From assembly GCF_038562415.1 (NCBI RefSeq), contig NZ_JBCFBA010000027.1:1847-65846 (forward strand): DNA of 64,000 nucleotides, given 5' to 3'. The DNA is from Solidesulfovibrio sp. Its GTDB lineage: Bacteria; Desulfobacterota; Desulfovibrionia; Desulfovibrionales; Desulfovibrionaceae. The position numbers were made by a program, and so were the translations under genes. How positions within the stretch are numbered: position 1 is the first letter of the stretch; the number at the start of each line of letters is the position of its first letter. This document shows, in pieces, positions 1 to 64,000 of the stretch. Below the pieces are notes generated by a model. It did no database searches, was not told the DNA's origin, and saw only the letters and a program-made list of their open reading frames with translations.

Positions 1-1795
1 TGCGCAAGGAGAGCGGCTGGCCGGCCGAAAGCCGGTCCACGCCGAGAAGTTTCGCCGGCAGGGCCAGTTCCACGGCGATGTGCGGCAGGGGCTTGTCCAG
101 CACCTGGGCCAGGCCCTGGTCCGCGATGGGCGACAGGGTGCCGTCGTCGGCCACGCGGTAGAGCTTCGGGGCCAGCTCGAACCGGCCCGGATACAGGTGG
201 TGGGGGCGCGGCACCAGGCACAGGACGAAATGGCGCACCCCCGCCCCGGCGTCCACGTCGAGGCTTATGCGGTAGCTCTCCGACGGCGGAAAATCGCCGT
301 CGCGGGCGAGCAGGTACAGGTCGGCGTAGTTCTGGGCCAGGTTGAAGAGGGCAAGCCCCGTTTCGTTCCAGGAGACGTGCACATCGCCGAAGGGCACGTG
401 GGGGGCCGGCACCGTGAACCAGGGCAGGCGCGTGCCGGCCTTGTCCGGCCAGTCGGCCAGGGAGTCGTCGGCGGCGTTTACGGGCGCGGCGGCCTTGCGG
501 ATGGGGATGACCGCCGGCTGGGGCGGGGTCGTCCTGCCCCCGCTGTCCGCATGGATGGCCGGGACCCGGCCGTTGGCCGCGGCCAGCGCGGCGGTGAGGC
601 CTTCGTAGGGGACGTTGCGGATGTCCACCAGGCCCATGTTGAAGTTCTCGCCGTCGCCGCGCCCGGTGGAGGGCTCGTCGTAGTACTGGAACCAATGGAT
701 GCCGGCGACATTGCGAAAGGCGGCGAAATTGCGCACGGCCGCCGCCGCGCCCACGGCCCGCTCGGCCTGCGTTTTGACGTGCATCAGGTGGCCGTTGTTG
801 ACGTTGCCCGAACGGTTCTCGTCGGCGGCGAAGAAGAATTCCGAAATGAGCACCGGCACGTCGGTGAGCCGCTCCAGGCCCTCGAAATAGTACGGCGCCA
901 CCCAGCCGTCGGGGGTGTCCACGTTGTAGTTGGTGGACAGCACGTCCAGGAAGCCGCGCGAGGCCAGCACCGCGTCCTGGTTGTAATACAAGGGCAAGCG
1001 GTCGCCCATGACCAGCCGGTGCGGATCCACGGCCTTGAGCGCCTTGTACACCAGTTCGTAGTACCGGCCGGCGCAGGCGGCGGTAAAGCGCTGGATCAGC
1101 GCGATGCCGTTACCGCCCGGGCGCAGCTTGAGCTCGGCTCGGCCCTTCTTGAGGTCCTCAAAGGAGTTGGCTCCCTCGCCCGGTACGAAATCGGCCAGGA
1201 GTTTGCGCCAGTCGCCCTTGTAGTGGTCGTACACCATGCGCCACAGGAACCGCTTGGTGTAGATGGCCCACTCGTTGCCCAGGTACCAGCGAAACAGCGG
1301 CGCGTTCCACCAGCCGACCTCGTTGTCCGTGAAATAGCCGATGACGGCCGGATTGTCCTTGTAGGGGGCGGTCAGCTCCCGGGCCTTGGCGATGGTGCGC
1401 TCCAAGGCGTCCGGGGCGAAGGGATCGAACCAGTGCAGCCGGCTGTTGCGGCCGAGGTCGATCTCGGGCACGAGCGGCAAGGTCATGGCCGTGGTCGGGT
1501 CGGACCAGCCGCCCCGGGTGTTGAATCCCCAGGCATACAGGCGCTGCTGGGTATCGGCCGCCCAGGCGGCCTGGTCGGGGTAATGGTCCTCCCACCAGTA
1601 GCCGTGCTCCCGGTAATGCCTGTCGCCGCCGTTGACGGTGTCCGCGCCGATGGAGAAAAACCGCACCCCGCCAGGGAGCGTCAGCCACCAGGCGCCGCCG
1701 TCGCGCGTCGTGCCGAAGCCGCCGGCCAGGGCCAGGCCGGACAGCAGCCAGGCGGCCAGCAGCGCGGGCAGCGACAAAAAGACAATACGCTTCAT
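1..1795 (-). CDS. Secreted clan GH-A glycoside hydrolase, GH50/beta-agarase-like, with a C-terminal accessory (possibly sugar-binding) domain; partial, runs off the left edge
   Basis: Hand translation from ATG 1795: signal peptide MKRIVFLSLPALLAAWLLSGLALA, WGFNTRGGWS, GYFTDNEVGW (acid/base NE), VLISEFFF (nucleophile), GIHWFQYYDEPSTGRGDGENFNMGLVD (GH50-type C-terminal motif). No stop was met where translated, and the frame is still open at position 1, which would explain its absence from the ORF track. Confidence 0.75.
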   Translation of the reverse strand, partial: MKRIVFLSLPALLAAWLLSGLALAGGFGTTRDGGAWWLTLPGGVRFFSIGADTVNGGDRHYREHGYWWEDHYPDQAAWAADTQQRLYAWGFNTRGGWSDPTTAMTLPLVPEIDLGRNSRLHWFDPFAPDALERTIAKARELTAPYKDNPAVIGYFTDNEVGWWNAPLFRWYLGNEWAIYTKRFLWRMVYDHYKGDWRKLLADFVPGEGANSFEDLKKGRAELKLRPGGNGIALIQRFTAACAGRYYELVYKALKAVDPHRLVMGDRLPLYYNQDAVLASRGFLDVLSTNYNVDTPDGWVAPYYFEGLERLTDVPVLISEFFFAADENRSGNVNNGHLMHVKTQAERAVGAAAAVRNFAAFRNVAGIHWFQYYDEPSTGRGDGENFNMGLVDIRNVPYEGLTAALAAANGRVPAIHADSGGRTTPPQPAVIPIRKAAAPVNAADDSLADWPDKAGTRLPWFTVPAPHVPFGDVHVSWNETGLALFNLAQNYADLYLLARDGDFPPSESYRISLDVDAGAGVRHFVLCLVPRPHHLYPGRFELAPKLYRVADDGTLSPIADQGLAQVLDKPLPHIAVELALPAKLLGVDRLSAGQPLSLR

Positions 1796-1830
1796 GAAAG
1801 GCCGCAGACGTCGCATCAAATCCAGGCCCC

Positions 1831-3015
1831 TCACGCCAGGGCGTCGGCCAAAAGCTTGGCCAGGACCGTGTCGGAGTCGAAATAGCGCGTCGCAAAGGCC
1901 TTGGCCGCCTTGGCATGGCGCCCCCAGTCGGCGCGCACGGCCTCGATGCCGGCCAGGGCCCCGGCCTCGTCGTCGAAGGCGATGACCCCCTCGCCCACAT
2001 CCATGAAGCGGGAATAGCCGGTGTCCTGGACCACGGCCGGCCGGCCGGAAGCCAGGTAGCAGGCCGTGCGGCAGGAAAACCAGCCCGAGCGCGTGGCCAC
2101 GTAGGCGTTTTTGGCCGTGGAGAATTCGGCCAGGCTGTCCCAGATGTAGTCCCGGTAGACCCAGGGCGTCTGGGACATGGAAAAGCCGTCGCGCAGTTTC
2201 CAGCCCTTCTCCTCCAGCAGTTCGCGCGGCGGCTTGCCGCCGCCCAGGGCCAGTTCCAGGGTGGCCGAGGTCTTCCGGGGCAGGTCCAGCATCTTCTCGA
2301 ATTCCAGGTTCTTGCCGCCGTACTGCACGCCGCCGACGTTGGGTCCCTTTTGCGTCGGCTGCCAGGACAGCACGGTGGTGAAGACGTCGCGGGGCGGCTT
2401 GGCCGGGGCATCGGCCCAGCTGTCCAGGACAATGGGCTGGCGGGTGGGGATCCAGTCCACGATGCCTTTGGGCACGGCGCAAAAGTCTTCGTTTATGTTC
2501 TCGCCGAAGGAGAAAAAGACGTCGTGGCGGCGCATGTTCTCGATGTTGCGCTTTTCCTCGTCCGTCGCCGTGCCGTCCAGGTACTGGGGAAAGCTCGACT
2601 GGGTGTAGAGGGGGTCGGAGTCGATGAGGACCTTGACCGGGATTTTGGCGTAGGCCTCGCGCAGCTGGCAGGTGGTGGAAATATTGAAAAAGACGTCGGC
2701 GCGCCCCACCACCGCGGCCAGATCCTCGGCGGACATGCCCCAATGGCGGTCATCGGGGCCGATGACGCAAAAGCGCCTGGCCAGGCCCGGGTCCAGGGCG
2801 GCGACGTAATCGCCCAGGTATTTGGTGTGATAGGTCAGGTCATCGACGAAGGTGACGTTGAAGGGATCGTAGGCCCAGCCGCCGGTGTCTTCCAGATAAT
2901 AGACGTCATGGCCCAGGCGGTAGAACCCGTGCAGGTACTGGATGTAGTCCCAGGCCACGCCGCCCAGCGGATAGGTGGCGGCCAGCCCCGAAACGATGAT
3001 CGTGCGCTTTTGCAT
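1831..3015 (-). CDS. Glycosyltransferase (GT-B, GT4/CgeB-like), 394 aa
   Basis: Start MQKRTIIVSGLAATYPLGGVAWDYIQYLHGFYRLGHDVYYLEDTG; C-terminal GWFSCRTACYLASGRPAVVQDTG nucleotide-sugar-binding segment. The upstream in-frame extension is repeat sequence. Confidence 0.75.
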   Translation of the reverse strand: MQKRTIIVSGLAATYPLGGVAWDYIQYLHGFYRLGHDVYYLEDTGGWAYDPFNVTFVDDLTYHTKYLGDYVAALDPGLARRFCVIGPDDRHWGMSAEDLAAVVGRADVFFNISTTCQLREAYAKIPVKVLIDSDPLYTQSSFPQYLDGTATDEEKRNIENMRRHDVFFSFGENINEDFCAVPKGIVDWIPTRQPIVLDSWADAPAKPPRDVFTTVLSWQPTQKGPNVGGVQYGGKNLEFEKMLDLPRKTSATLELALGGGKPPRELLEEKGWKLRDGFSMSQTPWVYRDYIWDSLAEFSTAKNAYVATRSGWFSCRTACYLASGRPAVVQDTGYSRFMDVGEGVIAFDDEAGALAGIEAVRADWGRHAKAAKAFATRYFDSDTVLAKLLADALA

Positions 3016-3038
3016 TGAGCGGGCATCCTTATGCGGAA

Positions 3039-3110
3039 CCGGGGGAGGGAACCCCTTTTTGAAAAAAGGGGTTCCCTCCCCCGGACCCCCACCCTCCCGA
3101 AAAACTTTCA
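3039..3110 (+). repeat. REP-like hairpin element, headless variant (22-bp perfect stem, tail GGACCCC...AAAACTTT)
   Basis: ccgggggagggaaccccttttt-ga-aaaaaggggttccctcccccgg followed by acccccaccctcccgaaaaactttc; faces the copy at 3161-3220. Confidence 0.75.
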
Positions 3111-3160
3111 AGGGGGGGGGTGCTTGCCGCGTCTTCACGGCATCAGCCGTTAAAAGTTTT

Positions 3161-3220
3161 GGGAGGGGTCCAGGGGAACCTTTTTTCAAAAAGGTTCCCC
3201 TGGCCGCCGGAGGCATCTTC
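3161..3220 (-). repeat. REP-like element copy (GAAGATGCCTCCGGCGG head + 16-bp hairpin)
   Basis: Minus strand gaagatgcctccggcgg-ccaggggaaccttttt-ga-aaaaaggttcccctgg-acccctcccaaaactttt, 7 bp downstream of the lyase stop. Confidence 0.85.
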
Positions 3221-3227
3221 CCTCTTC

Positions 3228-4106
3228 TTACTCTCCCTTCTCAAAAAACAACTTCTCCCGCTCCCGCATAGCGGCGGCGCCGATGAAGCGGAAGTATTCC
3301 TCGAAATCGACCATGGTGTCCGGGCCGGCGAAACCGGCGCTGGTGCCATGGGCTTTAAGGTGTCCGGCCCAGGCCCGCAAGGCCCGCACGGCGGTAAAGA
3401 CCGAGGCGCAGGGGTAGGCGGCCAGGGCGTAGCCGACGTCCTGAAGCTGCGCGGCGCTCAGAAAGGGCGTGCGCCCGCCCTCGATCATGTTGGCCATGCT
3501 GGGTACGGGCACCGAGGCATTGACCGTGCGCATGTCCTCCACGGTGGTCACGGCTTCGACGAAGACCATGTCCGCGCCGGCGGCGGCGTAGAGGTTGGCC
3601 CGGCGGATGGCCTCGGCAAGGCCATGGACGGCGGCGGCGTCGGTGCGGGCCATGATGACGAAATCGGGGTCTTCCCGGGCCCAGAGCGCGGCCCTGAGCT
3701 TGGGCAGGTAGTCCTCGACGGGCACGACGGACTTGCCGGCCATGTGGCCGCAACGCTTGGGGAAGGTCTGGTCCTCGATGAAAAGCGCGGCCGCGCCCAG
3801 GCGTTCGACTTCGCGCACGGTGCGGATGACGTTGTTGACGTCGCCGAAGCCGGTGTCGATGTCGACCATGACCGGGAGGTCCACCCGGGCGATGAGGCGG
3901 GCGTAGTGGCCGAGCATTTCCGTGGCCGTGAGGAGCCCGATGTCCGGCAGGCCGAGCAGGCTGCCGGAGCTGCCGTAGCCGGCCACGGCCATGGCCTCGA
4001 AACCGGCCTCGGCGATGGCCAGGGCGGACAGGCCGTCGTGGGCCACGGGCAGCATGAGGAGCTGCGGGGCATTGACGAGTTGGCGAAACCGCGTGGTCTT
4101 TTTCAC
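3228..4106 (-). CDS. Isocitrate lyase/PEP mutase superfamily enzyme (PrpB/2,3-dimethylmalate lyase-like), 292 aa
   Basis: GTG start with GGGAGG RBS; DIDTGFG, IEDQTFPKRCGH active-site loop, ARTDA, GADMVFVE. Confidence 0.88.
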   Translation of the reverse strand: MKKTTRFRQLVNAPQLLMLPVAHDGLSALAIAEAGFEAMAVAGYGSSGSLLGLPDIGLLTATEMLGHYARLIARVDLPVMVDIDTGFGDVNNVIRTVREVERLGAAALFIEDQTFPKRCGHMAGKSVVPVEDYLPKLRAALWAREDPDFVIMARTDAAAVHGLAEAIRRANLYAAAGADMVFVEAVTTVEDMRTVNASVPVPSMANMIEGGRTPFLSAAQLQDVGYALAAYPCASVFTAVRALRAWAGHLKAHGTSAGFAGPDTMVDFEEYFRFIGAAAMREREKLFFEKGE

Positions 4107-4248
4107 CGAAACCTCCCTGATGCCCTCTGGCGAGGCGGACAGGCCCCGCCCGGTCCATGCGGCCGTCGGCCGCGCGCCCGCGTCCTCCCCTCCCCCGGCG
4201 GACGGCACGCGGGGCGAAGGGAGAACGCGGGCGGCGAACAGGACGATG

Positions 4249-6054
4249 TTAGGCGCAAAGGGGATGCGGCGGCAACTTCTCGGGGCGGCCCTTGCCCATC
4301 TGGATGGCGTGGAGACGGGCGAACTCGCCGTTTTTGGCCATGAGCTCGTCGTAGGAACCCATTTCGTGGATGCGCTGGTTCTTGATGACCAGGATCATGT
4401 CGGCCCGGCGCATCATGGACAGGCGGTGGGCGATGACGAAGGTGGTGCGGTTTTCCATGAGCCGTTCCAGGCCTTCCATGATCAGCGCCTCGGTCTCGGC
4501 GTCGAGCGCCGAGGTGGGCTCGTCGAGGATCAAAAGCGGCGAGTCCTTGAGCAGCGCCCGGGCGATGGCCAGGCGCTGGCGCTGGCCGCCGGAGAGGTTG
4601 GCGCCCTTTTCGCCGAGGATGGTGTCGTAGCCCTCGGGCAGGCCCATGATGAACTCGTGGGCGTTGGCGAGGTTCGCCACCCGCTCCACTTCCTCGCGCG
4701 TGGCCTGGCGGCGGCCGTAGGCGATGTTGTCGTGCACGGACATGGGAAACAGCTGGGTTTCCTGGAGCACGATGGCGATGCGCCGGCGCAGGCTTTTCAG
4801 CGACACGTCGCGCAGATCCTGACCGTCGATGACGATGGAGCCCTTTTGCGGATCGTAGAAGCGCAGCAAAAGGCTGATCAGCGAGGTCTTGCCGGCGCCG
4901 GTCTGGCCGACCACGGCCACGGTGGAACCGCCCCGGCAGACGAAATCGACGTCATTGAGGACCATCTTGTCGGCGCTGTAGCCGAAGCTGACCTTGTCGA
5001 AACGCACCTCGCCCCTGGTCACGACCAGGTCCGGGGCGTCGGGCTTTTCGGGCACGGCCTCGTCCACGGCCAGCACGTCCATGACGCGCCGGGCCCGGGC
5101 CAGCGAGGCCCGGATGCCGGCCACGGTGTCGCTTAAGCTATTAAGCGGCGTATACAGCGAGGCCAGGTAGGCGATGAAGACCAGCAGTTCGCCGGTGGAG
5201 AGCAGGCCGTCGAGGACGTGGCGCACGCCGATGTAGAGCACCAGCGCCGTGCCGGCGGCGGTGATGCCGGAGACCAGCCAGCCGTAGACGGTCTGCAGGG
5301 CGTACAGCGACAGCTTGCGGTCGAAGGAATGCTTGGACTCGGCCACGAACTTGCGGCGCTCCTCCTCTTCCCGGCCGAAGGCCTGGACCAGGGTGATGGA
5401 GGAGAAGATGCGCTCCACGGTGGTGTAGACCTGGGATTCCTTGAGGTGGGTCTCGGTGGTCAGGTCCCCGATCTTGCGGGAGACGCGGGAGATGGCCAGA
5501 AACAGGAACGGAATGACGCACAGGGCGTAGAGCGTCAGTTCCACGTCCATCTGCAGGCACACGGCCAGCATGCCGAGCAGCAGCGCCGTGCTCGTCAGCG
5601 TGGTGAACACGCCGTTCATGAGCAGGGTCTGCACGGCGTAGGTGTCGCCCATGATGCGGTAGATGAGGTCGCCCGTGGGCCATTTCTGGTGGAAGAGCAG
5701 CGACTGGCGCTGGAGGTGGTCGAACAGGTCGCAGCGCAAATCCTGGACCATGTCCTGGCCCATGCGGATGGTCAGGTAGTTGTTGCACAGCTGCACGAAG
5801 CCGACCAGGAAGTGGACGCCCACCAGCATGCCGACCACGCAGGCGAGCTTGAACCCGACCGACCAGACGGCCAGGTCCGGGGTCCAGCCGAAGACGTCCA
5901 GGGGCTTGCCGCCGATGATCTGGTCCACGGCGAGCTTGAGCGGCCAGGGCTTGAGAAGCTCCATGGCGCTGGCCAGGCCGACCAGGACAAGGCCCAGGAG
6001 GAACAGGTATTTGTAAGGCTTCAAATACCCGAGAAGCGTGCGGAACATGCTCAT
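4249..6054 (-). CDS. ABC exporter, fused permease/ATPase (ABCB/MsbA-like), 601 aa
   Basis: N-terminal TM helices; Walker A GQTGAGKT, signature LSGGQRQR, Walker B LILDEPTSALD, IAHRLS. Confidence 0.92.
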   Translation of the reverse strand: MSMFRTLLGYLKPYKYLFLLGLVLVGLASAMELLKPWPLKLAVDQIIGGKPLDVFGWTPDLAVWSVGFKLACVVGMLVGVHFLVGFVQLCNNYLTIRMGQDMVQDLRCDLFDHLQRQSLLFHQKWPTGDLIYRIMGDTYAVQTLLMNGVFTTLTSTALLLGMLAVCLQMDVELTLYALCVIPFLFLAISRVSRKIGDLTTETHLKESQVYTTVERIFSSITLVQAFGREEEERRKFVAESKHSFDRKLSLYALQTVYGWLVSGITAAGTALVLYIGVRHVLDGLLSTGELLVFIAYLASLYTPLNSLSDTVAGIRASLARARRVMDVLAVDEAVPEKPDAPDLVVTRGEVRFDKVSFGYSADKMVLNDVDFVCRGGSTVAVVGQTGAGKTSLISLLLRFYDPQKGSIVIDGQDLRDVSLKSLRRRIAIVLQETQLFPMSVHDNIAYGRRQATREEVERVANLANAHEFIMGLPEGYDTILGEKGANLSGGQRQRLAIARALLKDSPLLILDEPTSALDAETEALIMEGLERLMENRTTFVIAHRLSMMRRADMILVIKNQRIHEMGSYDELMAKNGEFARLHAIQMGKGRPEKLPPHPLCA

Positions 6055-6225
6055 GACAACGATCCTTGCGGGATTTCCCGCTTCGCGCCGCCGGCGGACT
6101 GGCCGCCCGCGGCCCCTCGTCGCCGGGGGCATGGCGCCCCCGGGCTCCCCGAAAGGGGAAGAAAAACGGCTGACACGACACCGCGCCGCCCCCGGTTCCC
6201 GGAGGCGGCGCGGCGGACGCAGGTC

Positions 6226-8955
6226 CTAGGCAGCCTCGGTCTCCAGGACCTGGGCCGGGGCGAGTTCCTCGGGCGCGGCCTCGGGCGCGGGGGACGCCTC
6301 GGCGGTTTGCGGCTTGACCACCTTGGCCACGCGCTCGTCGACGGGCTCGGTCATGGAGCAGCCGGGGCGGGTGACCATGACGTACTGGGTGATGGTGGCC
6401 ACCAGCGAAGCGGCGCGGTAGAGGCCGGCGGCCATGGAGCCGGCCAGGGCCAGGGCCAGCACGCCGGCGCCCACGGCATACAGGGAATGGAAGAAGGCCA
6501 GGCCGGTGGCCAGCCCCAGGCTGGCCAGCAAGGCCACCACGGACAGGCCCGAAGGCAGGACCGAGCCGGCCATGCGCACGAAGCGCTTGTCCCCGCCGTG
6601 GTTCTCCACGGTGACGCGCAGCTTGGCCGTGGTCAGGCGGCCGGACTTGACCGAGAGGTCCCAGGGCGGCGTGGACGAGGAGGCGGAAAACCCGCTGTCC
6701 AGGGCATAGGAGACGCCCAGGGTGCGCAGCAGGCCGATCACGGCGCCAAGCAGCTCGTCGCGCTCCAGGCCCTTGTTGTTCCAGAAGAAGCGGTGGAAGG
6801 ACAGGCGGTGGGCCACAAGCCCGCCCGTGGCGGCCAGGCGGCGGGCAAGCCCCACCTTGGGCAGGTCGGCCTCGTCGCAGGCGGCGGTGCCGGCCATGGG
6901 CAGCGGGCAGGCGCCCACGCCGGCGGTGCGCTTTATGCCCCACAGGGTCTTGTAGCGGGTCCAGCCGCGCAGCACCGGCTGGGCCAGGGTCAGGCCGGCG
7001 ATGGTCAGGCGCGAGGCCAGGTTGTCGTGGCGTTCGGGCAGGCGGGCCTTGCTGACGCGATAGGCCACGAAGGCGATGGTCGTCGCGGCCATGGCCAGGC
7101 CGATGCCGCCGGCAATAAAGCTCAGGGGCGTGGCCAGCAGGCAGGCCAGGGCCAGCACCATCCATTCCATGGACAGGGGCAGGTAGGCGGCCAGGCTGCC
7201 CTTGGGCTCGTAGAGGGTCTGGAACAGGCCCATGCCGAAGGCGCCGTGGTAGACGATGGGCCGGGCGGCCAGAAGCGCCCCGGAGATGTCGCCGTAGATG
7301 CGGCCGGCCCAGCGGGAGTTGCCGAGCATGTTGAAGCGGAACTTGTGCTTGGGCAGAAGCAGCGCCTCGGCCCGGCCGTAGCCCTTCTGCTGCTTCAGGT
7401 AGGCCGAGACGGTGTTGCGGCGATGGTGCCACACGAACATGGCGGCGGAAAAGCCGATGAGGTGCCCCTGGTCCTGGAGGCGCCAGCACACGTCCACGTC
7501 GTCGCCGGCGGCGCGGTAGGTGGCGTCGAAGCCGCCGATGCCGGCCAGGTGCTCCTTGCGGTAGGCCATGTTGCAGCCGGGGATGTGCTCGGCGATCTCG
7601 TCGGTGAGAAGGACGTGGGTCGGGGCGCCGGGGGAGACGGCCACGCAGGCGGCGGTGCGGTTGTCCTCCAGCGGCGCCAGGTTGGGGCCGCCCACGGCCA
7701 CGAAGCGCGGGTCGGTGAACGCCCAGGCCATGTAGTGGAGCCAATGCGGGTCCACGTAGCAGTCGGAGTCGGTGTAGGCCACGATCTCGCCCCGGGCGGC
7801 GTTCATGCCGACGTTGCGGGCGGCGGACAGGCCCAGGTTGGGCTGGTGGATGACGTGGATGTAGGGCGCGGCCGCGGCATGGCGGTCGGCGATCTCGCCC
7901 GTGGCGTCGGTGGAGCCGTCGTCCACCACGATGACCTCGAAGTGGGGATAGTCGACCTTGGCGAAGGAGGCCAGGCAGCCGTCCATGGTGGAGTCGGCGT
8001 TGTAGGCGCACACGACCACGGAGATAAACGGCGCGCCCTCCGGCAGCATGGGGAGCTTCTGGCGGTAGACGTCGGCCACGGCCTTGTAGGCGGGCTTTTG
8101 CTTGCGGGTTTCGGTCACGACGCCGAACTTCCAGTCCTCGATGAGGTGGCCGCCGGTGTACCACTCGTCGGTCCAGGCGAAGACCATGGTGCCGGAAACG
8201 CCGAGTTCGAAGGCGGCGCGCAGCTGCCAGGACAGCGTCTCGGCCACGTGCTCCTCGTCGTTGCGCATGGAGTCCATGCCGAATTCGGACAGGACCAGGG
8301 GCAGTTCGCCGGCCACGTTCTGCAGGCGCTTGACGTAGGAACGGAAGGCCTTCTCGTCGTGGAGGTAGACGTTGACCGACAGGAAGTCGAGGAACGGCAG
8401 GCGCAGGTATTCGGTGGAGGGGTAGTTGGCGTAGGTGACCATGCCCTCGGGGTCTTCCTCGCGCACGATGGCGGCGAGGCGGGCCAGGAACTTCTCGACC
8501 TTGCCGGCGCCGTGCCAGCGCACGATGTGGCTGGGGATCTCGTTGCCGATAAGCCAGGCCAGGATGGCCGGGTGGCCGGCCAGGGAGGCCACGGCCTCGC
8601 GCACGGTCTTCTTGATGTCTTCCTTGACCTCCCACTGGTCCAGGAAGCACAGGTGCTGGGGCCAGGGGATGCCGATCATGACGCGGATGCCGTGGGCGGC
8701 GGCGATGTCCAGGAAACGGCGCGGCGGCACGTAGTAGACGCGGATGGCGTTGACGCCGGCCCGGCGCATGAGTTCGAAGTCGCGGCGGACGGTCTCGTCC
8801 TCGGGGAGGGGTTCGCCCCGGGAATTTTCCGGGAACGGCCCGTAGGTGACGCCCTTGATGAAGAACTTGTCCTCGCCGGCGAACAGGTAACGCCCCATGG
8901 CGCGAACACGGGGCAGAATCTTCTCGCCCGTCAGCCCTTCCTCGATCTGGAACAT
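6226..8955 (-). CDS. Fusion of a clan GH-A (GH2-like) TIM barrel, a GT2 glycosyltransferase and C-terminal membrane helices, 909 aa
   Basis: FFIKGVTYGPF, GVNAIRVY, WLIGNEIP, LVLSEFG (GH-A catalytic Glu pair); VVVCAYNA, VVDDGSTD, YTDSD (DxD), GDDVDVCWR, QQKGYG; hydrophobic C-terminal helices; RBS AGGAG. Confidence 0.85.
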   Translation of the reverse strand: MFQIEEGLTGEKILPRVRAMGRYLFAGEDKFFIKGVTYGPFPENSRGEPLPEDETVRRDFELMRRAGVNAIRVYYVPPRRFLDIAAAHGIRVMIGIPWPQHLCFLDQWEVKEDIKKTVREAVASLAGHPAILAWLIGNEIPSHIVRWHGAGKVEKFLARLAAIVREEDPEGMVTYANYPSTEYLRLPFLDFLSVNVYLHDEKAFRSYVKRLQNVAGELPLVLSEFGMDSMRNDEEHVAETLSWQLRAAFELGVSGTMVFAWTDEWYTGGHLIEDWKFGVVTETRKQKPAYKAVADVYRQKLPMLPEGAPFISVVVCAYNADSTMDGCLASFAKVDYPHFEVIVVDDGSTDATGEIADRHAAAAPYIHVIHQPNLGLSAARNVGMNAARGEIVAYTDSDCYVDPHWLHYMAWAFTDPRFVAVGGPNLAPLEDNRTAACVAVSPGAPTHVLLTDEIAEHIPGCNMAYRKEHLAGIGGFDATYRAAGDDVDVCWRLQDQGHLIGFSAAMFVWHHRRNTVSAYLKQQKGYGRAEALLLPKHKFRFNMLGNSRWAGRIYGDISGALLAARPIVYHGAFGMGLFQTLYEPKGSLAAYLPLSMEWMVLALACLLATPLSFIAGGIGLAMAATTIAFVAYRVSKARLPERHDNLASRLTIAGLTLAQPVLRGWTRYKTLWGIKRTAGVGACPLPMAGTAACDEADLPKVGLARRLAATGGLVAHRLSFHRFFWNNKGLERDELLGAVIGLLRTLGVSYALDSGFSASSSTPPWDLSVKSGRLTTAKLRVTVENHGGDKRFVRMAGSVLPSGLSVVALLASLGLATGLAFFHSLYAVGAGVLALALAGSMAAGLYRAASLVATITQYVMVTRPGCSMTEPVDERVAKVVKPQTAEASPAPEAAPEELAPAQVLETEAA

Positions 8956-9118
8956 AGCTCCCCTTCTCCTGGTATGGCGACGTATCGCCTTGTTTCGTTT
9001 GCGCCGCCGGTGCGGCGTCGTACTGGTCACGTTTTGGCAAGCTGCCGCCAACACCCCGGAATAACGAATAAATCCCTTTCAGTTCCGCCCGGGGAGGCAG
9101 GCTTGCGGAAGAGCCAAT

Positions 9119-9134
9119 AGCAACGAACGTGCCA
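9119..9134 (-). promoter_or_regulatory. Sigma54 (-24/-12) promoter for the glycan operon
   Basis: Minus strand TGGCACGTTCGTTGCT matches consensus TGGCACG-N4-TTGCW and points toward the 8955 start. Confidence 0.8.
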
Positions 9135-9214
9135 GGAGTGGGAAGCCAGGAAAACAGCCGGTCGGCGGGTCGGAAACGCGCGGCGGACGGCCTCCGGTTA
9201 CGAAAATTGCCCAT

Positions 9215-9236
9215 GCGATTACGGAATCGTAATCGC
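9215..9236. promoter_or_regulatory. Perfect inverted repeat; candidate enhancer (bEBP site) or Hpt-gene terminator stem
   Basis: gcgattacg-gaat-cgtaatcgc, about 80 bp upstream of the -24 box; no U-tract. Confidence 0.45.
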
Positions 9237-9259
9237 CCGGGATCGGGTGGGGGGACGGG

Positions 9260-9613
9260 CTAGATCAGCCCCCGGACATGCGCGCAACTGGCCTCGAGCA
9301 CGGCCAGCAGTTCGGGCGTCAGGCGGGCCAGGCGGGCCGCGTCGCCGTCCCGGGCCGCCAGCTCCACGGCGTAGGCGGCCTGGCGCAGGGGCTCGGCGAA
9401 CATGGTGGCGGCCACGCCCTTGAGGGAATGGGCCAGCCGGTTGAGCCGATTGGCGTCGCCGGCGGCCAGGGCCTTTTCGATGTCGGCCCGCCGCCCGGGC
9501 GTCTCCGAGATAAACACGCGGAATATCTCGGACAAAAGTTCCATGTCATCGTCGAAGCGCTGGCGCAACCTGTCCAGGTCGATCAGCGCCATGTCCGTGC
9601 CGTTCGCATCCAT
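9260..9613 (-). CDS. Hpt (histidine phosphotransfer) domain protein
   Basis: LDRLRQRFDDDMELL...RLAHSLKGVAATM, the HxLKG phospho-His motif. Confidence 0.9.
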   Translation of the reverse strand: MDANGTDMALIDLDRLRQRFDDDMELLSEIFRVFISETPGRRADIEKALAAGDANRLNRLAHSLKGVAATMFAEPLRQAAYAVELAARDGDAARLARLTPELLAVLEASCAHVRGLI

Positions 9614-9630
9614 GGCGACCCCCCGTCGGT

Positions 9631-11139
9631 TCAACGGCCGGCGGCGCCAGCCAGGGCCGCCGGCAGATAGAGCGTCAGGACGCAGCCGCCGTCGGGATTG
9701 CCCGCCGCCTCCACCGCGCCGCCGAAATCGTCCACCACCTTTTTGACCATGGCCAGCCCCAGGCCGTATTCGCAGGCATCGCCCTTGTAAAAGGGGCTGA
9801 ACATGTTCTCCAGGTTTTCGCGCGTGGCGCCGCGTCCGCTGTCGGCCACGCGCAGCCGCACCCGCTGGCCGTCCCGGTCGGCGGCGACGGACACCAGGCC
9901 GCCATGAGGCAGGGCCTCCACGGCGTTGCGCAGCAGGTTGACCAGGCACTGCTTGAACAGCGCCGGGTCGAGGGCCACGGCCGGCAGCCCCGGCGCGATC
10001 TCCTCGGCCAGGCCCACCCGCCGGGCCTCGGCCTCGTCGCGTACCGCCGCCAGGGCCTCCCGGGACACCCGGGCCACGTCCGCCTCGCCGACCACCGTCC
10101 CCGTGGGCCGGGCGAACTCCAGGAACTGCTTGAGCAAGGCCTCCATCCGGGTCAGTTCCTCCAGCACGATGGCCGCCTTTTCCCGGGCCGCCTCCGGCAG
10201 GCCGGCCATGCCGGCCAGGCGCCGGGCGAAGCCGCTGGCCGCGAACAGGGGGTTTCGGATCTCATGGGCCAGGTACGAGGACAACCGGCCCACGGTCTCG
10301 ATGCGCTCGGCCTGGCGGGCGCTTAATTCCCCCACGGTGCGGTCGGTGATGTCGCGGCGAAAGACCACCACGTGCCCGACCTGCCCCGAGGCGTCGCGGA
10401 TGGGATAGGTGTAGGTGCGGTAGTAGCGCAGCTTCCCGTCGGCGGACACGGCGGTGTGCAGGCGCTCGGCCTTCTCCCCCGTGACCAGGGCGATGCGGAA
10501 GGGGCAGGCCGGATCGGCCGGGTCGCACAGCGGCGGGTCGTCGGGGCCGCTGCGCAGCTCGCGGCAGTCGCGGCCGAGGAGCGCCTCCTTGGACCGGCCC
10601 AGGCGGGCCACGATGTTGCGGTTGAGGTCCACCACCCGGCCCGAGGCGGCGATCAGGGCGATGTCCTCCTGGACCTCGTCCACGATGGCTTCGAGCAGCA
10701 GCTTCTGGTGGTCCAGGCGCCGGCGGCAGTGGGCGCCGACCGACACGGCGTTGGAGAGCGCGCACAGGAAAAAGGAGGCCGTGCTGTCGATGAGCGTCGC
10801 CCCGGGGGGCAGGTCGCGGACAAGCTCCCTGGGGTCGAGGCCGCTTTGCAGCTCCACCACCAGGTTGATGCCCGGGCAGTTGGCGAACAGCGCCCGGCAG
10901 TCGGCGAAAAAAGGCACCTCTCGCAGCAAAGGCGAAACGCGCCGGGGATCGTCGGCCGCCATCCCGGCCACGCCGGCCAGGCGCATGGGCGGCAGGAACT
11001 CCCGGAATTCCACGCCGGCCACGATCTCCAAAATGGTCTCGAAGCCCGGCCCGACGCCGACCACACCGACCAGGTAGTCGCGTTCCTCGGCGTCCAGCAC
11101 GCAGTAGGCGTCCCTGTGCGGTCGCGGGGCGTCGACCAT
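9631..11139 (-). CDS. PAS-domain sensor histidine kinase, 502 aa
   Basis: H-box LAHEIRNPL, N-box NLLRNAVEA, DSGRG, GLGLAMV; PAS/PAC segment RYYRTYTYPIRDASGQVGHVVVFRRDITDR; N-terminal GVVGVGPG Rossmann-like segment. Confidence 0.88.
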   Translation of the reverse strand: MVDAPRPHRDAYCVLDAEERDYLVGVVGVGPGFETILEIVAGVEFREFLPPMRLAGVAGMAADDPRRVSPLLREVPFFADCRALFANCPGINLVVELQSGLDPRELVRDLPPGATLIDSTASFFLCALSNAVSVGAHCRRRLDHQKLLLEAIVDEVQEDIALIAASGRVVDLNRNIVARLGRSKEALLGRDCRELRSGPDDPPLCDPADPACPFRIALVTGEKAERLHTAVSADGKLRYYRTYTYPIRDASGQVGHVVVFRRDITDRTVGELSARQAERIETVGRLSSYLAHEIRNPLFAASGFARRLAGMAGLPEAAREKAAIVLEELTRMEALLKQFLEFARPTGTVVGEADVARVSREALAAVRDEAEARRVGLAEEIAPGLPAVALDPALFKQCLVNLLRNAVEALPHGGLVSVAADRDGQRVRLRVADSGRGATRENLENMFSPFYKGDACEYGLGLAMVKKVVDDFGGAVEAAGNPDGGCVLTLYLPAALAGAAGR

Positions 11140-11156
11140 GGGGCGTTTCCTCCGTG

Positions 11157-11993
11157 TCAATCGCGTTCCCGAACGGGCAGCATGGCATAAAGCGCCTTGG
11201 CGGTCCATCCCGAAAGCCGCGTTGCCGCGCGCCTGGCCACTTCGCGCGGCTTGCCGCCGGCGGCCGCCTCCTCGGCCAGCACCCGCCGGGCCTCGTCGTC
11301 CGCCGACCGCCCGCCCCCTCCCGGCCCGACCACCACCGTGACTTCGCCCAGCAACTCCAGGTCCTTGCCGGCGAAATCGGCCAGCCGTCCCGGCACGAAC
11401 TCCTCGAAGGTCTTGGTCAGCTCCCGGCACAGCACGCAGTCCCGGTCGCCCAGGGCGGCCAGGGCGGCGGCCAGGGTGTCGCCGATGCGGTTTTTGCGCT
11501 CGAAAAAAACCAGCGTGGCGCCCGTGGCGCCGAACCGGGTGAAGAGCGCCTCGGCCTGCGCCCGGCCGCGCGGGGGAAATCCCAGGAACGCAAAGGGATA
11601 GGGCGCGATGCCGGCGGCCGAGAGCGCCGCCAGGATGGCCGAGGGGCCGGGTACGGGGGAAACGCCAAACCCCGCCTGCCGGGCGGCGGCCACCAGCCGA
11701 TAGCCCGGGTCGGCCAAAAGCGGCGTGCCGGCGTCGGAGACCAGGGCCACCTCGCGCCCCTCCCCCAGCCAGCCCAGGACCTGCGGGGTCCTGGCCTCCT
11801 CGTTGTGCTCGTGGAAGCTGACCAGCCGCCTGGCGGCGATGCCGAGGGCCTTGAGCAAAAGCCCGGTACGGCGCGTGTCCTCGGCCAGGACCACGGCCGC
11901 CTCGGCCAGCACCCCCGCCGCCCGGGGGGAAAGGTCCCGGGTGTTGCCCAGGGGCGTGGCGACAATGAACAGTGTCCCGTTTTCCGTGTCCAA
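11157..11993 (-). CDS. rsmI: 16S rRNA (cytidine1402-2'-O)-methyltransferase
   Basis: TTG start; GTLFIVATPLGN, AEDTRRT, LVSDAGTPLLADPG, RELTKTFEE. Confidence 0.93.
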   Translation of the reverse strand: MDTENGTLFIVATPLGNTRDLSPRAAGVLAEAAVVLAEDTRRTGLLLKALGIAARRLVSFHEHNEEARTPQVLGWLGEGREVALVSDAGTPLLADPGYRLVAAARQAGFGVSPVPGPSAILAALSAAGIAPYPFAFLGFPPRGRAQAEALFTRFGATGATLVFFERKNRIGDTLAAALAALGDRDCVLCRELTKTFEEFVPGRLADFAGKDLELLGEVTVVVGPGGGGRSADDEARRVLAEEAAAGGKPREVARRAATRLSGWTAKALYAMLPVRERD

Positions 11994-12052
11994 GGCAGGG
12001 CCTCCCGCCCTTCCTGGTACAGCCAGGGACCGGCCGCGGCAAGGCCCGGCCA

Positions 12053-12080
12053 TTGACAAGCCCCGGCTTTGGACTACTTT
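12053..12080 (+). promoter_or_regulatory. Putative sigma70 promoter for the FAD oxidoreductase
   Basis: TTGACA-16 bp-TACTTT. Confidence 0.45.
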
Positions 12081-12226
12081 ATCGCCACTCCAAAACGGGG
12101 ACGGGACACGCCAGGCGCCTGCAACAGGCAGGCATCCAGACCGTTCCCGTATGAAATTCGCCGGGCCGGCCCCTGACGCGGCCCACCGCCCAAGACGGCG
12201 AACAACACGAAACGCGAGGACATACC

Positions 12227-13933
12227 ATGTCGCAACAGGTCGTCATCATCGGAGCCGTGGCCCTTGGCCCCAAGGCCGCTTGCCGCTTCAAGCGGCTTTC
12301 CCCGGACAGCAAGGTCGTCATGCTCGACCGCGACATGCGCATTTCCTACGGCGGCTGCGGCATTCCCTACTTCGTTTCCGGCGAGGTCAGCGACGTGACC
12401 GCCCTGCAATCCACGGCCTTCCACATGGTGCGTTCGCCCGAATTCTTCCACGACGTCAAGGACGTGGAAGCCCGGGCCCAGACCGAGGCCATCGCCATCG
12501 ACCGGGCGGCCAAGACCGTGACCGCCCGCCACCTGCCCACCGGCGCCGAGGAGAAAATCCCCTACGACAAGCTGGTCATCGCCACGGGCAGCACGCCGCG
12601 CAAACTCCCCATCCCGGGGCTCGACCTGCCGGGCGTGCACGCCGTCAACAACCTGGAGGCGGCCGAGGCCATCAAGCAATCCGTGGCCGGCGGCTCGGTC
12701 GGGACCGTGGCCATCATCGGCTCGGGTTTCATCGGCCTGGAGATGGCCGTGGCCTTCGCCGACATGTGGGGCCTCGACGTCACGGTCATCGAGCTGTTCG
12801 ACCAGATCCTGCCCGGCGTGACGAACCCCACGCTCGCCGGCATGGCCCAGAGGCACATGGAGGAAAAGGGCGTGGCCTTCCGCCTGGCCGAGCAGGTCAA
12901 GGCCATCGAGGGCGACGGCCGGGTCGAGCGCGTGGTCACGGACAAGGGCACCGTCGAGGCCGACCTGGTCATCGTGTCCGTGGGCGTGGTGCCCAACGAC
13001 GCGCTGGCCAAGGCGGCCGGCCTGGAGGTTTCGGCGCGCGGCGGCATCGTGGTCGACGACCGCATGCGCACCTCGGACCCGGACATCTACGCCGGCGGCG
13101 ACTGCGTGGTGGTCAAGAACCTGGTGACCGGACAACCCATGTACCTGCCGCTCGGGTCCATGGCCAACCGGCAAGGCCGGGTGATCGGCGACAACCTGGC
13201 CGGCGGCGACTCGACCTTCGAGGGCGTGGTCGGCTCGTGGTGCGTCAAACTCTTCGACCTGGGCGCCTCGGGCACGGGCCTCACCCTGGCCGGGGCCCAA
13301 CGGGCCGGCCTCGACGCCGTGTCCACCCACATCACGGCCGTGGACCGGGCCCATTTCTACCCCGAACACGCCCTCATGTCCCTGGAACTGGTGGCCGAGC
13401 GCGGCACGCGCCGGGTGCTGGGCCTGCAGGGCCTGTCGGTCAACGGCGACGCCGTGGTCGGCAAGGTCAACACCGTGGCCGCCATGCTGCCCTACGCGCC
13501 CAAGGTGGCCGACGTGTCCAACGTGGAAGTGGCCTACTCGCCGCCCTTCGCCGCGGCCATGGACATCCTCAACACCGTGGCCAACGTGGCCGACAACATC
13601 CTGGCCGGCAAGAACAAGGGGATCACGGTCACGGAATTCGGCGAACTCTGGAAGCAGACCGACCTCGGCGACGCCTACATCCTCGACTGCCGCGAGGAGC
13701 CGCAGGGCGGGCCGCTGACGGAAAAATACCCCGGCCGCTGGCACAACATCCCCCAAGGCCAGTTGCGCGACCGCCTGGCCGAGGTGCCGCGCGACAAGAA
13801 GATCGTGCTCATGTGCAACACCGGCGCCCGCTCCTACGAGGCCCTGGTGACCCTGGCCCACATGGGCTTCGACCAGGTGGTCAGCGTCGAGGGCGGCATG
13901 GCCGCCGTCAATGCCGCCGGCATCGACGTGTAG
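12227..13933 (+). CDS. FAD-dependent CoA-disulfide/persulfide reductase-like enzyme with C-terminal rhodanese domain, 568 aa
   Basis: GAVALG FAD-binding start, SYGGCG redox Cys, GSGFIGLE, TSDPDIYAGGD, YSPPF; rhodanese LDCRE...CNTGARS. Confidence 0.85.
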   Translation: MSQQVVIIGAVALGPKAACRFKRLSPDSKVVMLDRDMRISYGGCGIPYFVSGEVSDVTALQSTAFHMVRSPEFFHDVKDVEARAQTEAIAIDRAAKTVTARHLPTGAEEKIPYDKLVIATGSTPRKLPIPGLDLPGVHAVNNLEAAEAIKQSVAGGSVGTVAIIGSGFIGLEMAVAFADMWGLDVTVIELFDQILPGVTNPTLAGMAQRHMEEKGVAFRLAEQVKAIEGDGRVERVVTDKGTVEADLVIVSVGVVPNDALAKAAGLEVSARGGIVVDDRMRTSDPDIYAGGDCVVVKNLVTGQPMYLPLGSMANRQGRVIGDNLAGGDSTFEGVVGSWCVKLFDLGASGTGLTLAGAQRAGLDAVSTHITAVDRAHFYPEHALMSLELVAERGTRRVLGLQGLSVNGDAVVGKVNTVAAMLPYAPKVADVSNVEVAYSPPFAAAMDILNTVANVADNILAGKNKGITVTEFGELWKQTDLGDAYILDCREEPQGGPLTEKYPGRWHNIPQGQLRDRLAEVPRDKKIVLMCNTGARSYEALVTLAHMGFDQVVSVEGGMAAVNAAGIDV

Positions 13934-13958
13934 CGGGGGGCGTCGGAGAGAAGTCGGG

Positions 13959-14016
13959 GAGAATGCCTCCGGCGGCCAGGAGGGGGTGACCCCCTCCTGG
14001 ACCTCCCCAAAGGGGG
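13959..14016 (+). repeat. REP-like element copy
   Basis: gagaatgcctccggcgg-ccaggaggggg-tga-ccccctcctgg-acctccccaaagggg, 25 bp after the upstream stop. Confidence 0.85.
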
Positions 14017-14365
14017 CGTTTCCGAAACGCGGGCAGGGGCTTGTCGCCATGCCCACGGTATGCCACGCAAGGGGGCCGGTCCTGGTGACCGGCCCCCTTG
14101 GTTTTGCGCCGCCCGGACAGGTCGGACGCCTCGTGAAATTAATCCCAGTCTCCTAAAATATGTTCGCCTCGGGCTTGATTCGTACTTTTTCTTGAGGTAT
14201 TCCGATTTCGTGTTACGTTTATATAAAACATGCCATTATAAGCGGACGAAATGCCATACGTTGTCCAGCAAGACCGTCTCCAACCGACGCCCGGCCGCAC
14301 CCGGCCGGGCCAGCCCCCGTCAATCCGCCCGCAAGGGAAACCCACCAACCCGTCGGAGGTCGCCT

Positions 14366-15631
14366 ATGAGCCGCATCGAGATGGAAAAAATCTTTTACGA
14401 GCCGAACGTGCCGGCTCCGGGCACGAACCTGGACAAGGCGCTTATCGTCCAGGTCGACGAGACCAAATGCATCGGCTGCGACACCTGCATGGGCTATTGC
14501 CCCACCGGCGCCATCACCGGCGAGACCGGCGAGCCCCACAAGGTCGTGGACCCGGCCGCCTGCATCAACTGCGGCCAGTGCCTGACCCACTGCCCGACCG
14601 CGGCCATCTACGAAACCGTGTCCTTCGTCCCGGAGATCGAAGCCAAGCTCAAGGACAAAAACGTCAAGGTCATCGCCATGCCGGCCCCGGCCGTGCGCTA
14701 CGCCCTGGGCGACCCCTTCGGCCTGCCCCTGGGGGCCGTGACCACCGAACACATGCTGACAGCGCTGACCCAGCTCGGCTTCGCCAACGTCTGGGACAAC
14801 GAGTTCACGGCCGACGTGACCATCTGGGAGGAGGGCTCCGAGCTTTTGGCCCGCGTCACCAAAAAGCTCGACAAGCCCCTGCCGCAATTCACCTCCTGCT
14901 GTCCGGGCTGGCAGAAGTACGCCGAGACCTTCCACCCCGAGCTGCTGCCGCATTTCTCCTCGTGCAAGTCGCCCATCGGCATGATGGGTCCCCTGGCCAA
15001 GACCTACGGGGCCAAGGAGCTCGGCTATGCCCCGAAAGACATCTACACCGTGTCCATCATGCCCTGCACGGCGAAAAAGTTCGAAGGCATGCGCCCGGAA
15101 TACAACGTCAGCGGCTTCCGCGACATCGACGCCACCATCAACACCCGCGAACTGGCCTACCTGCTCAAGAAGGCGAACATCGACCTGCCCAGGATCGCCG
15201 ACGGCAAGCGCGACGCGGTCATGGGCGAATCCACCGGCGGCGCCACCATCTTCGGCGTCTCGGGGGGCGTGATGGAGGCGGCCCTGCGCTTCGCCTACCA
15301 GGCCCTGGCCAAGAAACCGCCCCAGAGCTGGGATTTCAAGGCCGTGCGCGGCCTTGACGGCATCAAGGAAGCCACGGTCAACATCGCCGGCACCGACGTC
15401 AAGGTGGCCGTGGTCAACGGCGGCAAGAACTTCGCCAAGGTCTGCGAGGCGGTCAAGGCCGGCACCTCGCCCTACCACTTCGTGGAATTCATGGCCTGCC
15501 CGGGCGGCTGCGTCATGGGCGGCGGCCAGCCCATCATGCCCACCGTGCTCCAGGCCGCAAATAACGCCACGACCAGGTTCCATGCCTCGCTCAAAAAACG
15601 CCTGGCCCTTTTCAACGCGCAAAAAGCCTAA
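14366..15631 (+). CDS. hydA: Periplasmic [FeFe]-hydrogenase large subunit, 421 aa
   Basis: Two ferredoxin motifs CIGCDTC..CP and CINCGQC..CP; H-cluster motifs [32 protein letters not shown]; GGAGG RBS. Confidence 0.96.
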
Positions 15632-15643
15632 GGAGGGCGACCC

Positions 15644-16018
15644 ATGTCCATTGCCAGTTTCACCCGCCGCGGCTTCCTCAAGACCGCCTGCGTCCTGACC
15701 GGCGGCGCCCTCATCGGCCTGCGCCTGACCGGCCGGGCCGTGGCCGCGGCCAAGCAGCTCAAGGAATACATGCAGGACCGCGTAAACGGCGTCTACGGCG
15801 CCGATGCCGCCTTCAAGGTCCGGGCCTCCCAGGACAACGCCCAAGTCATCACGCTCTACAAGAAGTTCCTCAAGCAACCCCTGTCCCACGAGTCCGAGCA
15901 CCTGCTCCACACCACCTGGGTGGACCGCTCCAAGGACCTGGCGGCGCTTAGGGCCAAGGGGCTTTACCCCAATCCCCGGGCCAAGGAATTCGAGAGCGCC
16001 CCCTATCCCTATCTCTAA
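15644..16018 (+). CDS. hydB: [FeFe]-hydrogenase small subunit with Tat signal
   Basis: TRRGFLK twin-arginine motif; [17 protein letters not shown]...SEHLLHT. Confidence 0.95.
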
Positions 16019-16476
16019 CCCCCTCCCCCCGCGCAACCCGAGGCAAGGGTCCGCCTGACCCCAAGGTTGCGGGGCGCCCGCCGGCCGCCTGGCCGTCGCG
16101 GTCGCTCTCGCCTCCCGCTGGCGCGTTGTCGCCCACCCCGCTCCGCCCGCCACCGCGGCTTTACACGGTGCGGTTTATTCATTATCGTCAAAAAACGCTG
16201 TTACGCGCCCGAGAGTCGTTGCAATAGGAACGGGATGTGGCCTCGCGCCATCCGTCTCCCCGCCGCAATGCCGCAACCGGGCCTCCCGGCGACATTGCGG
16301 CGCATGGTCTCCACGATCGCCTTTCCCCGCCGCCCCGCCGCCAGACCGCGTTACACCGGAACCGACCGCGCCCTCGCCCGGCCCGGCCGGCCCCGGAAAA
16401 GATGGGAACGGCTTCCGGATGCCGTTCCAAGAGGTGTCCCGCGTCCATCAACCCGCAACACGAGGAAGGAGAGGAG

Positions 16477-17955
16477 ATGAAACGTTTGACCGTGCCGGCC
16501 CTTTTGGCCGTGCTCCTTTTGGGAGCACTCGGCATCGCCCGGGCCGAGACGCAAGTGCGCGTCACCGGCGACTCCCGCGTCTACGGCGTCTATTTCAGCG
16601 GCCACAACTTCACCGGCTGGAACGACCCCGCCTGGACGTCCAACACCCCCACCTGGACCAAGGCCGGCACCAAGACCGAGGACACCTTCGAGATCTGGGA
16701 ACGCATCCGCGTGCGCACGGACTTCATCGCCAACGACAACCTGAAATTCCGCCTGGCCACCAAGGTGGACAACACCTGGGGCAACGGCACCTACACCGCC
16801 GCCAACCCCGACGTGGCCATCCAGGTCTACCAAGCCTTCCTGGAGTTCAAGTATCCGGACACGGACATCCAGATCAACGCCGGCCTCCAGCCCACGGCCC
16901 TGCCGCAAAGCGCCCTGTTCAACGACAGCATCGTGTTTACCGACTGGGCCGCCGCCCTGATCGTCAAGGCCCCGCTTATTGCCAACACCCTGGAGCTCAA
17001 TGCCGGCTTCGCCCGCATGATCGACACCAACCGCACCTTCGACCCCAGCACCACGCAGGTCGGCGACGAGCTGGATTTCTACATCCTGTCCCTGCCCATC
17101 ACCGTGCCCGGGCTCAAGGCCACGCCCTGGGGCGTCGTCGGCGTGGCCGGGGCCAAGGCCGGCTACTACACCGCCTACGCCTCGTCCTTCGCCGAGGGCT
17201 CCTACGCCGAGGACCTGCTCTCCGCCGGCACCCTCGTTGGCCCCACCGGCTGGAAGAACAACCAGAACCCCTACTACTGGGTGGGCGGCGCCTTCGAGCT
17301 GTCCGCCCTCGACCCGGTGCGCTTCTACGCCGACGTCATCAACGGCGGCGGCGCGATGAACGACCGCAACAAGAGCCGCCGCCAGGGCTGGTTCGTGGAT
17401 TTCGGCGCCGAATACACCGGCTTCGACATGCTCACTCCCCAGGTCTTCGCCTGGTGGTCCACCGGCGAAGACGGCTCCACCCGCAACGGCTCCGAGCGCA
17501 TGCCCCACACCCGCCCCAACTGGGGCCCGGGCGGCTCGTTCCTGTTTGACGACAGCCAGGTCTTCGCCCGCAACTCCAACATGGGCATGGACCCGGTGGG
17601 CGCCATGGGCCTGGGCCTGTCGCTCAATAACGTCACGTTCATGGACAAGCTCTCCCAGCGCGCCACCTTCACCTACTTGAAGGGCAACAACGCGCCCCGG
17701 GCCATCCGCGACCTCAACGCCGCCCTGGGTTCCAACCCCTACTTCCAGATGGGCCGCGACCTGACCACCAACGAGTACGCCCTCGGCGTCAACTTCGACA
17801 GCCAGTACATGATCTATGAGAACCTGGCCGCCCGCGTCGAAACGGGTTTCGCCCACGGCCAGTTCCAGGAAAGCGTCTGGGGCCACCGCCTGGCCAACAA
17901 GGCCAACGGCAACGACACCTGGAAAGTCGCTTTCGGCTTCACCTACAAATACTAG
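16477..17955 (+). CDS. Outer-membrane homotrimeric porin (Desulfovibrio type), 492 aa
   Basis: Signal peptide ending ARA-ETQVRVTGD; QRIRVRTDFIANDNL-like segment (WERIRVRTDFIAND); alternating beta strands; C-terminal WKVAFGFTYKY. Confidence 0.85.
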   Translation: MKRLTVPALLAVLLLGALGIARAETQVRVTGDSRVYGVYFSGHNFTGWNDPAWTSNTPTWTKAGTKTEDTFEIWERIRVRTDFIANDNLKFRLATKVDNTWGNGTYTAANPDVAIQVYQAFLEFKYPDTDIQINAGLQPTALPQSALFNDSIVFTDWAAALIVKAPLIANTLELNAGFARMIDTNRTFDPSTTQVGDELDFYILSLPITVPGLKATPWGVVGVAGAKAGYYTAYASSFAEGSYAEDLLSAGTLVGPTGWKNNQNPYYWVGGAFELSALDPVRFYADVINGGGAMNDRNKSRRQGWFVDFGAEYTGFDMLTPQVFAWWSTGEDGSTRNGSERMPHTRPNWGPGGSFLFDDSQVFARNSNMGMDPVGAMGLGLSLNNVTFMDKLSQRATFTYLKGNNAPRAIRDLNAALGSNPYFQMGRDLTTNEYALGVNFDSQYMIYENLAARVETGFAHGQFQESVWGHRLANKANGNDTWKVAFGFTYKY

Positions 17956-17992
17956 GCGCGACCGCGCGCCAGGCCGCCCGGCGGCCCGTACC

Positions 17993-18028
17993 AGGCGGCC
18001 GTTTTCCTCGGAAAGCGGCCGCCTTTTT
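17993..18028 (+). terminator. Rho-independent terminator after the porin
   Basis: aggcggccgttttcc-tc-ggaaagcggccgcct followed by TTTT. Confidence 0.75.
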
Positions 18029-18173
18029 CATATGGCCCGTCAAGGAACAGGTCGAGGCTCCTTCACGGAGGCCGCCGCAGGCATCCTCGTTGACGTCCAC
18101 GAAATACCGACGCCAATCCCAGGCCGCCAGGTGCTTGCGGGGCGGCATCCTGTGGCCATTCGGCTTCATGAAC

Positions 18174-18836
18174 TCATTGAAGCTGTTCGACGAGCTTTTC
18201 CGCTCCCTTTTCGATGCCGGTCCTGGCCGCCGCCAAAGCGCCGAAACTTGCTCCGATATTCAATGAGTTCGGGTATTCCTTTGCGATATAGGCTCTCAGG
18301 AGTTGCGATGTCGCAGCATCATAGATCTCGACGGCATAAAGCACGGATCCGGTAAATGTACCCTCTCCACCACGTATGCTTTGGATTCCATTATAGAGAC
18401 CTCCCGAGAGGTCAAACCGAGACAATGTCCCCAGCACAGGCGTAGTTGTCGCAGCACCTGTCAATATAAGCTTCAATATCAAGGTATTTGAACCTGGACT
18501 GTATGTAATAGTGAACCTGGAAGCCAACTTTTCGACAAATTGAGAATACATATATGTCGCCAATTCTGTCTTGTCATCTTCAGACATCTTGCCGAATTGG
18601 TTGTCTGGCCCTCTGTAAATCGTGACATTGTCGACAATAATTTTATCATATATTCGCAAATTTGTCTGACTTGAGTAGCTGTATGGCATGGTCATTGACG
18701 CACCGTTTGTATCCGACCGGAGATATGCTGTTGAATACAACTCCTTGTACATGAGCGGTTTTGGAGTTCCACAGCCATAGAGTATTGCCGGGATCGCAAG
18801 AATCAAGAGTTGTCGTATCCAGTTTGCGTTGCGCAT
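18174..18836 (-). CDS. DUF3313-like lipoprotein, low GC, 220 aa
   Basis: Lipobox ILYGC; YDKIIVDNVTIY, VEIYDAATSQLLRAYI pattern; a sampled line (18481-18540) is 23/60 GC. Confidence 0.7.
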   Translation of the reverse strand: MRNANWIRQLLILAIPAILYGCGTPKPLMYKELYSTAYLRSDTNGASMTMPYSYSSQTNLRIYDKIIVDNVTIYRGPDNQFGKMSEDDKTELATYMYSQFVEKLASRFTITYSPGSNTLILKLILTGAATTTPVLGTLSRFDLSGGLYNGIQSIRGGEGTFTGSVLYAVEIYDAATSQLLRAYIAKEYPNSLNIGASFGALAAARTGIEKGAEKLVEQLQ

Positions 18837-18885
18837 TCGTATCTCCGCTGGGTTGAACGTTCCTTTCCTGGTCGCTGTCGACATG

Positions 18886-18901
18886 GTCACCTATCGGTGA
18901 C
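18886..18901. promoter_or_regulatory. Candidate TetR operator, GTCAC-N6-GTGAC
   Basis: gtcac-ctatcg-gtgac upstream of the lipoprotein start; same core as the site before tetR. Confidence 0.55.
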
Positions 18902-18924
18902 ATATGCTTCAAAAAAATATCCCC

Positions 18925-19572
18925 TCAGCCAGACTGCCCGAACACGCTTCGGATGATACGCGCCAACATGGCTTCCAGGCGCCGCCACGTCTCGTCTTCG
19001 TCCAGTGGAAGGCCGGCAAAGTCCTTTTCCGTGCGTGCCCGGACGCCCAAATGATTGATGACCCCGCCAAGGATGGCGAACAGAGCCGTCATGTCCAGGT
19101 CGGAGGGGGCATCCGCATCGGGTCGCAGCAGAGCCAAGAGCCGCATGCCGACGGACTCCCGGACCGAATCAATGGCGTCGGTCAACTCGTTGCGCACCAT
19201 GAACCGCCACGCCAGGACTTCCTGGGTCAAGGGCCGGCTGCGGAGGGCGCGCAAATAGTTTCGCACGCCGATGACCAGCCGTTCGGCATACGGCAGGACC
19301 ATGAAGGCCTCTATGTCGCCGCCAGCCAACTCCTGGGCATCGGGCCAGAAATCGCCGCTATGGGCAAAGGCCGCGACAAGACCGGGCAACCCGCCAAAAT
19401 ACCGGTAAATAAGAACCTTATCCACGCCAGCTTCCCGGGCGACAACATTGACCTTGACGGCTTGAAAACCTTGCCGGGCCAGCACCCGCCCCACGGACTC
19501 AACCAAAAGCCGCATGGTCGCTTCCCGGTCCCGTGGGCGGTCGGCCGCTGCGGGGCGTTTGTCATTTGTCAT
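18925..19572 (-). CDS. TetR/AcrR family transcriptional regulator, 215 aa
   Basis: VLARQGFQAVKVNVVAREAGVDKVLIYRYFGG helix-turn-helix. Confidence 0.92.
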   Translation of the reverse strand: MTNDKRPAAADRPRDREATMRLLVESVGRVLARQGFQAVKVNVVAREAGVDKVLIYRYFGGLPGLVAAFAHSGDFWPDAQELAGGDIEAFMVLPYAERLVIGVRNYLRALRSRPLTQEVLAWRFMVRNELTDAIDSVRESVGMRLLALLRPDADAPSDLDMTALFAILGGVINHLGVRARTEKDFAGLPLDEDETWRRLEAMLARIIRSVFGQSG

Positions 19573-19579
19573 GGCCGAC

Positions 19580-19603
19580 CTGTGTCACTTTAAAGTGACA
19601 CAG
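19580..19603. promoter_or_regulatory. 24-bp perfect palindrome, candidate TetR autoregulatory operator
   Basis: ctgtgtcacttt-aaagtgacacag, 7 bp upstream of the tetR start. Confidence 0.75.
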
Positions 19604-19874
19604 TCAAGCGACAAATCGCATTGCAAAAATACAAATAAAATCAAAGTAATATCAAAAAAACAGCGGCCCGCGACCAACGGTTCGGGGGTTCGAGTCACCC
19701 TCCCTGCTCCAGATTTCAAGGAGTTAGGGAAGTCACCCAGGCCGTCTTTTTCCTTGATGAACGAGATTTCATGCCCTTGCGGCCCGCAACACGGTTGCAT
19801 CCGCCGGGGGGAGTGACTAGAGGGTGACGGTCCGCGACCGCGCGCCATAAGCCAACCCCAAAAGGAGTCTCCCC

Positions 19875-21608
19875 ATGCCCGGGACGAAACGGCGCTTCCT
19901 GTCCGACCTGTGGACCCTGACCAAGCCCTACTGGAAAAGCGAGGAAAAATTCAAATCCGGCCTGCTGCTCGCCGTCATCATCGGCATGAGCCTCGGCATC
20001 GTGTATTTGAACGTCCTGTTCAACGAATGGAACAACCTCTTCTACAACTCGCTGCAAAATAAGGATGTGGACGCCTTTTTCCGCCTCTTCGGCCGTTTCG
20101 CCATCCTGGCCGCCCTGTTCATCATCGTGGCCGTCTATCAGATCTACCTGCGCCAGATGCTGCAGATCCGCTGGCGCCGCTGGCTCACCGAACGCCTCGT
20201 CGCCCGCTGGCTCGACGCCCACAACTACTACCGCCTGCGCTTCGAAAACGGACTCACCGACAACCCCGACCAGCGCATCAGCGAGGACATCAACGGCTTC
20301 ATCGAGCAGACGCTTTCGCTCACCCTGGGCTTCCTCGAAGCCGTGGTCTCCCTGGCCTCCTTTTCCGTCATCCTCTGGAACCTCTCCGGCGACATCCACA
20401 TCCTGGACCTGCCCATCCCGGGCTCCATGCTCTGGGCCGCCCTGCTCTACGCCGGCATCGGCTCGGTCCTGACCCACCTGATCGGCCGGCCGCTGATACG
20501 CCTCAACTTCTTCCAGCAGCGCTACGAGGCCGACTTCCGCTACTCCCTCGTGGGCGTGCGCGAAAACGCCGAACCCATCGCGCTCTACGGCGGCGAAGCC
20601 CAGGAAGCCCGGGGGCTGTCCGTACGCTTCGCGGGCGTCGTGTCCAACTGGTGGGCCATCATGCGCCGCCAGAAACGCCTGACCTGGTTTTCCGCCGGCT
20701 ATTCCCAGGCCGCCGTCATCTTCCCCTTCCTGGTCGCCGCGCCGCGCTATTTTTCCGGGGCCATCCAGCTCGGCGGGCTCATGCAGACCGCCTCGGCCTT
20801 CAACCACGTCCAGAATTCCCTGTCCTGGTTCATCGACGCCTACACCCGCCTGGCCGCCTGGAAAGCCACGGTCGACCGCCTCACCGGCTTCGCCGCCGCC
20901 CTGGAGGCCCTGGAATCGCGACGCGGCGAAGGCCTGGCCCGCACCGAGGCCGCGCCGGGCGACGGCCTGACCGTCGCCGACTTGCACCTTCGCCTGCCGG
21001 ACGGCCAGCCCCTCCTGTCCGCCCAGTCCCTGGCCCTGGCCCCGGGCCGGCGGGTCATGGTGGCCGGGCCGTCGGGCTGCGGCAAATCCACGCTCTTCCG
21101 CGCCATCGGGGGGCTTTGGCCCTTCGCCTCGGGCACCCTGGCCGCGCCGGCCGGCGAGCGCACGCTCTTTTTGCCCCAGCGGCCCTACCTGCCCATCGCC
21201 TCCCTGGCCGCCGCCGTGACCTATCCCGACGCGCCGGAAACCTACGGCCGCGAGCGCATCGCCGCCGCCCTCACCGACTGCGGCCTGCCCCATCTGGCCG
21301 GCCGTCTGGACGAGGAACGCCACTGGTCCCAGGAACTGTCCGTGGGCGAACAGCAACGCCTGGGGTTCGCCCGGGCGCTTTTAATCGCCCCGCGCTGGCT
21401 TTTCTGCGACGAGGCCACCTCGGCCCTGGACGAGGCCGCCGAACAGGCCCTGTATACCCTGCTGACCGCGCGCCTGCCCGACACGGCCATCGTCAGCATC
21501 GCCCACCGGCCGGCCCTGGCCCGTTTCCACCAGCGCGTCCTGCGCTTTACCCCGACCCCGGGCGCCCAGGCGCCGTACACGCTGGAAGAAGCGGCGACCG
21601 CGGCATGA
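19875..21608 (+). CDS. ABC transporter fused permease/ATPase, YddA/BacA(Rv1819c)-like, 577 aa
   Basis: DNPDQRISEDI, EADFRYSL (EAA-like), GPSGCGKST, LSVGEQQRLGFAR, DEATSALD. Confidence 0.88.
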   Translation: MPGTKRRFLSDLWTLTKPYWKSEEKFKSGLLLAVIIGMSLGIVYLNVLFNEWNNLFYNSLQNKDVDAFFRLFGRFAILAALFIIVAVYQIYLRQMLQIRWRRWLTERLVARWLDAHNYYRLRFENGLTDNPDQRISEDINGFIEQTLSLTLGFLEAVVSLASFSVILWNLSGDIHILDLPIPGSMLWAALLYAGIGSVLTHLIGRPLIRLNFFQQRYEADFRYSLVGVRENAEPIALYGGEAQEARGLSVRFAGVVSNWWAIMRRQKRLTWFSAGYSQAAVIFPFLVAAPRYFSGAIQLGGLMQTASAFNHVQNSLSWFIDAYTRLAAWKATVDRLTGFAAALEALESRRGEGLARTEAAPGDGLTVADLHLRLPDGQPLLSAQSLALAPGRRVMVAGPSGCGKSTLFRAIGGLWPFASGTLAAPAGERTLFLPQRPYLPIASLAAAVTYPDAPETYGRERIAAALTDCGLPHLAGRLDEERHWSQELSVGEQQRLGFARALLIAPRWLFCDEATSALDEAAEQALYTLLTARLPDTAIVSIAHRPALARFHQRVLRFTPTPGAQAPYTLEEAATAA

Positions 21609-22612
21609 ACGCCCTGCACAACCTGGATCTGTTCGCCCAGGCCACCCTGTCCATCGTCATCGAGGCCCTGCCCTTCCTGCTGCTGGGCTCCCTGGCCTCG
21701 GGCCTGGTGGAAGCCTACGTGCCGCGCGAGCGCCTGGAGCGGCTTTTGCCCAAGGGCCGGCTGGCCGCCACCGCCTTCGGCCTGGCCCTGGGCGCGGCCA
21801 CGCCCTGCTGCGAATGCGGCGTGGTCTACCTGGCCAGGCGCCTTATGGGCAAAGGCGTGCCCCCCGGTGCGGCCATCGCCTTCATGCTGGCCGCGCCCGT
21901 GGTCAACCCCGTGTCCATCCTGTCCACCGTGGTCGCCTTCCGGGGCGACCTGTCCATGGCCGTGTGGCGCTGCCTGCTGGTCGGCACGGCCGCCCTGGTC
22001 GTGGGCTACCTGGCCGGCGGGAAAAAAACCGAAGAGCTCCTGCGGCCGCTTTCCGGCCGCGAACCCGAATGCGGCTGCGACCACGACCACGGCCCGCCGG
22101 GTCATGCCCACCACCACGGCCCGGCAACCGTCCCGGGCACGCCCTTCGGGTCGCTGGCCGACGCCATGCCCGTGGCCGCCCTGCGCCGGCGCGCGCGTCG
22201 CGAGAAAGCCGCCTCCGCCTTGCGTCACGCCATGGCCGATTTCCTGGACATGGCCAAGGTGCTGGTCTTCGGCTCCATGGTCGCGGCGGCGTTTAAGGCC
22301 TACGTGCCGGCTCCGGTCATCATGGCCATGGAAAACGACCTGGCCCTGGCCATCCCGGGCATGATGGCCCTGGCCGTGGGCCTCTCGCTGTGCTCCCAGG
22401 CCGACGCCTTCGTGGCCGCCTCGTTTTCCACCTTCCCCCTGGCGGCGCGCCTGGCCTTTTTGAGCCTCGGCCCCATGCTCGACCTCAAACTCCTGCTCAT
22501 GTGGCGCGACGTCTTCACGCCCAGGCTCGTGCGCCTGCTGGCCTTCGTGCCGGCGGCCATCGTGTTTATGGCCTGTGTCGCCTTCGGCATCGTCACGGGA
22601 GGCGCCTCGTGA
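21605..22612 (+). CDS. DUF318/UPF0718 permease with His-rich loop, 335 aa
   Basis: ATGA overlap with the upstream gene; EALPFLLLG, PCCECG, LAAPVVNP, CSQADAF, GPMLDLK; loop ECGCDHDHGPPGHAHHHG. Confidence 0.85.
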   Translation: MNALHNLDLFAQATLSIVIEALPFLLLGSLASGLVEAYVPRERLERLLPKGRLAATAFGLALGAATPCCECGVVYLARRLMGKGVPPGAAIAFMLAAPVVNPVSILSTVVAFRGDLSMAVWRCLLVGTAALVVGYLAGGKKTEELLRPLSGREPECGCDHDHGPPGHAHHHGPATVPGTPFGSLADAMPVAALRRRARREKAASALRHAMADFLDMAKVLVFGSMVAAAFKAYVPAPVIMAMENDLALAIPGMMALAVGLSLCSQADAFVAASFSTFPLAARLAFLSLGPMLDLKLLLMWRDVFTPRLVRLLAFVPAAIVFMACVAFGIVTGGAS

Positions 22613-23409
22613 AAACGCCCTTCCCCAAGGCTCTGCTGGCCCGCGTCGACGGCGCCGCCTGGCTGGCCATGGCCGGCTTCATGGCCTGGCTGCCCCTGGC
22701 CGGCGACTACTGGATGTTTCTCAATCCCAAGTTCAAACCCGTCACCCTGTCCGCGGCCATGGTCCTGGGCGTGCTGGCCGCCTACGCCTTGTGGCGGCCC
22801 GTCTCCCGGCCAAGCTGGGGGCGCTGCCTCGCCTACTGCTTCCTCGCCGCCATGGTCGGCCTGACCCACGGCGGCACCCAGGCCATCTCCGGCGAAATCG
22901 ACACCGACCCCTTCGCCGTGGCCCCCAGCCTGCCCGCCCCGCCCCCCGAAGCCGTCCCCACCCGCATGACGGCCGGCGGCAAGGAATATATTCCCATCAA
23001 CACCGGCGAACTCTTCGACATCGCCGCCAAGGGCCCCGGCGAGGCCTGGGACAAACCCTACGTCATGCGCGGCTTCGCCCGCCGCGATCCGGCCCTGGAC
23101 GCGAAAGGCGAATTCGTGCTCTTCCGCCTGGCCGTGTGGTGCTGCTTCGCCGACAGCACGGGCGTGGGCTTCAAGGTCAAACTGCCGCCCGGCGCCGAGC
23201 TCCCGGCCGACAAGGGCTGGGTCGTCGCCTACGGCCGGCTCACGGAAATGCCCGCCGACCAGCGCGGCGAATACACCCTGCCCGGCATGACCTTTTCGAG
23301 TATCGCCCCGGGCGCGCTGTTTGCCGCCGACCAGGTGGAGTCCGCCCCGGTGCCGGCCGAACAGGTCTACATGTACGAATGGCGGGTGGCGGAGCCGTAC
23401 GCGTATTAG
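22609..23409 (+). CDS. DUF1980/TIGR03943-like membrane protein (YcgQ-like partner of the DUF318 permease), 266 aa
   Basis: GTGA overlap; N-terminal TM helices (FLNPKF), C-terminal FRLAVWCCFADS motif. Confidence 0.75.
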   Translation: MKTPFPKALLARVDGAAWLAMAGFMAWLPLAGDYWMFLNPKFKPVTLSAAMVLGVLAAYALWRPVSRPSWGRCLAYCFLAAMVGLTHGGTQAISGEIDTDPFAVAPSLPAPPPEAVPTRMTAGGKEYIPINTGELFDIAAKGPGEAWDKPYVMRGFARRDPALDAKGEFVLFRLAVWCCFADSTGVGFKVKLPPGAELPADKGWVVAYGRLTEMPADQRGEYTLPGMTFSSIAPGALFAADQVESAPVPAEQVYMYEWRVAEPYAY

Positions 23410-23450
23410 GGAAGGAGAGACGGGGAGATTAGGAGAGAGGAGAGAGGAGG

Positions 23451-23505
23451 GAAGATGCCTCCGGCGGCCGGGGGGCATGATGCCCCCCGGACCCCCTCAA
23501 CGGGA
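23451..23505 (+). repeat. REP-like element copy
   Basis: gaagatgcctccggcgg-ccggggggca-tga-tgccccccgg-accccctcaacggga after a purine-rich tract. Confidence 0.85.
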
Positions 23506-23551
23506 AGGCGGGAAACGGGTGGAGGCGTGGTCGGTTGGCGGTTGTCCGTCG

Positions 23552-23623
23552 GCGAGGCCGGAATGGGGCCTTTCGGTGCCGTCGCTGCGCTCCTGGCTCG
23601 AAAGGCCCCGATTCCGGCCTCGC
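23552..23623. repeat. Long hairpin (24-bp stem, one bulge, 23-nt loop)
   Basis: gcgaggccggaatggggcctttcg ... cgaaaggccccgattccggcctcgc. Confidence 0.8.
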
Positions 23624-23778
23624 AGGGCCGTCGCCCCTTCGGGGCGAATTCTTGGACTTTAACTTTGAAAGCCTCTTTAAAGACAATGTAAAAGTTGTTC
23701 TTCAGTACAGCGCTTCGTCTAACGGCCGCCGTTCATAACTTCTTATTCTTCACATGCGGCGCTTCGCCGCTGGCGCTT

Positions 23779-23851
23779 GTGGTCGCGCAATCGCCCCGGC
23801 CGAACTGGCCGGCTTTGCGGCCTGCACCGGCCGGGGCGATTGCGCGACCAC
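23779..23851. repeat. Long hairpin (24-bp perfect stem, 25-nt loop)
   Basis: gtggtcgcgcaatcgccccggccg ... cggccggggcgattgcgcgaccac. Confidence 0.85.
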
Positions 23852-23899
23852 CACGACCGACGCCTCGCCGCTGACCGTTCCCGACCATACCTCCACCCG

Positions 23900-23956
23900 C
23901 CCCGTCGGGGAGGTCCAGGAGGGGATCATCCCCTCCTGGCCGCCGGAGGCATCTTC
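23900..23956 (-). repeat. REP-like element copy overlapping the cadR C-terminus
   Basis: Minus strand gaagatgcctccggcgg-ccaggagggga-tga-tcccctcctgg-acctccccgacgggg; the loop TGA (23926-23928) is the cadR stop. Confidence 0.88.
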
Positions 23957-24369
23957 CCCTCTTCGCCACCACCCACGTCCCGTTCCTCCAGTTCCCGCAT
24001 GATGCCGCATTCCTCCACGGGCGTGGTGCCGGTACAGCATTCCCGCAGTGCGGCCAATTGCTCGCGCAGCGCGGTGAGCCGGGCGATACGTTCGGTGATC
24101 TGGCCGATGTGCGAATCGAGCAGCACGCTCACCCCGACGCAGTCGCCGGCCGAACCGTCCTTGAGGGACAGCAGTGCCCGGATCTCGTCCAGGTTCATTT
24201 CGAGGGCCCGGCAGTTGCGGATGAAGGTCAGCCGGGCCAGGTGGCTGGCGTCGTAGAGCCGATAATTGCCGTCGGAGCGGGCCGGATCGGCGAGCAAGCC
24301 TTCCTTTTCGTAGTAGCGGACGGTATCCGGCCGACAGCCGGTGCGGCGGGCCAGTTCGCCGATGCGCAT
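23926..24369 (-). CDS. cadR: MerR-family Cd(II)/Pb(II)-responsive regulator (CadR/PbrR-like), 147 aa
   Basis: MRIGELARRTGCRPDTVRYYEKEGLL, GNYRLY, metal Cys in GDCVGV and ECC...ECGI; divergent from a P1B ATPase. Confidence 0.85.
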   Translation of the reverse strand: MRIGELARRTGCRPDTVRYYEKEGLLADPARSDGNYRLYDASHLARLTFIRNCRALEMNLDEIRALLSLKDGSAGDCVGVSVLLDSHIGQITERIARLTALREQLAALRECCTGTTPVEECGIMRELEERDVGGGEEGKMPPAARRG

Positions 24370-24392
24370 GGCAACCTCCCTCGAAAAAATCC

Positions 24393-24423
24393 TTGACCCT
24401 GGAGTAGCTCCAAGGTGTCTCAT
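24393..24423 (+). promoter_or_regulatory. MerR-type promoter/operator for cadA
   Basis: TTGACC, 19-bp spacer containing the dyad cctggag-tag-ctccaagg, then TCTCAT. Confidence 0.8.
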
Positions 24424-24451
24424 GGGGTCCGAAAAGGCAAGGAGGTTTTTC

Positions 24452-26710
24452 ATGCCGACGCACAATCCCGGCCATGCCCATGGCCACGATCATAAACTTG
24501 AAGAACTGCGGCCCCTTGACGGTCAGGCGCCGTGCTGTTGCGGCGGGGCGTGCGAGGTCGCCGGCGCACCGGCCCTGGACGACGGCCCGCCGCCCCGGGC
24601 CGCCCAACGCGCGCTTTTCCGCATCGAGGCCATGGACTGCCCCACCGAGGAGGCCATGATCCGCAAGGCCCTGGGCAGCATGCCGGGTGTGGCCGGCCTG
24701 CGGTTCAATCTGCTCGCCCGGGAGCTGACGGTGCACCACGATTTGCCGGACACGGTCGGCATCGTGGCGGCCATCGCGGCGCTGGGCATGGAAGCCGTGC
24801 CCGTGACGGCGGATGGCGCCGCGCGCCGGGATACCGGCGAGACCGGGGCGTGGGTGACGCCGATCCAGGCCGTGGCCCTCGTGCTGGCCGTCGTGTCCGA
24901 GCTGGCCGAGTGGCGCCAGTTCGCCGCGCCCTGGCTGCCGATCGCCTGCGCGGCGGCGGCCATCCTGGCCTGCGGGTTGCCCATCTACAAAAAAGGCTGG
25001 ATCGCCCTGTCCCGGCGCGAGCTCAACATCAATGCGCTCATGAGCGTGGCCGCGACCGGCGCCATCGTCCTGGGCCAGTATCCCGAAGCGGCCATGGTGC
25101 TCGTGCTGTTCGCCATTGCCGAGCAGCTCGAATCCGTGTCCCTGGCCCGGGCGGGCAAGGCCGTGACGGCGCTTTTATCCCTGGCGCCGGAGGTGGCCAC
25201 CGTGCGCCGCGACGACGGCTCTTTTGCCGAGATATCGGCCAAGGATGTGGCCGTGGGTTCGGCCATCCGCATCCGCCCGGGCGAGCGCGTGCCGCTTGAC
25301 GCCGTGGTGGCCGAGGGCCGCTCGTCGGTGGACCAGTCGCCGGTCACGGGCGAAAGCCTGCCCGTGGAAAAGGCGCCGGGCGATGCGCTTTTCGCCGGCA
25401 CGATCAACCAGGAAGGGGAGCTTCTGGCCACGAGCACGGCCCTGGCCGACGATGCGACGATCGCCCGCATCACCCGGGCGGTGGTCGCCTCGCCGGGCAA
25501 GGAAGCGGCCATGAAGCGCTTCGTGGACCGGTTCGCGGCGGTCTACACCCCGGCGGTCTTTGCCGTGGCCGTAGCCGTGGCCGTGCTGCCGCCGCTGGTT
25601 TTCGGGGGGAGCTTCGCGGACTGGGTTTACAAGGGGTTGGTGATCCTGGTCATCGCCTGCCCCTGCGCCCTGGTGATTTCCACGCCGATCTCGGTGGTCA
25701 GCGGTCTGGCGGCGGCGGCGAGGCGCGGCATCCTGGTCAAGGGCGGCCTGTTCCTGGAGCGCGGCGGCTCGCTTCGGGCCGTGGCCCTGGACAAGACCGG
25801 CACCGTGACCACGGGCCGGCCGGTGCAGACGGATTTCGAGAGCCTCACCGGCGATCCGGAGGGCAACCGGGCCGTGGCGGCGAGCCTGGCGGCGCGCTCG
25901 GACCATCCCGTGTCCCGGGCCGTGGCCCAACGGGCCGGACAGGACGGCATCGTGCCCGGCCACGTCGAGGACTTCACCGCCCTGCCGGGCCTGGGTGTGC
26001 GCGGCGTGGTGGACGGGAACGCCTACCATCTGGGCAACCACCGGCTCATCGAGGAACTGGGGCTGTGTTCGCCGGCCATTGAGGCGCGCCTGGACGCCCT
26101 GGAGGAAGCCGGCAAGACCACGGTGCTGCTGGCCGACGCGCGAGGCGTCCTGGCCATCTTCGCCGCCGCCGACGCCATCCGGCCCCACAGCCGGGAGGCG
26201 GTGGAGGCGCTTTCGCGCCTGGGCGTGGCCACGGTCATGCTTTCCGGCGACAATGCCCGCACGGCCACGGCCATCGCGAAAGAAGCCGGCATACCCGAGG
26301 CCCGGGGCGACCAGTTGCCCGAGGACAAGGCGGCGGCGGTGGACGCCCTGCGGGCGGGGCTTGGCGGCAAGGGCTTCGTGGCCATGGTCGGCGACGGCAT
26401 CAACGACGCGCCGGCCCTGGCCCGGGCGGACATCGGTTTCGCCATGGGCGCGGCCGGCACGGACGCGGCCATCGAGACGGCCGACGTGGCCATCATGGAC
26501 GACGACCCGCGCAAGATCGCGGCGTTCATTGGCCTGTCCCGGGCGACCATGGCCATCCTCAAGCAGAACATCGCCCTGGCGCTTGGGCTCAAGGGGCTGG
26601 TGCTGGCGCTGACGGTGGCCGGGTACGGCTCCATGCTGCTGGCGGTTTTCGCGGACATGGGCACGAGCCTGCTGGTGATCGCCAACGGCCTGCGATTGCT
26701 GCGGCGCTGA
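24452..26710 (+). CDS. cadA: Heavy-metal (Zn/Cd/Pb) translocating P1B-type ATPase, 752 aa
   Basis: His-rich N-terminus, MDCPTEE metal-binding domain, TGES, CPC, DKTGT, SDHP, GDGINDAPALA; GGAGG RBS. Confidence 0.92.
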   Translation: MPTHNPGHAHGHDHKLEELRPLDGQAPCCCGGACEVAGAPALDDGPPPRAAQRALFRIEAMDCPTEEAMIRKALGSMPGVAGLRFNLLARELTVHHDLPDTVGIVAAIAALGMEAVPVTADGAARRDTGETGAWVTPIQAVALVLAVVSELAEWRQFAAPWLPIACAAAAILACGLPIYKKGWIALSRRELNINALMSVAATGAIVLGQYPEAAMVLVLFAIAEQLESVSLARAGKAVTALLSLAPEVATVRRDDGSFAEISAKDVAVGSAIRIRPGERVPLDAVVAEGRSSVDQSPVTGESLPVEKAPGDALFAGTINQEGELLATSTALADDATIARITRAVVASPGKEAAMKRFVDRFAAVYTPAVFAVAVAVAVLPPLVFGGSFADWVYKGLVILVIACPCALVISTPISVVSGLAAAARRGILVKGGLFLERGGSLRAVALDKTGTVTTGRPVQTDFESLTGDPEGNRAVAASLAARSDHPVSRAVAQRAGQDGIVPGHVEDFTALPGLGVRGVVDGNAYHLGNHRLIEELGLCSPAIEARLDALEEAGKTTVLLADARGVLAIFAAADAIRPHSREAVEALSRLGVATVMLSGDNARTATAIAKEAGIPEARGDQLPEDKAAAVDALRAGLGGKGFVAMVGDGINDAPALARADIGFAMGAAGTDAAIETADVAIMDDDPRKIAAFIGLSRATMAILKQNIALALGLKGLVLALTVAGYGSMLLAVFADMGTSLLVIANGLRLLRR

Positions 26711-26743
26711 CCCGGAAAGGCCTGTCCGACGGGGGATCAGGCC

Positions 26744-26771
26744 TAAAGTATCCCGCAAGGCCAGCCGAAAG
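26744..26771 (+). promoter_or_regulatory. Putative sigma28 (FliA) promoter
   Basis: TAAA-N16-GCCGAAAG, one base longer than the two sites before the flagellin gene; all three share CCTAAAG. Confidence 0.55.
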
Positions 26772-26801
26772 GAAATACGATAACAATACGGGAGACCGGC
26801 C

Positions 26802-27563
26802 ATGGATATCGGAAGCGCGGCCAGCGCGTTCACGGCGCAAGCGTCCCTGGCGCAGACGGCGGCCACGAGCGCCCGGCAACAAGACGACGCGTCGGCCGGC
26901 CGCGGCTACCAGCGGAGCATGGGGACGACGGTTTCGGCTGCGACCAATATGCTGGCCACGAATTTCGTCTCGACGAATTCCGAAAGTTCGAAGTACATCA
27001 AGGCGACAATCTCGAGCCTCCAGACCGAAAACAGTTTCGGCGACAGGATGGGGTCCCTGCTCGACGGCCTGAACGCGCAGTACTCCCTGCTGGCCTCCTC
27101 AATGCAGGTCTCCAGCGGGAATGGGACGTATGTCGCCGCAACCCTCATGCAGCACCGCGTGGAAGACGGCGTGCAGCGCACGACGGAGAACGAAGTCGCG
27201 GACGAGTCGGCCAAGAACCTGGACGACATCAAGCAAGACATCGAACAGCGGGCGCAAGACGCGACCCAGCCGCAAGACGCCACCTCCCAGGCAGGGCAGG
27301 ACGCCACGACCGACGGGGTTGCGGCGACGGCGGCAGCCGCAGCAAGCGTCTCACCGGCCGAATCGGACGGCACCGCCGAAACAACCTCCCCGACGACAGG
27401 GGAAAGCGCCGCTCCCCTCGCGCCATCGTCGCCCGGCATGTCCGAGGACGCCGCCTCTCCGGCAACGCCGACAAGCGCGACCGAGCTCCCGCTTTCGGCC
27501 TATGCCGCGCAGCAGGCCGCCCAGACGCCGATCACGACAACAACCGTGGACATGCAGGTCTGA
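26802..27563 (+). CDS. Hypothetical Ala/Thr/Ser/Gln-rich protein, 253 aa
   Basis: ATG with GGAG RBS, plausible promoter and downstream stem-loop; no recognised domain. Confidence 0.7.
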   Translation: MDIGSAASAFTAQASLAQTAATSARQQDDASAGRGYQRSMGTTVSAATNMLATNFVSTNSESSKYIKATISSLQTENSFGDRMGSLLDGLNAQYSLLASSMQVSSGNGTYVAATLMQHRVEDGVQRTTENEVADESAKNLDDIKQDIEQRAQDATQPQDATSQAGQDATTDGVAATAAAAASVSPAESDGTAETTSPTTGESAAPLAPSSPGMSEDAASPATPTSATELPLSAYAAQQAAQTPITTTTVDMQV

Positions 27564-27589
27564 AACCGGCCGCCCACCGACAAAAACAA

Positions 27590-27627
27590 AACGGGCCGCA
27601 GGGAACTCCCGGCAGCCCGTCGTCTTT
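27590..27627. terminator. Probable bidirectional terminator between the hypothetical gene and ssb
   Basis: Imperfect stem acgggccgcaggga...tcccggcagcccgt with an A-run on the left and cttttc on the right. Confidence 0.45.
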
Positions 27628-27642
27628 TCGGGAAAGGGAAGC

Positions 27643-28260
27643 CTAGAACGGCACGTCGTCCATGCCCGAGGCTTCGGAGGGGAAGGCCGGGCCGGGCCCC
27701 TCGTCGGGATAGCCGGGCTGGTTGCCGCGCGGGGCGCTCTGCTGGCCGCCGCGCGGGCCGGACTGCTGGCCGCCGTAGCCGCCGCGCGGGCCACCCTGGC
27801 CCCCTTGGCCGCCCTGGCCCCCTTGGCCGCCCTGCCCGCCCTGGTAGGCGCGCCGGCCGCCCTGCTGAGGCGCGAATTCGTCCTCGCCCATGGGGGCCTC
27901 GGCCGCCATGCCGCCGCGCGAATCGAGCCCCTGAATGGTGTGGCCGGGGCCGGTCACCACCACCTCGGTGGTGTAGCGCTTCTGGCCCTGCTGGTCGTCC
28001 CAGCTGCGGGTGCGAAGCGTGCCCTCGATGTAGACCAGCCGCCCCTTGGCCAGGTAGTTGCCGCAAAATTCCGCCGAGCGGCCAAACACGGCCACCCGGT
28101 GCCACTCGGTGCGCTCCACCTTGTTGCCGTCACGGTCCTTGTAGGACTCGTCCGTGGCCACGCTGAAGTTGGCCACCGGGCTGCCCGAAGGCAGATAGGT
28201 CAGCTTGGGGTCCTGCCCGAGCCGGCCGACCAGAATGACTTTGTTGATGCTTCCGGCCAT
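27643..28260 (-). CDS. ssb: Single-stranded DNA-binding protein
   Basis: [23 protein letters not shown], Gly/Gln tail, terminal MDDVPF. Confidence 0.97.
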
Positions 28261-28298
28261 CTCGCCTCTCCTTCACGCCCAGCGGCGCGGCAAAATGC

Positions 28299-28646
28299 TC
28301 AGGCCTTGGGCGCGAGCTTTTCCAGCTCGGCCAGGGCGTCTTCCAGGTCGTAGGACAGCTTGTCCGCCGTTTTGGGATCGCGTTCGCCCAGGGCCGCTTC
28401 CAGGGCGGCCTTGACGGCCATGGCCTTTTCCACCCCGGGCAGAAGCGCCGCCCGGTCCCCGGACGGCAGGTCGCCCAGGCGCACGGCGTCGTCGAGGGCA
28501 GCCGTCAGTTCCAGCAGCCCCAAGGGGCCGGCCGGCGGCGTGGCGGCCACGGGCCAGGCCAGGGCGTAGAGCTTGGCGAAGCGCTCCTCGGCGGCGGCCG
28601 TATCATAGGTCTGGGCGATGACGCGGATCTGCAGGAACTTGCCCAT
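28299..28646 (-). CDS. Conserved hypothetical protein, 115 aa
   Basis: MGKFLQIRVIAQTYD... with GGAG RBS, 5 bp after the upstream stop; typical codon usage. Confidence 0.7.
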   Translation of the reverse strand: MGKFLQIRVIAQTYDTAAAEERFAKLYALAWPVAATPPAGPLGLLELTAALDDAVRLGDLPSGDRAALLPGVEKAMAVKAALEAALGERDPKTADKLSYDLEDALAELEKLAPKA

Positions 28647-28651
28647 GGCGG

Positions 28652-29308
28652 CTACTCCCCTTCCTCCCAGTCCGTGCGCACCCGGTTGACCACGTCCTGG
28701 ATGAGGTGCATCTGGGACTCGGGGCACACGCCCACAAGGGGCGCGCCCTGGTCCACGTTCTGGTCGTGCTGGAAATAGACCGCGTAGATGACCCCCTCGG
28801 GGCCTTCGTAGACGAGCGGCTTTTCCCGCTTCATGCGCGAGACGATGAACAGCTCCATCCCGGGCTTGACCGTGACCGAACGCGGCCCGGAGGCCTTGAC
28901 CTTCTTGTCCACGCTCGGGATGAAATAGTACTTGGCCCGTTCCGGGGCGCAAAACAGGTACAGCACCTGGCGCAGGATGGCGGCGATGACCTCGTCTTTC
29001 GACAGGTAGTGGCGGATGACCGCCAGCTGCGCGCCCGCCTCGACGAAGGTGCCCTCCAACTCCCGGTGCACGGTGCCGATGACGCCCTTGGCCTCGGCGT
29101 ACAGGGGCTTGTCGTTGTGTTCGCGGGTGAGCTTGGCCAAAAGCGTCCCGGGCTTTTCGCCGTAGGTGCCCGAGGCGGCCACGACCCTCGTTCCGGGTTC
29201 GATGCCGGCGAAACGCACCACGCCCGTGTGGGGCGCTTCCACCGTGATCTCCTCGTAGGGAGCGGCTTTGATCTTTTCCAGCAAGGCTTTGACGTCTATC
29301 ACGAGCAT
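28652..29308 (-). CDS. Biotinyl/lipoyl-attachment domain protein (BCCP-like, two domains)
   Basis: EITVEAPHTGVV...GTFVEAGAQLAVI and VKPGMELFIVSRMKREKPL...NVDQGAPLVGV; adjacent to carboxylase genes. Confidence 0.75.
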   Translation of the reverse strand: MLVIDVKALLEKIKAAPYEEITVEAPHTGVVRFAGIEPGTRVVAASGTYGEKPGTLLAKLTREHNDKPLYAEAKGVIGTVHRELEGTFVEAGAQLAVIRHYLSKDEVIAAILRQVLYLFCAPERAKYYFIPSVDKKVKASGPRSVTVKPGMELFIVSRMKREKPLVYEGPEGVIYAVYFQHDQNVDQGAPLVGVCPESQMHLIQDVVNRVRTDWEEGE

Positions 29309-29395
29309 TCCCCGTCGCCGGCTCACGCGCGGCCCTGGAGTTTCTTGATCCGTTACAACGCGACACGCCCCGAAGCAATCGCGCCGCGTCACTTT

Positions 29396-29453
29396 CCCCC
29401 ATTGGGGAGGTCCAGGAGGGGCACTGCCCCTCCTGGCCGCCGGAGGCATCTTC
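29396..29453 (-). repeat. REP-like element copy
   Basis: Minus strand gaagatgcctccggcgg-ccaggaggggc-agt-gcccctcctgg-acctccccaatggggg, 14 bp after the carboxyltransferase stop. Confidence 0.85.
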
Positions 29454-29467
29454 TCTGCCTTTTCTCC

Positions 29468-31714
29468 CTATCGATAATACAAATTGCGGCCGCCAATCGT
29501 CAGCAGCACCTGTTTCAAATTCTTGCGGATCTCGCGGCGGTCCCAGATGCCCTGGATATGGCCCCGGGCCAGGGCGTTGTGGGCCCGGTGGTAGTCGGGC
29601 GGGATGTCGATGCCGGTGGTTTCCTTGATGACGCCCGGGCCGGCGAAGCCGATGTTGGCCGAGCGCACGGCGAACTGGTAGGGCGAGCAGCCGAGGAAAC
29701 TGGCCACCGGGCCGGCGTAGGAATTGGTGTCGTAGAGCACGACGTACAGGCCGCCGGCCTCGATGTAGCGCCGCACGGCCAGGGTGACGCGCGGCATCTG
29801 GATCAGGCCGTTGAGGCTTTCCTGGATGCGGATGCCGGCCGTGCCGTGGACGTAGGCCAGAAAGGGGAAGTGGCGCCGCCTGGCCCTGGCCAGGGCGCGG
29901 ATGAACGTCTCGCCCTCGGCCGCGCCCACCGAGCCGCCCCGGAAGGCGGAATAGAGCACGGCGGAGACGATCTTGATGCCGTCGATTTTCGCGTCGATGG
30001 ACACGCAGCCGGATTTGCGGCCGGTTTTCTGTTTGGCCGCGTCGAGCTTTTCCTCGAAGCCGGGATACTCGAGGGGATTTCCGGCCTCGATGTCGTTGTC
30101 GTGTTCCGTGACCGAACCCGGGTCGAAGACGTTGCCGAGCACCCACTGGTATTCCATGGGGAAATGGTGGCCGCAGTGGACGCACACGCCGGCGAAATCG
30201 CCGTAGAGGTCCGGGGCCCACAGGTCCGGGCAGCCGTAGGTCTTGGATTCCGGGCAGGTGACGGCCTTGTCCTCGGCGGCCTTGGGGCTCACGTAGCGCC
30301 AGCCGAAGTCCTCCAGGCAGGCGCCCTGCTCGGGCTGGGACAGCTCCACCAGCATGCGGCTTTTTTCCGGGTCGCAGGTGACCGGGGCGTTCTTGCCGCG
30401 CATGCGGCGAAGCGGCGCGGTCAGGCGATTGACCACGAGCCGGGCCTCGGCCTCCAGGTCGCCCACGGTCTTGCTGAAATTCTTGATGTGCTTGCCGATG
30501 AAGTCGTAGCGCAGGAAGGAATAGCCGCCCCACAGCAGGCTCTGGGCCCGGGAGGCGATGCGCGCGCCCGAGGGGCGGCCGTCGCGGAAGGCCGTCTCGG
30601 CCATGCGGCGGTACTTGCAGTAGCGCTTCCAGACGAGCCTGTCGGCCGCGGCCTCGTCCAGGGTCCAGCGCACGAACATCCCCTCGGCGTCGCCGTCCTT
30701 GCGCCGCGAGGCGACCAGGGCCCGGAAGAGCTTGAAGCCGGCCACACCCAGAAAGACCTGGTCCGTGGCCCGGATGACCTCCTGGCGCAGGTCCTTGAAG
30801 AACTCGTAGTGGTGGGGCCGGGCGCCCAGGTCCGGTTCGGCGACGATCTTGTCGACGTAGCCCATGCGCAGGTTGTCGGCGGCGGTGATGCGAAGCCGCC
30901 TGGCGCAGGCCTCGATGAGCTCCGGGGCCACGCGCTGGCCCTGGCGGATGCCGGCCTCGATGGCCGCCGCGCCCTCGGGGGAGATGACGGAATAGTAGCC
31001 GTGGGAGAGCATCAGGCGCACGTCGGACAGGCCGATGGCCTCGGCCCCGCCCGAGCCGCCCTCGGAAATCACCGACACCACCGGCACGCGCAGCCCCCCC
31101 ATCTCGTAGAGGTTGCGGGCGATCTGCTGGGCGGCGCCGGGGAAGTCCTCCACCGGAAAGGCCCCCGGGGTGAAGACGTAGGTGTGGATGGGGATGCGCT
31201 CGGTCTCGGCGACCTTCATGTACTGCAGGGCCTTGGCGTTGCCCCAGGGCTTGACCGAGCCGCCGTTGCGAAACTCCTGGCCGTGGCCCTTTTCCTGGCC
31301 GATGACCATGACGGGCTGGTTGACGACCTTGTCGCCCTTGCGGCGGGTGATGTAGGCCCGGGCGATGAGCATGCTCGGGTCGATGGAGTATTCGTCCTGG
31401 CCGCCGATCTCGGTGTAGTTGTCGTAGACGTTTTCCAGGATGTCCTTGAGGCTGACCCGGGCCGGATGGCGCACGATGCGCACCCGGTCCATGGGGATCA
31501 GCTCGGCGTCGAGCTTTTTTTCCAGGAAGGCGAACAGGTCCTCGAGCTGGCGCAGCATCTGGGCCAGCTCGCCGGGGGCGGCGCCTTCCCGGGCGCGCAG
31601 GTCGGCCAGGCGCGAGCGCATGAGCGCGATATTGGCGTTTTCCCGGCCGCCGAAAATGTCCTGGATGTATTGCAAGCGATCGGCCAGTTCGACCACGCGC
31701 TTTTCGATTTCCAT
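29468..31714 (-). CDS. Acyl-CoA carboxylase carboxyltransferase, alpha-beta fusion (AccA then AccD), 748 aa
   Basis: AccA half: ISEGGSGGA, YSVISPEGAAAI. AccD half: Zn-finger Cys (CPESKTYGC...CVHC), FRGGSVG, GIRIQES, IGFAGPGVI. Confidence 0.88.
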   Translation of the reverse strand: MEIEKRVVELADRLQYIQDIFGGRENANIALMRSRLADLRAREGAAPGELAQMLRQLEDLFAFLEKKLDAELIPMDRVRIVRHPARVSLKDILENVYDNYTEIGGQDEYSIDPSMLIARAYITRRKGDKVVNQPVMVIGQEKGHGQEFRNGGSVKPWGNAKALQYMKVAETERIPIHTYVFTPGAFPVEDFPGAAQQIARNLYEMGGLRVPVVSVISEGGSGGAEAIGLSDVRLMLSHGYYSVISPEGAAAIEAGIRQGQRVAPELIEACARRLRITAADNLRMGYVDKIVAEPDLGARPHHYEFFKDLRQEVIRATDQVFLGVAGFKLFRALVASRRKDGDAEGMFVRWTLDEAAADRLVWKRYCKYRRMAETAFRDGRPSGARIASRAQSLLWGGYSFLRYDFIGKHIKNFSKTVGDLEAEARLVVNRLTAPLRRMRGKNAPVTCDPEKSRMLVELSQPEQGACLEDFGWRYVSPKAAEDKAVTCPESKTYGCPDLWAPDLYGDFAGVCVHCGHHFPMEYQWVLGNVFDPGSVTEHDNDIEAGNPLEYPGFEEKLDAAKQKTGRKSGCVSIDAKIDGIKIVSAVLYSAFRGGSVGAAEGETFIRALARARRRHFPFLAYVHGTAGIRIQESLNGLIQMPRVTLAVRRYIEAGGLYVVLYDTNSYAGPVASFLGCSPYQFAVRSANIGFAGPGVIKETTGIDIPPDYHRAHNALARGHIQGIWDRREIRKNLKQVLLTIGGRNLYYR

Positions 31715-31777
31715 AGGCTGTCTTCCCGAAACGCCGTCCGGGCCGGGCGCGGGGCCGCGCGGCCCGGACGGGGCGCT

Positions 31778-33196
31778 TTAGAATTGCAGGATCGTGGCGG
31801 TCTTGTCCCGCAAAAACCGGACGTTGGACTTGAGTTCCTGGCCGGCGCCGTCGGCCCCGGACAGGGTCAGCTCGTCGAGGTAGCCCACGCCGCGTTTCTT
31901 GGCCTCGGCCAGGTCGGCGCCCCAGACGATGGCCAGGGCCAGGTTGGGGTCGTATTCGGTGGGAATCTCGTAGGGCTCGTCCATGGGGATGTGGGTATAA
32001 AGCCTGGCCCAGGGCAGGTTCGGGGCCAGGAACTGGTCGATGCGCCCGACCCAGGGGGTGAAGCGGTTGGCCGGGTCCTCGGCGATGACCCGGTATTCGA
32101 TGCCGACCCCGTCGAAGGTGATGTCGGACTGGTCGTAGCCCATGGGATCGCCGAGGGCCATGCGGATCTGCTCGGCGATGAGGTTGACCCCGCCCTGTCC
32201 CTTGATGCGGGAAATGGCGGCGGAGACGCCGTTTTCCACCTGGATGCGGGTGTTGACCTCCATGAGGAAGGGCTGCCCCGTGGGCGAGACGATCCACTCC
32301 CAGGTACCGACGTTGTCGTAGGCCACTTCCTTGGCCATGGCCAGGGAATAGCCCACGATGTCGTCCAGGAGTTTTTTGGCGTCGAAGGCGTAGGCGACCT
32401 CCTGGGGCCGAAAGCCCGGGGCCACCTCCACGCGCTTTTGCCGGCCCGTGGACTGGATGGTGCAGTTGCGCGTGCCGAAGTGGACGATGTTTTTGCCCGA
32501 GCGGTCGGCGACGATCTGCACTTCCAGGTGGTTGAAGTCGAAGATGCGCTGCTCGATCAGCACGCCCTCGTCGTGGAACTGGCGCTTGGCGTAGTTGCGG
32601 ATGCGCCGGTAGACGGTCTTGAACTGGTCGATGTCGTAGATTTCCTCGATGCCCATGCCGCCGCCGCCGGCCGAGGCCTTGACCAGGACCACGGAGTTGG
32701 CGATGCCCTGTTCGGCCTGGAAGGCGAACAGGGTTTCGGCGATCTCCTCGGCCTCCAGCTCGTCGTAGACGGGCCGGTCGGAGCCGGGCACGGTGGGGAT
32801 GGACAGGCTGCGGGCCAGGCGCTTGGTGTTGATCTTGTCGCCCAGCGACCGGATGATGCGCCAGGACGGCCCGATAAACACCAGGCCGCGCGAGCGTTCG
32901 GCCACGCGCCGGGCGAAGCGGAAATCCTCGGCGAAAAAGCCGTAGCCGGGGTGGATGGCCGTGGCGCCGGCGTGGTCGGCCACGGCCAGCAGTTCGTTGG
33001 CGTCGTGGTAGGAACTGACGCGGTAGGCGCAGCCCGGGCCGTCGAGCCGCCTGGCCAGGGCCAGGTGCCCCGAGGCCGCGTCGGCCTTGGTATGGACGCA
33101 AACAAAATCCAGGCCGAGCGAAACGCAAGCCTGGATGATGCGCATGGCGATCTCGCCCCGGTTGGCAACCAGGACCTTATGTTTTTTCGTCGGCAC
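31778..33196 (-). CDS. accC: Biotin carboxylase
   Basis: KVLVANRGEIA, IHPGYGFFAE, KASAGGGGMG, EVNTRIQVE. Confidence 0.9.
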   Translation of the reverse strand: MPTKKHKVLVANRGEIAMRIIQACVSLGLDFVCVHTKADAASGHLALARRLDGPGCAYRVSSYHDANELLAVADHAGATAIHPGYGFFAEDFRFARRVAERSRGLVFIGPSWRIIRSLGDKINTKRLARSLSIPTVPGSDRPVYDELEAEEIAETLFAFQAEQGIANSVVLVKASAGGGGMGIEEIYDIDQFKTVYRRIRNYAKRQFHDEGVLIEQRIFDFNHLEVQIVADRSGKNIVHFGTRNCTIQSTGRQKRVEVAPGFRPQEVAYAFDAKKLLDDIVGYSLAMAKEVAYDNVGTWEWIVSPTGQPFLMEVNTRIQVENGVSAAISRIKGQGGVNLIAEQIRMALGDPMGYDQSDITFDGVGIEYRVIAEDPANRFTPWVGRIDQFLAPNLPWARLYTHIPMDEPYEIPTEYDPNLALAIVWGADLAEAKKRGVGYLDELTLSGADGAGQELKSNVRFLRDKTATILQF

Positions 33197-33596
33197 GATC
33201 CGTCTTCTTGTCCTCGAGGTTGTCGGCCCTCTCCCGCGCCTTGCGCAGGTCGATGCGCCGCTTTTGAATTTCCAGGACCAGCTTGTCGAGCCAGGCTTCC
33301 TGGCGCAGGGACAGTTCCCCGAAGGCCAGCCCGGCCAATCCCCCGGTCAGGCGCACCACGGCGACGGGCAGGCCCGCGAGCAGCGTGCGCGGCCCGATGG
33401 CCAGGGTCAGGCGGCCCGTGCGGCCGGGCGCGAGCGTCCCCTCGGGATCGACCAGGGAAAGCCCCGAGGCGGACACGTCGTGGACGACGTAGTGGCGGTC
33501 GCCGCCGTCGTCCCACAAGGCAACGAGCCCCCTCACCCGTTCCCGGTGGGCGGCCCGCCGGCCCATCTCCCCTTCCAGCGTGAACGTGAAGTCCAT
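33177..33596 (-). CDS. PilZ domain protein (c-di-GMP receptor), 139 aa
   Basis: RxxxR (RAAHR) and DxSxxG (DVSASG) motifs. Confidence 0.82.
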   Translation of the reverse strand: MDFTFTLEGEMGRRAAHRERVRGLVALWDDGGDRHYVVHDVSASGLSLVDPEGTLAPGRTGRLTLAIGPRTLLAGLPVAVVRLTGGLAGLAFGELSLRQEAWLDKLVLEIQKRRIDLRKARERADNLEDKKTDRADEKT

Positions 33597-33606
33597 GCCG
33601 GCCTCC

Positions 33607-34347
33607 CTACTCGCCGATGGAGCGTTCCAACACGAATTCCACGCGTTGGTTGCGCGCCCGATGGTCGGGGGTGTCGTTGGGATAGAGGGGTTCTAAATCA
33701 GCTAATCCGGTGGCTGTCAATCGGTTGGAGGGCATCCCCAGGGAGAGCAGGTAGCGCAGCACGGCAACCGACCGCAATGACGAGACTTCCCAGTTGTCCC
33801 GAAACCGGCTGCCCGGCCCCGGCGGCTGGTCGTCGGTGAAGCCCCGGATGTTGATGCGCTCGCCGGCGGTCTTGATGAGGAAATCGTAGAGCAGGCGCAG
33901 CCTGGCCTTGCCCTCCTCGGTCAGGTCCACGCCGTCCTTGGGAAAAAGCACCCCGGCCGGGAAGGCGATGGAGATCTTGCCCGCCTCCAGGGTGGCGGCC
34001 ACCACGCCATCGAGGCCCTTGGTCGAGACGAAGGACCGGAACTGGTCGTAGACGCGGCGCTGTTCGCCGAGCAGGCGCTGCCTGACCCTGGCCTGTTCGA
34101 CCAGGGTCGACATCTCCGCGGGGGCGACCGGCGCGGTCATCGGGGACTTGCCCGTGCTGCCCAGGGCGCTGCGCACCGAGCTGAACGATTCCGAGAACTT
34201 CTTGACGTCCAGGCTCGACATGGAAAACAGCATGATGAAAAAACTCATCAGCAGCATGGACATGTCGGCCAGGGTGGTCAGCCATTCGCTGGGCGCCTCG
34301 GGCACGTCCATGTCATCGTCGAAGCCGAGGTCGTCATCGGCGCTCAT
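33607..34347 (-). CDS. motB: Flagellar stator MotB (OmpA-like PG-binding domain), 246 aa
   Basis: WLTTLADMSMLLMSFFIML TM helix with conserved Asp; GFTDD, NWEVSSLR, NQRVEF. Confidence 0.9.
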   Translation of the reverse strand: MSADDDLGFDDDMDVPEAPSEWLTTLADMSMLLMSFFIMLFSMSSLDVKKFSESFSSVRSALGSTGKSPMTAPVAPAEMSTLVEQARVRQRLLGEQRRVYDQFRSFVSTKGLDGVVAATLEAGKISIAFPAGVLFPKDGVDLTEEGKARLRLLYDFLIKTAGERINIRGFTDDQPPGPGSRFRDNWEVSSLRSVAVLRYLLSLGMPSNRLTATGLADLEPLYPNDTPDHRARNQRVEFVLERSIGE

Positions 34348-35092
34348 AGCGGCGCTCCCGGGGGGCGATGAAGGACGACAATTTCTCGTAGACGAGCCTG
34401 GGGTTGTTGTTTTCGAGGATGCATTTGGCCCCCTCGAAAATGATCTCCAGTTGCAGGGTTTCGTTGAGGGTGCGGGCACGCAGCTTGCCGGCCACGGGCA
34501 GGAAAAGGAGCGTGGAAAGCATGGAGCCGTAAAAGGTGGTGATAATGGCCACGGCCATGGCCGGCCCCAGGGTCTTGGGGTCGTCCAGGCGGGTGAGCAT
34601 CTGCACGAGGCCGATGAGCGTACCGATCATGCCGTAGGACGGGGCATAGCCGGCCAGGGACTTGAACACGGCCTCGCCCACGGCGTGGCGGCGCTTCATG
34701 GAGCCGATCTCGATGCGCACGGTCTCGCGGATGAGCGCCGGGTCGGCGTTGTCGGCGATGAGCTGACAGGCTTTCTTGAGGATGGCGTTTTCCGTGTGGA
34801 TGTTTTCCAGGGCGACGAGCCCCTCGCGGCGGCTGATCTCGGCGATGCGCACCATCATGTTGACGACTTCGGCGTCGCTGACCTTGCGCGAGGAAAAAAT
34901 CTGCATCATGGCGGAAAAGGCCTGGAAGACCTCCTTGAGGGGATAGGCCACGCAGATGGAAGCCACGGTTCCGCCGATGACGATCATGATGCTCGGGACG
35001 TTGACGAACTCCATGAGCGTGCCGCCCATGAAGATCGCGCCAAGCACCAAGGCGATGCCCGAAGCCAGGCCGAGAAACGTTCCCAGGTCCAT
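34334..35092 (-). CDS. motA: Flagellar stator MotA/PomA family, 252 aa
   Basis: MDLGTFLG, SRREGLVALE, APSYGMIGTLIGLVQML, AVAIITTFYGS. Confidence 0.92.
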   Translation of the reverse strand: MDLGTFLGLASGIALVLGAIFMGGTLMEFVNVPSIMIVIGGTVASICVAYPLKEVFQAFSAMMQIFSSRKVSDAEVVNMMVRIAEISRREGLVALENIHTENAILKKACQLIADNADPALIRETVRIEIGSMKRRHAVGEAVFKSLAGYAPSYGMIGTLIGLVQMLTRLDDPKTLGPAMAVAIITTFYGSMLSTLLFLPVAGKLRARTLNETLQLEIIFEGAKCILENNNPRLVYEKLSSFIAPRERRYERR

Positions 35093-35201
35093 GCGCCCGT
35101 CCGTGAGGCATACGGGTTGCGAAACAGGCGCAACGGCTCGGGCCTCCCCCTTTCCCGCGCGCCGGAGCCGTGCTACCACGGCCGCGACGGGAGGAACCTA
35201 C

Positions 35202-36026
35202 ATGCACTACGGCGAGGATGTAAAGCAGGCCGTGGCGACGGCCCTGGCCGCCCTGGGCCGACCGGGGGAGCGGTGCGTGGGCCTGGTGACCGGCACGGGC
35301 CTCGGCGGCCTGGCGGCCATGCTGGACGAGGCCCGGGAAATCGCCACGGCCGAACTGCCGGGCTTTCCCCGGACCACGGCCCCGGGCCACGCCGGACGGC
35401 TGGTGGCCGGAACCGTGGGCGGCCGGGCCGTGCTGGCGCTGTGCGGCCGCCAGCACCTCTACGAGGGCCACGGCCCGCGCGAGGTGGCCTTCGGCGTCCG
35501 GCTGCTGGCCGGGCTCGGCGTCAAGACGCTCCTGCTGACCAACGCCGCCGGGGCCCTGGACCCGCATTTCACGGCCGGCGGGCTCATGCGCGTCACCGAC
35601 CACATCAACCTGACCGGGCGCAATCCCCTGACCGGCCCCAACGACGACAGCCTCGGGCCGCGCTTTCCGGACATGAGCCGGGCCTACTGCCCGCGCCTGG
35701 GGGCCATCGCCGACGCCACGGCGCTGGCCCTCGGCATCCGCCTGGAGCGCGGGGTCTACGCCGGGGTCGTGGGCCCGAGCCTGGAGACCCCGGCCGAGAC
35801 GCGCATGCTGCGGCTTTTGGGCGCCGACGCCGTGGGCATGTCCACCGTCACCGAGGTCATCGCCGCCCGGCACCTGGGGCTCGACGTGTTGGCCATCTCC
35901 TGCCTGACCAACGTCAACCTGCCGGACTGCATGGCCGAAACCACCCTCGAAACGGTCCTGGAAACGGCCCGGCGGGCCGAGGCCGACCTGGCCCGGCTGC
36001 TGGCCGCCGTCATCCCGGCCGGCTGA
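35202..36026 (+). CDS. Purine nucleoside phosphorylase (trimeric, PunA/XapA type)
   Basis: GLVTGTGLG, GHAGRL, GRQHLYEG, LTNAAG, GPSLETPAE, VGMSTVTE. Confidence 0.9.
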   Translation: MHYGEDVKQAVATALAALGRPGERCVGLVTGTGLGGLAAMLDEAREIATAELPGFPRTTAPGHAGRLVAGTVGGRAVLALCGRQHLYEGHGPREVAFGVRLLAGLGVKTLLLTNAAGALDPHFTAGGLMRVTDHINLTGRNPLTGPNDDSLGPRFPDMSRAYCPRLGAIADATALALGIRLERGVYAGVVGPSLETPAETRMLRLLGADAVGMSTVTEVIAARHLGLDVLAISCLTNVNLPDCMAETTLETVLETARRAEADLARLLAAVIPAG

Positions 36027-36092
36027 GTCCCAAGTCCCGGCCGGGCGGCCGCCAAGGGCCAGTCGCCCGGCGGCTGCCCGGCCGGGGCGGCC

Positions 36093-36779
36093 CTAGCCCA
36101 TCTTGACCTTTTCCACGAAGCCGATGCCGGCCAGGTCGCGGATGCAGGTCACGGCCTCCACGCACGACCAGTCGCAGCGCAGGGTGAAGCGGTAGGTGGA
36201 CAGGCCCTCCTTGACCTTGCTGAGGCTCAGGTTCTCGACGCTGAGCTCCCGCGAGCGGAAAAAGGCCAGCAGCTTGTCCAGGCAGTCCTCGGCCTCGCGG
36301 CAGGTGACGCTGAACACCCGGTAGGCCTCGCGGTGGATGCGGCGCTGGACGTGCTTGAGGATGGTCAGGGAGACCACGCCGAGCACGGTGCAGGCCACGG
36401 GGATGAGGATCATGCCGGCCCCGAGCGCCATGCCGACGCCGGCGTTGAACCACAGCGTGGCCGCCGTGGTCAGGCCCCGGATGCTGCCCTTGTCCTTGAT
36501 GATCACCCCCGCGCCGAGAAACCCGACGCCGGTGACGATCTGCGCCCCGATGCGCGACGGGTCGAGCCCCAGGGGGATGGCGCCCGGGTCCTCGCCGGAG
36601 AGGTAATAGAAATACTTGGAGATGACCATCATGAGGGCCGAGCCCAGGCAGACCAGCAGGTTGGTGCGCAGGCCGGCGCTGATGCCGTGGCGCTCCCGCT
36701 CGTAGCCCAGGATCGAGCCGCACACCACCGCCAGGACCAGGCGCAGCAGCAGTTGCGCTTCATGCGGATACCCGTTCAT
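36093..36779 (-). CDS. MgtC/SapB family membrane protein, 228 aa
   Basis: LGYERE, AGLRTN, DPSRIGAQIVTGVGFLGAG, GLTTAATLW. Confidence 0.92.
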   Translation of the reverse strand: MNGYPHEAQLLLRLVLAVVCGSILGYERERHGISAGLRTNLLVCLGSALMMVISKYFYYLSGEDPGAIPLGLDPSRIGAQIVTGVGFLGAGVIIKDKGSIRGLTTAATLWFNAGVGMALGAGMILIPVACTVLGVVSLTILKHVQRRIHREAYRVFSVTCREAEDCLDKLLAFFRSRELSVENLSLSKVKEGLSTYRFTLRCDWSCVEAVTCIRDLAGIGFVEKVKMG

Positions 36780-36898
36780 GGACGCACCCCCGTTCGGTTG
36801 GGCCGGCCGGTACGGCTGCGACCGTGCGGCCGCCCTTTTCCGAGGCCTGTCCCATCCGGGCCGCCACGTCAAGTCGTCGTGAGAAATCTACCGGAATT

Positions 36899-37624
36899 TC
36901 AGGAAGTTTTCCGGCCTCCCCGGGGATCGGGCCGGCGCAGGCGGTCGGCGGCGACCGGAGCGGAAGCCGGATAGATGGGATTGGCCCGGGTCCACCAGCC
37001 GTCCACGGGCGCGGCGGCGAATTCCAGGCGCCCGATGTACTTGGCGCCCTTGTAGGCCAGGTCGAAGGGGCACACCAGGCGCAACGGCGCGCCGTGGTCG
37101 ATGGGCAAGGGCTCGCCGGCCAGGGTCAGGGCCAGCAGGTAGGCCAGGTCGGGGTCGAGGAGGTCGGCCAGGGGCAGGCACTCGACATAATGGTCCAGGC
37201 CCCCCGGGCGCGAGCGGGTCCGGCCGAGGCTGTGGAAGACGACGTAGCGGGCCTCGGGCGCCGGGCCGGCCAGGTCGGCCAGGGTTTTCAGGCGCAGGCC
37301 GCCCCAGGCCAGGTCGGCCACGGACCAGCCCTCGACACAATGGAAATCCGAAACCTGCCGCTCCTGGGGCAGGGCCGCAAGGGCGTCGTAGGCCAGGCGC
37401 AACGGCCGGGCGACCAGCCCGTCCACGACCAGGGCGTAGGGCGTTGGCGGGCCCTTGTCGTGGGTCACCACCCCCTTGGCCGGGTCGAAGCCGAAATCCT
37501 CGACCTCCACGGCGCGCACGGGAAAAAACGAGACGAACCGGGCCCAGGCCTCGCCGGCGAAACGGCCGCAAAGCGCCGCCCCGGCCACGAACACCAAAAA
37601 CACCCTTCGCGTGATTCCTGCCAT
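36899..37624 (-). CDS. Tat-exported molybdopterin-dependent oxidoreductase (sulfite oxidase/MsrP family), 241 aa
   Basis: TRRVFL Tat-like signal; DFHCVEGWS Mo-ligating Cys; HGAPLRLV; YKGAKY; GWW. Confidence 0.85.
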   Translation of the reverse strand: MAGITRRVFLVFVAGAALCGRFAGEAWARFVSFFPVRAVEVEDFGFDPAKGVVTHDKGPPTPYALVVDGLVARPLRLAYDALAALPQERQVSDFHCVEGWSVADLAWGGLRLKTLADLAGPAPEARYVVFHSLGRTRSRPGGLDHYVECLPLADLLDPDLAYLLALTLAGEPLPIDHGAPLRLVCPFDLAYKGAKYIGRLEFAAAPVDGWWTRANPIYPASAPVAADRLRRPDPRGGRKTS

Positions 37625-37686
37625 AGGGAGACTCCTTCTCCCCATGTACGCGACATCCGCCCCTCGAAGCAATCAAAACCCCACTT

Positions 37687-37744
37687 CCCGTACGGGGAGG
37701 GTCCGGGAGGGGGTCACCCCCTCCCGGCCGCCGGAGGCATCTTC
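37687..37744 (-). repeat. REP-like element copy overlapping the PqqD-like gene C-terminus
   Basis: Minus strand gaagatgcctccggcgg-ccgggaggggg-tga-ccccctcccgg-accctccccgtacggga; the loop TGA (37714-37716) is the gene stop. Confidence 0.88.
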
Positions 37745-38169
37745 TCTCCCGTCTCCCGCTCTCCCGTCTCCGTCTCCCCTCCCGCCACGGCCACGGCGCC
37801 GCGCCGGCCGAGCTGGCGCAGGAAGGCGGCCACGGCCAGCTCGGCCTCGCGGGCATCCAGGCCGTAGCGCGCGGCCAGGGCGGCGGCGATGTCCCCGGCC
37901 GTGCGCCGGCCGTCGATGAGCCGCCACACGGCCGAGCCCATGGCGTCGAGTTCCACGGTTTTGCGCAGCACCCGGCCGTCCCACAGCCCCAGCCGCCGGG
38001 CCAGGCCGGACAGGGCCGGCCGCACGGCCACGGGCAGCGACAGCCGCACCAGCCCGTCGGCCGTCTCGGCGACGCCCACGTCGCGGCTGGCCACGGGGCG
38101 CAGGGCCAGGGCCTGGCGGCGGGTCAGCCCGCCCTCGGCCGGCGGGGCGGGCTTTTTAAAGGGAAACAC
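37714..38169 (-). CDS. PqqD/RRE-like domain protein
   Basis: VELDAMGSAVWRLIDGRRTAGDIAAALAARY...FLRQLGRRGAV winged-helix pattern of PqqD; overlaps the upstream gene by 14 bp. Confidence 0.75.
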   Translation of the reverse strand: MFPFKKPAPPAEGGLTRRQALALRPVASRDVGVAETADGLVRLSLPVAVRPALSGLARRLGLWDGRVLRKTVELDAMGSAVWRLIDGRRTAGDIAAALAARYGLDAREAELAVAAFLRQLGRRGAVAVAGGETETGERETGEKMPPAAGRG

Positions 38170-39040
38170 AGGCCGCCGCCGTTTCGGAGAGCCAGTCGCG
38201 GTCCACGGGCGCCCGGGCGGTCAGGGCCGCGCCCAGGAGCTTGTTGACGTTTTTGTCGTGACGCAGGACCGCCAGCCGCCCTTCCCGGCCCAGGCACCGG
38301 GCCAGAACGTCCACGAAGCCCCTGTCCTGGCGCCGGGCCAGCCAGACCGCCGGACAGCCGGCCTGGGTCCCCTGCTCCCGCCGCGCGCCGGTCTCGCAGC
38401 CGAAGGTCCGGGCGGCCACGTCGCCGAGGCGCTCGCGGGCCAGGATGACCTCGGCCGGGGCCAGGCGCACGACGTCCAGGCGACGGCCCCGATCGGCGAA
38501 GGTGAGGGAAAACCGCCCCGGCTGGAACTCGAAGGCGGCCAGGGAAAAGCCCTCGGGCGCGGCGAAGGACAGGCCGTAGAGCTGAAACCGCGCCGGCCCG
38601 GGCTCGTGGTGCGTAAGGCTTGCCAGCACGGCGGCCACGGCGGCCCGCCGCGCCGCGTCCGGCCCCTCCCGGCCGCCGTAGGCCTGGAACACGGCGGCCA
38701 GGCCGCATTCGGGACAAAAAAGGGCCGCCCCCAGGCCGGCGTGCCCGTCCGTGTGCCAGGAAAGGGGCATGAGCTCGAAAGCGGCCAGGGCGTCGCGCCA
38801 GGACTCGGGCAACGCCGCGCCGGCCCTGGCCCGGCCCTTGGGGGTCAGGGCGGTGAGCGCCGCCTCCATGCCGTCGCGGCCGGCGCCCCGGCGCCATTTG
38901 CACTCGAAGGCCGGGCCGTCGGCGTCCTCGAAGTAGAGGTAGCCCAGGCCCAGCCGGGCCGGGTGCCAATCGGCCGGGACGGACAGGCCCACGCCGTTCC
39001 AGGCCAGGGGGACGGTGACGGTTTTGTCGGTGTGGCGCAT
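38156..39040 (-). CDS. Conserved hypothetical protein, 294 aa
   Basis: LAWNGVGLSVPADWHP...; coupled to the PqqD-like gene; typical codon usage. Confidence 0.7.
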   Translation of the reverse strand: MRHTDKTVTVPLAWNGVGLSVPADWHPARLGLGYLYFEDADGPAFECKWRRGAGRDGMEAALTALTPKGRARAGAALPESWRDALAAFELMPLSWHTDGHAGLGAALFCPECGLAAVFQAYGGREGPDAARRAAVAAVLASLTHHEPGPARFQLYGLSFAAPEGFSLAAFEFQPGRFSLTFADRGRRLDVVRLAPAEVILARERLGDVAARTFGCETGARREQGTQAGCPAVWLARRQDRGFVDVLARCLGREGRLAVLRHDKNVNKLLGAALTARAPVDRDWLSETAAACVSL

Positions 39041-39084
39041 GGGGGCAGTCTAGGCCAGGGCCGGGACAAGGCGCAAGCGGGGGC

Positions 39085-39411
39085 TCACGGGCGCGGCCCG
39101 AGCAGGATGACGCCGCTGCCGACCAGGCACAGGGCCACGCCGGCCAGGTCGAAACGGTCGGGCCGCTGGCCCTCGACCAGCCACAGCCAGGCCAGGGATG
39201 CAAAAATGTAGATACCGCCATAGGCGGCGAAGATGCGGCCGGCGGCGGCGGCCTCGACCCGGGTGAGCGCCCAGGCGAAGACGAGGAGCGAGGCGAGGCC
39301 GGGCAGGGTCCACAAGGGGGAGCGCCCCAGGCGCAGCCAGGCGTAGAAGGCGTAACAGCCGCCGATTTCGGCCAGGGCGGCCAGGAAATACCAGGCGGTG
39401 GCGCGCAGCAT
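39085..39411 (-). CDS. ynfA: YnfA/UPF0060 family small membrane protein
   Basis: [36 protein letters not shown]. Confidence 0.88.
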
Positions 39412-39731
39412 GGGGGCATGATGCGGCAAGGCGAGACGTCTGTCCAGGGGGGGAGGAGGCGGGCGGCTGCCCCGGCGGGATTACATTACCGAACAGAAAG
39501 GATCCGTTGTCCATGCAACGGAGGGGCATTTCATTACAAACTGACAATTACGTCAATCATTGCAAACATGAAATGTTACAAACCGGTCTCTTTACGGTAA
39601 GGATCGCTGAAAAAAGAAGAGACAACCGACGAGGTTGCCGCATCGTTGCGACAAAGTTGCATACGTTTGACGACACATGCGACACTCTTGTCCCTAAACA
39701 AGCGGGCCGGACAAGCCGGACCATCGGGCGC

Positions 39732-39760
39732 TTCCTTGGATCGCCCATGATTCCAAGGAA
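39732..39760. promoter_or_regulatory. Inverted repeat just upstream of the amt promoter
   Basis: ttccttgga-N11-tccaaggaa. Confidence 0.4.
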
Positions 39761-39770
39761 AAACAACCTC

Positions 39771-39786
39771 TGGTTCGGGCTTTGCA
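39771..39786 (+). promoter_or_regulatory. Putative sigma54 promoter of amt-glnK
   Basis: TGGTTCGGGCTTTGCA = GG-N10-GC with TTGCA -12 box. Confidence 0.55.
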
Positions 39787-39950
39787 AAATCCTTGTCATT
39801 GCGGCGAGGCACCATTTTACAAGCGGAGGGGAATCATGACTGCCGGAATCGATTCTTCATAGCCCGTCGGACCCATACGGCTTGTGCGGGAAACGCTGCC
39901 CCAAGGCCCCGGCGCATCCGCCCGGGAAAACCACGGACGTGGAGAAGAAC

Positions 39951-41534
39951 ATGAAAAAAGGCATCCATCTGTTGCTCCTGGCCCTGTTGACCGTCACACT
40001 GGCCTTGCCGCTTTCGGCCCTGGCCGACGACGCCCCGGCCCCCACCCCGGATCCCTCGGGCGCCTCCATCGGCACCGCCGCCGACATCGTCGGCATGTCC
40101 GCCGGCGCGCCCACCAAGGAAGACCTGGCCACCCTGGCCGAAAAGGAACCCCTGGCCGCCAAGGTGGCCGACGCGGTCGGACACAACCGCATCTCCATCA
40201 ACTTCGTCTGGACGCTCGTTTGCGGCTTCCTGGTCATGTTCATGCAGGCCGGCTTCGCCCTGGCCGAGACGGGCTTCACCCGGGCCAAAAACGCCGGCCA
40301 CACCATGGCCATGAATTTCATGGTCTACGGCATCGGCATGCTCGGCTACTGGATCTGCGGCTTCGCCCTGCAGATGGGCGGCGTGGGCGGCGTGGCCAGC
40401 CTCGGCGGCGCCCAGGTGCTGGCCAACGAGGTTTCCATCAACATCGGCGGCAACGACTTCGGCATCTTCGGGGCCACCGGCTTCTTCCTGTCCGGCGTGT
40501 CCTACGACGCGGTGGTGTTTACCCTGTTCCTGTTCCAGATGGTCTTCATGGATACCACCGCCACCATCCCCACCGGCACCATGGCCGAGCGCTGGACGTT
40601 CAAGTCCTTCGTGGTCTACGCCTTCTTCATCTCCATGTTCGTCTATCCGCTCTACGCCAACTGGGTCTGGGGCGGCGGCTGGCTGTCCACGCTCGGCAAG
40701 TACTTCGCCCTGGGCCACGGCACGGTGGACTTCGCCGGCTCCTCGGTGGTGCACATGACCGGCGGCGTGGCCGCCCTGGCCGGCGGCCTGATCCTCGGGC
40801 CGCGCCTGGGCAAGTACAAGCCCGACGGCACCCCCAATGCCCTGCCCGGCCACCACATCCCCATGGCCGTGACCGGCTGCTTCATCCTGGCCTTCGGCTG
40901 GTTCGGCTTCAACGCCGGCTCCTCCCTGGCCGGCACGGACCTGCGCATCGGCGTGGTCGCCGCCAACACCATGCTGGCCTCGGCCGCCGGCGCGTTCTCC
41001 GCCATGCTGTACATGTGGACCTTCTACGGCAAGCCCGACATCTCCATGATCGCCAACGGCTTCCTGGCCGGCCTGGTGGCCATCACCGCGCCGTGCGCCT
41101 TCGTCAATTCCGTCTCGGCCGTCATCATCGGCGCCATCGCCGGCATGCTGCTGTGCGCCAGCGTCTTCTTCGTCGAGCGCACGCTCAAGATCGACGACCC
41201 GGTGGGCGCCATCTCGGTCCACGGCGTCAACGGCGCCTTCGGCCTGCTTTCCGTCGGCCTTTTCGCCGACGGCACCTACGGCGACGCCTTAAACGGCGTG
41301 GACGGCACGGTGAAGGGCCTGTTCTACGGCGACGGCGGCCAGCTCATGGCCCAGCTCATCGGCATCTGCACCAACTTTGTCTTTGTCTTCCTGGTGATGT
41401 ATGTCTTTTTCAAGGTGCTCAACCTCATCACCCCGCTTCGCGTGAAGCCGGAGTACGAGCTTGAGGGCCTGGACCAGCACGAAGTGGCCGTGACCGCCTA
41501 TCCGGAATTCGTCCTGCAGAAAACCCACCGGTAA
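39951..41534 (+). CDS. amtB: Ammonium transporter, 527 aa
   Basis: FMQAGFALAE, FQMVF, MAER, DFAGSSVVH, WFGFNAGS, DDPVGAISVHG; N-terminal signal/extension. Confidence 0.95.
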   Translation: MKKGIHLLLLALLTVTLALPLSALADDAPAPTPDPSGASIGTAADIVGMSAGAPTKEDLATLAEKEPLAAKVADAVGHNRISINFVWTLVCGFLVMFMQAGFALAETGFTRAKNAGHTMAMNFMVYGIGMLGYWICGFALQMGGVGGVASLGGAQVLANEVSINIGGNDFGIFGATGFFLSGVSYDAVVFTLFLFQMVFMDTTATIPTGTMAERWTFKSFVVYAFFISMFVYPLYANWVWGGGWLSTLGKYFALGHGTVDFAGSSVVHMTGGVAALAGGLILGPRLGKYKPDGTPNALPGHHIPMAVTGCFILAFGWFGFNAGSSLAGTDLRIGVVAANTMLASAAGAFSAMLYMWTFYGKPDISMIANGFLAGLVAITAPCAFVNSVSAVIIGAIAGMLLCASVFFVERTLKIDDPVGAISVHGVNGAFGLLSVGLFADGTYGDALNGVDGTVKGLFYGDGGQLMAQLIGICTNFVFVFLVMYVFFKVLNLITPLRVKPEYELEGLDQHEVAVTAYPEFVLQKTHR

Positions 41535-41888
<354 letters not shown>

Positions 41889-41903
41889 CGGCTGGGTTTC
41901 CCC

Positions 41904-41936
41904 GTTGGGGGGGCGGGCACGCACCCGCCCCCCAAC
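41904..41936 (+). terminator. Strong GC hairpin after glnK
   Basis: gttgggggggcggg-cacgca-cccgccccccaac; lacks a clear U-tract. Confidence 0.45.
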
Positions 41937-42020
41937 CCCAACGCCGCCAGCCACGGATTTGACTTAGGTCATGTTCCCGCCGGCCCGGGCGAGGCAGGTT
42001 CGGTGCCGGAGGAAACGACC

Positions 42021-42647
42021 ATGCCCCGACCCGAAGGCCCCCTGGCCCCGCCCCCTTCCCTGTCCGACGCGGACATCCTCGCCGCCATGCGCCAGGCCGG
42101 CGGCTACCTGGACATCGCCCCGGCCGACGCCCTGGCCCTGTACCGGCTGGCCTACGCCCACGCGGCGGCCCGCCTGGCCCGAGACGTGCCCGTGGCGGCC
42201 ATCATGACCGAAACCGTGACCGTGATCGACCCGCAAGCCGACGCCCTGACGGCGGCGCGCCGCATGGCCGAGGCCGGCGTGTCCGGCCTGCCCGTGGTGG
42301 ACGGCGAAACCGTGGTGGGCGTGCTGTCCGTGCGCGACCTGCTGCGCCACCTGCGCCTGCCCATGGACGCCGGCGTGGCGGCCGTGGCGGCCCGGCTGCT
42401 GGACCCGGCCGCCTGTTTGGCCCCGACGCCCGAAGCCGACGCCGGCCGAACGCCCGTCGCTACCCTCATGACCAGCCCGGCGCTGGTCATCGCCCGCGAG
42501 GCCAGCCGCCTGGAGGCGGCCCGGCGCATGACCGAACGCCGGGTCAACCGGCTGCCCGTGGTGGACGCCGGCCGGCTGTGCGGCATCGTCAGCCGCGGCG
42601 ACGTGGTGCGTTCCTGCCGGGGCATGGGGGGAGGCTGCGGGCTATGA
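42021..42647 (+). CDS. CBS-pair domain protein
   Basis: GVSGLPVVDG...GVLSVRDL and RVNRLPVVD...GIVSRGDV; GGAGG RBS. Confidence 0.88.
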   Translation: MPRPEGPLAPPPSLSDADILAAMRQAGGYLDIAPADALALYRLAYAHAAARLARDVPVAAIMTETVTVIDPQADALTAARRMAEAGVSGLPVVDGETVVGVLSVRDLLRHLRLPMDAGVAAVAARLLDPAACLAPTPEADAGRTPVATLMTSPALVIAREASRLEAARRMTERRVNRLPVVDAGRLCGIVSRGDVVRSCRGMGGGCGL

Positions 42648-43180
42648 ACCTTTTGGGCAAAATGCGCGGCGGCGGTTCCAATCCGCCCCGGGTGGGGCTG
42701 GCCGAAACCGCCTGGTCGTTTTTCGGGGCCGCCGTGGGCATCGGCCTGGTGGCCTGGCTGCACGAGGACGTGGTCGGCCCGGCCGGGCTGCCGTTTCTGA
42801 TCGGCTCCTTCGGGGCCTCGGCCGTGCTGCTCTACGGCGCGCCGGCAAGCCCCCTGGCCCAGCCGCGAAACGTCCTGGGCGGCCATTTCCTGTCGGCGCT
42901 CGTGAGCGTGGCCGCGCGGTCGCTCCTGCCCGGGCCGGGCTGGCTGGTCTGCGCCCTGGCCGTGGCCGGGGCCATTGCGCTGATGCACGCAACCGGCACC
43001 CTCCATCCGCCCGGCGGGGCCACGGCGCTGATCGCCGTCACCGGCGGCCCGAGCATCGTCGCCCTGGGCTACCTCTTCGCCCTGGTTCCGGCCCTGTCCG
43101 GCGCGTCCGTGATGCTGGCCGTGGCCCTTTTGGCCAACAACCTGGCTCCCCGGCGGCGCTATCCCCAATACTGGCGCTAA
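42644..43180 (+). CDS. HPP family membrane protein
   Basis: GSFGASAVLLY, SPLAQPRNVLGGH, HPPGGATAL. Confidence 0.92.
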   Translation: MNLLGKMRGGGSNPPRVGLAETAWSFFGAAVGIGLVAWLHEDVVGPAGLPFLIGSFGASAVLLYGAPASPLAQPRNVLGGHFLSALVSVAARSLLPGPGWLVCALAVAGAIALMHATGTLHPPGGATALIAVTGGPSIVALGYLFALVPALSGASVMLAVALLANNLAPRRRYPQYWR

Positions 43181-43716
43181 TGCCCGCCCGCGGCCAGTTC
43201 CAAGACCATCTTGAGGCTCTCGCGCGGCACGGTGTAGCGGGCGTCGGGCACGCGTTCGACGATGCGAAAGCCGGCTTTTTCGTAAAGCCGCCGCGAGGCC
43301 GGCAGCCCGTCCACGGTCCACAGGAACACCCGGCCAAAGCCGCGTTCCCGGCACCAGGCCAGGGCCCGGTCGAGGAGCGCCTTGCCCAGGCCCCGGCCGT
43401 GCCAGTGCGGGTCCACGATGAAAAACCGCAACTGCGCGCCGTCGGGGCTTTGCTTGCGGCCGAGGATGGCCACCGACCCGACCAGCCGCTCGCCGGCATA
43501 GGCCCCGAGCATGAGGTCGCGGGCCGGATCGTAGCCCTCCATGAAGGCGCACATGTCGCGGGTGGCCAGAATCTCGAAGGGCGCGCCCGCGCCCCAGGCC
43601 TTGGCGTAGTAGCGCCCGTGCAGCTCGCCCACCCGGCCGACCACACCCGGTTCATAGCCGCAGCGGATGGCCACGTCGCCTCCATCCCTTTGTTTCGCGC
43701 CCGTTTCCGCCGTCAT
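43177..43716 (-). CDS. GNAT family N-acetyltransferase
   Basis: AQLRFFIVDPHWHGRGLGKAL, VFLWTVDGLPASRRLYEKAGF. Confidence 0.88.
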   Translation of the reverse strand: MTAETGAKQRDGGDVAIRCGYEPGVVGRVGELHGRYYAKAWGAGAPFEILATRDMCAFMEGYDPARDLMLGAYAGERLVGSVAILGRKQSPDGAQLRFFIVDPHWHGRGLGKALLDRALAWCRERGFGRVFLWTVDGLPASRRLYEKAGFRIVERVPDARYTVPRESLKMVLELAAGGH

Positions 43717-44522
43717 CACCGTCCCTCCGTAAGGGGGTTCGCCCCCTGCCACAGGTGTTCGAAGGCCAGGCCCAGCATGGAGGCCACGCCCCGGTTGTGG
43801 ATGACCACCGCCGTGAAGCGCGCCGCGCCGCCGGCCGGGTCCTGCATGGACAGCAGCACGCTCTCGTCGTCGAAAATCTGCATCTTGAGCGGCAGCGCCG
43901 GCACGGTGCGCACGGCCAGGCCCAGGGGCCGCAGCTCCCCCAAAAACGCCGCCAGCGCCCCGTCGGCCAGCACGCCGTCGTCGCACAAGGCCCGATAGGA
44001 CAACCCCCGCCCCAGCGGCACCCGCATGAAGGCCCGGTTCTGCTCCAGGGACAGGATCATGGGCCGGGCAATGGCCGAGGCCACGCTTTTTTGCGCCCCC
44101 TCGGCCAGGGCCAGGGCCCGGCCGGCGATGCGCCTGGGGCCGGAGAGCACCTCCACATAGGCCAGGGGATCGGTCTCGCCCCGGCCGGCGGCGAAGACCG
44201 GCCCCAGGCTGTCGGCCAGTCGGCGGGCCAGGGCGAGGCCGGCCTCGCCCTGCCTGACCAGGGCCGCCTCGCGCTCCCGGGCGAGCAGTTCCAGGGCCGT
44301 GGCCGGGTCCACGGCGGCGAAGGTCCGGGGCGCGCCGTCCCGGGCCAGGCACAGCCCCTTGGCCGCGAGGCTGCCCAGCACGTCGTAGACCCGCTGCCGG
44401 GGAATGGCCGCCCGGGCGGCCACGTCGGCCGAGGTCGGCTCCGCCCGCTCCAGCAAGGCCAGATAGGCCGCCGCCTCGTAGGACGTCAGGCCAAGCCCGG
44501 CCAGTTCCTGCGTATCGATCAC
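43716..44522 (-). CDS. TrmB family transcriptional regulator, 268 aa
   Basis: GLTSYEAAAYLALL...IPRQRVYDVLGSLAAKGL...FAAVDP; C-terminal effector domain KMQIFDDESVLL. Confidence 0.88.
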   Translation of the reverse strand: MIDTQELAGLGLTSYEAAAYLALLERAEPTSADVAARAAIPRQRVYDVLGSLAAKGLCLARDGAPRTFAAVDPATALELLAREREAALVRQGEAGLALARRLADSLGPVFAAGRGETDPLAYVEVLSGPRRIAGRALALAEGAQKSVASAIARPMILSLEQNRAFMRVPLGRGLSYRALCDDGVLADGALAAFLGELRPLGLAVRTVPALPLKMQIFDDESVLLSMQDPAGGAARFTAVVIHNRGVASMLGLAFEHLWQGANPLTEGR

Positions 44523-44526
44523 GTGT

Positions 44527-44576
44527 CACCACCTTCCAGTGGTGTCGAAACTAGCACCACTCAAAAGTGGTGTCAA
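44527..44576 (-). promoter_or_regulatory. Sigma70 promoter overlapped by two CACCAC-N6-GTGGTG operators
   Basis: Minus strand TTGACA (44576-44571), 17 bp, TAGTTT (44553-44548); dyads at 44527-44544 and 44555-44572. Confidence 0.75.
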
Positions 44577-44718
44577 TAACCCGGCTGGCCGGCAAAAGGC
44601 TTGCCTCGCCGCCCCAGGCGCACTATGCACGTTGCGGCGCGAAGCCGCCGGACGACCGCTCCCCAACCGGCCCTCCCTCCTTCGCTTTTCCAGCACACGT
44701 CAGCCCCACGGACACCCC

Positions 44719-45219
44719 ATGGATTTCGCCTCGCCGGCCCAGCTTCTCGGCTACCTGGCCTTTGTCCTCGGCATCGCCGCCTTCGCCCAACGCATCGACT
44801 GGCGGCTCAAGTTCCTGGTGGCCAGCGAATGCCTCATCTACACGGCCCATTTCTTCCTGCTCGGCAACAACGCGGCGGCGGTCAGCGCCCTGCTGTCGGC
44901 CGTGCGCACCTTCGCCTCGCTGAGGACGCGCTCGCCCTGGGTGGCGGGGTTCTTCCTGGCCGCGAACCTCGCCCTCGGCATCGCCGTGGCCGCATCCTGG
45001 ACGGCGGCATTCCCCATCGCCGCCGGGCTGTCCGGCACGGTGGCCGTGTTTTTCCTGCGCGGCATCGGGCTGCGGCTGCTGCTTTTTTGCGCCACCGTGT
45101 GCTGGCTGACCAACAACGTGCTGTCGGGCTCCATCGGCGGCACCTTGCTGGAGGCATGCGTCGCCGTGGTCAACGGCGCGACCATGTGGCGGCTGTGGCG
45201 GGCGGGAAGGCTTCGGTAA
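44719..45219 (+). CDS. YgjV family inner membrane protein
   Basis: QLLGYLAFVLGIAAF..., HFFLLG, WLTNNVLSGSIGG. Confidence 0.8.
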   Translation: MDFASPAQLLGYLAFVLGIAAFAQRIDWRLKFLVASECLIYTAHFFLLGNNAAAVSALLSAVRTFASLRTRSPWVAGFFLAANLALGIAVAASWTAAFPIAAGLSGTVAVFFLRGIGLRLLLFCATVCWLTNNVLSGSIGGTLLEACVAVVNGATMWRLWRAGRLR

Positions 45220-45231
45220 CAGGCGGCCCGG

Positions 45232-46701
45232 CTAGAGCACCGGGTCCATGGGCAGGATGAAAAAGAAGTTGTTGCCGAGCGACGTGGCCTCGTAGCCTTC
45301 CACGCCGCCGTGCAGGCGCACCACCTCGCGGATGAAGTACAGGCCGTGGCCGGTGCCGTACTCGCCCGAGGCGTTCTCGCCGCGCACGCCCTCCTCGAAC
45401 AGGTGGGCGGCGGTTTCCGGCGGGATGGCCGGGCCGGAGGTGAAGACATTGAGCTTGATGCCGTCGCGGCCGGGGCCGAAATAGTTCTCCTTGCGCTCCC
45501 AGCCAAAGGAAATGAAACGCCGCTTGCGGCCCGACGGCTCGGTCACCTCGCGGGTGTATTTGACGGCGTTGGAAAAGAGGTTGGCATAGACCTGGCTGAC
45601 CAGGCCGATGTCCACCACCACCTCGATCTCCTGGTCCGGCACGCCGCCAAGGGAGGTGTCGATCTCGATGCCGCGCTCCTCGAACCGGGGCCGGTAGCGT
45701 TCGAGCTGCAGGTCGATGACCTGCTTCTTGAAGTTGCAGTTGCGCTTTTCCAGCACGTAGCGCCCTTCCTCGAAGTGGGAGCGGCGCAGCAGGGTTTCCA
45801 GAAACAGGCTCGTCTGCTCGTAGTGGGTCAGGATCTGGCGATACTGGTCCATGAGGCCTTCGTGAATGTAGCCGAGGTCGCGCAGGAGCTTGTCGTTGGC
45901 CTCGGACACGGGGTTGCCCGGGCCGGCCTCGGCCTCGAAGGACTGCTTGAGCTTCCATTCGAAGAACTTCAGCAGATCGATCTTGGAACGCAGGCGCTTG
46001 TAATAGAGCTTGAAATAGATGTTGGGCACGATGACGTTGTGCCCGATGTCCTTGACCAGGCTGCGGATGAACTGCAAATGCTCCTTGTTCTTGTTGGCCA
46101 GGATGCGGTTGTGCAGCTGGTAGCCGAAGCGGTTGGCGTAGCGTTCGAAAAACAGCCGGTCATGCTCGGAGAGCCCCGCCACGGGATAGATCTCCAGCAT
46201 GCCGAAGACGTCCTCCCGGGGCGTGAACGGCAGCTGGGAGATCAGTTCGTGGTTGCCCTTGATGGGGATTAAAAGCCGGCCCTCGCGTTCCACGGTCTTC
46301 TGGGGAAAGGGCAGGTCGGCCAGCTCGCCGGCGTCGGCCTCCAGGCACTGGTAGGCGCAGCGCCGGATGCTGCCGCTTTTGTTGTCGAGGACATAGAGGT
46401 TGCAGTCGATGTCGAAGAACATCTTGGGGATGAGCAGGCAGACGGCGTACAGGTGCTCCAGGGTGGGGAACTCCTGGGCCAAATCGAAGAAGATGTTGAG
46501 CGAGATGCTTTGCAAAGCCGTGAAGCCGTAGGCCTCGTAGTCGTCCATTTTCTGATGGACGCGGCGGGCCACCGCCTCCAGCACATGCCGGTCGAGCACG
46601 GAAGGATCGTCGGACGCGCCAAGGCTTAAGACCCGAAGCGTCTCGGAGACGTCCTTGGCGCTTTGCATGCGAGGCCTCCCGGATGCGATTTCTCCATCCA
46701 T
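45232..46701 (-). CDS. Sensor histidine kinase with atypical H-box (start 46701 or 46668)
   Basis: GAF-like N-terminus; KDIGHNVIVPN; NLFSNAVKY N-box; TSGPAIP; GTGHGLY. Confidence 0.8.
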   Translation of the reverse strand: MDGEIASGRPRMQSAKDVSETLRVLSLGASDDPSVLDRHVLEAVARRVHQKMDDYEAYGFTALQSISLNIFFDLAQEFPTLEHLYAVCLLIPKMFFDIDCNLYVLDNKSGSIRRCAYQCLEADAGELADLPFPQKTVEREGRLLIPIKGNHELISQLPFTPREDVFGMLEIYPVAGLSEHDRLFFERYANRFGYQLHNRILANKNKEHLQFIRSLVKDIGHNVIVPNIYFKLYYKRLRSKIDLLKFFEWKLKQSFEAEAGPGNPVSEANDKLLRDLGYIHEGLMDQYRQILTHYEQTSLFLETLLRRSHFEEGRYVLEKRNCNFKKQVIDLQLERYRPRFEERGIEIDTSLGGVPDQEIEVVVDIGLVSQVYANLFSNAVKYTREVTEPSGRKRRFISFGWERKENYFGPGRDGIKLNVFTSGPAIPPETAAHLFEEGVRGENASGEYGTGHGLYFIREVVRLHGGVEGYEATSLGNNFFFILPMDPVL

Positions 46702-46735
46702 ACCCGCGATATCCGGCGAAGACAATACGCGCGTT

Positions 46736-47440
46736 CTAGCCGATGCGGATTTCGATGGGACCCGGGCCGAAGCCCTTGAGTTCGCGCAGCATGCCTCGGA
46801 TGCCCGAGGACAGGATGCGCTCGACGAAGGGGTTGACCGTGAGCTGCCGGCCGCCGACATGGACGGTGAGGGCGACGGTGGTGGTGGCGCAGTCGCCGGG
46901 CGTGGCCTGGCCGGCAAGGATCTCGGCGGCCAGGGCGCCGCAGCTGTCGCGGCCGCAGGCGGCGCAGTCCAGCCCCGGCAGGGTGAAGCCCCGGGCCAGT
47001 ACCGCCTCGGCCACGGCCTCCACGGTCTCGAAATGGGGCAGCCCCGCGGCGCGCACGGGCCCGAAAACGCCCAGCACCAGCCCCGGGTCGGACAGCTCGG
47101 CCGCCTCGGCCGGATCGCGCAGCACCAGCACCCGGGGGCAGACGGCCTGATCGCGCCCGCCTTCCATGACCAGCACCTCGCCCTCGAGCAGGGCGATCAG
47201 GTCCGAAAGCTTGCGGGGATCGTTCCAGAACAGGGCGCTTTCCTTGCCGGCCAGGGCGCCCACGGTGCGGCAGTGGGGCAGGAAACGGCCGGTATCCGTA
47301 TCCTGCTTGTCGATATGCGCATTGTGCGTGCATTTGAGCGCGCAGGGCACCACGCCCCGACCGGCGAAATGCCCCACCAGGGCCTCGCACAAGGCCGTCT
47401 TGCCGGATTTCTTGAAGCCGAGAACCTGAACGCCTTTCAT
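46736..47440 (-). CDS. mobB: Molybdopterin-guanine dinucleotide biosynthesis protein B with C-terminal Fe-S-type Cys motif
   Basis: QVLGFKKSGKT P-loop, VLVMEGG, LDCAACGRDSC...C. Confidence 0.8.
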   Translation of the reverse strand: MKGVQVLGFKKSGKTALCEALVGHFAGRGVVPCALKCTHNAHIDKQDTDTGRFLPHCRTVGALAGKESALFWNDPRKLSDLIALLEGEVLVMEGGRDQAVCPRVLVLRDPAEAAELSDPGLVLGVFGPVRAAGLPHFETVEAVAEAVLARGFTLPGLDCAACGRDSCGALAAEILAGQATPGDCATTTVALTVHVGGRQLTVNPFVERILSSGIRGMLRELKGFGPGPIEIRIG

Positions 47441-48156
47441 GTCCGTTCCTCCTGAACGTTGCCGGATGGGGAAGGGGAATCCGTCGCCGCGTGGTCCGGC
47501 CGGCGGGCCGACCTGTCGAGGCGGCCCTCGCGCAGCCACAGGATGTCGTCGCTGATACCGTGCAGCCACTGCTGGTCGTGGCCGCTGATGACCAGGCTCG
47601 TGCCGTGCTCCCGGCGGGCCGCCACCACCGCCTGGCGCACCCGTTCGGCGCTGTCGCGGTCGAGGTTGGCCGTGGGCTCGTCGAGCAGCAGCACCCTGGG
47701 GCGCAGGGCCAGCCTGGCGGCCAGGGCCACCCGCTTGACCTCGCCCCCGGACAACTGGCGCCAGGAGCGGGAGGCGAACCGGGCCGGGTCCAGGCCGACC
47801 AGGGTGAGCGCCTCGTCCACGCGCTCCCGGATGTCCGGGGCGCGGCGCACGGCCAGGCCGTAGCCCACGTTGGCCCGCACCGAGCGCCGCAGCAGGTAGG
47901 GTTCCTGGGGAAAAGAGGTGACTTCGCCGCGCAGCTCGTCTTCCCGGCCAAGGGTCGGCCGGCCCAGGTAGCGCAACACCCCCTCGGCCGGGGGCTCCAG
48001 GAAGGCCAGCAGCCGCAGCAGCGTGCTTTTGCCGCCGCCGTTGGGTCCGGCCAGGCCCAGGATCACCCCGGCCGGGATGGTCAGCCGGTCGATGCACAGC
48101 ACCTCGCGGCCGGCGTAGCGCTGGCGGATGCCGGTCAGTTCGTACAGGGCGCTCAT
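47437..48156 (-). CDS. tupC: Tungstate ABC transporter ATPase
   Basis: GPNGGGKST, LSGGEVKR, LLLDEPTANLD; third gene after tupAB. Confidence 0.85.
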   Translation of the reverse strand: MSALYELTGIRQRYAGREVLCIDRLTIPAGVILGLAGPNGGGKSTLLRLLAFLEPPAEGVLRYLGRPTLGREDELRGEVTSFPQEPYLLRRSVRANVGYGLAVRRAPDIRERVDEALTLVGLDPARFASRSWRQLSGGEVKRVALAARLALRPRVLLLDEPTANLDRDSAERVRQAVVAARREHGTSLVISGHDQQWLHGISDDILWLREGRLDRSARRPDHAATDSPSPSGNVQEERT

Positions 48157-48848
48157 GCGGCGGACCTGCCCCGGCAGGCCGCGGCGGCCAGGTTGACGGC
48201 GAAGGCGATGACCATGAGCACGATGCCCAGGGCGATGCCCGTGGCGAATTCGCCCTTGCCGGTCTCCAGGGCGATGGCCGTGGTGATGGTGCGGGTGTCC
48301 CATTTGATGTTGCCGCCAAGCATCATGGAAATGCCGATTTCCGAGACGATGCGGCCGAAGGCGGCTGTTGCGGCCAGCAGCATGCCGAAGCGGGCCTCGG
48401 TGACGGTGGTCCAGAAGACGTGGCGCGGCTTGGCGCCGAGGGTCAGCAGCGTCGGGCGCAGCCTGGGGTCGAGGTTCTCCACGGCCTGGGCCGTCAGGGC
48501 GATGATCAGGGGCAGGCCCAGGATGGTCAGGCCCACGGCCATGCCCGGCACGGTGAACAACAGGCCCCACTCGCCCAGGGGGCCACGCCTGGAGATGAAG
48601 GCGTAGACCAGAAGGCCGATGACCACCGTGGGGAAGGACAGGAAGGTCTCGACCACGAGCCTGGCCGCCCGCCTGCCCGGAAAGTCGGCGTAACCGAGGA
48701 GAAACCCGGCCGGCGCGCCCAGCAGCAAGGCGGCGGCCATGGCCTCGAAGGTGACGGCCAGCGTGGTCCACACGGCGGAGAAGGTTTCCGGGTCGCCGTG
48801 AAAAAGCAGCAGCAGCGCCTGCCGCAATCCGTCGAGGATATAGTTCAT
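48153..48848 (-). CDS. tupB: Tungstate ABC transporter permease
   Basis: PTVVIGLLVY, AAFGRIVSEIG, TRTITTAIALETGKG. Confidence 0.88.
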   Translation of the reverse strand: MNYILDGLRQALLLLFHGDPETFSAVWTTLAVTFEAMAAALLLGAPAGFLLGYADFPGRRAARLVVETFLSFPTVVIGLLVYAFISRRGPLGEWGLLFTVPGMAVGLTILGLPLIIALTAQAVENLDPRLRPTLLTLGAKPRHVFWTTVTEARFGMLLAATAAFGRIVSEIGISMMLGGNIKWDTRTITTAIALETGKGEFATGIALGIVLMVIAFAVNLAAAACRGRSAA

Positions 48849-48911
48849 GGCGTCTGGCGTCGCGCGGCCGGGGCGCCCGATGCCGCCCCGGCCGTCGCGC
48901 GGGCCGCTGCG

Positions 48912-49754
48912 CTATTGCTTGGCGGCGTTGGGGGTGAACAGCTTCTTGCCCTTGAGGGTGAAATCGCCCACGACCTTCTGGCCTTTGGCCGAGGCCAGCC
49001 AGTTGCGGAACGTCTCGGCGGCCTCGAATTTGACGTTCTTGCACTTCTCGGGATTGACGGAAATGACGCTGTACTGGTTGAGCAGCGGCTTGTCGCCCGC
49101 AACCAGCACCACCAGGGCCGGCTTGCCCTTGGCCTGGTCCTCGTAGGCGATGTAGGTTCCCCGGTCGGCCAGGGTGTAGGCGCCGCGCTCGCCGGCCATG
49201 GTCATGGTCTGGAGCATGCCCTGGCCGGCCGAGGCGTACCAGGACTCCTTGTCCGGCAGGGGCAGGTTCGCCCCCTTCCACAGGGCCTGTTCCATCTTGT
49301 GGGTGCCGGAGTCGTCGCCGCGGCTGACGAACGGCGCCTTGGCGGCGGCGATGGCGGCCAGGGCCTCGGCGGTCGTCTTGCCCTTGACCTTGGCCGGATC
49401 GGCGGCCGGGCCGACGAGCACGAAGTCGTTGTACATGACCTCGGTACGGTTGAGCCCGCTCCCCTCTTCCACGAACTTTTTCTCCGCCGCCGGGGCGTGC
49501 ACGAGCAGCACGTCCACATCGCAGTTCTTGCCGTGCTCCAGGGCCTTGCCGGTGCCCACGGCCACCCATTTGAGTTCGATGCCGGTGTCTTTCCTGAAGG
49601 CCTCGGCCAGCACGGGCAGCAGGCCGGTGTCGTCGGTGCTGGTGGTGGTGGCCATCATGAGCGTGACGGACGGCTTTTGGGCCATGGCCGGGGCGGCGCA
49701 CAGGACGGCGGCCACCAACCCCACAACCAGCGCGCGGGCGGAAATGAAGCGCAT
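48912..49754 (-). CDS. tupA: Tungstate ABC transporter substrate-binding protein
   Basis: Signal peptide; ATTTSTDDTGLL (TupA TTTS motif), GTGKAL, SRGDDSGTH. Confidence 0.92.
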   Translation of the reverse strand: MRFISARALVVGLVAAVLCAAPAMAQKPSVTLMMATTTSTDDTGLLPVLAEAFRKDTGIELKWVAVGTGKALEHGKNCDVDVLLVHAPAAEKKFVEEGSGLNRTEVMYNDFVLVGPAADPAKVKGKTTAEALAAIAAAKAPFVSRGDDSGTHKMEQALWKGANLPLPDKESWYASAGQGMLQTMTMAGERGAYTLADRGTYIAYEDQAKGKPALVVLVAGDKPLLNQYSVISVNPEKCKNVKFEAAETFRNWLASAKGQKVVGDFTLKGKKLFTPNAAKQ

Positions 49755-49870
49755 GGGGATCCTCCTCTGTTTTGTTTGACTTAGCATAGCGATTACTATG
49801 GCATACCTTCCCTTACCCCACAAGGCGCCGCCAGAGGGGAAAACAGGGGGATCTTTTTTCGAAAACCGCC

Positions 49871-49897
49871 TAAAGGCTTTTCCCAAGCGGACGATAA
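49871..49897 (+). promoter_or_regulatory. Distal sigma28 promoter-like site
   Basis: TAAA-N15-GACGATAA. Confidence 0.55.
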
Positions 49898-50069
49898 GAG
49901 CGTCGACAAGCCGATCTTCTCGTTTTGTGATGCAAGTCGACTGCATCGCCAGACCTTCCCGTCAAATAATTCACTTTATTTCTTCAATTCGCGGGGATTT
50001 TCCAGCGGATGCGCGGATGTTTCGTCCTTTTCACGGATAAAACGAAAATTCTTTCTCATTATTTCGTCC

Positions 50070-50096
50070 TAAAGGCTTTCCCAGGAAGGCCGATAG
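50070..50096 (+). promoter_or_regulatory. Sigma28 (FliA) promoter of flagellin
   Basis: TAAA-N15-GCCGATAG. Confidence 0.85.
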
Positions 50097-50291
50097 GTGG
50101 GTCAAGCCGTCGCCATACCAGGCTGACTGCCAAGTGGTTCAAGGAGATGGAGGCTCACTACAATGTCAGTTCGACGGAGCAGGCCGGCGCAAGCCCAAAC
50201 CCAGGATAACGTCTTACCCCATGCCGCCGGCGAGCTCCTCGCCTTCATGGGAAACTAGCTGGATGCACACACTTTTCAAGGAGGAAAAGCC

Positions 50292-51185
50292 ATGTCTCTC
50301 GTGATCAACCACAACATGATGGCCGCCAACGCCGCCCGGAACCTGTCCAATTCCTACGGCGCCCTGGCCACCTCGACCCAACGTCTGTCTTCGGGCCTGC
50401 GGATCAACTCCTCGGCGGACGATGCCGCCGGCCTGGCCATTCGCGAACTCATGCGGTCGGATATTACGGCCATCAACCAGGGCGTGCGCAACGCCAACGA
50501 CGCCATCTCCATGATCCAGACGGCGGACGGCGCGCTGCAGGTCGTGGACGAAAAGCTCATCCGCATGAAGGAACTGGCCGAACAGGCGGCCACGGGCACC
50601 TACACCTCGGACCAGCGCCTGATCATCGACTCCGAATACCAGGCCATGGCCTCGGAAATCACCCGTATCGCCAACGCCACGGACTTCAACGGCATCTACC
50701 TGCTCAACGGCAACCTGTCCGGCGCGACCCACGACGGTTCCGGGGCCGTTTCGACCGGCAAGATGAAGGTGCACTTCGGTGCCGGCAACGCCAGCGCCGA
50801 GGACTACTACTACGTCCAGATCGGCACCTCCACGGCTTCGGCCCTGGGTGTGGGTATCGGCGCCGCCTCGGGCAAGGCCGGCCGCTCCATCTCCACCCAG
50901 CAGCAGGCCCAGGAAGCCCTGGAAGCCATCAAGACGGCCATCGTGTCCAAGGACAAGATCCGCGCCAACCTGGGCGCCTTGCAGAACCGGCTGGAGAACA
51001 CCATCTCCAACCTGCAGATCCAGGCCGAGAACCTGCAAGCCGCCGAGTCGCAGATCTCCGACGTGGACGTGGCCACGGAAATGACCCAGTTCGTGCGCGA
51101 ACAGATCCTGACCCAGTCGGCCATTGCCATGTTGTCCCAGGCCAACTCCCTGCCGAAGATGGCCATGCAGCTGATCGGCGGTTAA
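50292..51185 (+). CDS. fliC: Flagellin, 297 aa
   Basis: MSLVINHN, RLSSGLRINSSADDAAGLAI, RANLGALQNRL, SQISDVDVATEM, QANSLP. Confidence 0.97.
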   Translation: MSLVINHNMMAANAARNLSNSYGALATSTQRLSSGLRINSSADDAAGLAIRELMRSDITAINQGVRNANDAISMIQTADGALQVVDEKLIRMKELAEQAATGTYTSDQRLIIDSEYQAMASEITRIANATDFNGIYLLNGNLSGATHDGSGAVSTGKMKVHFGAGNASAEDYYYVQIGTSTASALGVGIGAASGKAGRSISTQQQAQEALEAIKTAIVSKDKIRANLGALQNRLENTISNLQIQAENLQAAESQISDVDVATEMTQFVREQILTQSAIAMLSQANSLPKMAMQLIGG

Positions 51186-51212
51186 TGACCGCAGGCCTCC
51201 TCCGAACCAGAC

Positions 51213-51244
51213 AGGCCGCCTCGGGAAACCGGGGCGGCCTTGTT
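51213..51244. terminator. Hairpin terminator between convergent fliC and LysR genes
   Basis: aggccgcctcgg-gaaa-ccggggcggcct-tgtt. Confidence 0.65.
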
Positions 51245-51260
51245 CATGACCGAGACCGCG

Positions 51261-52154
51261 TCACGAGAGCTCGCCGCAGGCGGCCAAAAACAGGCGCTGG
51301 GCCGGAAACATGTAGCGCCGGCCATGATAGACCACGTAGAATTCCCGCCGCATGGCCAGGCCGTCCACGGGCAACTGGACCACCGTCCCGCGTTCCAGGT
51401 AGGTGGCGGCGGCCATGCGCGAGACCACCGACACCCCCAGCCCCGCTTCCACGCACTGGAGCACGGCCACGGACGAATGGACCTGCAGCACCGTCCGCAG
51501 GTCCCGCATGTCCAGGCCCGATCGGATGAGCGCCTGCTCCAGGGCCAGGCGCGTGCCCGAACCGCTTTCGCGCATCACCCAGGGCAAGGCCGTCAGGCGG
51601 GCGCGCCAGTCCTGGTCCCCGGCCGCGGCGGCCACGAACCGGGGCGCGCCGATGAGCACGAGCTCGTCTTCCAGGATGGAGCGGCTGATCAACTCCGGCT
51701 GCAAGGCCGGCGCGCCGACGATGCCGACATGGATGCCCCCGTCGAGGACCTGGCCGATGATCTCCGAGGTGTCGCCGCCCAGGAGTTCGATGCGCACTTC
51801 CGGGTACTTCTCCAGAAAGCCGGCGACGAGCCGGGGAATGATGTACTGGGCCGGAATGGTGCTGCCGCCGATGAGCAGGTCCCCGGCCACGCGTTTGGAC
51901 AGGGCCAGGATATCGGCCTTGGCGTGGTCGAGCTGGCTGAAGATGGTGACGCAATAGCGGTACAGGACGTTGCCGGCCTGGGTGGGCAGGACGGTGCGGC
52001 CCAGCCGGTCGAAGAGCTGGGTGTCCAGTTCTTCTTCCAGGGCCATGACATGGGCGCTGATGGTGGGCTGGGAAAGCATCATTTCCTCCCCGGCCCGGGA
52101 AAAACTGCGCAGATCGTACACCTTGGCGAAGGCTTGCAGCCGGCGAACATCCAT
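51261..52154 (-). CDS. LysR family regulator (CysL/selenium-metabolism-associated type), 297 aa
   Basis: SFSRAGEEMMLSQPTISAHVMALEEEL, GGSTIPAQY, RESGSGTR. Confidence 0.9.
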   Translation of the reverse strand: MDVRRLQAFAKVYDLRSFSRAGEEMMLSQPTISAHVMALEEELDTQLFDRLGRTVLPTQAGNVLYRYCVTIFSQLDHAKADILALSKRVAGDLLIGGSTIPAQYIIPRLVAGFLEKYPEVRIELLGGDTSEIIGQVLDGGIHVGIVGAPALQPELISRSILEDELVLIGAPRFVAAAAGDQDWRARLTALPWVMRESGSGTRLALEQALIRSGLDMRDLRTVLQVHSSVAVLQCVEAGLGVSVVSRMAAATYLERGTVVQLPVDGLAMRREFYVVYHGRRYMFPAQRLFLAACGELS

Positions 52155-52170
52155 TGCCTACATCCACTCC

Positions 52171-52185
52171 ATAGATGAAAACTAT
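52171..52185. promoter_or_regulatory. LysR recognition site ATAG-N7-CTAT (autoregulation)
   Basis: atag-atgaaaa-ctat, a T-N11-A dyad 16 bp upstream of the LysR start. Confidence 0.6.
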
Positions 52186-52195
52186 AGGAAATGGC

Positions 52196-52226
52196 AAAAA
52201 AAAGGCAGGACCCGGGTCCTGCCTTT
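52196..52226 (-). terminator. Rho-independent terminator of the ribosomal protein operon
   Basis: aaaggcaggac-ccgg-gtcctgccttt stem with an 8-U tract on the minus strand. Confidence 0.85.
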
Positions 52227-52230
52227 GGGA

Positions 52231-52641
52231 TTATTCCTGCGTTTCCTGTGCCGGCTGGGCGGCGGCCGGGGCGGTTTCGCCAGCCGTCCGGGTCAGCTCG
52301 ATGATGGCCATGGCGGCACAGTCGCCGGCCCGGGGCAGGCCCATCTTGACCACCCGGGTATAGCCGCCGGGCTGGCCCCGGAAACGGGGGGCGATCTCGT
52401 TGAAGAGCCGGGCCACGAGCTGGTGGTTCTCCAGGACCTTGTAGACCAGGCGACGGGCGTGGACGCTGTCGGTCTGGGCCAGGGTCACCAGGTGCTCGAC
52501 GACGCCGCGCAGCTCCTTGGCCTTGTGTTCGGTGGTGCGGATGCGCTCGTGGATGAAAAGCGAGCGGGCCATATTGCGCAGCATGGCCTTCCGATGGGAG
52601 GCGTTCCTGCCGAATTTGCGTCCGGATTTCTTATGTCTCAT
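52231..52641 (-). CDS. rplQ: 50S ribosomal protein L17
   Basis: [23 protein letters not shown]. Confidence 0.98.
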
Positions 52642-53674
52642 CGACCTGCTTCCTCTTCAGCCATTCCTGATATTTTTGTTCGAAGTTCTCGATGCGCATG
52701 CCGAATTCGAGGCCCATGTCCTCAAGGACGCGGCGGATCTCCTCAAGGGATTTCTTGCCGAAGTTCTTGGTCTTGAGCATCTCGTTTTCGGTTTTCTGCA
52801 TCAGTTCGCCCACGGTCTGGATGTTGGCGGACTTGAGGCAGTTGGTGGCGCGCACGGAAAGCTCCAGTTCGTCGATGCTCTTAAACAGGCTCGGATTGAG
52901 TTCGATGTCGTCGCGGCGGCGCGCCTTGTCGGCCTCGGACTCCTTCTCGTCGAAATTGATGAAGACGGTGAGCTGGTCCTTGAGGATCTTGGCGCTGTAG
53001 GAGATGGCGTCCTCGGGACTGATCGAACCGTCGGTGGCGACGTCGAGGATGAGCTTGTCGTAGTTGGTCATCTGGCCGACACGGGCCTGCTCGATGGTGT
53101 AGGCGACCTTCTTGACCGGGGAGAAGCTGGCGTCAAGGAGGATCAGGCCGATTTCGGCGTCCAGGCCCTCGTGCATGTCCGCGGGCACGTAGCCCTTGCC
53201 CATGCGCACCTCGAGTTCGATGCGCAGTTCCCGGTCCTCGGACAGGGTGGCAATCAGCACGTCCTCGCTTAACACGGTGACGTTCTGGTTGCCCTGGATG
53301 GCGCTGGCCAGGACCTCGCCCTTCTGGTTGGCGACGAGGGTCAACCGTTGGGGGTCCTCGGTGGTCATGGCCAGCCGGACCTGCTTGAGGTTGAGGATGA
53401 TCTCGGTCACATCCTCGATGACACCCGGGATGGTGGAGAACTCGTGCTGGACGCCCTCGATGCGGGCGGCGACGATGGCCGCGCCCTGGAGCGAGGACAG
53501 CAACACCCGGCGCAGGGCATTGCCGAGCGTCGTACCGAAGCCGCGCTCCAGGGGCTCGCACACGAACCGACCCGTGGTGTCGGTCGAGCCCGGGTCGCGT
53601 TCGAGCTTGTCCGGCTTGACCAGTTCGGTCCAGTTGCGGGAGTTGATGAGCCTTTGGCCGTTACGAATCAACAT
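52631..53674 (-). CDS. rpoA: RNA polymerase alpha subunit
   Basis: [22 protein letters not shown]; [18 protein letters not shown]. Confidence 0.98.
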
Positions 53675-53706
53675 GGCGTCACCTTATGCAAAGCGTACTT
53701 TGCCGA

Positions 53707-54333
53707 TTACTTGGAGTAGAGCTCGACGATGAGCTGCTCGTTGATCGGGAACTGCACGTCCTCGCGGGTGGGCAGCGCGTTGACCTTGCCCTTGAGCTTC
53801 TCGCCGTCCACCTCGAGCCAGGCCGGGCAGCCGCGGCGGGCGATGACCTGCTGGGCTTCCAGGATGATGGGGGACTGGCGGTTGCGCTCGCGCACTTCGA
53901 TGACGTCCCCGACCTTGACCTGCAGGGAGGGAACGTTCACACGACGGCCATTGAGGGTGAAAATGCCATGCCGCACGAGCTGGCGGGCCTGGTTGCGCGA
54001 ATTGGCGAAACCCAGGCGGTAGACGACGTTGTCCAGGCGGCGTTCGAGAAAGGACAGCAGGTTTTCGCCGGTGACGCCCTTTTTCTGGTCGGCGCGATGG
54101 AAGTAGGCGCGGAACTGCTCTTCCAGGATGCCGTACATGCGGCGGGTTTTCTGCTTCTCGCGCAGCTGGATGGCGTAGTCGCTCATCTTTTTGCGGATGC
54201 GGCCGTGCTGGCCGGGGGCGTAGGGGCGGCGTTCGTAGGCGCATTTGTCCGTGTAGCAACGGTCGCCCTTCAAAAACAGCTTGGCCCCTTCCCGGCGGCA
54301 AATCCGGCATTTCGCTTCTGTATAACGTGCCAA
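53707..54333 (-). CDS. rpsD: 30S ribosomal protein S4
   Basis: [29 protein letters not shown]. Confidence 0.98.
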
Positions 54334-54530
54334 GGTCGTTCCTCCTCAGTGCCGCGGGCCGTGGCGGCGAACTGCCGGCGCACCGTTTCCCGCTGGTTGT
54401 CCGTTTCGGCCTGTCGGGCGACGCGCGCCCCCGCGGCGATCCGAAAATCGATCCAGGCCCCGTGCGGAGCCTGGCCAGATAACATCAGTGTCCGCCGACG
54501 CCCCGAGGCGCCGGCGACTCCCCTGCCCGA

Positions 54531-54917
54531 TCAGACGCGACGCCGCTTGGGAGGCCGGCAGCCGTTGTGGGGGATGGGCGTGATATCGCGAATGTAGCTG
54601 ACCTTGAACCCGGCATTGTGGATGGCGCGCATGGCCGCCTCCCGACCGGAGCCCGGGCCCTTGACCAGGATGCCGACGGTGCGCATGCCGTTTTCCTGGG
54701 CCTTGCGGGCGGCGTTTTCGGCCGCGACCTGGGCGGCGAAGGGGGTGGACTTGCGCGACCCCTTGAAACCAGCGCCGCCGGAAGTGGCCCAGCTGACCAC
54801 GTTGCCCTTCTGGTCGGTGAAGGTCACGATGGTATTGTTAAACGAGGCCTGGATGTGGGCCACGCCCACGGGAATGTTCTTGCGTTCCTTTTTGCCGGTG
54901 CGGCGCGGTTTCGCCAT
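54531..54917 (-). CDS. rpsK: 30S ribosomal protein S11
   Basis: [24 protein letters not shown]. Confidence 0.98.
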
Positions 54918-54986
54918 CACGTACTCCGAAAGCCCCGACGGGGCGTTTTACCATGTTGTATCGGTCTGACCCAAAAATGGGGAAGG

Positions 54987-55358
54987 CTACTTCTTTTTCT
55001 TGGCCATCACACCGCGACGCGGGCCCTTGCGGGTGCGCGAGTTGGTGTGGGTCCGCTGGCCCCGGCAAGGCAGGCCCCGGCGATGGCGCAGGCCGCGATA
55101 GCAGCCGATATCCATAAGGCGCTTGATGCTGGCGGTGACATCACGCCGCAGATCGCCCTCGACCTTGTGGTTGGCCTCGATTTCCTTGCGGATGGTGTTG
55201 GTTTCCTCGGGCGTGAGGGTATCGGAATTCTTGGTCCAATCCACCCCGGAGGCCTCAAGGATAATGCGGGCCGTGGTACGGCCGATACCATAGATGTAGG
55301 TAAGCGCGATATCCATCCGCTTGTTTTTGGGCAGGTCGACTCCCGCGATTCTGGCCAC
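54987..55358 (-). CDS. rpsM: 30S ribosomal protein S13
   Basis: [23 protein letters not shown]. Confidence 0.98.
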
Positions 55359-55370
55359 GACGTTCCTCCG

Positions 55371-55484
55371 TTATCCCTGGCGCTGCTTGTGCCGGGGGTT
55401 CTCGCAGATCACCCGCACGATGCCGTGGCGACGGATGATTTTGCACTTGGGACAAAGTTTTTTCACCGAGGGTTTCACTTTCAT
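55371..55484 (-). CDS. rpmJ: 50S ribosomal protein L36 (Zn-binding type), 37 aa
   Basis: Hand translation [37 protein letters not shown]. Confidence 0.97.
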
Positions 55485-55542
55485 GTCGCTCTCCGTCTCC
55501 TGGCGACGAAAACAACCGATGCCGCGCGCGGTATCGGTCGCA

Positions 55543-56310
55543 TCAATCGGGCAGGCTTAAAATCCGAGGACCGTTTCTGGTCACAGCCACCGTATGCTCG
55601 AAATGCGCGGACAGGCTGCGGTCCTTGGTCACGGCGGTCCAGTTGTCGGACAGGACCTCGACATCGGGCCCGCCGGCCGTCACCATGGGTTCGATGGCCA
55701 GCACCATCCCGGGCATGAGCGGGACGCGGGGGACTCCCCTGGGCTCGAAATTCGGAATCTCGGGCTTTTCGTGGAGCTTTCGCCCTATGCCGTGACCAAC
55801 AAACCGTCTTACAACACTCAGGCCATGTCCTTCAACATATTTTTGCACGGCCCGCGAAATATCGTACAAATCATTTCCGGCCACCGCCTGTTCGATGCCC
55901 TTGGCCAGCGAATCCCGCGTCACGTCCAAAAGCGCCGTACTGGCCGCGTCCACCTCCCCCACCGAGGCGGTGGTGGCCGCGTCGCCGTAAAAGCCGTCGT
56001 AGACCACGCCCATGTCGAAGCTGACCAGGTCGCCCTCGACCAGGACGCGATCCGACGGAAACCCGTGCACCACTTCCTCGTTGACCGAGCAGCACAAGGC
56101 GAAGGGAAACCCGTACATGCCCAGAAAGGCCGGCTTCACCTTGAAATCGTCGCATCGCTTGCGGGCGATTTCCTCAAAGAGCATCGTCTTGACACCCGGT
56201 CGCACCGCTTCCCGCAATTCGCCCAGGATGATGGCCACGATACGGCAGGCCTGGCGCATGGAAGCGATTTCGAGGTCGTTTTTGAGGTAGATCCCCCTGA
56301 CCTTTTTCAA
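55543..56310 (-). CDS. map: Methionine aminopeptidase type I
   Basis: [28 protein letters not shown]. Confidence 0.97.
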
Positions 56311-56313
56311 TTT

Positions 56314-57627
56314 CTACTGCCTGCCCTTGATTCTCCCCTTCTGCATGAGGCCCTCATACTGCCGGGAGATCAGATAGGACTCGATCTGCGACATGAAGTC
56401 CATGGCCACGCCGACCACGATCAAAAGCGACGTGCCGCCGAAATAAAAAGGCACGTTGAACTGCTGGATCAGCACCATGGGCAGCACGCAGACAAGCGAG
56501 ATGTACATCGACCCCCACAGCGTGATACGCGCCAGGACCTTGTCGATGTATTCCTTGGTCTTGAGCCCGGGCCGGATGCCGGGAATGAACCCGCCCTGCT
56601 TGCGGATGTTCTCGGCGATATCGGCCGGGTCGAAGATGATGGCCGTATAGAAATAGCAGAAGAAGACGATCAACGCCACGAAGATGACGTTGTAGGTCAT
56701 GGTCTGCGGACTGAATAAGCCGGCCACGGTCTTGAGCCATGGCACGCTGGAGAATTCGCCCAGGGTCGCCGGGAAAAGCAGGATCGACGAGGCGAAAATG
56801 GGCGGAATGACGCCGGCCGTGTTGACCCGAAGCGGCAAATGGGTCGTCTGGCCGCCGTACATTTTGCGCCCGACCATGCGCTTGGCGTACTGGATGGGGA
56901 TGCGCCGCTGGCCGCGCTCCATGAAGACGATGGCCACCAGGACCGCCAGCATCAGGGCCACGATGAGCAGCAGCACGAAAAGCGACAGTTCACCGGCCTT
57001 GATGAGGTCGAGGGTGGACAGCACCGCCCGGGGCAGCCCGGCCACGATACCGGCGTAGATGATCATGGAGATGCCGTTGCCGATGCCCTTTTCGGTCATC
57101 TGCTCGCCGAGCCACATCAGAAAGACGGTGCCGGCGGTCAGCGTCACAATGGTCATGAGCCGAAAGCCCCAGCCCGCCGCCAGCACCACCGGCGCGCCCG
57201 TGGGGCTGGCCATGCTCTCCAGGCCCACGGCGATGCCGAAGCCCTGGATGATGGTGATGAGCACCGTGCCGTAGCGCGTGTACTGGGTGATCTTCTTGCG
57301 TCCGGCCGCCCCCTCTTCCTTTTGCATCTTGGCCAGCTCGGGGCTGACCACGGTCAGCAGCTGGATGATGATGGAGGCGGAGATGTAGGGCATGATCCCC
57401 AAGGCGAAGATGGAAAGGTTGCGCAGCCCTCCGCCGGAGAACATGTCGAACAGGCCAAAGAGGGTGTTCTTGGCGCTTTCGAAAAAGTCCGCCAGGGCGG
57501 CCGAATCCACGCCAGGCACGGGCACATGCACACCGATGCGGTAGACGGCCACCAAAACGAAGGTCCACAGGAGCTTTTTTTTCAGCTCCGGCAGACGGGC
57601 CAGGTTTTCGACTCCGGTAAGGGCCAC
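56314..57627 (-). CDS. secY: Preprotein translocase subunit SecY
   Basis: SIFALGIMPYISASII, GIGNGIS, GFIPGIRPG. Confidence 0.98.
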   Translation of the reverse strand: MALTGVENLARLPELKKKLLWTFVLVAVYRIGVHVPVPGVDSAALADFFESAKNTLFGLFDMFSGGGLRNLSIFALGIMPYISASIIIQLLTVVSPELAKMQKEEGAAGRKKITQYTRYGTVLITIIQGFGIAVGLESMASPTGAPVVLAAGWGFRLMTIVTLTAGTVFLMWLGEQMTEKGIGNGISMIIYAGIVAGLPRAVLSTLDLIKAGELSLFVLLLIVALMLAVLVAIVFMERGQRRIPIQYAKRMVGRKMYGGQTTHLPLRVNTAGVIPPIFASSILLFPATLGEFSSVPWLKTVAGLFSPQTMTYNVIFVALIVFFCYFYTAIIFDPADIAENIRKQGGFIPGIRPGLKTKEYIDKVLARITLWGSMYISLVCVLPMVLIQQFNVPFYFGGTSLLIVVGVAMDFMSQIESYLISRQYEGLMQKGRIKGRQ

Positions 57628-57639
57628 GGCAACTTCCGT

Positions 57640-58119
57640 TTATTCGCTAGGGGTTTCGGCTTCTTCGGTGGCGACCCCGAGGGTCACGACCTTGCCGCCG
57701 GCATTGGTGATTTTCTCGGCGGCCTTGGCGCTGAAGCGGTGGGCTTCGACGGTGATGGCGGTCGAGATCTCGCCCTGGCTCAGGATCTTCACCAGCGCCC
57801 CGGGCAGGGCCAGGCCGCGCGCGTAGATGTCGTCCAGGCTGATGGACGCCTGGCCCTCGAAGGCGGCCAGCAGTCGCTCGATATTGAGCGGCTGGTAGAC
57901 GACCTTGAACTTGAAGTTCTTGAAACCACGCTTGGGCAGGCGGCGGGCCAAGGGCATCTGGCCGCCCTCGAACCAGGGGCGCTCGGACACGCCGGCCCGG
58001 GCGTTCTGGCCCTTGTTCCCCTTGCCGGCGGTGCAGCCCTGCCCGGTGGCGCGGCCGCGGCCGAGGCGCTTGCGGTTCTGGCGTTCCTCGGGGAAAGGAT
58101 AGAGTTCGTGCAGCTTCAT
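57640..58119 (-). CDS. rplO: 50S ribosomal protein L15
   Basis: GRGRATGQG, FEGGQMPLARRLPKRGF. Confidence 0.98.
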   Translation of the reverse strand: MKLHELYPFPEERQNRKRLGRGRATGQGCTAGKGNKGQNARAGVSERPWFEGGQMPLARRLPKRGFKNFKFKVVYQPLNIERLLAAFEGQASISLDDIYARGLALPGALVKILSQGEISTAITVEAHRFSAKAAEKITNAGGKVVTLGVATEEAETPSE

Positions 58120-58295
58120 GACTCGGTCACCTCAACAAGGTGCTGGACCTTGGCGATCATGCCGACAACGGTGTCGCTTTTATCGAAGGAGCGCGCCTGC
58201 CGGATTTTCTTGAGCCCCAGGGCGGCCAGGGTGGCGCGCTGCTTGGGCGTATTGCCGAAACGGCTCCTCACCAGGGTCACGGTAATGGTTGCCAT
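58116..58295 (-). CDS. rpmD: 50S ribosomal protein L30, 59 aa
   Basis: Hand translation MATITVTLVRSRFGNTPKQRATLAALGLKKIRQ...KVQHLVEVTES. Confidence 0.95.
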   Translation of the reverse strand: MATITVTLVRSRFGNTPKQRATLAALGLKKIRQARSFDKSDTVVGMIAKVQHLVEVTES

Positions 58296-58306
58296 GGCGG
58301 AATTCC

Positions 58307-58801
58307 TTATTTGCGCGGGGTGGCCAGGGCCTTGCCGCGCATGGCGCCGACGGAATCGGCGCTGCGAAGCGAAGCCAGGCCTTCCATGGTGGCGCGCAGG
58401 ACGTTGTGCGGATTGTTGGTGCCGATGGCCTTGGTCAGGATGTCGTGGACGCCGCAGGCTTCCATGATGGCCCGCACCGGGCCGCCGGCGATGATGCCGG
58501 TTCCCTTGGAGGCGGGCTTGAGCATGACGCGGCCGGCGCCGAACTGGCCCAGGACCTCGTAAGGCAGGGTGCCGTCCAGTAGCGGAATGCGGATCATGCC
58601 CTTGCGCGCCTGCTCGGTGGCCTTGCGGATGGCTTCCGGGACTTCGTTGGCCTTGCCCAGGCCGTAGCCCACGGAGCCCTTGCCGTCGCCGACGACCACC
58701 AGGGCGGAGAAGCTGAAGCGCCGGCCGCCCTTGACGACCTTGGCCACGCGGTTGAGGTAGACGATCTTTTCGATCTGTCCCAGGTCGGACTGCTGGTCCA
58801 T
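58307..58801 (-). CDS. rpsE: 30S ribosomal protein S5
   Basis: [15 protein letters not shown]. Confidence 0.98.
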
Positions 58802-58823
58802 GCCATCTTCCTTGACGCGCTTA

Positions 58824-59183
58824 TTAGAATTTGAGGCCGCCATCCCGCGCTCCGTCGGCCAGGGCTTTGATCCGGCCGTGATAGATGTAGCCGTTGCGGT
58901 CGAAAACCACGGCTTCGATATTGCGTTCCAGGGCCTTTTGGGCCAGGTCCTTGCCCACCTTGGCAGCGGCTTCCTTGTCGGCCTTGAGGGCCTCGCCGGC
59001 CTTGCCCAGGGTCAGGCTGGAGGAGGACACCAGCGTCTGCCCGGTCAGGTCGTCGATCACCTGGGCGTAGATATGCCGGTTGGACCGGAACACGACCAGG
59101 CGGGGCCGCTCGGCAGTGCCGGCCAGCTTCTTGCGGATGCGGACTTTCCGGCGCGCGCGCGCCAGGGTCTTGGTCATCTTCAT
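58824..59183 (-). CDS. rplR: 50S ribosomal protein L18
   Basis: [29 protein letters not shown]. Confidence 0.98.
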
Positions 59184-59192
59184 GGTGCGGTC

Positions 59193-59732
59193 CTATTTCT
59201 TGCCGCCGGACTTACCGGCCTTGCGGCGAATGATTTCGTTGTCGTACTTGATGCCCTTGCCCTTGAACGGCTCGGGCGGACGCACGCGGCGGATGCGGGC
59301 GGCGGTCTCGCCCAGGAGCACCTTGTCGATGCCCGTCAGCGTGAGCTTGTTGCCCTCGACCTTGGCCTCGATGCCGTCCGGCAGCTTGAAGTCCACCGGG
59401 TGGGAGTAGCCCACGGCCAGGGTCACGGAACCGGGGGCGGCCGAGACCTTGTAGCCCACGCCGATGACTTCCAGCGTTTTGGTGAAGCCCTTGCTCACCC
59501 CCTCGACCAGGTTGGCCAGAAGGGTGCGGCGCAGGCCGTGCTGGGCACGGGCCAGGCGCGTGTCGTCCACGCGGGAGACCTGTATGGTGTTGCCCTCGAC
59601 CGCGTACACGATCTTGGGATGGGTGGGCGTGGACAGCTGGCCCTTGGGGCCAACGACCGTCACCGCCTCGGGAGCCACCTCCACGGACACGCCGGAGGGA
59701 AGCTCGATTTCGCGTTTGCCTATCCTGGACAT
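59193..59732 (-). CDS. rplF: 50S ribosomal protein L6
   Basis: MSRIGKR, RPPEPFKGKGI. Confidence 0.98.
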   Translation of the reverse strand: MSRIGKREIELPSGVSVEVAPEAVTVVGPKGQLSTPTHPKIVYAVEGNTIQVSRVDDTRLARAQHGLRRTLLANLVEGVSKGFTKTLEVIGVGYKVSAAPGSVTLAVGYSHPVDFKLPDGIEAKVEGNKLTLTGIDKVLLGETAARIRRVRPPEPFKGKGIKYDNEIIRRKAGKSGGKK

Positions 59733-59757
59733 GACATCTTCTCCGCGACGTGTCTTA

Positions 59758-60141
59758 CTACCAGATTTCGCACAACAGCTCGCCGCCGACGCCAAGCTCC
59801 CGGGCCTTGCCGCCTTCGAGGATACCCCGCGAAGTGGACAGGATGCTGATGCCCAGGCCGTTTTGGACCTTGGGAATGGCCGCGGCGCCGACGTAGACGC
59901 GGCGACCGGGCTTGCTCACCCGCTTGAGTCCCGAGATGATCGGTTTGCCGCCCTGGTACTTCAGGGTAATGGACAAGGAGGCTTCGGCCACGGAAAAATC
60001 CGTGATGTAGCCTTCCTCCTTGAGGATGGCGGCAAGGGAGGCTTTGAGTTGCGAGGCCGGGATGGCCAAATCCGCGTGCAAGGCCCGGTGGGCGTTGCGG
60101 ATGCGGGTCAGCATATCGGAAATGGGGTCGGTCACCGACAT
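59758..60141 (-). CDS. rpsH: 30S ribosomal protein S8
   Basis: DPISDMLTRIRN, SKPGRRVY. Confidence 0.98.
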   Translation of the reverse strand: MSVTDPISDMLTRIRNAHRALHADLAIPASQLKASLAAILKEEGYITDFSVAEASLSITLKYQGGKPIISGLKRVSKPGRRVYVGAAAIPKVQNGLGISILSTSRGILEGGKARELGVGGELLCEIW

Positions 60142-60159
60142 GGTTTCCTTCTCCTTAAG

Positions 60160-60345
60160 CTACCAGCTCGACTTGCGCACGCCGGGCATTTCGCCGGTCA
60201 GCGACATGTTACGGAAGCAAATGCGGCAGACGCCGAACTTGCGCAGATACGCCCTGGGACGACCGCAGATGGGGCAGCGGTTATAGGCTCTGGTGGAAAA
60301 CTTGGGCTTGCGGCTGGCTTTCACCATCAAAGATTTGCGGGCCAC
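60160..60345 (-). CDS. rpsN: 30S ribosomal protein S14 (type Z, Zn-binding)
   Basis: RCPICGR...CRICFR, 61 aa. Confidence 0.97.
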
Positions 60346-60356
60346 GACCGTTCTCC

Positions 60357-60896
60357 TTACTTTTTAAACGGCATGCCGAGGAGGTCGAGAAACATCTTGC
60401 CTTCCTTGTCGGAGCGAGCCGTGGTGACGATGGTGACGTTCATGCCCTTGACGTGTTCGACGCGATCCACGTTGATTTCCGGGAAGATCGTGTGCTCCCG
60501 GACGCCGAGGGTGAAATTGCCGCGGCCGTCGAACCCGCGATCAGGCACGCCGCGAAAGTCGCGAACCCGAGGCAGGGCGAAATTCATCAGTTTGTCGAGG
60601 TAGTCCCACATCCGGTCGTGGCGTAGCGTGACACGGCAACCCACCGGCATGCCCTCCCGGAGCTTGAACGCCGCGATGGACTTGCGGGCGCGGGTCACCA
60701 CGGCCTTCTGTCCGGAGATGGCGGTCAGCTCGACCACGGCTTCCTCGATGAGCTTGTTGTTGTTGCTCGCCTCGCCCAAGCCCATGTTGAGCGAAATGAA
60801 GGAAAGCCGGGGGATTTGCATGCTGGAGGTGTACCCGAACGCCTTCTTCAGTTCCGGGGCTACCTTCTCGGCATAGATTTGTTCCAGGCGGGTCAT
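60357..60896 (-). CDS. rplE: 50S ribosomal protein L5
   Basis: [25 protein letters not shown]. Confidence 0.98.
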
Positions 60897-60913
60897 ACCG
60901 TTTCCTTTTCTCC

Positions 60914-61237
60914 TCACGCGATTTCGTGGTTGCACTTCTTGCAGAAGCGCACCTTCTTGCCGTCACCGGTTTCCTTGTAGCCGACCTTGGTCGGCTTGGC
61001 GCAGGCGTCGCACAAAAGCGAGACGTTGGAAATGTCCAACGGCGCTTCCTTCTCGACGATGCCGCCGGGAATCTTGGCGTAGGGATTGGCCTTGGTGTGG
61101 CGCTTGACCAGGTTCACCTTTTCCACCAGCACGGCGTTTTTCTTGGGCAGGATCTTGAGCACCTTGCCCACCTTGCCCTTGTCCTTGCCGGCGGTGACCA
61201 TCACCTTGTCGTTTTTGCGAATCCGATACGTTTTCAT
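60914..61237 (-). CDS. rplX: 50S ribosomal protein L24
   Basis: [11 protein letters not shown] motif, EAPLDISNV. Confidence 0.97.
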
Positions 61238-61265
61238 GGCTTCCTCGATGTCGCGGCCGGTTGCC

Positions 61266-61634
61266 CTAGAGGACCTCGGGGGCCAGGGACACGATTTTCA
61301 TGAAGTTTTTCTGGCGCAGCTCGCGGGCGACCGGTCCGAAGATGCGGGTGCCCACCGGTTCGAGCTGGGCCGACAGCAATACGGCCGAATTGGAGTCGAA
61401 CTTGATGTAGGAGCCGTCGGGACGGCCGACTTCCTTTTTGGTGCGCACCACCACGGCCTTCATCACCGCGCCCTTTTTCACCTTGGAATTGGGCAGGGCG
61501 TCTTTGACCGACACGACGATGATGTCGCCCACCGAGGCGTAGCGGCGGCGGGAGCCGCCGAGCACCTTGATGCAGCTGACCTTCTTCGCGCCGGAATTGT
61601 CCGCCACGTCGAGCTGGGTTTCTACCTGGATCAT
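61266..61634 (-). CDS. rplN: 50S ribosomal protein L14
   Basis: [20 protein letters not shown]. Confidence 0.98.
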
Positions 61635-61644
61635 GACCTCGCTC

Positions 61645-61905
61645 CTAGACCGCTTTTTCCATGATTTTCACGAGATGCCAGCGCTTGCGGGCGGACAGCG
61701 GACGGTGCTCGATGATGCTGACCGTATCGCCGACGCCGCAGTCGTTTTGCGGATCGTGGGCCATGAATTTCTTGCGGCGACGAATGTACTTCTTATACAG
61801 CGGGTGCTTGACCAGGGTCTCGACCATGACCACGATGGTCTTGTCGGCCTTGTCGGACACCACCACGCCGGTCAGTTGCCGGCGATTGCTCTTGTGCTCT
61901 TCCAT
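61645..61905 (-). CDS. rpsQ: 30S ribosomal protein S17
   Basis: [20 protein letters not shown]. Confidence 0.97.
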
Positions 61906-61917
61906 GGCGAACCCCGG

Positions 61918-62112
61918 TTACGCTTGGCGCTTTTTTTCGTTTTGCACCGTCAGGATGCGGGCGATGTCCTTGCGGACCTGGCGCAGACGGTGTGTTTTTT
62001 CCAGTTGCGCCGTGGCGTGCTGGAAACGCAGCTTGAAGAGCTCCTCGCGGCTCTCGCCAAGCTTTTTGGCCAGGCCATCGACGTCAAGTTCGCGCAGTTC
62101 GGTGGTCTTCAT
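61918..62112 (-). CDS. rpmC: 50S ribosomal protein L29
   Basis: [18 protein letters not shown]. Confidence 0.97.
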
Positions 62113-62528
62113 GACGCGAAGCCCTCCTTGGCCACGATCTTGGTCTTGATCGGCAGCTTGTGCATGGCGCGGGTCAGCGCTTCCTTGGCGGTTTCCATGT
62201 CCACGCCCTTGATTTCATACAGCACGCGCCCAGGCTTGACCGCGGCGAACCAGCCGACCGGGGCGCCCTTGCCCTTGCCCTGGCGGACTTCGGCGGGCTT
62301 TTCCGTCCGGACGCGGTCCGGGAAGATGCGGATCCAGACCTTGCCGCCGCGCTTGATGTGGCGCATGATGGCGACACGGGCGGCCTCGATCTGCTGGCTG
62401 GACAGCTTGCCGTGCTCCAGGGCCTTGATGCCCACCTCGCCGAAGTCGATGGAGGCGCCCTTGGTGGCCGGACCGCGCAGGCGGCCCTTCTGCATCTTGC
62501 GGAACTTGGTTTTTTTCGGGGCCAACAT
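62109..62528 (-). CDS. rplP: 50S ribosomal protein L16
   Basis: [25 protein letters not shown]. Confidence 0.98.
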
Positions 62529-63169
62529 TACGCTTCCACCTCGTGATCCAGAATTTCGCCTTTGAAAATCCAGACCTTCACGCCGATGACCCCGTAGGTG
62601 GTCTTGGCGATGGCGTAGCCGTAGTCGATGTCGGCGCGAAGGGTCTGCAGCGGCACGCGGCCGTCGCGGTACCATTCGGAGCGGGCGATTTCCGCCCCGG
62701 CCAGCCGGCCGGCGCAGGAGACCTTGATGCCCTCGGCCCCGAACTTGCGGGAAAGCCCGACCGTGCGCTTCATGGCCCGGCGAAAGGCCACGCGGCGCTC
62801 CAGTTGCAGGGCGATGTTCTCGGCCACCAGCTGGGAATCGATCTCGGGACGCCGGATCTCGTTGACCTCGACCGTGAACTCGCGGCCGAAGCGCTTTTTC
62901 AGGTCGCCGCGCACCTTCTCGATCTCCGTGCCCTTGCGGCCGATGACGATGCCGGGCCGGGCGGTGTGGATGATGAGGCGAATCTTGCCTCCGGCGCGCT
63001 CGATCTCGATCTTGGAAATGCCGGCGTGGTACAGGTTCTTTTTGACGAACTTGCGGATATTGTTGTCCTCGAAAACAAACGCGGGGTAATCCTTCTTGGA
63101 AAACCAGCGGGACAGCCAATTCTTGTTGTACCCGAGCCGGAACCCGTAGGGATGTACTTTCTGGCCCAT
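62528..63169 (-). CDS. rpsC: 30S ribosomal protein S3
   Basis: [26 protein letters not shown]. Confidence 0.98.
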
Positions 63170-63179
63170 TGTGTCGCTC

Positions 63180-63512
63180 CTAGTTCTCGGCCACGACGAC
63201 GGTGATATGGCTCGTGCGCTTGACGATCCGGAAGGCCCGGCCCATGGAGCGCGTCATGATGCGCTTCCAGGTCGGCCCCGGATTGACGATCACCTGTTTG
63301 ACCGTGAGGTTGTCGATGTCAACGCCCGAAATCTGCTCGGCATTGGCCACGGCCGAGTGCAGCACCTTGCCGATGAGCTTGGCGGATTTTTTGGGCGTGA
63401 ACTTCAGTATGTTCATGGCTTCCTCGACCGGCCGGCCCAGGATATTGGCGGCGACGAGGCGGGCCTTTTGCGGCGACACGCGGATGAATTTGGCTCTGGC
63501 TTTGGCTTCCAT
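63180..63512 (-). CDS. rplV: 50S ribosomal protein L22
   Basis: [20 protein letters not shown]. Confidence 0.98.
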
Positions 63513-63542
63513 GGCTTTATCCCGACCGGGAACGACCCCCGG

Positions 63543-63824
63543 CTACTTTTTCACTTTGCTTTTCTTGTCCGCGGCATGGCCGTGGAAGGTCCGCGTGGGC
63601 GCGAACTCGCCAAGCTTGTGGCCGACCATGTTCTCGGAAACGAACACCGGGATGAACTTCTTGCCGTTGTGCACGGCGAAGGTGAGCCCCACCATCTCGG
63701 GCAGGATCATGGACCGGCGCGACCAGGTCTTGATCACGCGGCGGTCCTTGTTCTCCAGGGCGTAAGCGACCTTCTTCTCCAGGTGGCCGTCGACAAACGG
63801 ACCTTTTTTCAGCGAACGAGGCAT
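63543..63824 (-). CDS. rpsS: 30S ribosomal protein S19
   Basis: [23 protein letters not shown]. Confidence 0.98.
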
Positions 63825-63836
63825 AGGCGTTTCCCC

Positions 63837-64000
63837 TTACTTTTGTCCGCGCCGTTTGACGATGAGCTTGGACGAGGGCTTCTTCTTGTTACGGGTCTTG
63901 TAGCCCTTGGTCGGCTTGCCCCAGGGGGTGACCGGGTGGCGGCCGCCGGAGCTCTTGCCCTCGCCGCCGCCCAGGGGGTGGTCGACGGGGTTCATGGCCA
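63837..64000 (-). CDS. rplB: 50S ribosomal protein L2, 3' end (partial)
   Basis: [27 protein letters not shown]...KRRGQK stop. Confidence 0.97.

Follow-up and report, generated by a model that had tools for sequence, protein, structure and literature searches.

The REP and BIME sequences of Enterobacteria and Pseudomonas, with the REPIN-RAYT systems among them, are short, G/C-rich palindromes present in hundreds of copies. They are extragenic, found at the 3′ ends of genes or where two genes converge, and keep away from divergent promoters. A conserved tag sits on one side of the stem, and the units join other motifs into mosaics and inverted pairs. The repeat family of Solidesulfovibrio described here has all of these properties, including the BIME-type combination of REP units and other conserved motifs in alternating orientation. 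The differences are as follows. In REP/REPIN-RAYT systems a single-copy Y1 (HUH) transposase gene is flanked by the repeats, whereas the Solidesulfovibrio family is without one. The REP tag is GTAG (or CGTC) beside the stem and is conserved within a species group; here, an 11-nt head, GCCTCCGGCGG, precedes the stem and is conserved across a whole bacterial family. GTAG is enriched in the Solidesulfovibrio family solely as the last base plus stop codon of a gene, 7–47 nt upstream. Finally, unlike REP, the Solidesulfovibrio repeat is placed in a polar manner, with its head touching stop or start codons.

A second group, BoxC/PIT/TMECO, is built on the same plan. TMECO is an intrastrand triplex motif whose loci are more rearranged than control loci, with no strand bias and no fixed ORF distance (Holder et al. 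2015, PMC4666352). Both BoxC/PIT/TMECO and the Solidesulfovibrio repeat consist of three G/C-rich homopurine/homopyrimidine blocks, two of which form a hairpin while the third mirrors an arm. Both are intergenic, often in inverted pairs, lack a mobile-element gene, and sit at places that vary, or have been rearranged, from one relative to another. The block order, however, is C-block, G-block, G-block in TMECO but purine arm, pyrimidine arm, pyrimidine tail (sense strand) here, and the TMECO consensus, CCCTCNCCC-N3-6-GGGNGAGGG-N3-GGGNGAGGG, differs from our repeat in sequence as well. TMECO is also without the head, the strand bias and the stop-codon contact, all three of which the Solidesulfovibrio repeat has. 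Judged by sequence and block order, the two are different families of the same architecture.

Three other groups bear comparison. The CGTC-tagged palindromic repeats, a REP-like superfamily, likewise yielded no dedicated repeat-flanked transposase, but their tag differs from the Solidesulfovibrio head, and Desulfovibrio is not mentioned in their description (Di Nocera et al. 2013, PMC3733652). Intrinsic terminators likewise place a stable G/C hairpin just past genes, but theirs is followed by a U-tract and ours by ACCUCCCC; with no U-tract, and with main hairpins that terminator scans do not flag, a canonical terminator was rejected. MITEs, derived from DDE transposases, are marked by terminal inverted repeats, a target-site duplication and a related full-length IS. 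Our mosaics have inverted ends; no duplication was seen, no transposase sits among or next to the heads, and the spacers that form the outer ends vary. No published description of the hairpin family was found, and no paper in which the motif string appears in a relevant setting or in which Desulfovibrio or Solidesulfovibrio is treated together with REP or RAYT. Rfam gave no gathering-score match in the 64-kb window, and a permissive search returned only sub-threshold hairpin noise. The family appears to be an undescribed relative of the E. coli REP and BoxC repeats, the function of which we infer.

The copies in the window and the anatomy of the unit

The window is the whole 64,000-nt stretch of Solidesulfovibrio DNA that was analysed. 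An initial annotation, made from its letters, had reported six full copies and one headless copy of a REP-like hairpin family, and all seven are there (Table 1). In each of the six, a purine-rich lead-in precedes the head, a perfect hairpin with a stem of 10–15 bp follows the head directly, and a tail, ACC(T/C)CCCC, follows the hairpin. The six ORFs upstream are real genes according to Pfam and share the orientation of the element, as had been claimed. The heads lie 11–45 nt past the stop, and the MerR and PqqD reading frames continue across the head as far as the loop TGA. The headless unit, which retains the hairpin and C-rich tail, is antisense to both flanking genes, and with copy 1 it forms a tail-to-tail inverted pair ahead of the start of the next gene (3015). 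Downstream of copy 2, at an estimated ~14085–14125, there is a terminator-like U-tract hairpin (gggggccggtc...gaccggccccc ttggtttt).

Table 1. Repeat units in the window, with their parts and the Pfam-identified genes that they follow.
Feature	Positions	Strand	Parts	Gene upstream
Headless unit	3039-3110	+	long hairpin CCGGGGGAGGGAACCCC...GGGGTTCCCTCCCCCGG; C-rich tail ACCCCCACCCTCCC	
Copy 1	3162-3227	-	lead-in 3217-3227; head 3204-3216; 15-bp hairpin 3170-3203; tail ACCCCTCC 3162-3169	PEP mutase (3228-4208, -); copy 11 nt past stop
Copy 2	13934-14008	+	G/A-rich lead-in 13934-13962; head 13963-13975; 11-bp hairpin 13976-14000; tail ACCTCCCC 14001-14008	pyridine-nucleotide oxidoreductase/rhodanese (12227-13933); follows TAG
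Copy 3	23410-23498	+	mosaic left end; 45-nt purine lead-in; head 23455-23467; hairpin 23468-23490; tail ACCCCCTC	DUF1980 (22609-23409); follows TAG
Mosaic interior	23499-23906		shared module GGGTGGAGGCGTGGTCGG...; two long hairpins; AT-rich centre	
Copy 4	23907-23962	-	mosaic right end; head 23940-23952; hairpin 23915-23939; tail 23907-23914	MerR/CadR (23926-24369, -); no stop of its own, reads through head and ends at loop TGA
Copy 5	29404-29467	-	lead-in 29450-29467; head 29437-29449; hairpin 29412-29436; tail 29404-29411	ACC carboxyltransferase (29468-31714, -); follows TAG
Copy 6	37695-37790	-	head 37728-37740; hairpin 37703-37727; tail 37695-37702	PqqD-like (37714-38169, -); reads through GA-rich lead-in and head to loop TGA

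The unit, of ~55–60 nt, reads (G)GGAAGAT-GCCTCCGGCGG for the head, then a perfect 10–11-bp G/C hairpin with a purine 5′ arm, and then a C-rich tail, which is ACCTCCCC, ACCCCCTC or ACCACCCC. The 13-nt head, ATGCCTCCGGCGG, had been called invariant. This holds for the 11-nt core, whereas the leading AT varies across the genome (AT 112, AA 28, AG 26 and AC 13 before the core). The stems comprise 68 discrete perfect palindromes with a common outer stem, CC(A/G)GG(A/G)GGG; the commonest hairpin class is CCGGGGGGCATGATGCCCCCCGG, with 25 copies. Whole-element RNAs are predicted to fold at −40 to −53 kcal/mol.

Some units stand solo and some carry a second hairpin; others form outward-facing pairs that bound ~500-bp mirror mosaics, which occupy entire intergenic regions. 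Most copies in the studied genome are single, and outward-facing pairs (mosaics of 330–550 bp) are also present. The mosaic parts come in mirror order, namely the head, the hairpin classes, the second hairpins, the GGGTGGAGGCGTGGTCGG module, the long hairpins and the AT-rich centre. The interior of the ~500-bp mosaic in the window is a dispersed repeat in its own right: the genome has at least five complete copies of it, and G021, the closest complete genome, ~20 matching places.

The tail mirrors the 3′ arm, with a score of 5.93 against 5.29 ± 0.06 when permuted, and the parallel-complement match run is 4.98 against 3.06 ± 0.11 permuted (195 distinct arm/tail combinations). The length of the arm G-run equals that of the tail C-run. 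The resulting purine/pyrimidine/pyrimidine layout, in which the third block mirrors a hairpin arm, is that of the intrastrand-triplex repeats. An RNA triplex in vivo is doubtful, given the weakness of C+·G-C triplets at neutral pH. That the purine lead-in pairs with the C-rich tail was rejected, as the pairing showed no gain over permuted pairs (4.68 vs 4.67). The hairpin family of the initial annotation stands; the mirror tail, the mosaic organisation and the TAG preference described below were absent from it.

The covarying stem had been taken as a sign of selection on structure, an argument that turns out to be weak. The stem pairs number 1835 Watson–Crick, 4 G-T, 10 A-C and 4 other; that is, they are 99% Watson–Crick, intermediates are almost absent, and there is no wobble asymmetry. 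Subfamily copying, gene conversion or quasi-palindrome correction explain such stems no less well than RNA-level selection. In stems that are 99% perfect, a G-U versus A-C asymmetry is uninformative as a marker of the transcribed strand, and, with no excess of G-U over A-C, the sense RNA is not positively marked as the selected form.

Spread of the family and placement at gene boundaries

The genome-wide count puts the six copies in a family far above chance, as the 5.07-Mb genome contains 112 exact copies of the 13-mer ATGCCTCCGGCGG, against 0.76 expected under a zero-order model. The core GCCTCCGGCGG occurs 210 times, in ~168 cases with a perfect hairpin. The family extends beyond the source genome, and the head is common to most Desulfovibrionaceae genera: of the 151 Desulfovibrionaceae genomes sampled, 100 contain the core plus hairpin start, at up to 325 copies, and they represent 52 of 72 genera, while a reversed-pattern control across the same genomes gave 0–2 matches. 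Among ~240 genomes from other families of the phylum, the motif is at background, 0–4 per genome. The repeat family is real and restricted to the Desulfovibrionaceae.

With polarity scored on our own gene calls, 133 of the 168 headed hairpins lie in the sense orientation after a stop codon, at a median distance of 25 nt. A dispersed, REP-like family at gene 3′ ends had thus been correctly recognised, but the sense orientation is not universal, since 35 hairpins are antisense. Many antisense copies lie 3–12 nt from a start codon, and in 14 of the 35 the complement of the head supplies a Shine–Dalgarno-like GGAGG 4–13 nt before it. Where both neighbours of a copy were called (133 copies), the intergenic context is co-directional in 95, convergent in 35 and divergent in 3, against a background of 1711, 319 and 484, respectively (chi-square p ~1e-9). 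Convergent regions are enriched ~2-fold, and divergent (promoter-only) regions are avoided. In a second genus, G073, the head likewise contacts the stop, at 0–30 nt. The head end of the element abuts ORF boundaries, stop codons in the sense orientation and start codons in the antisense.

Between stop and head lies a purine-only, C-depleted spacer of 7–47 nt (merely 0–14 nt in G073), which extends into the last codons of the gene. The first 20 nt past the stop are 79% purine with an element versus 48% in other genes, the base before the stop is C in 10% versus 47%, and a shortage of C at third codon positions reaches back to about −13 in the upstream ORF. The stop before the element is TAG in 64% versus 39% of controls, and the last base plus stop is GTAG in 39% versus 12%. 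By a hand count, TAG also predominates in G073. This preference is not predicted by a pure RNA-stability role.

Turnover, possible mobility and proposed function

We propose, at about an even chance of being right, that these are REP/BIME-like, triplex-type modular repeats native to the Desulfovibrionaceae, without a known transposase, which act as RNA 3′-end barriers and insulators. The elements are most likely transcribed, and may affect 3′ ends and RNA stability. The element would be co-transcribed with the upstream gene, and its very stable hairpin, perhaps reinforced by the tail, would block 3′-to-5′ exonucleases and insulate neighbouring ORFs. The purine-only, C-depleted spacer would prevent mispairing of the G-rich arm and hold the hairpin clear of the ribosome at termination. 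In flipped copies, the head may have been co-opted as a Shine–Dalgarno sequence. Copies would spread and be homogenised, without a RAYT, via ectopic recombination or template switching between copies; transposase-free spreading is the default here, reasoned rather than observed. An Hfq platform was rejected, as tblastn found no Hfq; CsrA and Rho are encoded.

The orthologous sites tell of turnover. At the copy-2 site, 8 congeners carry an element, in 5 hairpin variants, and 7 carry none; at the empty sites homology stops at the stop codon, and in congeners without the element the downstream T-run terminator is the only structure there. Copy 5 is at the same site in three congeners, with an identical head and different hairpins, and copy 6 has counterparts at its site in G021 and G002, which differ in hairpin variant. 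For both copies, hairpin and spacer differ from those of the congeners despite flanks that are 82–94% identical. In G021, cadR ends in a TGA of its own and is without the element, and synteny with G021 breaks exactly at the mosaic. The element is gained and lost between species, and at conserved sites the head stays identical while hairpin class and spacer are replaced.

Such turnover would also suit an active, selfish, non-autonomous mobile element without host function, moved by a non-RAYT enzyme that inserts 3′ of (G)TAG. The survivors would be insertions at stop codons or those donating a Shine–Dalgarno sequence at start codons, and beside the solo units the ~500-bp mosaics would be MITE-like, with the head in their inverted ends. 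The polymorphism with homology ending at the stop codon, the TAG and GTAG preference in both genera, the many identical copies in each hairpin class, the outward-facing pairs 430–550 bp apart that are common in G073, and the breaking of assemblies at copies are all in its favour. The search for an enzyme argues otherwise. The sole Y1 transposase of the genome (PF01797) belongs to an ordinary IS200, in an AT-rich island and with its own unrelated hairpins; among the 151 Desulfovibrionaceae genomes Y1 genes do not track motif counts, and high-copy relatives are without Y1. On these grounds a RAYT as driver was rejected; the initial annotation had seen no such transposase in the window. A DUF559 nuclease partner was also rejected, the only PF04480 signal being a 20-bit stretch inside a 2166-aa frame. 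No transposase, nuclease or paralogous gene was found beside or between copies, and no gene family is enriched beside or between heads, the neighbours being housekeeping genes, e.g., hisH/hisF, glpX and leuD. Moreover, 36% of the stops are not TAG, no target-site duplication is seen, the left end, formed by the purine spacer, is not constant in length or sequence as a transposon terminus would be, and the different variants per species at the copy-2 site need repeated hits or inter-copy conversion. We consider a selfish element unlikely, albeit with an appreciable chance.

The mirror-tail rule, the perfect pairing of the stems on either strand, free of wobble bias, and the synteny break at the mosaic, to which the rearrangement of TMECO loci relative to control loci (PMC4666352) may be added, would be expected of a DNA element with overlapping cruciform and intrastrand-triplex (H-DNA-like) motifs, acting on supercoiling, replication or recombination as has been suggested for BoxC/PIT/TMECO, whose polarity just follows gene orientation. 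Yet 79% of the copies are sense and the head touches the stop, whereas TMECO is without strand bias or fixed ORF distance (PMC4666352), and the strand-specific purine spacer, reaching into synonymous sites, points to a constraint at the level of the transcript or the single strand. A DNA-level element is improbable.

A Rho-linked insulator against antisense or read-in transcription would make use of the opposite strand of the spacer, C/U-rich and G-free, as a Rho loading site past the hairpins. Sense C depletion is G depletion in the antisense RNA, from about −13 in the ORF through the spacer; convergent regions are enriched, Rho is encoded, and E. coli BIMEs reportedly cause Rho-dependent attenuation (Espeli 2001). 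But rut sites typically span 60–80 nt, more than this tract, the more so in G073, and the conserved head is left unexplained. We find this reading very doubtful.

Finally, we regard it as extremely improbable that the SD-like purine tract and the head AUG start a mini-ORF, MPPAARRG-stop (loop TGA), that reloads ribosomes after termination or melts the hairpin: 91 of 133 sense copies have AT before the core, versus 12 of 35 antisense ones, loop TGA is present in 72 of 168 headed hairpins (in frame for several classes, read by eye), and the predicted folds put the AUG in the loop of a GGAGG-N7-CCUCC helix, but a third of sense copies have no ATG, the CCGGGGGGCATGATGCCCCCCGG, GATAATC and GATGATC classes have no in-frame stop, so that a conserved mini-ORF was rejected, and in genus g59 the head stands in a different context with no purine tract.

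Implications for the Desulfovibrionaceae

The 3′-end barrier that we favour sits uneasily with the conservation of the head. The 11-nt head is identical across 52 genera, beyond the needs of a passive exonuclease barrier, which implies a conserved partner, be it a protein, the ribosome or the recombination machinery. It is tempting to propose that head and purine spacer, rather than being a repeat that is just tolerated, serve the whole family as a signal in cis, which a conserved host machine reads where ORFs begin or end. They would then be a new kind of gene-boundary element, although we give this only a small chance. If true, one form would be a stop-anchored module tuned to UAG/RF1 termination or ribosome release; another would be a directional insulator, with Rho loaded onto RNA that reads in antisense and a triplex-capped hairpin protecting the sense 3′ end. 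The signal would have spread through copy-to-copy recombination across the Desulfovibrionaceae.

Sulfate-reducing Desulfovibrionaceae matter in corrosion, the gut and sediments, and their non-coding repeats are apparently undescribed in the searchable literature. The practical effects of the family are that protein C-termini are rewritten (CadR, PqqD), a synteny break is marked and short-read assemblies are broken. Several strains amenable to laboratory work carry the repeat. The family connects REP-like repeats with the unexplained BoxC/TMECO triplex motifs, and it indicates that a REP-type repeat can persist family-wide without a RAYT, its 11-nt tag unchanged. The rules of its placement, that is, stop contact, TAG preference, the C-free spacer and Shine–Dalgarno donation, suggest a coupling to translation or RNA processing at gene boundaries.

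Anatomy of the element and covariation of its parts

The initial annotation had recognised six full copies of a repeat in the window, and the exact 13-mer ATGCCTCCGGCGG is indeed present there six times, at the places assigned to them. All six copies share one layout, as follows. A purine-rich lead-in, or spacer, precedes the head, a perfect hairpin with a stem of 10–15 bp follows the head directly, and a C-rich tail reading ACCTCCCC, ACCCCCTC, ACCCTCCC, or ACCCCTCC completes the element. No copy of the family lies between 38000 and 64000, the final 26 kb of the window; from about 48 kb on, the G+C content is lower, at 61–65% versus 66–70%.

Features of the repeat family in the window
Feature	Coordinates	Strand	Remark
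Copy 1	3162..3227	-	
Copy 2	13934..14008	+	
Copy 3	23410..23498	+	
Copy 4	23907..23962	-	
Copy 5	29404..29467	-	
Copy 6	37695..37790	-	
CadR/MerR gene	23926-24369	-	repeat-encoded C-terminus ...KMPPAA(R/G)RG
PqqD-like gene	37714-38169	-	repeat-encoded C-terminus ...KMPPAA(R/G)RG
Mirror mosaic	23451-23956		~500 bp, fills the entire gap between two convergent genes
Motif GATTGCTTCG(R)GGGCG...GTCGCG(T)T	~29350-29381	-	downstream of copy 5, before the next gene
Motif GATTGCTTCG(R)GGGCG...GTCGCG(T)T	~37645-37674	-	downstream of copy 6, before the next gene

The genome to which the window belongs (5.07 Mb in 51 contigs, 66% G+C) contains 112 copies of the 13-mer, for 0.76 expected from base composition. 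The true core of the head is GCCTCCGGCGG, found 210 times and preceded by AT in 112 cases, AA in 28, AG in 26, and AC in 13. A perfect hairpin lies immediately 3′ of about 168 of these cores; the other cores are degraded, adjoin assembly artefacts, or match by chance within coding sequence. Contig ends, N-gaps, and runs of poly-G are concentrated at the elements or within 100–300 nt of them (for example, at C9:104914 and C48:9622 and, further, at C39:2509 and C47:363167). Short-read assembly is evidently broken by the hairpins and by the mosaics, so that the copy counts in this genome are lower bounds.

The 168 copies carry 68 distinct hairpins, all with CC(A/G)GG(A/G)GGG as their outer stem, the largest classes comprising 25, 16, and 12 identical copies. 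When parsed for the maximal stem, the loop has 3 nt in 147 copies, 72 of which have TGA. Ninety-nine percent of the stem pairs are Watson–Crick (1835, along with 4 G-T, 10 A-C, and 4 others). The full compensation that had been taken as a sign of selection on structure is real, but with intermediates nearly absent and wobble pairs showing no bias, it is not in itself proof of selection on an RNA. Subfamily copying, gene conversion, or quasi-palindrome correction would each yield the same picture of the stems.

The tail covaries with the stem in a mirror-wise manner: GGAGGGG goes with CCTCCCC, GGGAGGGG with CCCTCCCC, GGAGAGG with CCTCTCC, and GAGGGC with CTCCC. G-runs of 1–4 in the arm have C-runs of equal length in the tail in nearly all of the ~108 distinct combinations (5.93 observed vs. 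5.29 ± 0.06 in permuted arm/tail pairs), and the mirror tail recurs across many species (195 combinations, 4.98 vs. 3.06 ± 0.11). No covariation between lead-in and tail is apparent (4.68 vs. 4.67 in permuted pairs). Judged from its sequence, the element, in which a purine arm and a pyrimidine arm enclose the loop and, after a short turn, a pyrimidine tail runs parallel to the former arm, has the layout expected of an intramolecular triple helix, and the opposite strand would present the purine-motif version. The BoxC/PIT/TMECO repeats of E. coli, which are intergenic, often occur as inverted pairs, lie at loci that vary between strains, and are without a known mobile-element gene, form a triplex in vitro (PMC4666352). 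These repeats are defined by the same arm-mirroring logic as the Desulfovibrionaceae element but differ from it in sequence and block order, and TMECO lacks the head, the strand bias, and the contact with ORFs.

In RNA folding of the six window copies, the main hairpin always forms, with totals of -40 to -53 kcal/mol; in several folds, the head’s CCUCC also pairs with GGAGG-like purines in a small helix whose loop holds the AUG. The hairpins are not of the U-tract terminator type, and identity with such terminators is rejected.

Placement relative to genes

Genes were called with a log-likelihood codon model, for which the genome’s long ORFs served as the training set (4025 genes, 83% coding), and all 10 of the ORFs flanking the window copies were confirmed by Pfam. 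In the window, the head lies 11–45 nt past the stop, except at the MerR/CadR and PqqD-like genes, whose ORFs extend through the head and end at the loop TGA. The initial annotation held that the element is always in the sense orientation. This is so in the window, where each of the six copies points the same way as the gene upstream, but across the genome the rule, though strong, has exceptions: 133 of the 168 headed hairpins are sense to the gene on the head side, and 35 are antisense. Sense cores lie a median of 25 nt past the stop codon, and no more than 100 nt past it in 124 of the 133 cases. For 14 of the 35 antisense copies, the core is 3–12 nt from the start codon of an opposite-strand gene, and hence the head’s complement, CCGCCGGAGGC, places GGAGG 4–13 nt before that start. 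One rule therefore covers both orientations: the head faces an ORF, and the hairpin points away from it. Spacing on the tail side is less strict, the next gene lying at a median of 130–200 nt. About 50 headless hairpin-plus-tail units have the polarity of the headed copies when the tail sets the orientation.

Both neighbours were called for 133 copies, which lie between co-directional genes in 95 cases (69 sense, 26 antisense), convergent genes in 35, and divergent genes in 3; in the background, these classes comprise 1711, 319, and 484 intergenic regions, respectively (chi-square ~40, 2 df, by hand calculation).

The first 20 nt past the stop are 79% purine in element-bearing genes versus 48% in others, and half of the former, versus 0.7% of the latter, reach at least 85%. 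The purine spacer is part of the element’s context and no general trait of 3′ flanks. Directly ahead of the core its consensus is GGGAAGAT; farther away, conservation is limited to base composition, and the short tandem repeats of which many spacers consist suggest slippage. The bias extends into the gene: C occupies the base before the stop in 10% of element-bearing genes versus 47% of controls, and third-position C is depleted inside the ORF back to about -13. Such a constraint, falling on synonymous sites of the adjacent gene, is an argument that selection acts on the transcript or on a single DNA strand. Stops ahead of the element are TAG in 64%, TAA in 19%, and TGA in 17% of cases, versus 39%, 20%, and 41% among control genes that lack the element and have ≥80 nt of flanking sequence (p = 7e-7), and the share of GTAG is 39% versus 12%.

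Distribution and turnover

A scan for the head and the hairpin start, with one genome per species, matched Solidesulfovibrio alcoholivorans, S. aerotolerans, S. magneticus MAGs, Solidesulfovibrio sp. DCME, and Desulfovibrionaceae MAGs, and the tested locus was matched by 25 of 25 genomes of the window’s genus. The pattern GCCTCCGGCGGSCNRG, run with a reversed-pattern control over 151 Desulfovibrionaceae genomes, is present in 100 of them and in 52 of 72 genera, at a few to 325 copies per genome (control, 0–2). Of the 251 genomes sampled phylum-wide, the ~240 that belong to other families gave 0–4 matches each, not above control. It follows that the head is a family-level feature of the Desulfovibrionaceae, a depth of conservation unusual for a REP-type tag.

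The context of the head varies among genera. In G073, a genome of a second genus with 205 copies, the head is 0–30 nt past stops, some with TAG abutting GCCTCC directly; TAG predominates there as well (~12 of 17, hand count from the listing), and many copies form outward-facing pairs 430–550 bp apart. In another genus, g59 (genomes G132 and G165; L166, L170, and L176), there is no purine spacer; a conserved 45-nt module, CTACGAAGAC...CGATTTCGTTAT, precedes the head, in units of 88–92 nt arranged in tandem. In G069, the match coordinates place repeats of the head pattern at a 25–27-nt spacing.

At the site of copy 2, downstream of an oxidoreductase gene, eight congeners have an element with the same head, five hairpin variants, and unrelated purine spacers. 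In seven others there is no element; homology ends at the stop codon, and the only structure is a T-run terminator, which the window keeps downstream of its element. The site of copy 5 is filled in G021, the closest complete genome, and in the congeners G002 and G012, and that of copy 6 in G021 and G002; heads are identical and hairpins and spacers differ, with flanks 82–94% identical. The cadR gene of G021 has its own TGA (...GGGGD-TGA) and no element, and in the window that stop is lost and the loop TGA is borrowed; the window’s CadR tail is therefore a recent by-product of the repeat. The G021 stop is nevertheless followed (L156, ~540–600) by a run rich in G, GGGGGAGGGGGGGG, and by the small hairpin CCCCGC-ATGA-GCGGGG, which could be a degenerate or a different unit.

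Two outward heads bound the mirror mosaic, and its interior holds the shared module GGGTGGAGGCGTGGTCGG, an AT-rich centre with TTCTTCACATGCGGCGCTTCGCCGCTGGCGC, and two long hairpins. It is itself a dispersed repeat, with ~20 matching places in G021, and synteny between the window and G021 breaks exactly at it. Similar mosaics occur in other genera, with a GTGAAGAA/TTCTTCAC-like centre motif in the three inspected in G073. Taken together, the sequence comparisons show gain and loss on the time scale of species, with the head kept constant while the variable modules are exchanged, a pattern compatible with copy-to-copy conversion or with repeated re-insertion at favoured sites. The GATTGCTTCG-type motif at the loci of copies 5 and 6 is conserved in congeners and may be a promoter or an operator.

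Partner gene and possible roles

The absence of a RAYT-type partner, reported for the window, extends to the genome. Its one Y1/HUH transposase gene is a standard IS200 (C47:85989-86342, outside the window), which carries subterminal hairpins of its own and sits beside fragments of another transposase within an AT-rich island; the motif does not flank it, and it has no relation to the repeat family. Nor do motif counts follow the number of Y1 genes in the 151 genomes: a genome without any Y1 gene reaches 325 copies, for example, and 0–4 copies are found where there are 10–15 such genes. No paralogous family is enriched beside or between heads, where the neighbours are housekeeping genes. No DUF559 nuclease partner was found either: the one signal in the genome is a 20-bit stretch within a 2166-aa frame. 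No description of the family was found in the literature searched and no matching family in Rfam; the initial annotation likewise knew of no characterisation. That the element is a REP/BIME-like, triplex-type repeat family of the Desulfovibrionaceae, without a detectable transposase partner, is well supported.

The most economical reading of its function, we infer, is that of a transcribed boundary module. The very stable hairpin would block 3′ exonucleases and insulate ORFs, the C-free spacer would guard hairpin folding and keep the hairpin away from the ribosome as it terminates, and in flipped copies the head would be recruited as a Shine–Dalgarno sequence. The boundary module leaves the extreme conservation of the head and the preference for TAG unexplained, and so four rivals remain. 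The repeat may be a selfish element with (G)TAG as its target; it may have a DNA-level triplex or cruciform role, by analogy with that proposed for TMECO; or it may be a Rho-loading tract acting on antisense read-in. A mini-ORF device is the least likely.

The family is a variant among the REP/BIME and BoxC-type repeats, and its placement rules merit experiment.

Follow-up and report, generated by a model that had tools for sequence, protein, structure and literature searches.

A Solidesulfovibrio operon that may combine two autonomous transport modules, an Rv1819c/YddA-type ABC transporter and a DUF318/DUF1980 pair with a probable role in zinc acquisition

Three genes joined by start/stop codon overlaps in a Solidesulfovibrio sp. 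genome raise the question of whether an ABC transporter, a DUF318 permease and a DUF1980 protein make up a single uptake system. The original prediction was that they do, as a three-component route for cobalt or cobalamin, nickel or zinc. The locus was analyzed within a window of 64,000 nucleotides, the whole stretch of DNA considered here, with the following features:

19784–19800, no strand assigned: Zur-box-like palindrome ccGCAACacgGTTGCAT, agreeing with the Desulfovibrio Zur consensus ATGCAACNNNGTTGCAT at 12 of its 14 specified positions
19795–19823, plus strand: putative sigma-70-type promoter (-35 TTGCAT, 17-nt spacer, -10 TAGAGG)
19875–21608, plus strand: ABC transporter gene, 577 aa (ABC_membrane_2 1e-61, SbmA_BacA 7e-33, ABC_tran 2e-16)
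21605–22612, plus strand: ArsP_1 (DUF318) permease gene, 335 aa (ArsP_1/PF03773 5e-53)
22609–23409, plus strand: DUF1980/TIGR03943-type partner gene, 266 aa (DUF1980_C 4e-9)
23926–24369, minus strand: CadR-PbrR equivalog (160 bits against a cut-off of 151.45)
about 24455–26710, plus strand: P1B-2 heavy-metal ATPase

All of the features described earlier are present in the sequence: the three genes, the two overlaps (ATGA at the ABC/permease junction, 21605–21608, and GTGA at the permease/partner junction, 22609–22612), the Cys/His motifs, and the CadR and P1B ATPase genes nearby. The family assignments of the three proteins were also upheld by profile searches and, for the ABC protein, by the closest solved structure.

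ABC transporters related to Rv1819c and YddA import hydrophilic solutes, bleomycin, peptides or cobalamin. The ABC protein encoded here is a half-size transporter of the Rv1819c/YddA/ABCD type, with an N-terminal SbmA-BacA-like membrane domain and one nucleotide-binding domain, and its Pfam scores of 209, 115 and 61 bits all lie above cut-off. Its closest solved structure is that of Rv1819c (PDB 6TQE), a full-length match with E = 4e-112 over residues 11–558. The Walker A (GPSGCGKST), signature (LSVGEQQR) and Walker B (LFCDEATSALD) motifs are intact; together with the domain fusion, they place the protein among the Rv1819c/YddA/SbmA-BacA-like ABC transporters, and it presumably acts as a homodimer. 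The architecture, an SbmA/BacA-like ABC_membrane_2 domain fused to one ATPase domain, is shared with Rv1819c of Mycobacterium tuberculosis (6TQE/6TQF), to which E. coli YddA and the eukaryotic ABCD transporters, including ABCD4, are related. Rfam searches of the whole window at gathering thresholds returned no cobalamin riboswitch or other match, and none was found in 18800–24500 at E up to 1, leaving the proposed cobalt or cobalamin substrate unsupported.

The permease matches PF03773 over its whole length (180.7 bits against a cut-off of 32.3; profile positions 5–293 of 294) and has about 4 + 4 hydrophobic segments. The second of these carries a P-C-C-E-C motif, and the Cys-x-Cys in this segment, with the whole-length match, makes the protein a member of ArsP_1. 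Its central loop is hydrophilic and basic and carries ECGCDHDH...HAHHH, the Cys/His loop being ECGCDHDHGPPGHAHHHG. The P-x-C-E-C motif is found in all 33 aligned permease homologues except L033, which has C-D-C, and the C-G-C-G-H-D-H of the loop is conserved both in congeners and in distant homologues from the Desulfobacterota.

The partner scored 78.8 bits against TIGR03943 (cut-off 88.8) and 36.7 against Pfam DUF1980_C (cut-off 25.9). Because the first was just missed while the second was passed, we regard it as a divergent TIGR03943/DUF1980 relative; its gene lies directly 3′ of that of a PF03773 permease, and its CC motif (WCCFAD; C178 and C179) is invariant in 50 sequences, as in members of this family. 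The protein begins with three helices, which a disordered linker joins to an OB-fold-like beta domain at the C-terminus; the CC-x-AD motif lies in this domain. Its AlphaFold2 model had a mean pLDDT of 87.8, and a Foldseek search with the model returned only generic OB folds (RPA, RMI2, the AspRS N-domain) and no informative homologue. Like the motifs of the permease, the wider R..CC.AD motif has been conserved among congeners and in distant homologues of the Desulfobacterota, and the Cys/His motifs of both proteins, to which the original prediction had drawn attention, are therefore not due to chance.

Neighborhood conservation, the check proposed with that prediction, was run on the ABC gene and the pair formed by the permease and its partner. 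An ABC orthologue is present in 23 of 24 congeners, and the pair follows the ABC gene in 17 of 19 Solidesulfovibrio loci, with ABC identities spanning 77–89%. Adjacency ended at the genus boundary. The pair was not found within 6 kb of the ABC gene in any of 79 other genomes carrying a 51–66% identical ABC protein, and such an ABC was absent from the pair loci of other Desulfobacterota (0/19) and from metagenome loci gathered with the permease alignment (0/80). An ABC gene unlinked to the pair in other genomes, set beforehand as the outcome that would count against the proposal, is thus what was found outside the genus. In every other lineage examined, the ABC gene is solitary and lacks a fixed partner, and no recurrent metal family appeared among 122 ORFs flanking its homologues. 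The ABC protein here differs from Rv1819c in being co-transcribed with a metal-type permease pair, an arrangement seen in 0/79 homologous loci outside the genus.

These data make it very unlikely that the operon encodes a true three-component importer, in which an ABC dimer, the permease and the DUF1980 partner would work as one complex or obligatory relay on one substrate. Candidate substrates for such an importer would be a metal chelate, cobalamin or a zinc–ligand complex. The start/stop codon overlaps, the gene order maintained in most congeners and a single shared promoter region conserved across the genus are what such a system would predict, and the overlap, maintained in about 10 of the 17 loci with linkage, could signal a functional coupling that is invisible to comparative genomics. 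However, linkage across lineages was seen only within Solidesulfovibrio, Rv1819c-type ABC transporters and DUF318/DUF1980 pairs are each found on their own in most of the genomes that encode them, and no B12 riboswitch was detected. Even within the genus, the two parts come apart: one congener (G010, genome 88% complete) has kept the ABC gene, with no pair found, and another (G003) has the ABC gene and the pair unlinked on different contigs (C18 and C30). The three genes do not argue for a new three-part transporter; from their distribution, the operon looks like two independent modules that were joined only in Solidesulfovibrio.

DUF318/DUF1980 pairs are common in bacteria. The permease and partner genes stand side by side in 18 of 20 phylum loci, the exceptions being one contig that is too short and one locus without a permease match, and the conserved unit is this pair, not the three genes. 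A word-based search with the DUF1980 protein gave matches almost confined to the genus. The pair is of the YcgR/YcgQ type, known as ScfA/ScfB from group A Streptococcus and likened to it here at the level of the family; in this type, adjacent, overlapping genes encode a C-x-C permease of about eight segments and then a small membrane-anchored CC protein. Unlike in that unit, an ABC gene of the same operon lies ahead of the pair here. The only study of a DUF318/DUF1980 pair found in the literature concerns ScfAB and reports an in vivo (infection) fitness defect as the only phenotype, assigning neither substrate nor direction (PMC5584981).

The genomic context of the pair points to zinc. ZnuA is its commonest neighbor family, occurring in 5 of 18 phylum loci, while every other family appears at most twice. 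In the metagenome permease loci (n = 80), we counted ZnuA 22 times, Zur-like proteins 14 times, ZnuB 14 times and ZnuC 11 times, with at least one of the four in 26 loci. Three genomes have a single ZnuA gene, which adjoins the pair and lies apart from znuB, and three of five pair-adjacent ZnuA proteins have a His-rich loop (9–11 His in 25 residues). The unlinked pair of G003 lies between metE and a Fur-family gene with znuC-like and znuB-like genes, and a ZnuA-like gene is found further downstream; the metal of this cluster is not certain because PF01297 and the ABC-3 family also include Mn/Fe systems. Judged by these neighbors, the DUF318/DUF1980 pair probably serves zinc acquisition. The metal uptake originally proposed thus holds for the permease pair, with zinc favored by context, but not for a three-part system containing the ABC transporter.

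Could the pair instead be a metal or metalloid exporter like its ArsP_1 relatives, functionally grouped with the CadR and P1B-ATPase detoxification genes? To our knowledge, the ArsP, SO_0444/Shew_3410 and SaoE proteins work without a DUF1980 partner. The organoarsenical exporter ArsP, the SO_0444/Shew_3410 Cu/Zn efflux permeases and SaoE belong to the same Pfam family as the permease, and the position of the conserved Cys-x-Cys is common to all of them (bioRxiv 10.1101/2022.07.06.499078). Those ArsP_1 relatives that have been characterized, ArsP and the product of the Shewanella zinc-stress gene Shew_3410, act as exporters, an observation that runs against zinc uptake; zinc tolerance in Shewanella depends on a DUF318-type gene, and the best NCBIfam resemblance of the permease is to the SO_0444 Cu/Zn efflux family. 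That score, however, is only 88.4 bits against a cut-off of 300, for which reason the permease is not a member, and it is likewise far below the equivalog cut-off for SaoE efflux (40.9 against 325).

The efflux genes next door are present as originally noted, but their adjacency is variable. Beyond a spacer of about 520 nt, they are oriented convergently or divergently with respect to the operon, and they are found next to it here and in five congener loci, one of them the pair-less G010. They are missing from the pair locus of the closest relative (G014) and of most other congeners; of 19 phylum loci, 2 have a P1B ATPase close to the pair, and CadR- or P1B-type efflux neighbors occur in none of the 80 metagenome loci. 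Since the recurrent neighbors of the pair, here and elsewhere, are uptake rather than efflux genes (ZnuA, ZnuBC, Zur) and the upstream box resembles a Zur site, not a MerR site, an exporter is unlikely.

This box, separated by 74 nt from the ABC start codon, overlaps the likely -35 element of the operon. The promoter itself is putative: its sigma-70 elements stand out by their conservation in 16 aligned upstream regions, although a consensus scan did not call them, and GGGTGACGGTCCGC after the -10 is likewise conserved across the genus in the same alignment. The consensus ATGCAACNNNGTTGCAT is that of the znuABC-zur operator in Desulfovibrio (Rodionov et al. 2004; PMC545781). As in the Desulfovibrio Zur regulon, the present genome has a znuA-znuC-znuB-zur cluster with such a box, and the consensus was validated 5′ of znuA in six genomes of the genus, this one and five congeners, with 0–1 mismatch. 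The operon copy differs from that operator in being imperfect (12/14) and confined to the nearest relatives, and is a putative site. It is shared only by this strain and its four nearest relatives (L121–L124; loci of 15–18 kb), where it is the only match at ≤3 mismatches and has the same position with respect to the promoter elements. No such box was found at ≤3 mismatches in 11 other congener loci (L125–L135), nine of which (L126–L130, L132–L135) carry the pair. Genome-wide, the operon box is one of six matches at ≤2 mismatches, compared to 1–9 for control palindromes at the same stringency, and its right half may have been kept simply as the -35 hexamer.

The arrangement might also be functionally meaningless, if the pair had landed 3′ of a constitutive ABC gene in the ancestor of the genus and the genes shared nothing but read-through transcription. 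The upstream neighbors of the ABC gene (porin and Fe-hydrogenase genes) and the promoter elements are the same with or without the pair downstream, and the pair was lost or moved in two congeners, as this would predict. Nevertheless, we consider it distinctly unlikely, given that overlap and gene order persist across the genus and that one subclade has gained a Zur-like half-site at the promoter shared by the modules. At the other extreme, the operon might be a Zur-controlled zinc-starvation uptake unit, consisting of the pair as a zinc importer and a recruited Rv1819c-type ABC importer, which is possible but doubtful. The ABC transporter would then import a zinc–ligand complex or a zinc-sparing cofactor, and the pair would possibly be fed by ZnuA in other lineages.

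The reading that we prefer, with a probability of roughly 0.55, is that one genus-limited operon carries two autonomous, co-transcribed transport modules, the pair serving zinc uptake. The first module would be the homodimeric Rv1819c/YddA-type ABC transporter. The second, of the ScfAB/YcgRQ type, would take up zinc, or a soft divalent metal closely related to it, when zinc is limiting. We infer that the metal is handed over across the membrane by the OB-fold domain of the partner (CC-x-AD) and the membrane-embedded P-x-C-E-C site of the permease, and that the C-G-C-G-H-D-H loop, on the side predicted to be cytoplasmic, receives the ion. Because the shared promoter of this strain and its nearest relatives carries a Zur-like operator, zinc scarcity would probably derepress both modules together in these genomes. 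The comparative data (ZnuA/ZnuBC/Zur neighbors, a sole ZnuA beside the pair in several genomes, conserved Cys/His motifs) give DUF318/DUF1980 pairs a concrete, testable function in zinc acquisition, and the Solidesulfovibrio twist, an orphan Rv1819c-type ABC transporter on the same promoter, could reveal the role of this ABC class in environmental bacteria.

Other candidate regulatory elements were set aside. A sigma-54 promoter reading of GGTTGCA does not fit the required spacing. Zur-box-like core matches on contigs C9, C13 and C44 fall inside likely coding ORFs, and one on C48 lies between convergent ORFs within a longer G/C-rich palindrome; those at window positions 39513 and 39646 are between a ynfA-like gene and amtB-glnK, which have no link to zinc. 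The low-GC TetR and DUF3313 genes at 18174–19572 are missing from all 15 congener loci, which rules out the TetR protein as the operon regulator; they make up an inserted islet that separates the porin gene from the operon promoter. The leader of one of the four box-bearing relatives, L121, also carries an insertion.

Near-identical proteins carry source names that place the window in a Solidesulfovibrio genome. The three genes of interest lie in the window behind a porin gene and a leader with several sequence elements:

16237-17955, plus strand: outer-membrane homotrimeric porin, Desulfovibrio-type (NCBIfam DESULF_POR1, 342.7 bits, cut-off 250)
19757-19772: ATGAAC-N5-TTTCAT, an imperfect palindrome some 22 nt 5' of the -35, conserved across the genus
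19784-19800: candidate Zur box, two mismatches to the consensus, overlapping the likely -35 (TTGCAT)
19814-19834: GACTAGAGGGTGACGGTCCGC, covering the -10 together with the probable transcript start, conserved across the genus
19875-23409: three-gene set, all on one strand

The first gene product (577 aa) combines an ABC_membrane_2/SbmA_BacA membrane domain with a single ABC ATPase domain, and the nearest solved structure is Rv1819c (6TQE, E 4e-112, full-length match). The second (335 aa) is an ArsP_1/DUF318 permease, and the third (266 aa), referred to in the following as the partner, carries a DUF1980 domain at its C-terminal end and scored 78.8 bits against TIGR03943, below the cut-off of 88.8. 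The sequence features listed in the original prediction, namely the gene overlaps at ATGA and GTGA, the PCCEC and CC motifs and the Cys/His loop, were borne out, and a terminator scan within the operon gave no intrinsic terminator of note. The permease motif P-x-C-E-C, the C-G-C-G-H-D-H of its central loop and the R..CC.AD of the partner are kept far outside the genus. In an AlphaFold2 model of the partner (mean pLDDT 87.8), a disordered linker connects three N-terminal helices to a beta domain resembling an OB fold; given three membrane helices and a basic N-terminus, the CC domain would be periplasmic. The permease shows about 4+4 hydrophobic segments; its central loop is basic and, by the positive-inside rule, probably cytoplasmic. 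Neither the partner fold nor the permease topology settles the direction of transport.

Our preferred reading, to which we give a probability of about 0.55, is that this operon is genus-specific and couples an orphan Rv1819c-type ABC, which would have been joined to the permease pair in Solidesulfovibrio alone, to a probable zinc-acquisition module, the pair itself, with Zur control possible in this strain's subclade. An ABC orthologue was found in 23 of 24 Solidesulfovibrio genomes; in 17 of 19 loci, the permease and partner genes come next. By tblastn coordinates, the genes abut or overlap in roughly 10 of these 17, and the remainder have spacers of about 15–85 nt. Within the genus, the ABC is largely tied to the pair. 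That their juxtaposition is without meaning is hard to match with this linkage, and we consider it quite unlikely, although the two modules do come apart even inside the genus. In one congener (G010), cadR and the ATPase gene are directly 3' of the ABC, and the pair was not found in the genome, which is 88% complete; in another (G003), ABC and pair are on different contigs, C18 and C30 respectively.

Outside the genus, a genome-collection scan returned 80 loci with ABCs 51–86% identical, one of them a congener. None of the 79 others, from Pseudomonas, Burkholderiales, Rhizobiales, Azospirillum, other Desulfovibrionaceae and more, had the pair within 6 kb; the congener was the sole locus with it. 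Of 401 genomes from the phylum Desulfobacterota, 21 gave a TIGR03943 match. Twenty of these loci were fetched: permease and partner were direct neighbors in 18, and none of the loci had a YddA-type ABC, only generic ATPase-domain matches. A metagenome scan with the permease alignment gave 80 loci, none with an ABC membrane domain. Because no metal-related family recurs among the 122 ORFs that flank ABC homologues elsewhere, the ABC is normally a solitary gene. The proposal that ABC and pair make up a single three-component system is thus not supported, for lack of linkage outside the genus in all three scans, and a true complex of ABC, permease and partner, which the gene overlaps here might suggest, is very improbable.

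The neighbors of the pair are consistent with zinc acquisition. In G003, the order is metE, the pair, a Fur-family regulator, ZnuC-like and ZnuB-like, with ZnuA-like further downstream. Of the 76 ORFs around the pair in 18 further Desulfobacterota genomes, those of the ZnuA family recurred in 5 loci, immediately adjacent to the pair each time; no other family exceeded two occurrences. The 80 metagenome loci, many just 1–5 kb long, included ZnuA in 22, Zur-like in 14, ZnuB in 14 and ZnuC in 11, with at least one of these in 26. A His-rich loop marks the zinc-specific members of the ZnuA proteins, and in 3 of the 5 ZnuA proteins encoded next to the pair this loop is markedly rich in His (9–11 in 25 residues). 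In three Desulfobacterota genomes, at G405:C1 (L021), G318:C2 (L038) and G369:C10 (L030), the genome's only ZnuA-family gene directly adjoins the pair, with the znuB-type gene 21 kb distant or on a different contig. ZnuA beside the pair without nearby ZnuBC raises the question of whether ZnuA can feed the pair. Several long metagenome loci (L148, L155, L156, L157 and L161) have ZnuA flanking the pair and lack ZnuBC within 7 kb; in L155 and L156 a Zur-like gene accompanies ZnuA.

The pair might instead be an efflux system. ArsP_1 relatives characterized to date are exporters, and the predicted metal-efflux neighbors, a CadR-PbrR regulator and a P1B-2 heavy-metal ATPase, are indeed present downstream. 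Yet CadR-like or P1B-ATPase genes were near the pair in only 2 of 19 phylum loci and 0 of 80 metagenome loci, and we regard efflux as unlikely. The literature on pairs with a DUF1980 partner yielded the ScfAB infection-fitness study only, and nothing newer.

Rodionov et al. predicted the Desulfovibrio Zur operator as ATGCAACNNNGTTGCAT (PMC545781). The genome carries znuA-znuC-znuB-zur with a one-mismatch Zur box just 5' of znuA, and five congeners have a box (0–1 mismatch) in the same place, so the predicted operator is, as judged from sequence, valid for Solidesulfovibrio. In the operon promoter, the likely -10 is 17 nt past the likely -35. The 19784-19800 box is common to the four nearest relatives, as the only match in each 15–18 kb locus; nine pair-bearing congener loci lack a box even when 3 mismatches are allowed. 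Its right half-site could be conserved merely as the -35 hexamer, and genome-wide, control palindromes gave 1–9 matches vs 6 for the Zur consensus. Given the nine loci lacking it, the -35 overlap and the control counts, we rate Zur control through this candidate box as plausible.

The Fur-family regulator and ZnuC/ZnuB of G003 (L136, G003:C30, 5071-12086) are second copies in that congener. No Desulfovibrio-type Zur box was found at this locus, and the regulator therefore probably uses a different operator. Two other Zur-box-like sites in the window (39513-39529 and 39646-39662, 2 mismatches each) are in the AT-rich stretch that separates a YnfA/UPF0060 gene (39085-39480, minus strand) from amtB-glnK (39882-41888, plus strand); both probably arose by chance or serve a different regulator.

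Most congener loci have the porin gene just 5' of the ABC. This strain carries, inserted between the two, genes for TetR and a DUF3313 lipoprotein (18174-19572). This islet has a GC content of about 50–55%, vs about 66–72% in the flanks, has no counterpart in any of the 15 congener loci and looks like a recent insertion, which ruled out TetR as the operon regulator. The elements at 19757-19772 and 19814-19834, for which an Rfam search gave no match, could be regulator sites or a leader element.

Follow-up and report, generated by a model that had tools for sequence, protein, structure and literature searches.

How does the gene of a MerR-type regulator come to end inside a dispersed repeat, with its stop codon in the loop of the repeat's own hairpin? 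This is the arrangement at the 3′ end of cadR in the window, by which we mean the whole 64,000-nt stretch of Solidesulfovibrio sp. DNA that was analysed. A preliminary description of the locus offered two answers: either insertion of the repeat replaced the native stop and added a standard basic tail to the protein, or the geometry couples translation termination to melting of the hairpin. We examined the gene and its product, the repeat family throughout the genome, and the corresponding loci of relatives.

The cadR gene and its 3′ end

The cadR coding sequence occupies 24369..23926 on the minus strand (147 codons plus TGA, 147 aa), with its ATG at 24369 and a GGGAGG 5 nt on the 5′ side of it. 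Its product scores 160 bits against the TIGR02047 CadR-PbrR profile (cut-off 151.45), with residues 1-127 aligned to profile positions 1-127 of 127, and is matched by Pfam MerR_1, MerR-DNA-bind and MerR; judged by these matches, the ORF is a genuine CadR/PbrR-type MerR regulator. The conserved domain, delimited by profile and alignment (residues 1-127; 23989..24369, minus strand), contains the HTH, the dimerisation helix and C77, C112 and C121, which are invariant in an alignment of 30 homologues, so that domain and metal-binding cysteines are those of CadR/PbrR regulators. The neighbourhood also appears to follow the layout of the family, in which the gene and that of a P-type ATPase are divergent and a dyad stands between them. 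The divergent ORF on the plus strand (24341-26710) has a His-rich N-terminal stretch, from which it is expected to encode a putative heavy-metal P-type ATPase. The spacer that separates this ORF from cadR holds a dyad, ACCTTGGAG-cta-CTCCAGGGT (24396-24416, minus-strand reading), at the place where a MerR-type operator would be expected; it is a candidate operator.

Beyond the domain, the protein continues through a lineage-specific linker, EERDV (residues 128-132; 23974..23988, minus strand), shared only by the closest relative, as EERGV, and then into the part of the gene that overlaps the repeat. An AlphaFold2 model, predicted with a 30-sequence alignment, has a long helix at residues 77-114 and a last helix at 122-132; the block means of pLDDT are 86-98 over residues 1-110 and about 60 over 111-130, and pLDDT is below 50 at residues 133-147. 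The tail of some 15-20 residues is thus predicted to be disordered and to lie outside the CadR/PbrR domain. C-terminal tails are variable in this family; that of Pseudomonas putida CadR is His-rich, and the repeat-derived tail of the Solidesulfovibrio sp. protein is without His or Cys.

Read on the minus strand, cadR ends GAA CGG GAC GTG GGT GGT GGC GAA GAG GGG AAG ATG CCT CCG GCG GCC AGG AGG GGA TGA, followed by TCCCCTCCTGG. The stop TGA (23928-23926) forms the 3-nt loop of an 11-bp hairpin, hairpin 1 (23915..23939 as a whole), between a 5′ arm CCAGGAGGGGA (23939-23929, minus strand) and a 3′ arm TCCCCTCCTGG (23925-23915, minus strand), and the centroid fold of the cadR end consists of hairpin 1 alone, at -23 kcal/mol. 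On the 5′ side of the stem stand a purine-rich leader, GGTGGTGGCGAAGAGGGGAAG (23953..23973, minus strand), which is stop-free in every frame and is read as GGGEEGK, residues 133-139, and the repeat head, (AT)GCCTCCGGCGG (23940..23952, minus strand), read as MPPA...; the final 6-8 nt of the leader are part of the conserved GRARGAT prefix of the repeat. On the 3′ side follow an ACC(T) linker and a small hairpin 2, CCCC-GAC-GGGG (23900..23914, minus strand), and a 3′ extension, CGGGTGGAGGTATGGTC (23883..23899, minus strand); in the minimum-free-energy fold hairpin 2 appears and the GGAGG of the extension pairs with the CCUCC of the head.

The final 9-10 codons of cadR and its stop come from the repeat element, and the GGGEEGK leader codons were probably supplied by it as well. 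The codon-usage score is positive for the cadR frame as far as the leader. Read directly, the 75 nt that precede the hairpin loop are free of TAA, TAG and TGA in every frame, which bears out the original observation that cadR has no stop ahead of the element. The gene was also correctly said to end at the TGA that forms the hairpin loop, the coordinates given for the overlap (23926-23956) are right, and the geometry of ORF and hairpin agrees that the repeat provides both C-terminus and stop of CadR.

A repeat family of gene 3′ ends

The 16-nt head GATGCCTCCGGCGGCC occurs eight times in the 64-kb window where 0.4 occurrences are expected. When a canonical copy is defined as a head with at most one mismatch and a perfect hairpin immediately after it, the genome (5.07 Mb, 66% G+C, 51 contigs) holds about 165 copies, laid out as a purine-rich leader, GATGCCTCCGGCGG, hairpin 1, ACC and the small hairpin 2. 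Across the 165 copies, the leader is 70-98% purine per position from about -30 to -2, with few T, and is followed by the conserved GRARGAT prefix and then the head GCCTCCGGCGG. Hairpin 1 is 7-12 bp long and has at least 17 different stem sequences, all self-complementary; TGA is its commonest loop (73 copies), its conserved 5′ flank is (G/A)ATGCCTCCGGCGG, and ACC(T/C)CCC comes after it. Hairpin 2, as CCCC-N3-5-GGGG, is present in 140 of the 165 copies compared with 24 of 165 shuffled tails. The subfamily that includes the cadR copy has the extension GGGTGGAGGCGTGGTC, whose GGAGG can pair with the head; a GGAGGC able to do so 20-30 nt after hairpin 1 is found in 24 of 165 copies against 12 in shuffles, amounting to weak terminal inverted repeats. 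In a 121-genome sample of the bacterial family, a 21-nt repeat pattern is abundant only in the three genomes of the window's genus (77, 29 and 10), with one or two matches each in six genomes of other genera and zero in the remainder, so that the repeat is almost confined to Solidesulfovibrio among the genomes sampled.

A same-strand gene stands directly upstream of 132 of the 165 copies (80% sense; binomial p = 3e-15), and co-directional spacers contain 69 sense and only 23 antisense copies (p = 1.7e-6). Divergent spacers hold just 2 of the 165, the other 163 being placed behind at least one gene end. The distance from the upstream gene's own stop to the head has a median of 29 nt (interquartile range 21-35), the gap being filled by the GA-rich leader with few T, and in 111 of about 120 co-oriented genes the stop is well upstream of the repeat, at this median of 29 nt. 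Examples in the window lie at 23426-23532 (+), 13962 (+), 3202 (-), 29435 (-) and 37726 (-). The repeat is thereby shown to be an element of gene 3′ ends, and it looks like a 3′-end signal or REP-like family of the genus, hitherto undescribed: the literature searched yielded no description of it, and a motif search gave one unrelated hit. From its placement and orientation, it most likely acts in the transcript as a 3′-end hairpin, which would stabilise the RNA or serve as a non-canonical signal for termination or processing.

Several individual copies deserve mention. The first of the window examples (23426..23532, plus strand; leader, head at 23457-23467, hairpin CCGGGGGGCA-TGA-TGCCCCCCGG, then extension) is the second copy in the cadR/DUF1980 convergent spacer and is in the usual position, behind the convergent gene, whose stop is 50 nt before the head (C25:25303). 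Two long perfect palindromes, 23779-23851 and 23552-23623, lie between the two repeat copies of this spacer. In the deeper-branching genome G003, one of the rare divergent-spacer copies (G003:C1:3356471-3356491, +) sits in the cadR-cadA spacer, about 37 nt upstream of the cadR start (3356036-3356434, -). For 35 of the 165 canonical copies the flank runs off the contig end within about 1 kb, and several copies are within a few hundred bases of contig ends (C5:91, C13:164, C16:158, C37:110, C39:86); the repeat, or clusters of it, appears to break the draft assembly. After the copy at C9:104926 comes a long poly-G run, apparently an assembly artefact.

The nearest known counterparts are the REPs, which are found chiefly 3′ of coding regions (Di Nocera et al. 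2013, PMC3733652) and whose termini often give a stop codon to flanking ORFs (PMC3733652). Like a REP, the Solidesulfovibrio element is a short extragenic palindrome of high copy number found mostly 3′ of genes. It shares with the GTAG/CGTC-tagged REPs of Proteobacteria a short, G+C-rich palindrome that bears a conserved tag at one of its ends, a complement of about a hundred to a few hundred copies, a preference for the spacers downstream of coding regions, mostly between co-directional and convergent genes, and the capacity of copies that touch or overlap ORFs to donate a stop, as happens at cadR (PMC3733652). Unlike REPs, it has GCCTCCGGCGG for its tag, a purine-rich leader and a second small hairpin, its copies are 80% sense, no RAYT gene was found in the genome, and its stop comes from the loop whereas that of REPs comes from the terminal tag. 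A RAYT/REPtron identity was rejected on two grounds: the GTAG or CGTC tag is absent from the palindrome ends, and the sole PF01797 match in the genome (C47:85989-86342) is IS200-like, with no repeat copy within 5 kb. The region around that match (C47:85000-87000) is a low-G+C patch unrelated to the repeat, carrying an IS200-type transposase with its own flanking hairpins and adjoining remnants of another transposase. The repeat therefore resembles a REP in placement and structure, yet fails two defining REPtron features, tag and RAYT.

Other identities fared no better. Intrinsic terminators that overlap a stop codon resemble the cadR end in that a G+C-rich stem-loop closes the ORF and the terminating ribosome competes with the hairpin. 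Unlike them, the repeat has ACC(T/C)CCC and no U-tract after its hairpin, and it conserves an 11-nt head for which a terminator has no need. We accordingly rejected an intrinsic (Rho-independent) terminator, the hairpin being present but the U-tract absent and the tail C-rich, and a consensus terminator scan of 23350-24450 found 0 terminator-like sites. There was no Rfam match, and a permissive scan of 23300-24100 gave chance-level miRNA-type matches on the palindromes alone. A mini-ORF, comprising an SD-like leader, a peptide and a stop, was also discarded: the T of its ATG is present in just 110 of the 165 copies, and the CCGGGGGGCA subtype is without an in-frame loop stop.

Captured reading frames and the history of the stop

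To find further genes that end within the repeat, we scanned the genome in six frames for open frames ending in either of the two peptides that lead to the loop TGA (..MPPAA(G/R)RG from the CCAGGAGGGG and CCGGGAGGGG subtypes, ..ASGGRG(A/G) from the CCGGGGGG subtype), judging coding potential over the preceding 80 codons. About 95 open frames end in repeat peptides, only six of them, from unrelated genes, with coding potential: CadR, a PqqD-like protein (window 37714-38169), a CobB/CobQ-type amidotransferase, a class-V aminotransferase, a radical-SAM/SPASM protein and a GGDEF protein. The Pfam or NCBIfam domain of all six proteins stops 15-43 residues short of the C-terminus. The KMPPAA(R/G)RG-type tail is found on three of them and the other-frame ASGGRG(A/G) tail on the other three, while a few more genes enter the repeat in frames without a loop stop and run on. 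A proteome-wide tag carried by many proteins was thus rejected, with only 6 of about 95 frames having coding potential, and the standard tail of the preliminary description dwindles, in the genome-wide search that it proposed for proteins ending KMPPAA[RG]RG, to three proteins. Repeat-derived tails are rare accidents. Nor does the loop offer a fail-safe, an in-frame back-up for genes with a stop of their own: among 59 such cases its TGA or TAA shares the frame of the upstream gene in 18, the level expected by chance (p = 0.68 against one third).

Among database homologues of CadR, seven proteins that are 64-88% identical to it (P0002-P0005, P0011, P0012 and P0015) end (K/R)(M/T)P(P/A)AAG(R/K/W)G after linkers that vary in length and sequence, and two of these are annotated with the repeat tail in NCBI or UniRef. 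We compared the DNA of cadR loci from 23 genomes of the genus. The repeat, with its head 22 nt before the stop, is present in all orthologues that have the peptide, and a search for orthologues that share the peptide without the repeat, which the preliminary description had named as telling against its reading, found none; all orthologues ending (K/R)MPPAAGRG carry the repeat.

In a tree built on the conserved core, the window genome's locus (L001) falls in a clade of seven species representatives, L001-L007 (support 93/95), five of which (L001, L003, L004, L006 and L007) use the loop stop. In L005 the repeat has decayed, the loop TGA has become TCA, and the ORF is 8 codons longer and ends TAA. 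L002, the sister of L001 (93% identical protein), ends ...EERGVGGGGD-TGA and has no repeat; from 74 nt past its stop, its flank matches contig C30 of the window genome at 92% identity. The convergent DUF1980-type gene that neighbours cadR downstream in L001 is present too in L003, L005, L006 and L011, and BLAST aligns the 182 nt immediately past the stop of L001, long palindrome included, with L004 at 79% identity. Since neighbour and post-stop stretch are common to relatives, the L001 arrangement is the older one and the L002 state is derived, after rearrangement, and the L002 stop was for this reason rejected as the ancestral cadR stop. Recombination between repeat copies was likewise rejected as the cause of that rearrangement, there being no copy at the matching site in the window genome. 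The palindrome downstream of cadR (23779..23851, no strand assigned), read in the sequence, lies within the stretch homologous in L004, so that the composite of repeat, extension and long palindrome predates the Solidesulfovibrio sp. of the window.

On this comparison, the repeat-supplied stop is ancestral to the L001-L007 clade, within which no ancestral stop survives. The alignment of orthologues that had been proposed to locate the ancestral stop thus places the element-supplied stop at the base of the clade but finds no ancestral native stop there, and as the whole clade is already derived, the actual event, be it stop loss, deletion or insertion, is not reconstructable. Beyond the clade, the gene of L012 stops at a TAG of its own, with a GA-rich leader after it and the repeat 22 nt further on. 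Its sister L011 reads into the repeat; the two differ in frame as well as in stop. L008 and L012 both end DGAA-TAG, and L009 and L010 are short and without the repeat. In the deeper lineages, L013-L022, CadR has a conserved Cys-rich tail, C-x-G-D-x-G-S-L-C-G-R, and the 3′ end of the gene is free of the repeat. A CxxC-x-R-Y motif is found between domain and repeat in L003-L007. Judging from their sequences, the Cys-rich tail of L013-L022 and the CxxC motif of L003-L007 may be extra metal sites; the window CadR and its sister are without either.

The PqqD-like gene, which has the repeat behind it across the genus, gives a second view of such a stop. In four species (L030, L038, L041, L043) the gene has a stop of its own, 8-29 nt short of the head. 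The loop stop is used in six relatives (L026-L028, L031-L033) and in the Solidesulfovibrio sp. genome of the window. L040, with another subtype and in another frame, reads ...EECLRRPKG and then the loop stop, and L034 reads through in the third frame. An own stop 8-29 nt upstream in some species and the loop stop in others point to movement of the stop, or rearrangement of the 3′ end, beside a pre-existing element. From these alignments, the repeat is a long-lived resident at orthologous sites, relative to which the position of the stop changes.

The peptide can be set against the DNA that encodes it. Seven other copies in the genome match the 50-nt repeat core within cadR exactly, five of them listed with flanking genes and each of these five behind the upstream gene's own stop, and a 67-nt stretch to ...GGGTGGAGG is identical between the cadR copy and three others; the repeat DNA of cadR is the same as that of non-coding copies. 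The orthologous copies of L004, L007 and L011, unlike the cadR copy of the Solidesulfovibrio sp. genome, carry CCGGGAGGGGG-TGA-CCCCCTCCCGG, and AARRG versus AAGRG among CadR orthologues tracks the hairpin variant; the comparison suggests that copies are homogenised within each genome. In L003 and L006, MPPAAGRG has become TPAAAG(K/R)G, with the long stem kept via changes on both arms. As the peptide changed there while the stem was kept, and AARRG/AAGRG follows hairpin subtype, the constraint lies on the nucleic-acid element and not on the peptide, and the tail peptide appears to be conserved only because the repeat DNA is conserved. For annotation purposes the functional CadR ends near residue 130.

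Origin and meaning of the overlap

We consider it probable that cadR was passively extended into a resident 3′-end element, and that the tail is a tolerated by-product that has not been put to use. The repeat would have been resident 3′ of cadR in sense orientation, lying, as it normally does, 20-35 nt behind a stop, and the clade ancestor would have lost the native cadR stop or had its 3′ end remodelled. Leader and head being stop-free in any frame, an ORF that loses its stop runs into the repeat, where one frame in three would end at the loop TGA, cadR being in that frame. A ribosome at the loop stop would have to open the 11-bp G+C-rich stem, with the 5′ arm opened and its footprint presumably over the 3′ arm; with both arms under the footprint, the hairpin could not exist while the terminating ribosome is present. 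Opening of the stem may slow or reduce release somewhat, expose the 3′ end transiently or reduce termination, and for a low-abundance, autoregulated MerR-type regulator any such effect would be easily tolerated. What argues against a mere by-product is that the overlap has outlasted the separation of at least six species-level genomes, and has done so in two genes, which leaves room for a selected effect.

Such an effect could be a selected regulatory coupling, in which the loop stop makes formation of the 3′ hairpin depend on cadR translation; the hairpin would act via termination, exonuclease protection, or ribosome stalling and rescue, and ribosome traffic would tune CadR output or read-through into the downstream palindrome. 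Retention of the loop stop in five of the seven clade members, and at the PqqD-like gene in the window genome and six relatives, speaks for this, as does the strength of the hairpin (11 G+C-rich pairs, centroid -23 kcal/mol). There is a precedent in Escherichia coli, where REPs within about 15 nt of a stop reportedly stall ribosomes and lower protein yield via trans-translation. We nevertheless think it unlikely: L002 replaced the arrangement and L005 lost the loop stop, 111 of about 120 co-oriented genes keep their stop upstream with no enrichment of loop stops in frame, and the cadR copy is identical to untranslated copies. Of the coupling between termination and hairpin melting in the preliminary description, then, the melting stands, being physically unavoidable, but with 18 of 59 loop stops in frame there is no sign of selection for it. 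A related idea, that the repeat is a conserved non-canonical mRNA 3′-end signal whose loop stop has been kept at cadR and the PqqD-like gene because ribosome occupancy controls hairpin formation, is in our view improbable; if true, it would mean translation-dependent control of transcript 3′-end formation or stability.

The exaptation named in the preliminary description, taken to mean that the basic tail KMPPAA(R/G)RG serves several proteins as a functional tag (for instance as a degron, for localisation or for an additional contact with DNA), is very improbable. The same peptide does end three unrelated proteins in the window genome and CadR orthologues that are 64-88% identical, and it brings net positive charge to a DNA-binding protein. 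But only three proteins have the KMPPAA-type tail, another three having ASGGRG(A/G) and other genes entering the repeat in other frames, so that six genes in all end in it; the tail is predicted to be disordered and falls outside the family profile; its DNA is the same as that of non-coding copies; and the peptide became TPAAAG(K/R)G in L003 and L006 while the hairpin was kept, was lost in L002 and was extended in L005, the last two doing without the tail. The companion claim, that insertion replaced the native stop, is not upheld either, the overlap being ancestral to the seven-member clade with no insertion event visible. A sequencing or assembly error, or a wrong frame, masking the true cadR stop is scarcely credible even though the repeat is near many contig ends of the draft assembly (35 of 165 copies), because with the final 75 nt stop-free in all frames a hidden indel could not give an earlier stop (base substitution alone could), the same junction recurs in the independent assemblies L003, L004, L006, L007 and L011 and in the proteins P0002-P0005, P0011, P0012 and P0015, and the coding score backs the cadR frame up to the leader.

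Repeats are known to lengthen the 3′ ends of protein genes (Delihas 2011 review, PMC3184786), and overlaps in which a repeat supplies the stop have precedents among other bacterial repeats. As with repeats or MITEs fused in frame to the 3′ ends of other genes, such as the Rickettsia RPE, the Neisseria Correia and the enterobacterial and pneumococcal repeats (PMC3184786), a dispersed non-coding repeat has at cadR become the C-terminal extension of an otherwise normal protein. Unlike these fusions, cadR shows no sign of fresh insertion: the element occupies orthologous sites throughout the genus, and what moves is the stop. This shared occupancy speaks against a recent insertion.

For the proteomes of Solidesulfovibrio, this means that KMPPAA(G/R)RG and (D/E)ASGGRG(A/G) ends are repeat-derived and not conserved motifs or tags. 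The repeat family, with its sense bias, its tight distance from stops, its near confinement to the genus and no transposase partner found, is of more interest than the cadR overlap itself. The cadR and PqqD-like genes show how ORFs are captured by a stop-free 3′-end repeat when a native stop is lost, and that the captured tails can persist across speciation.
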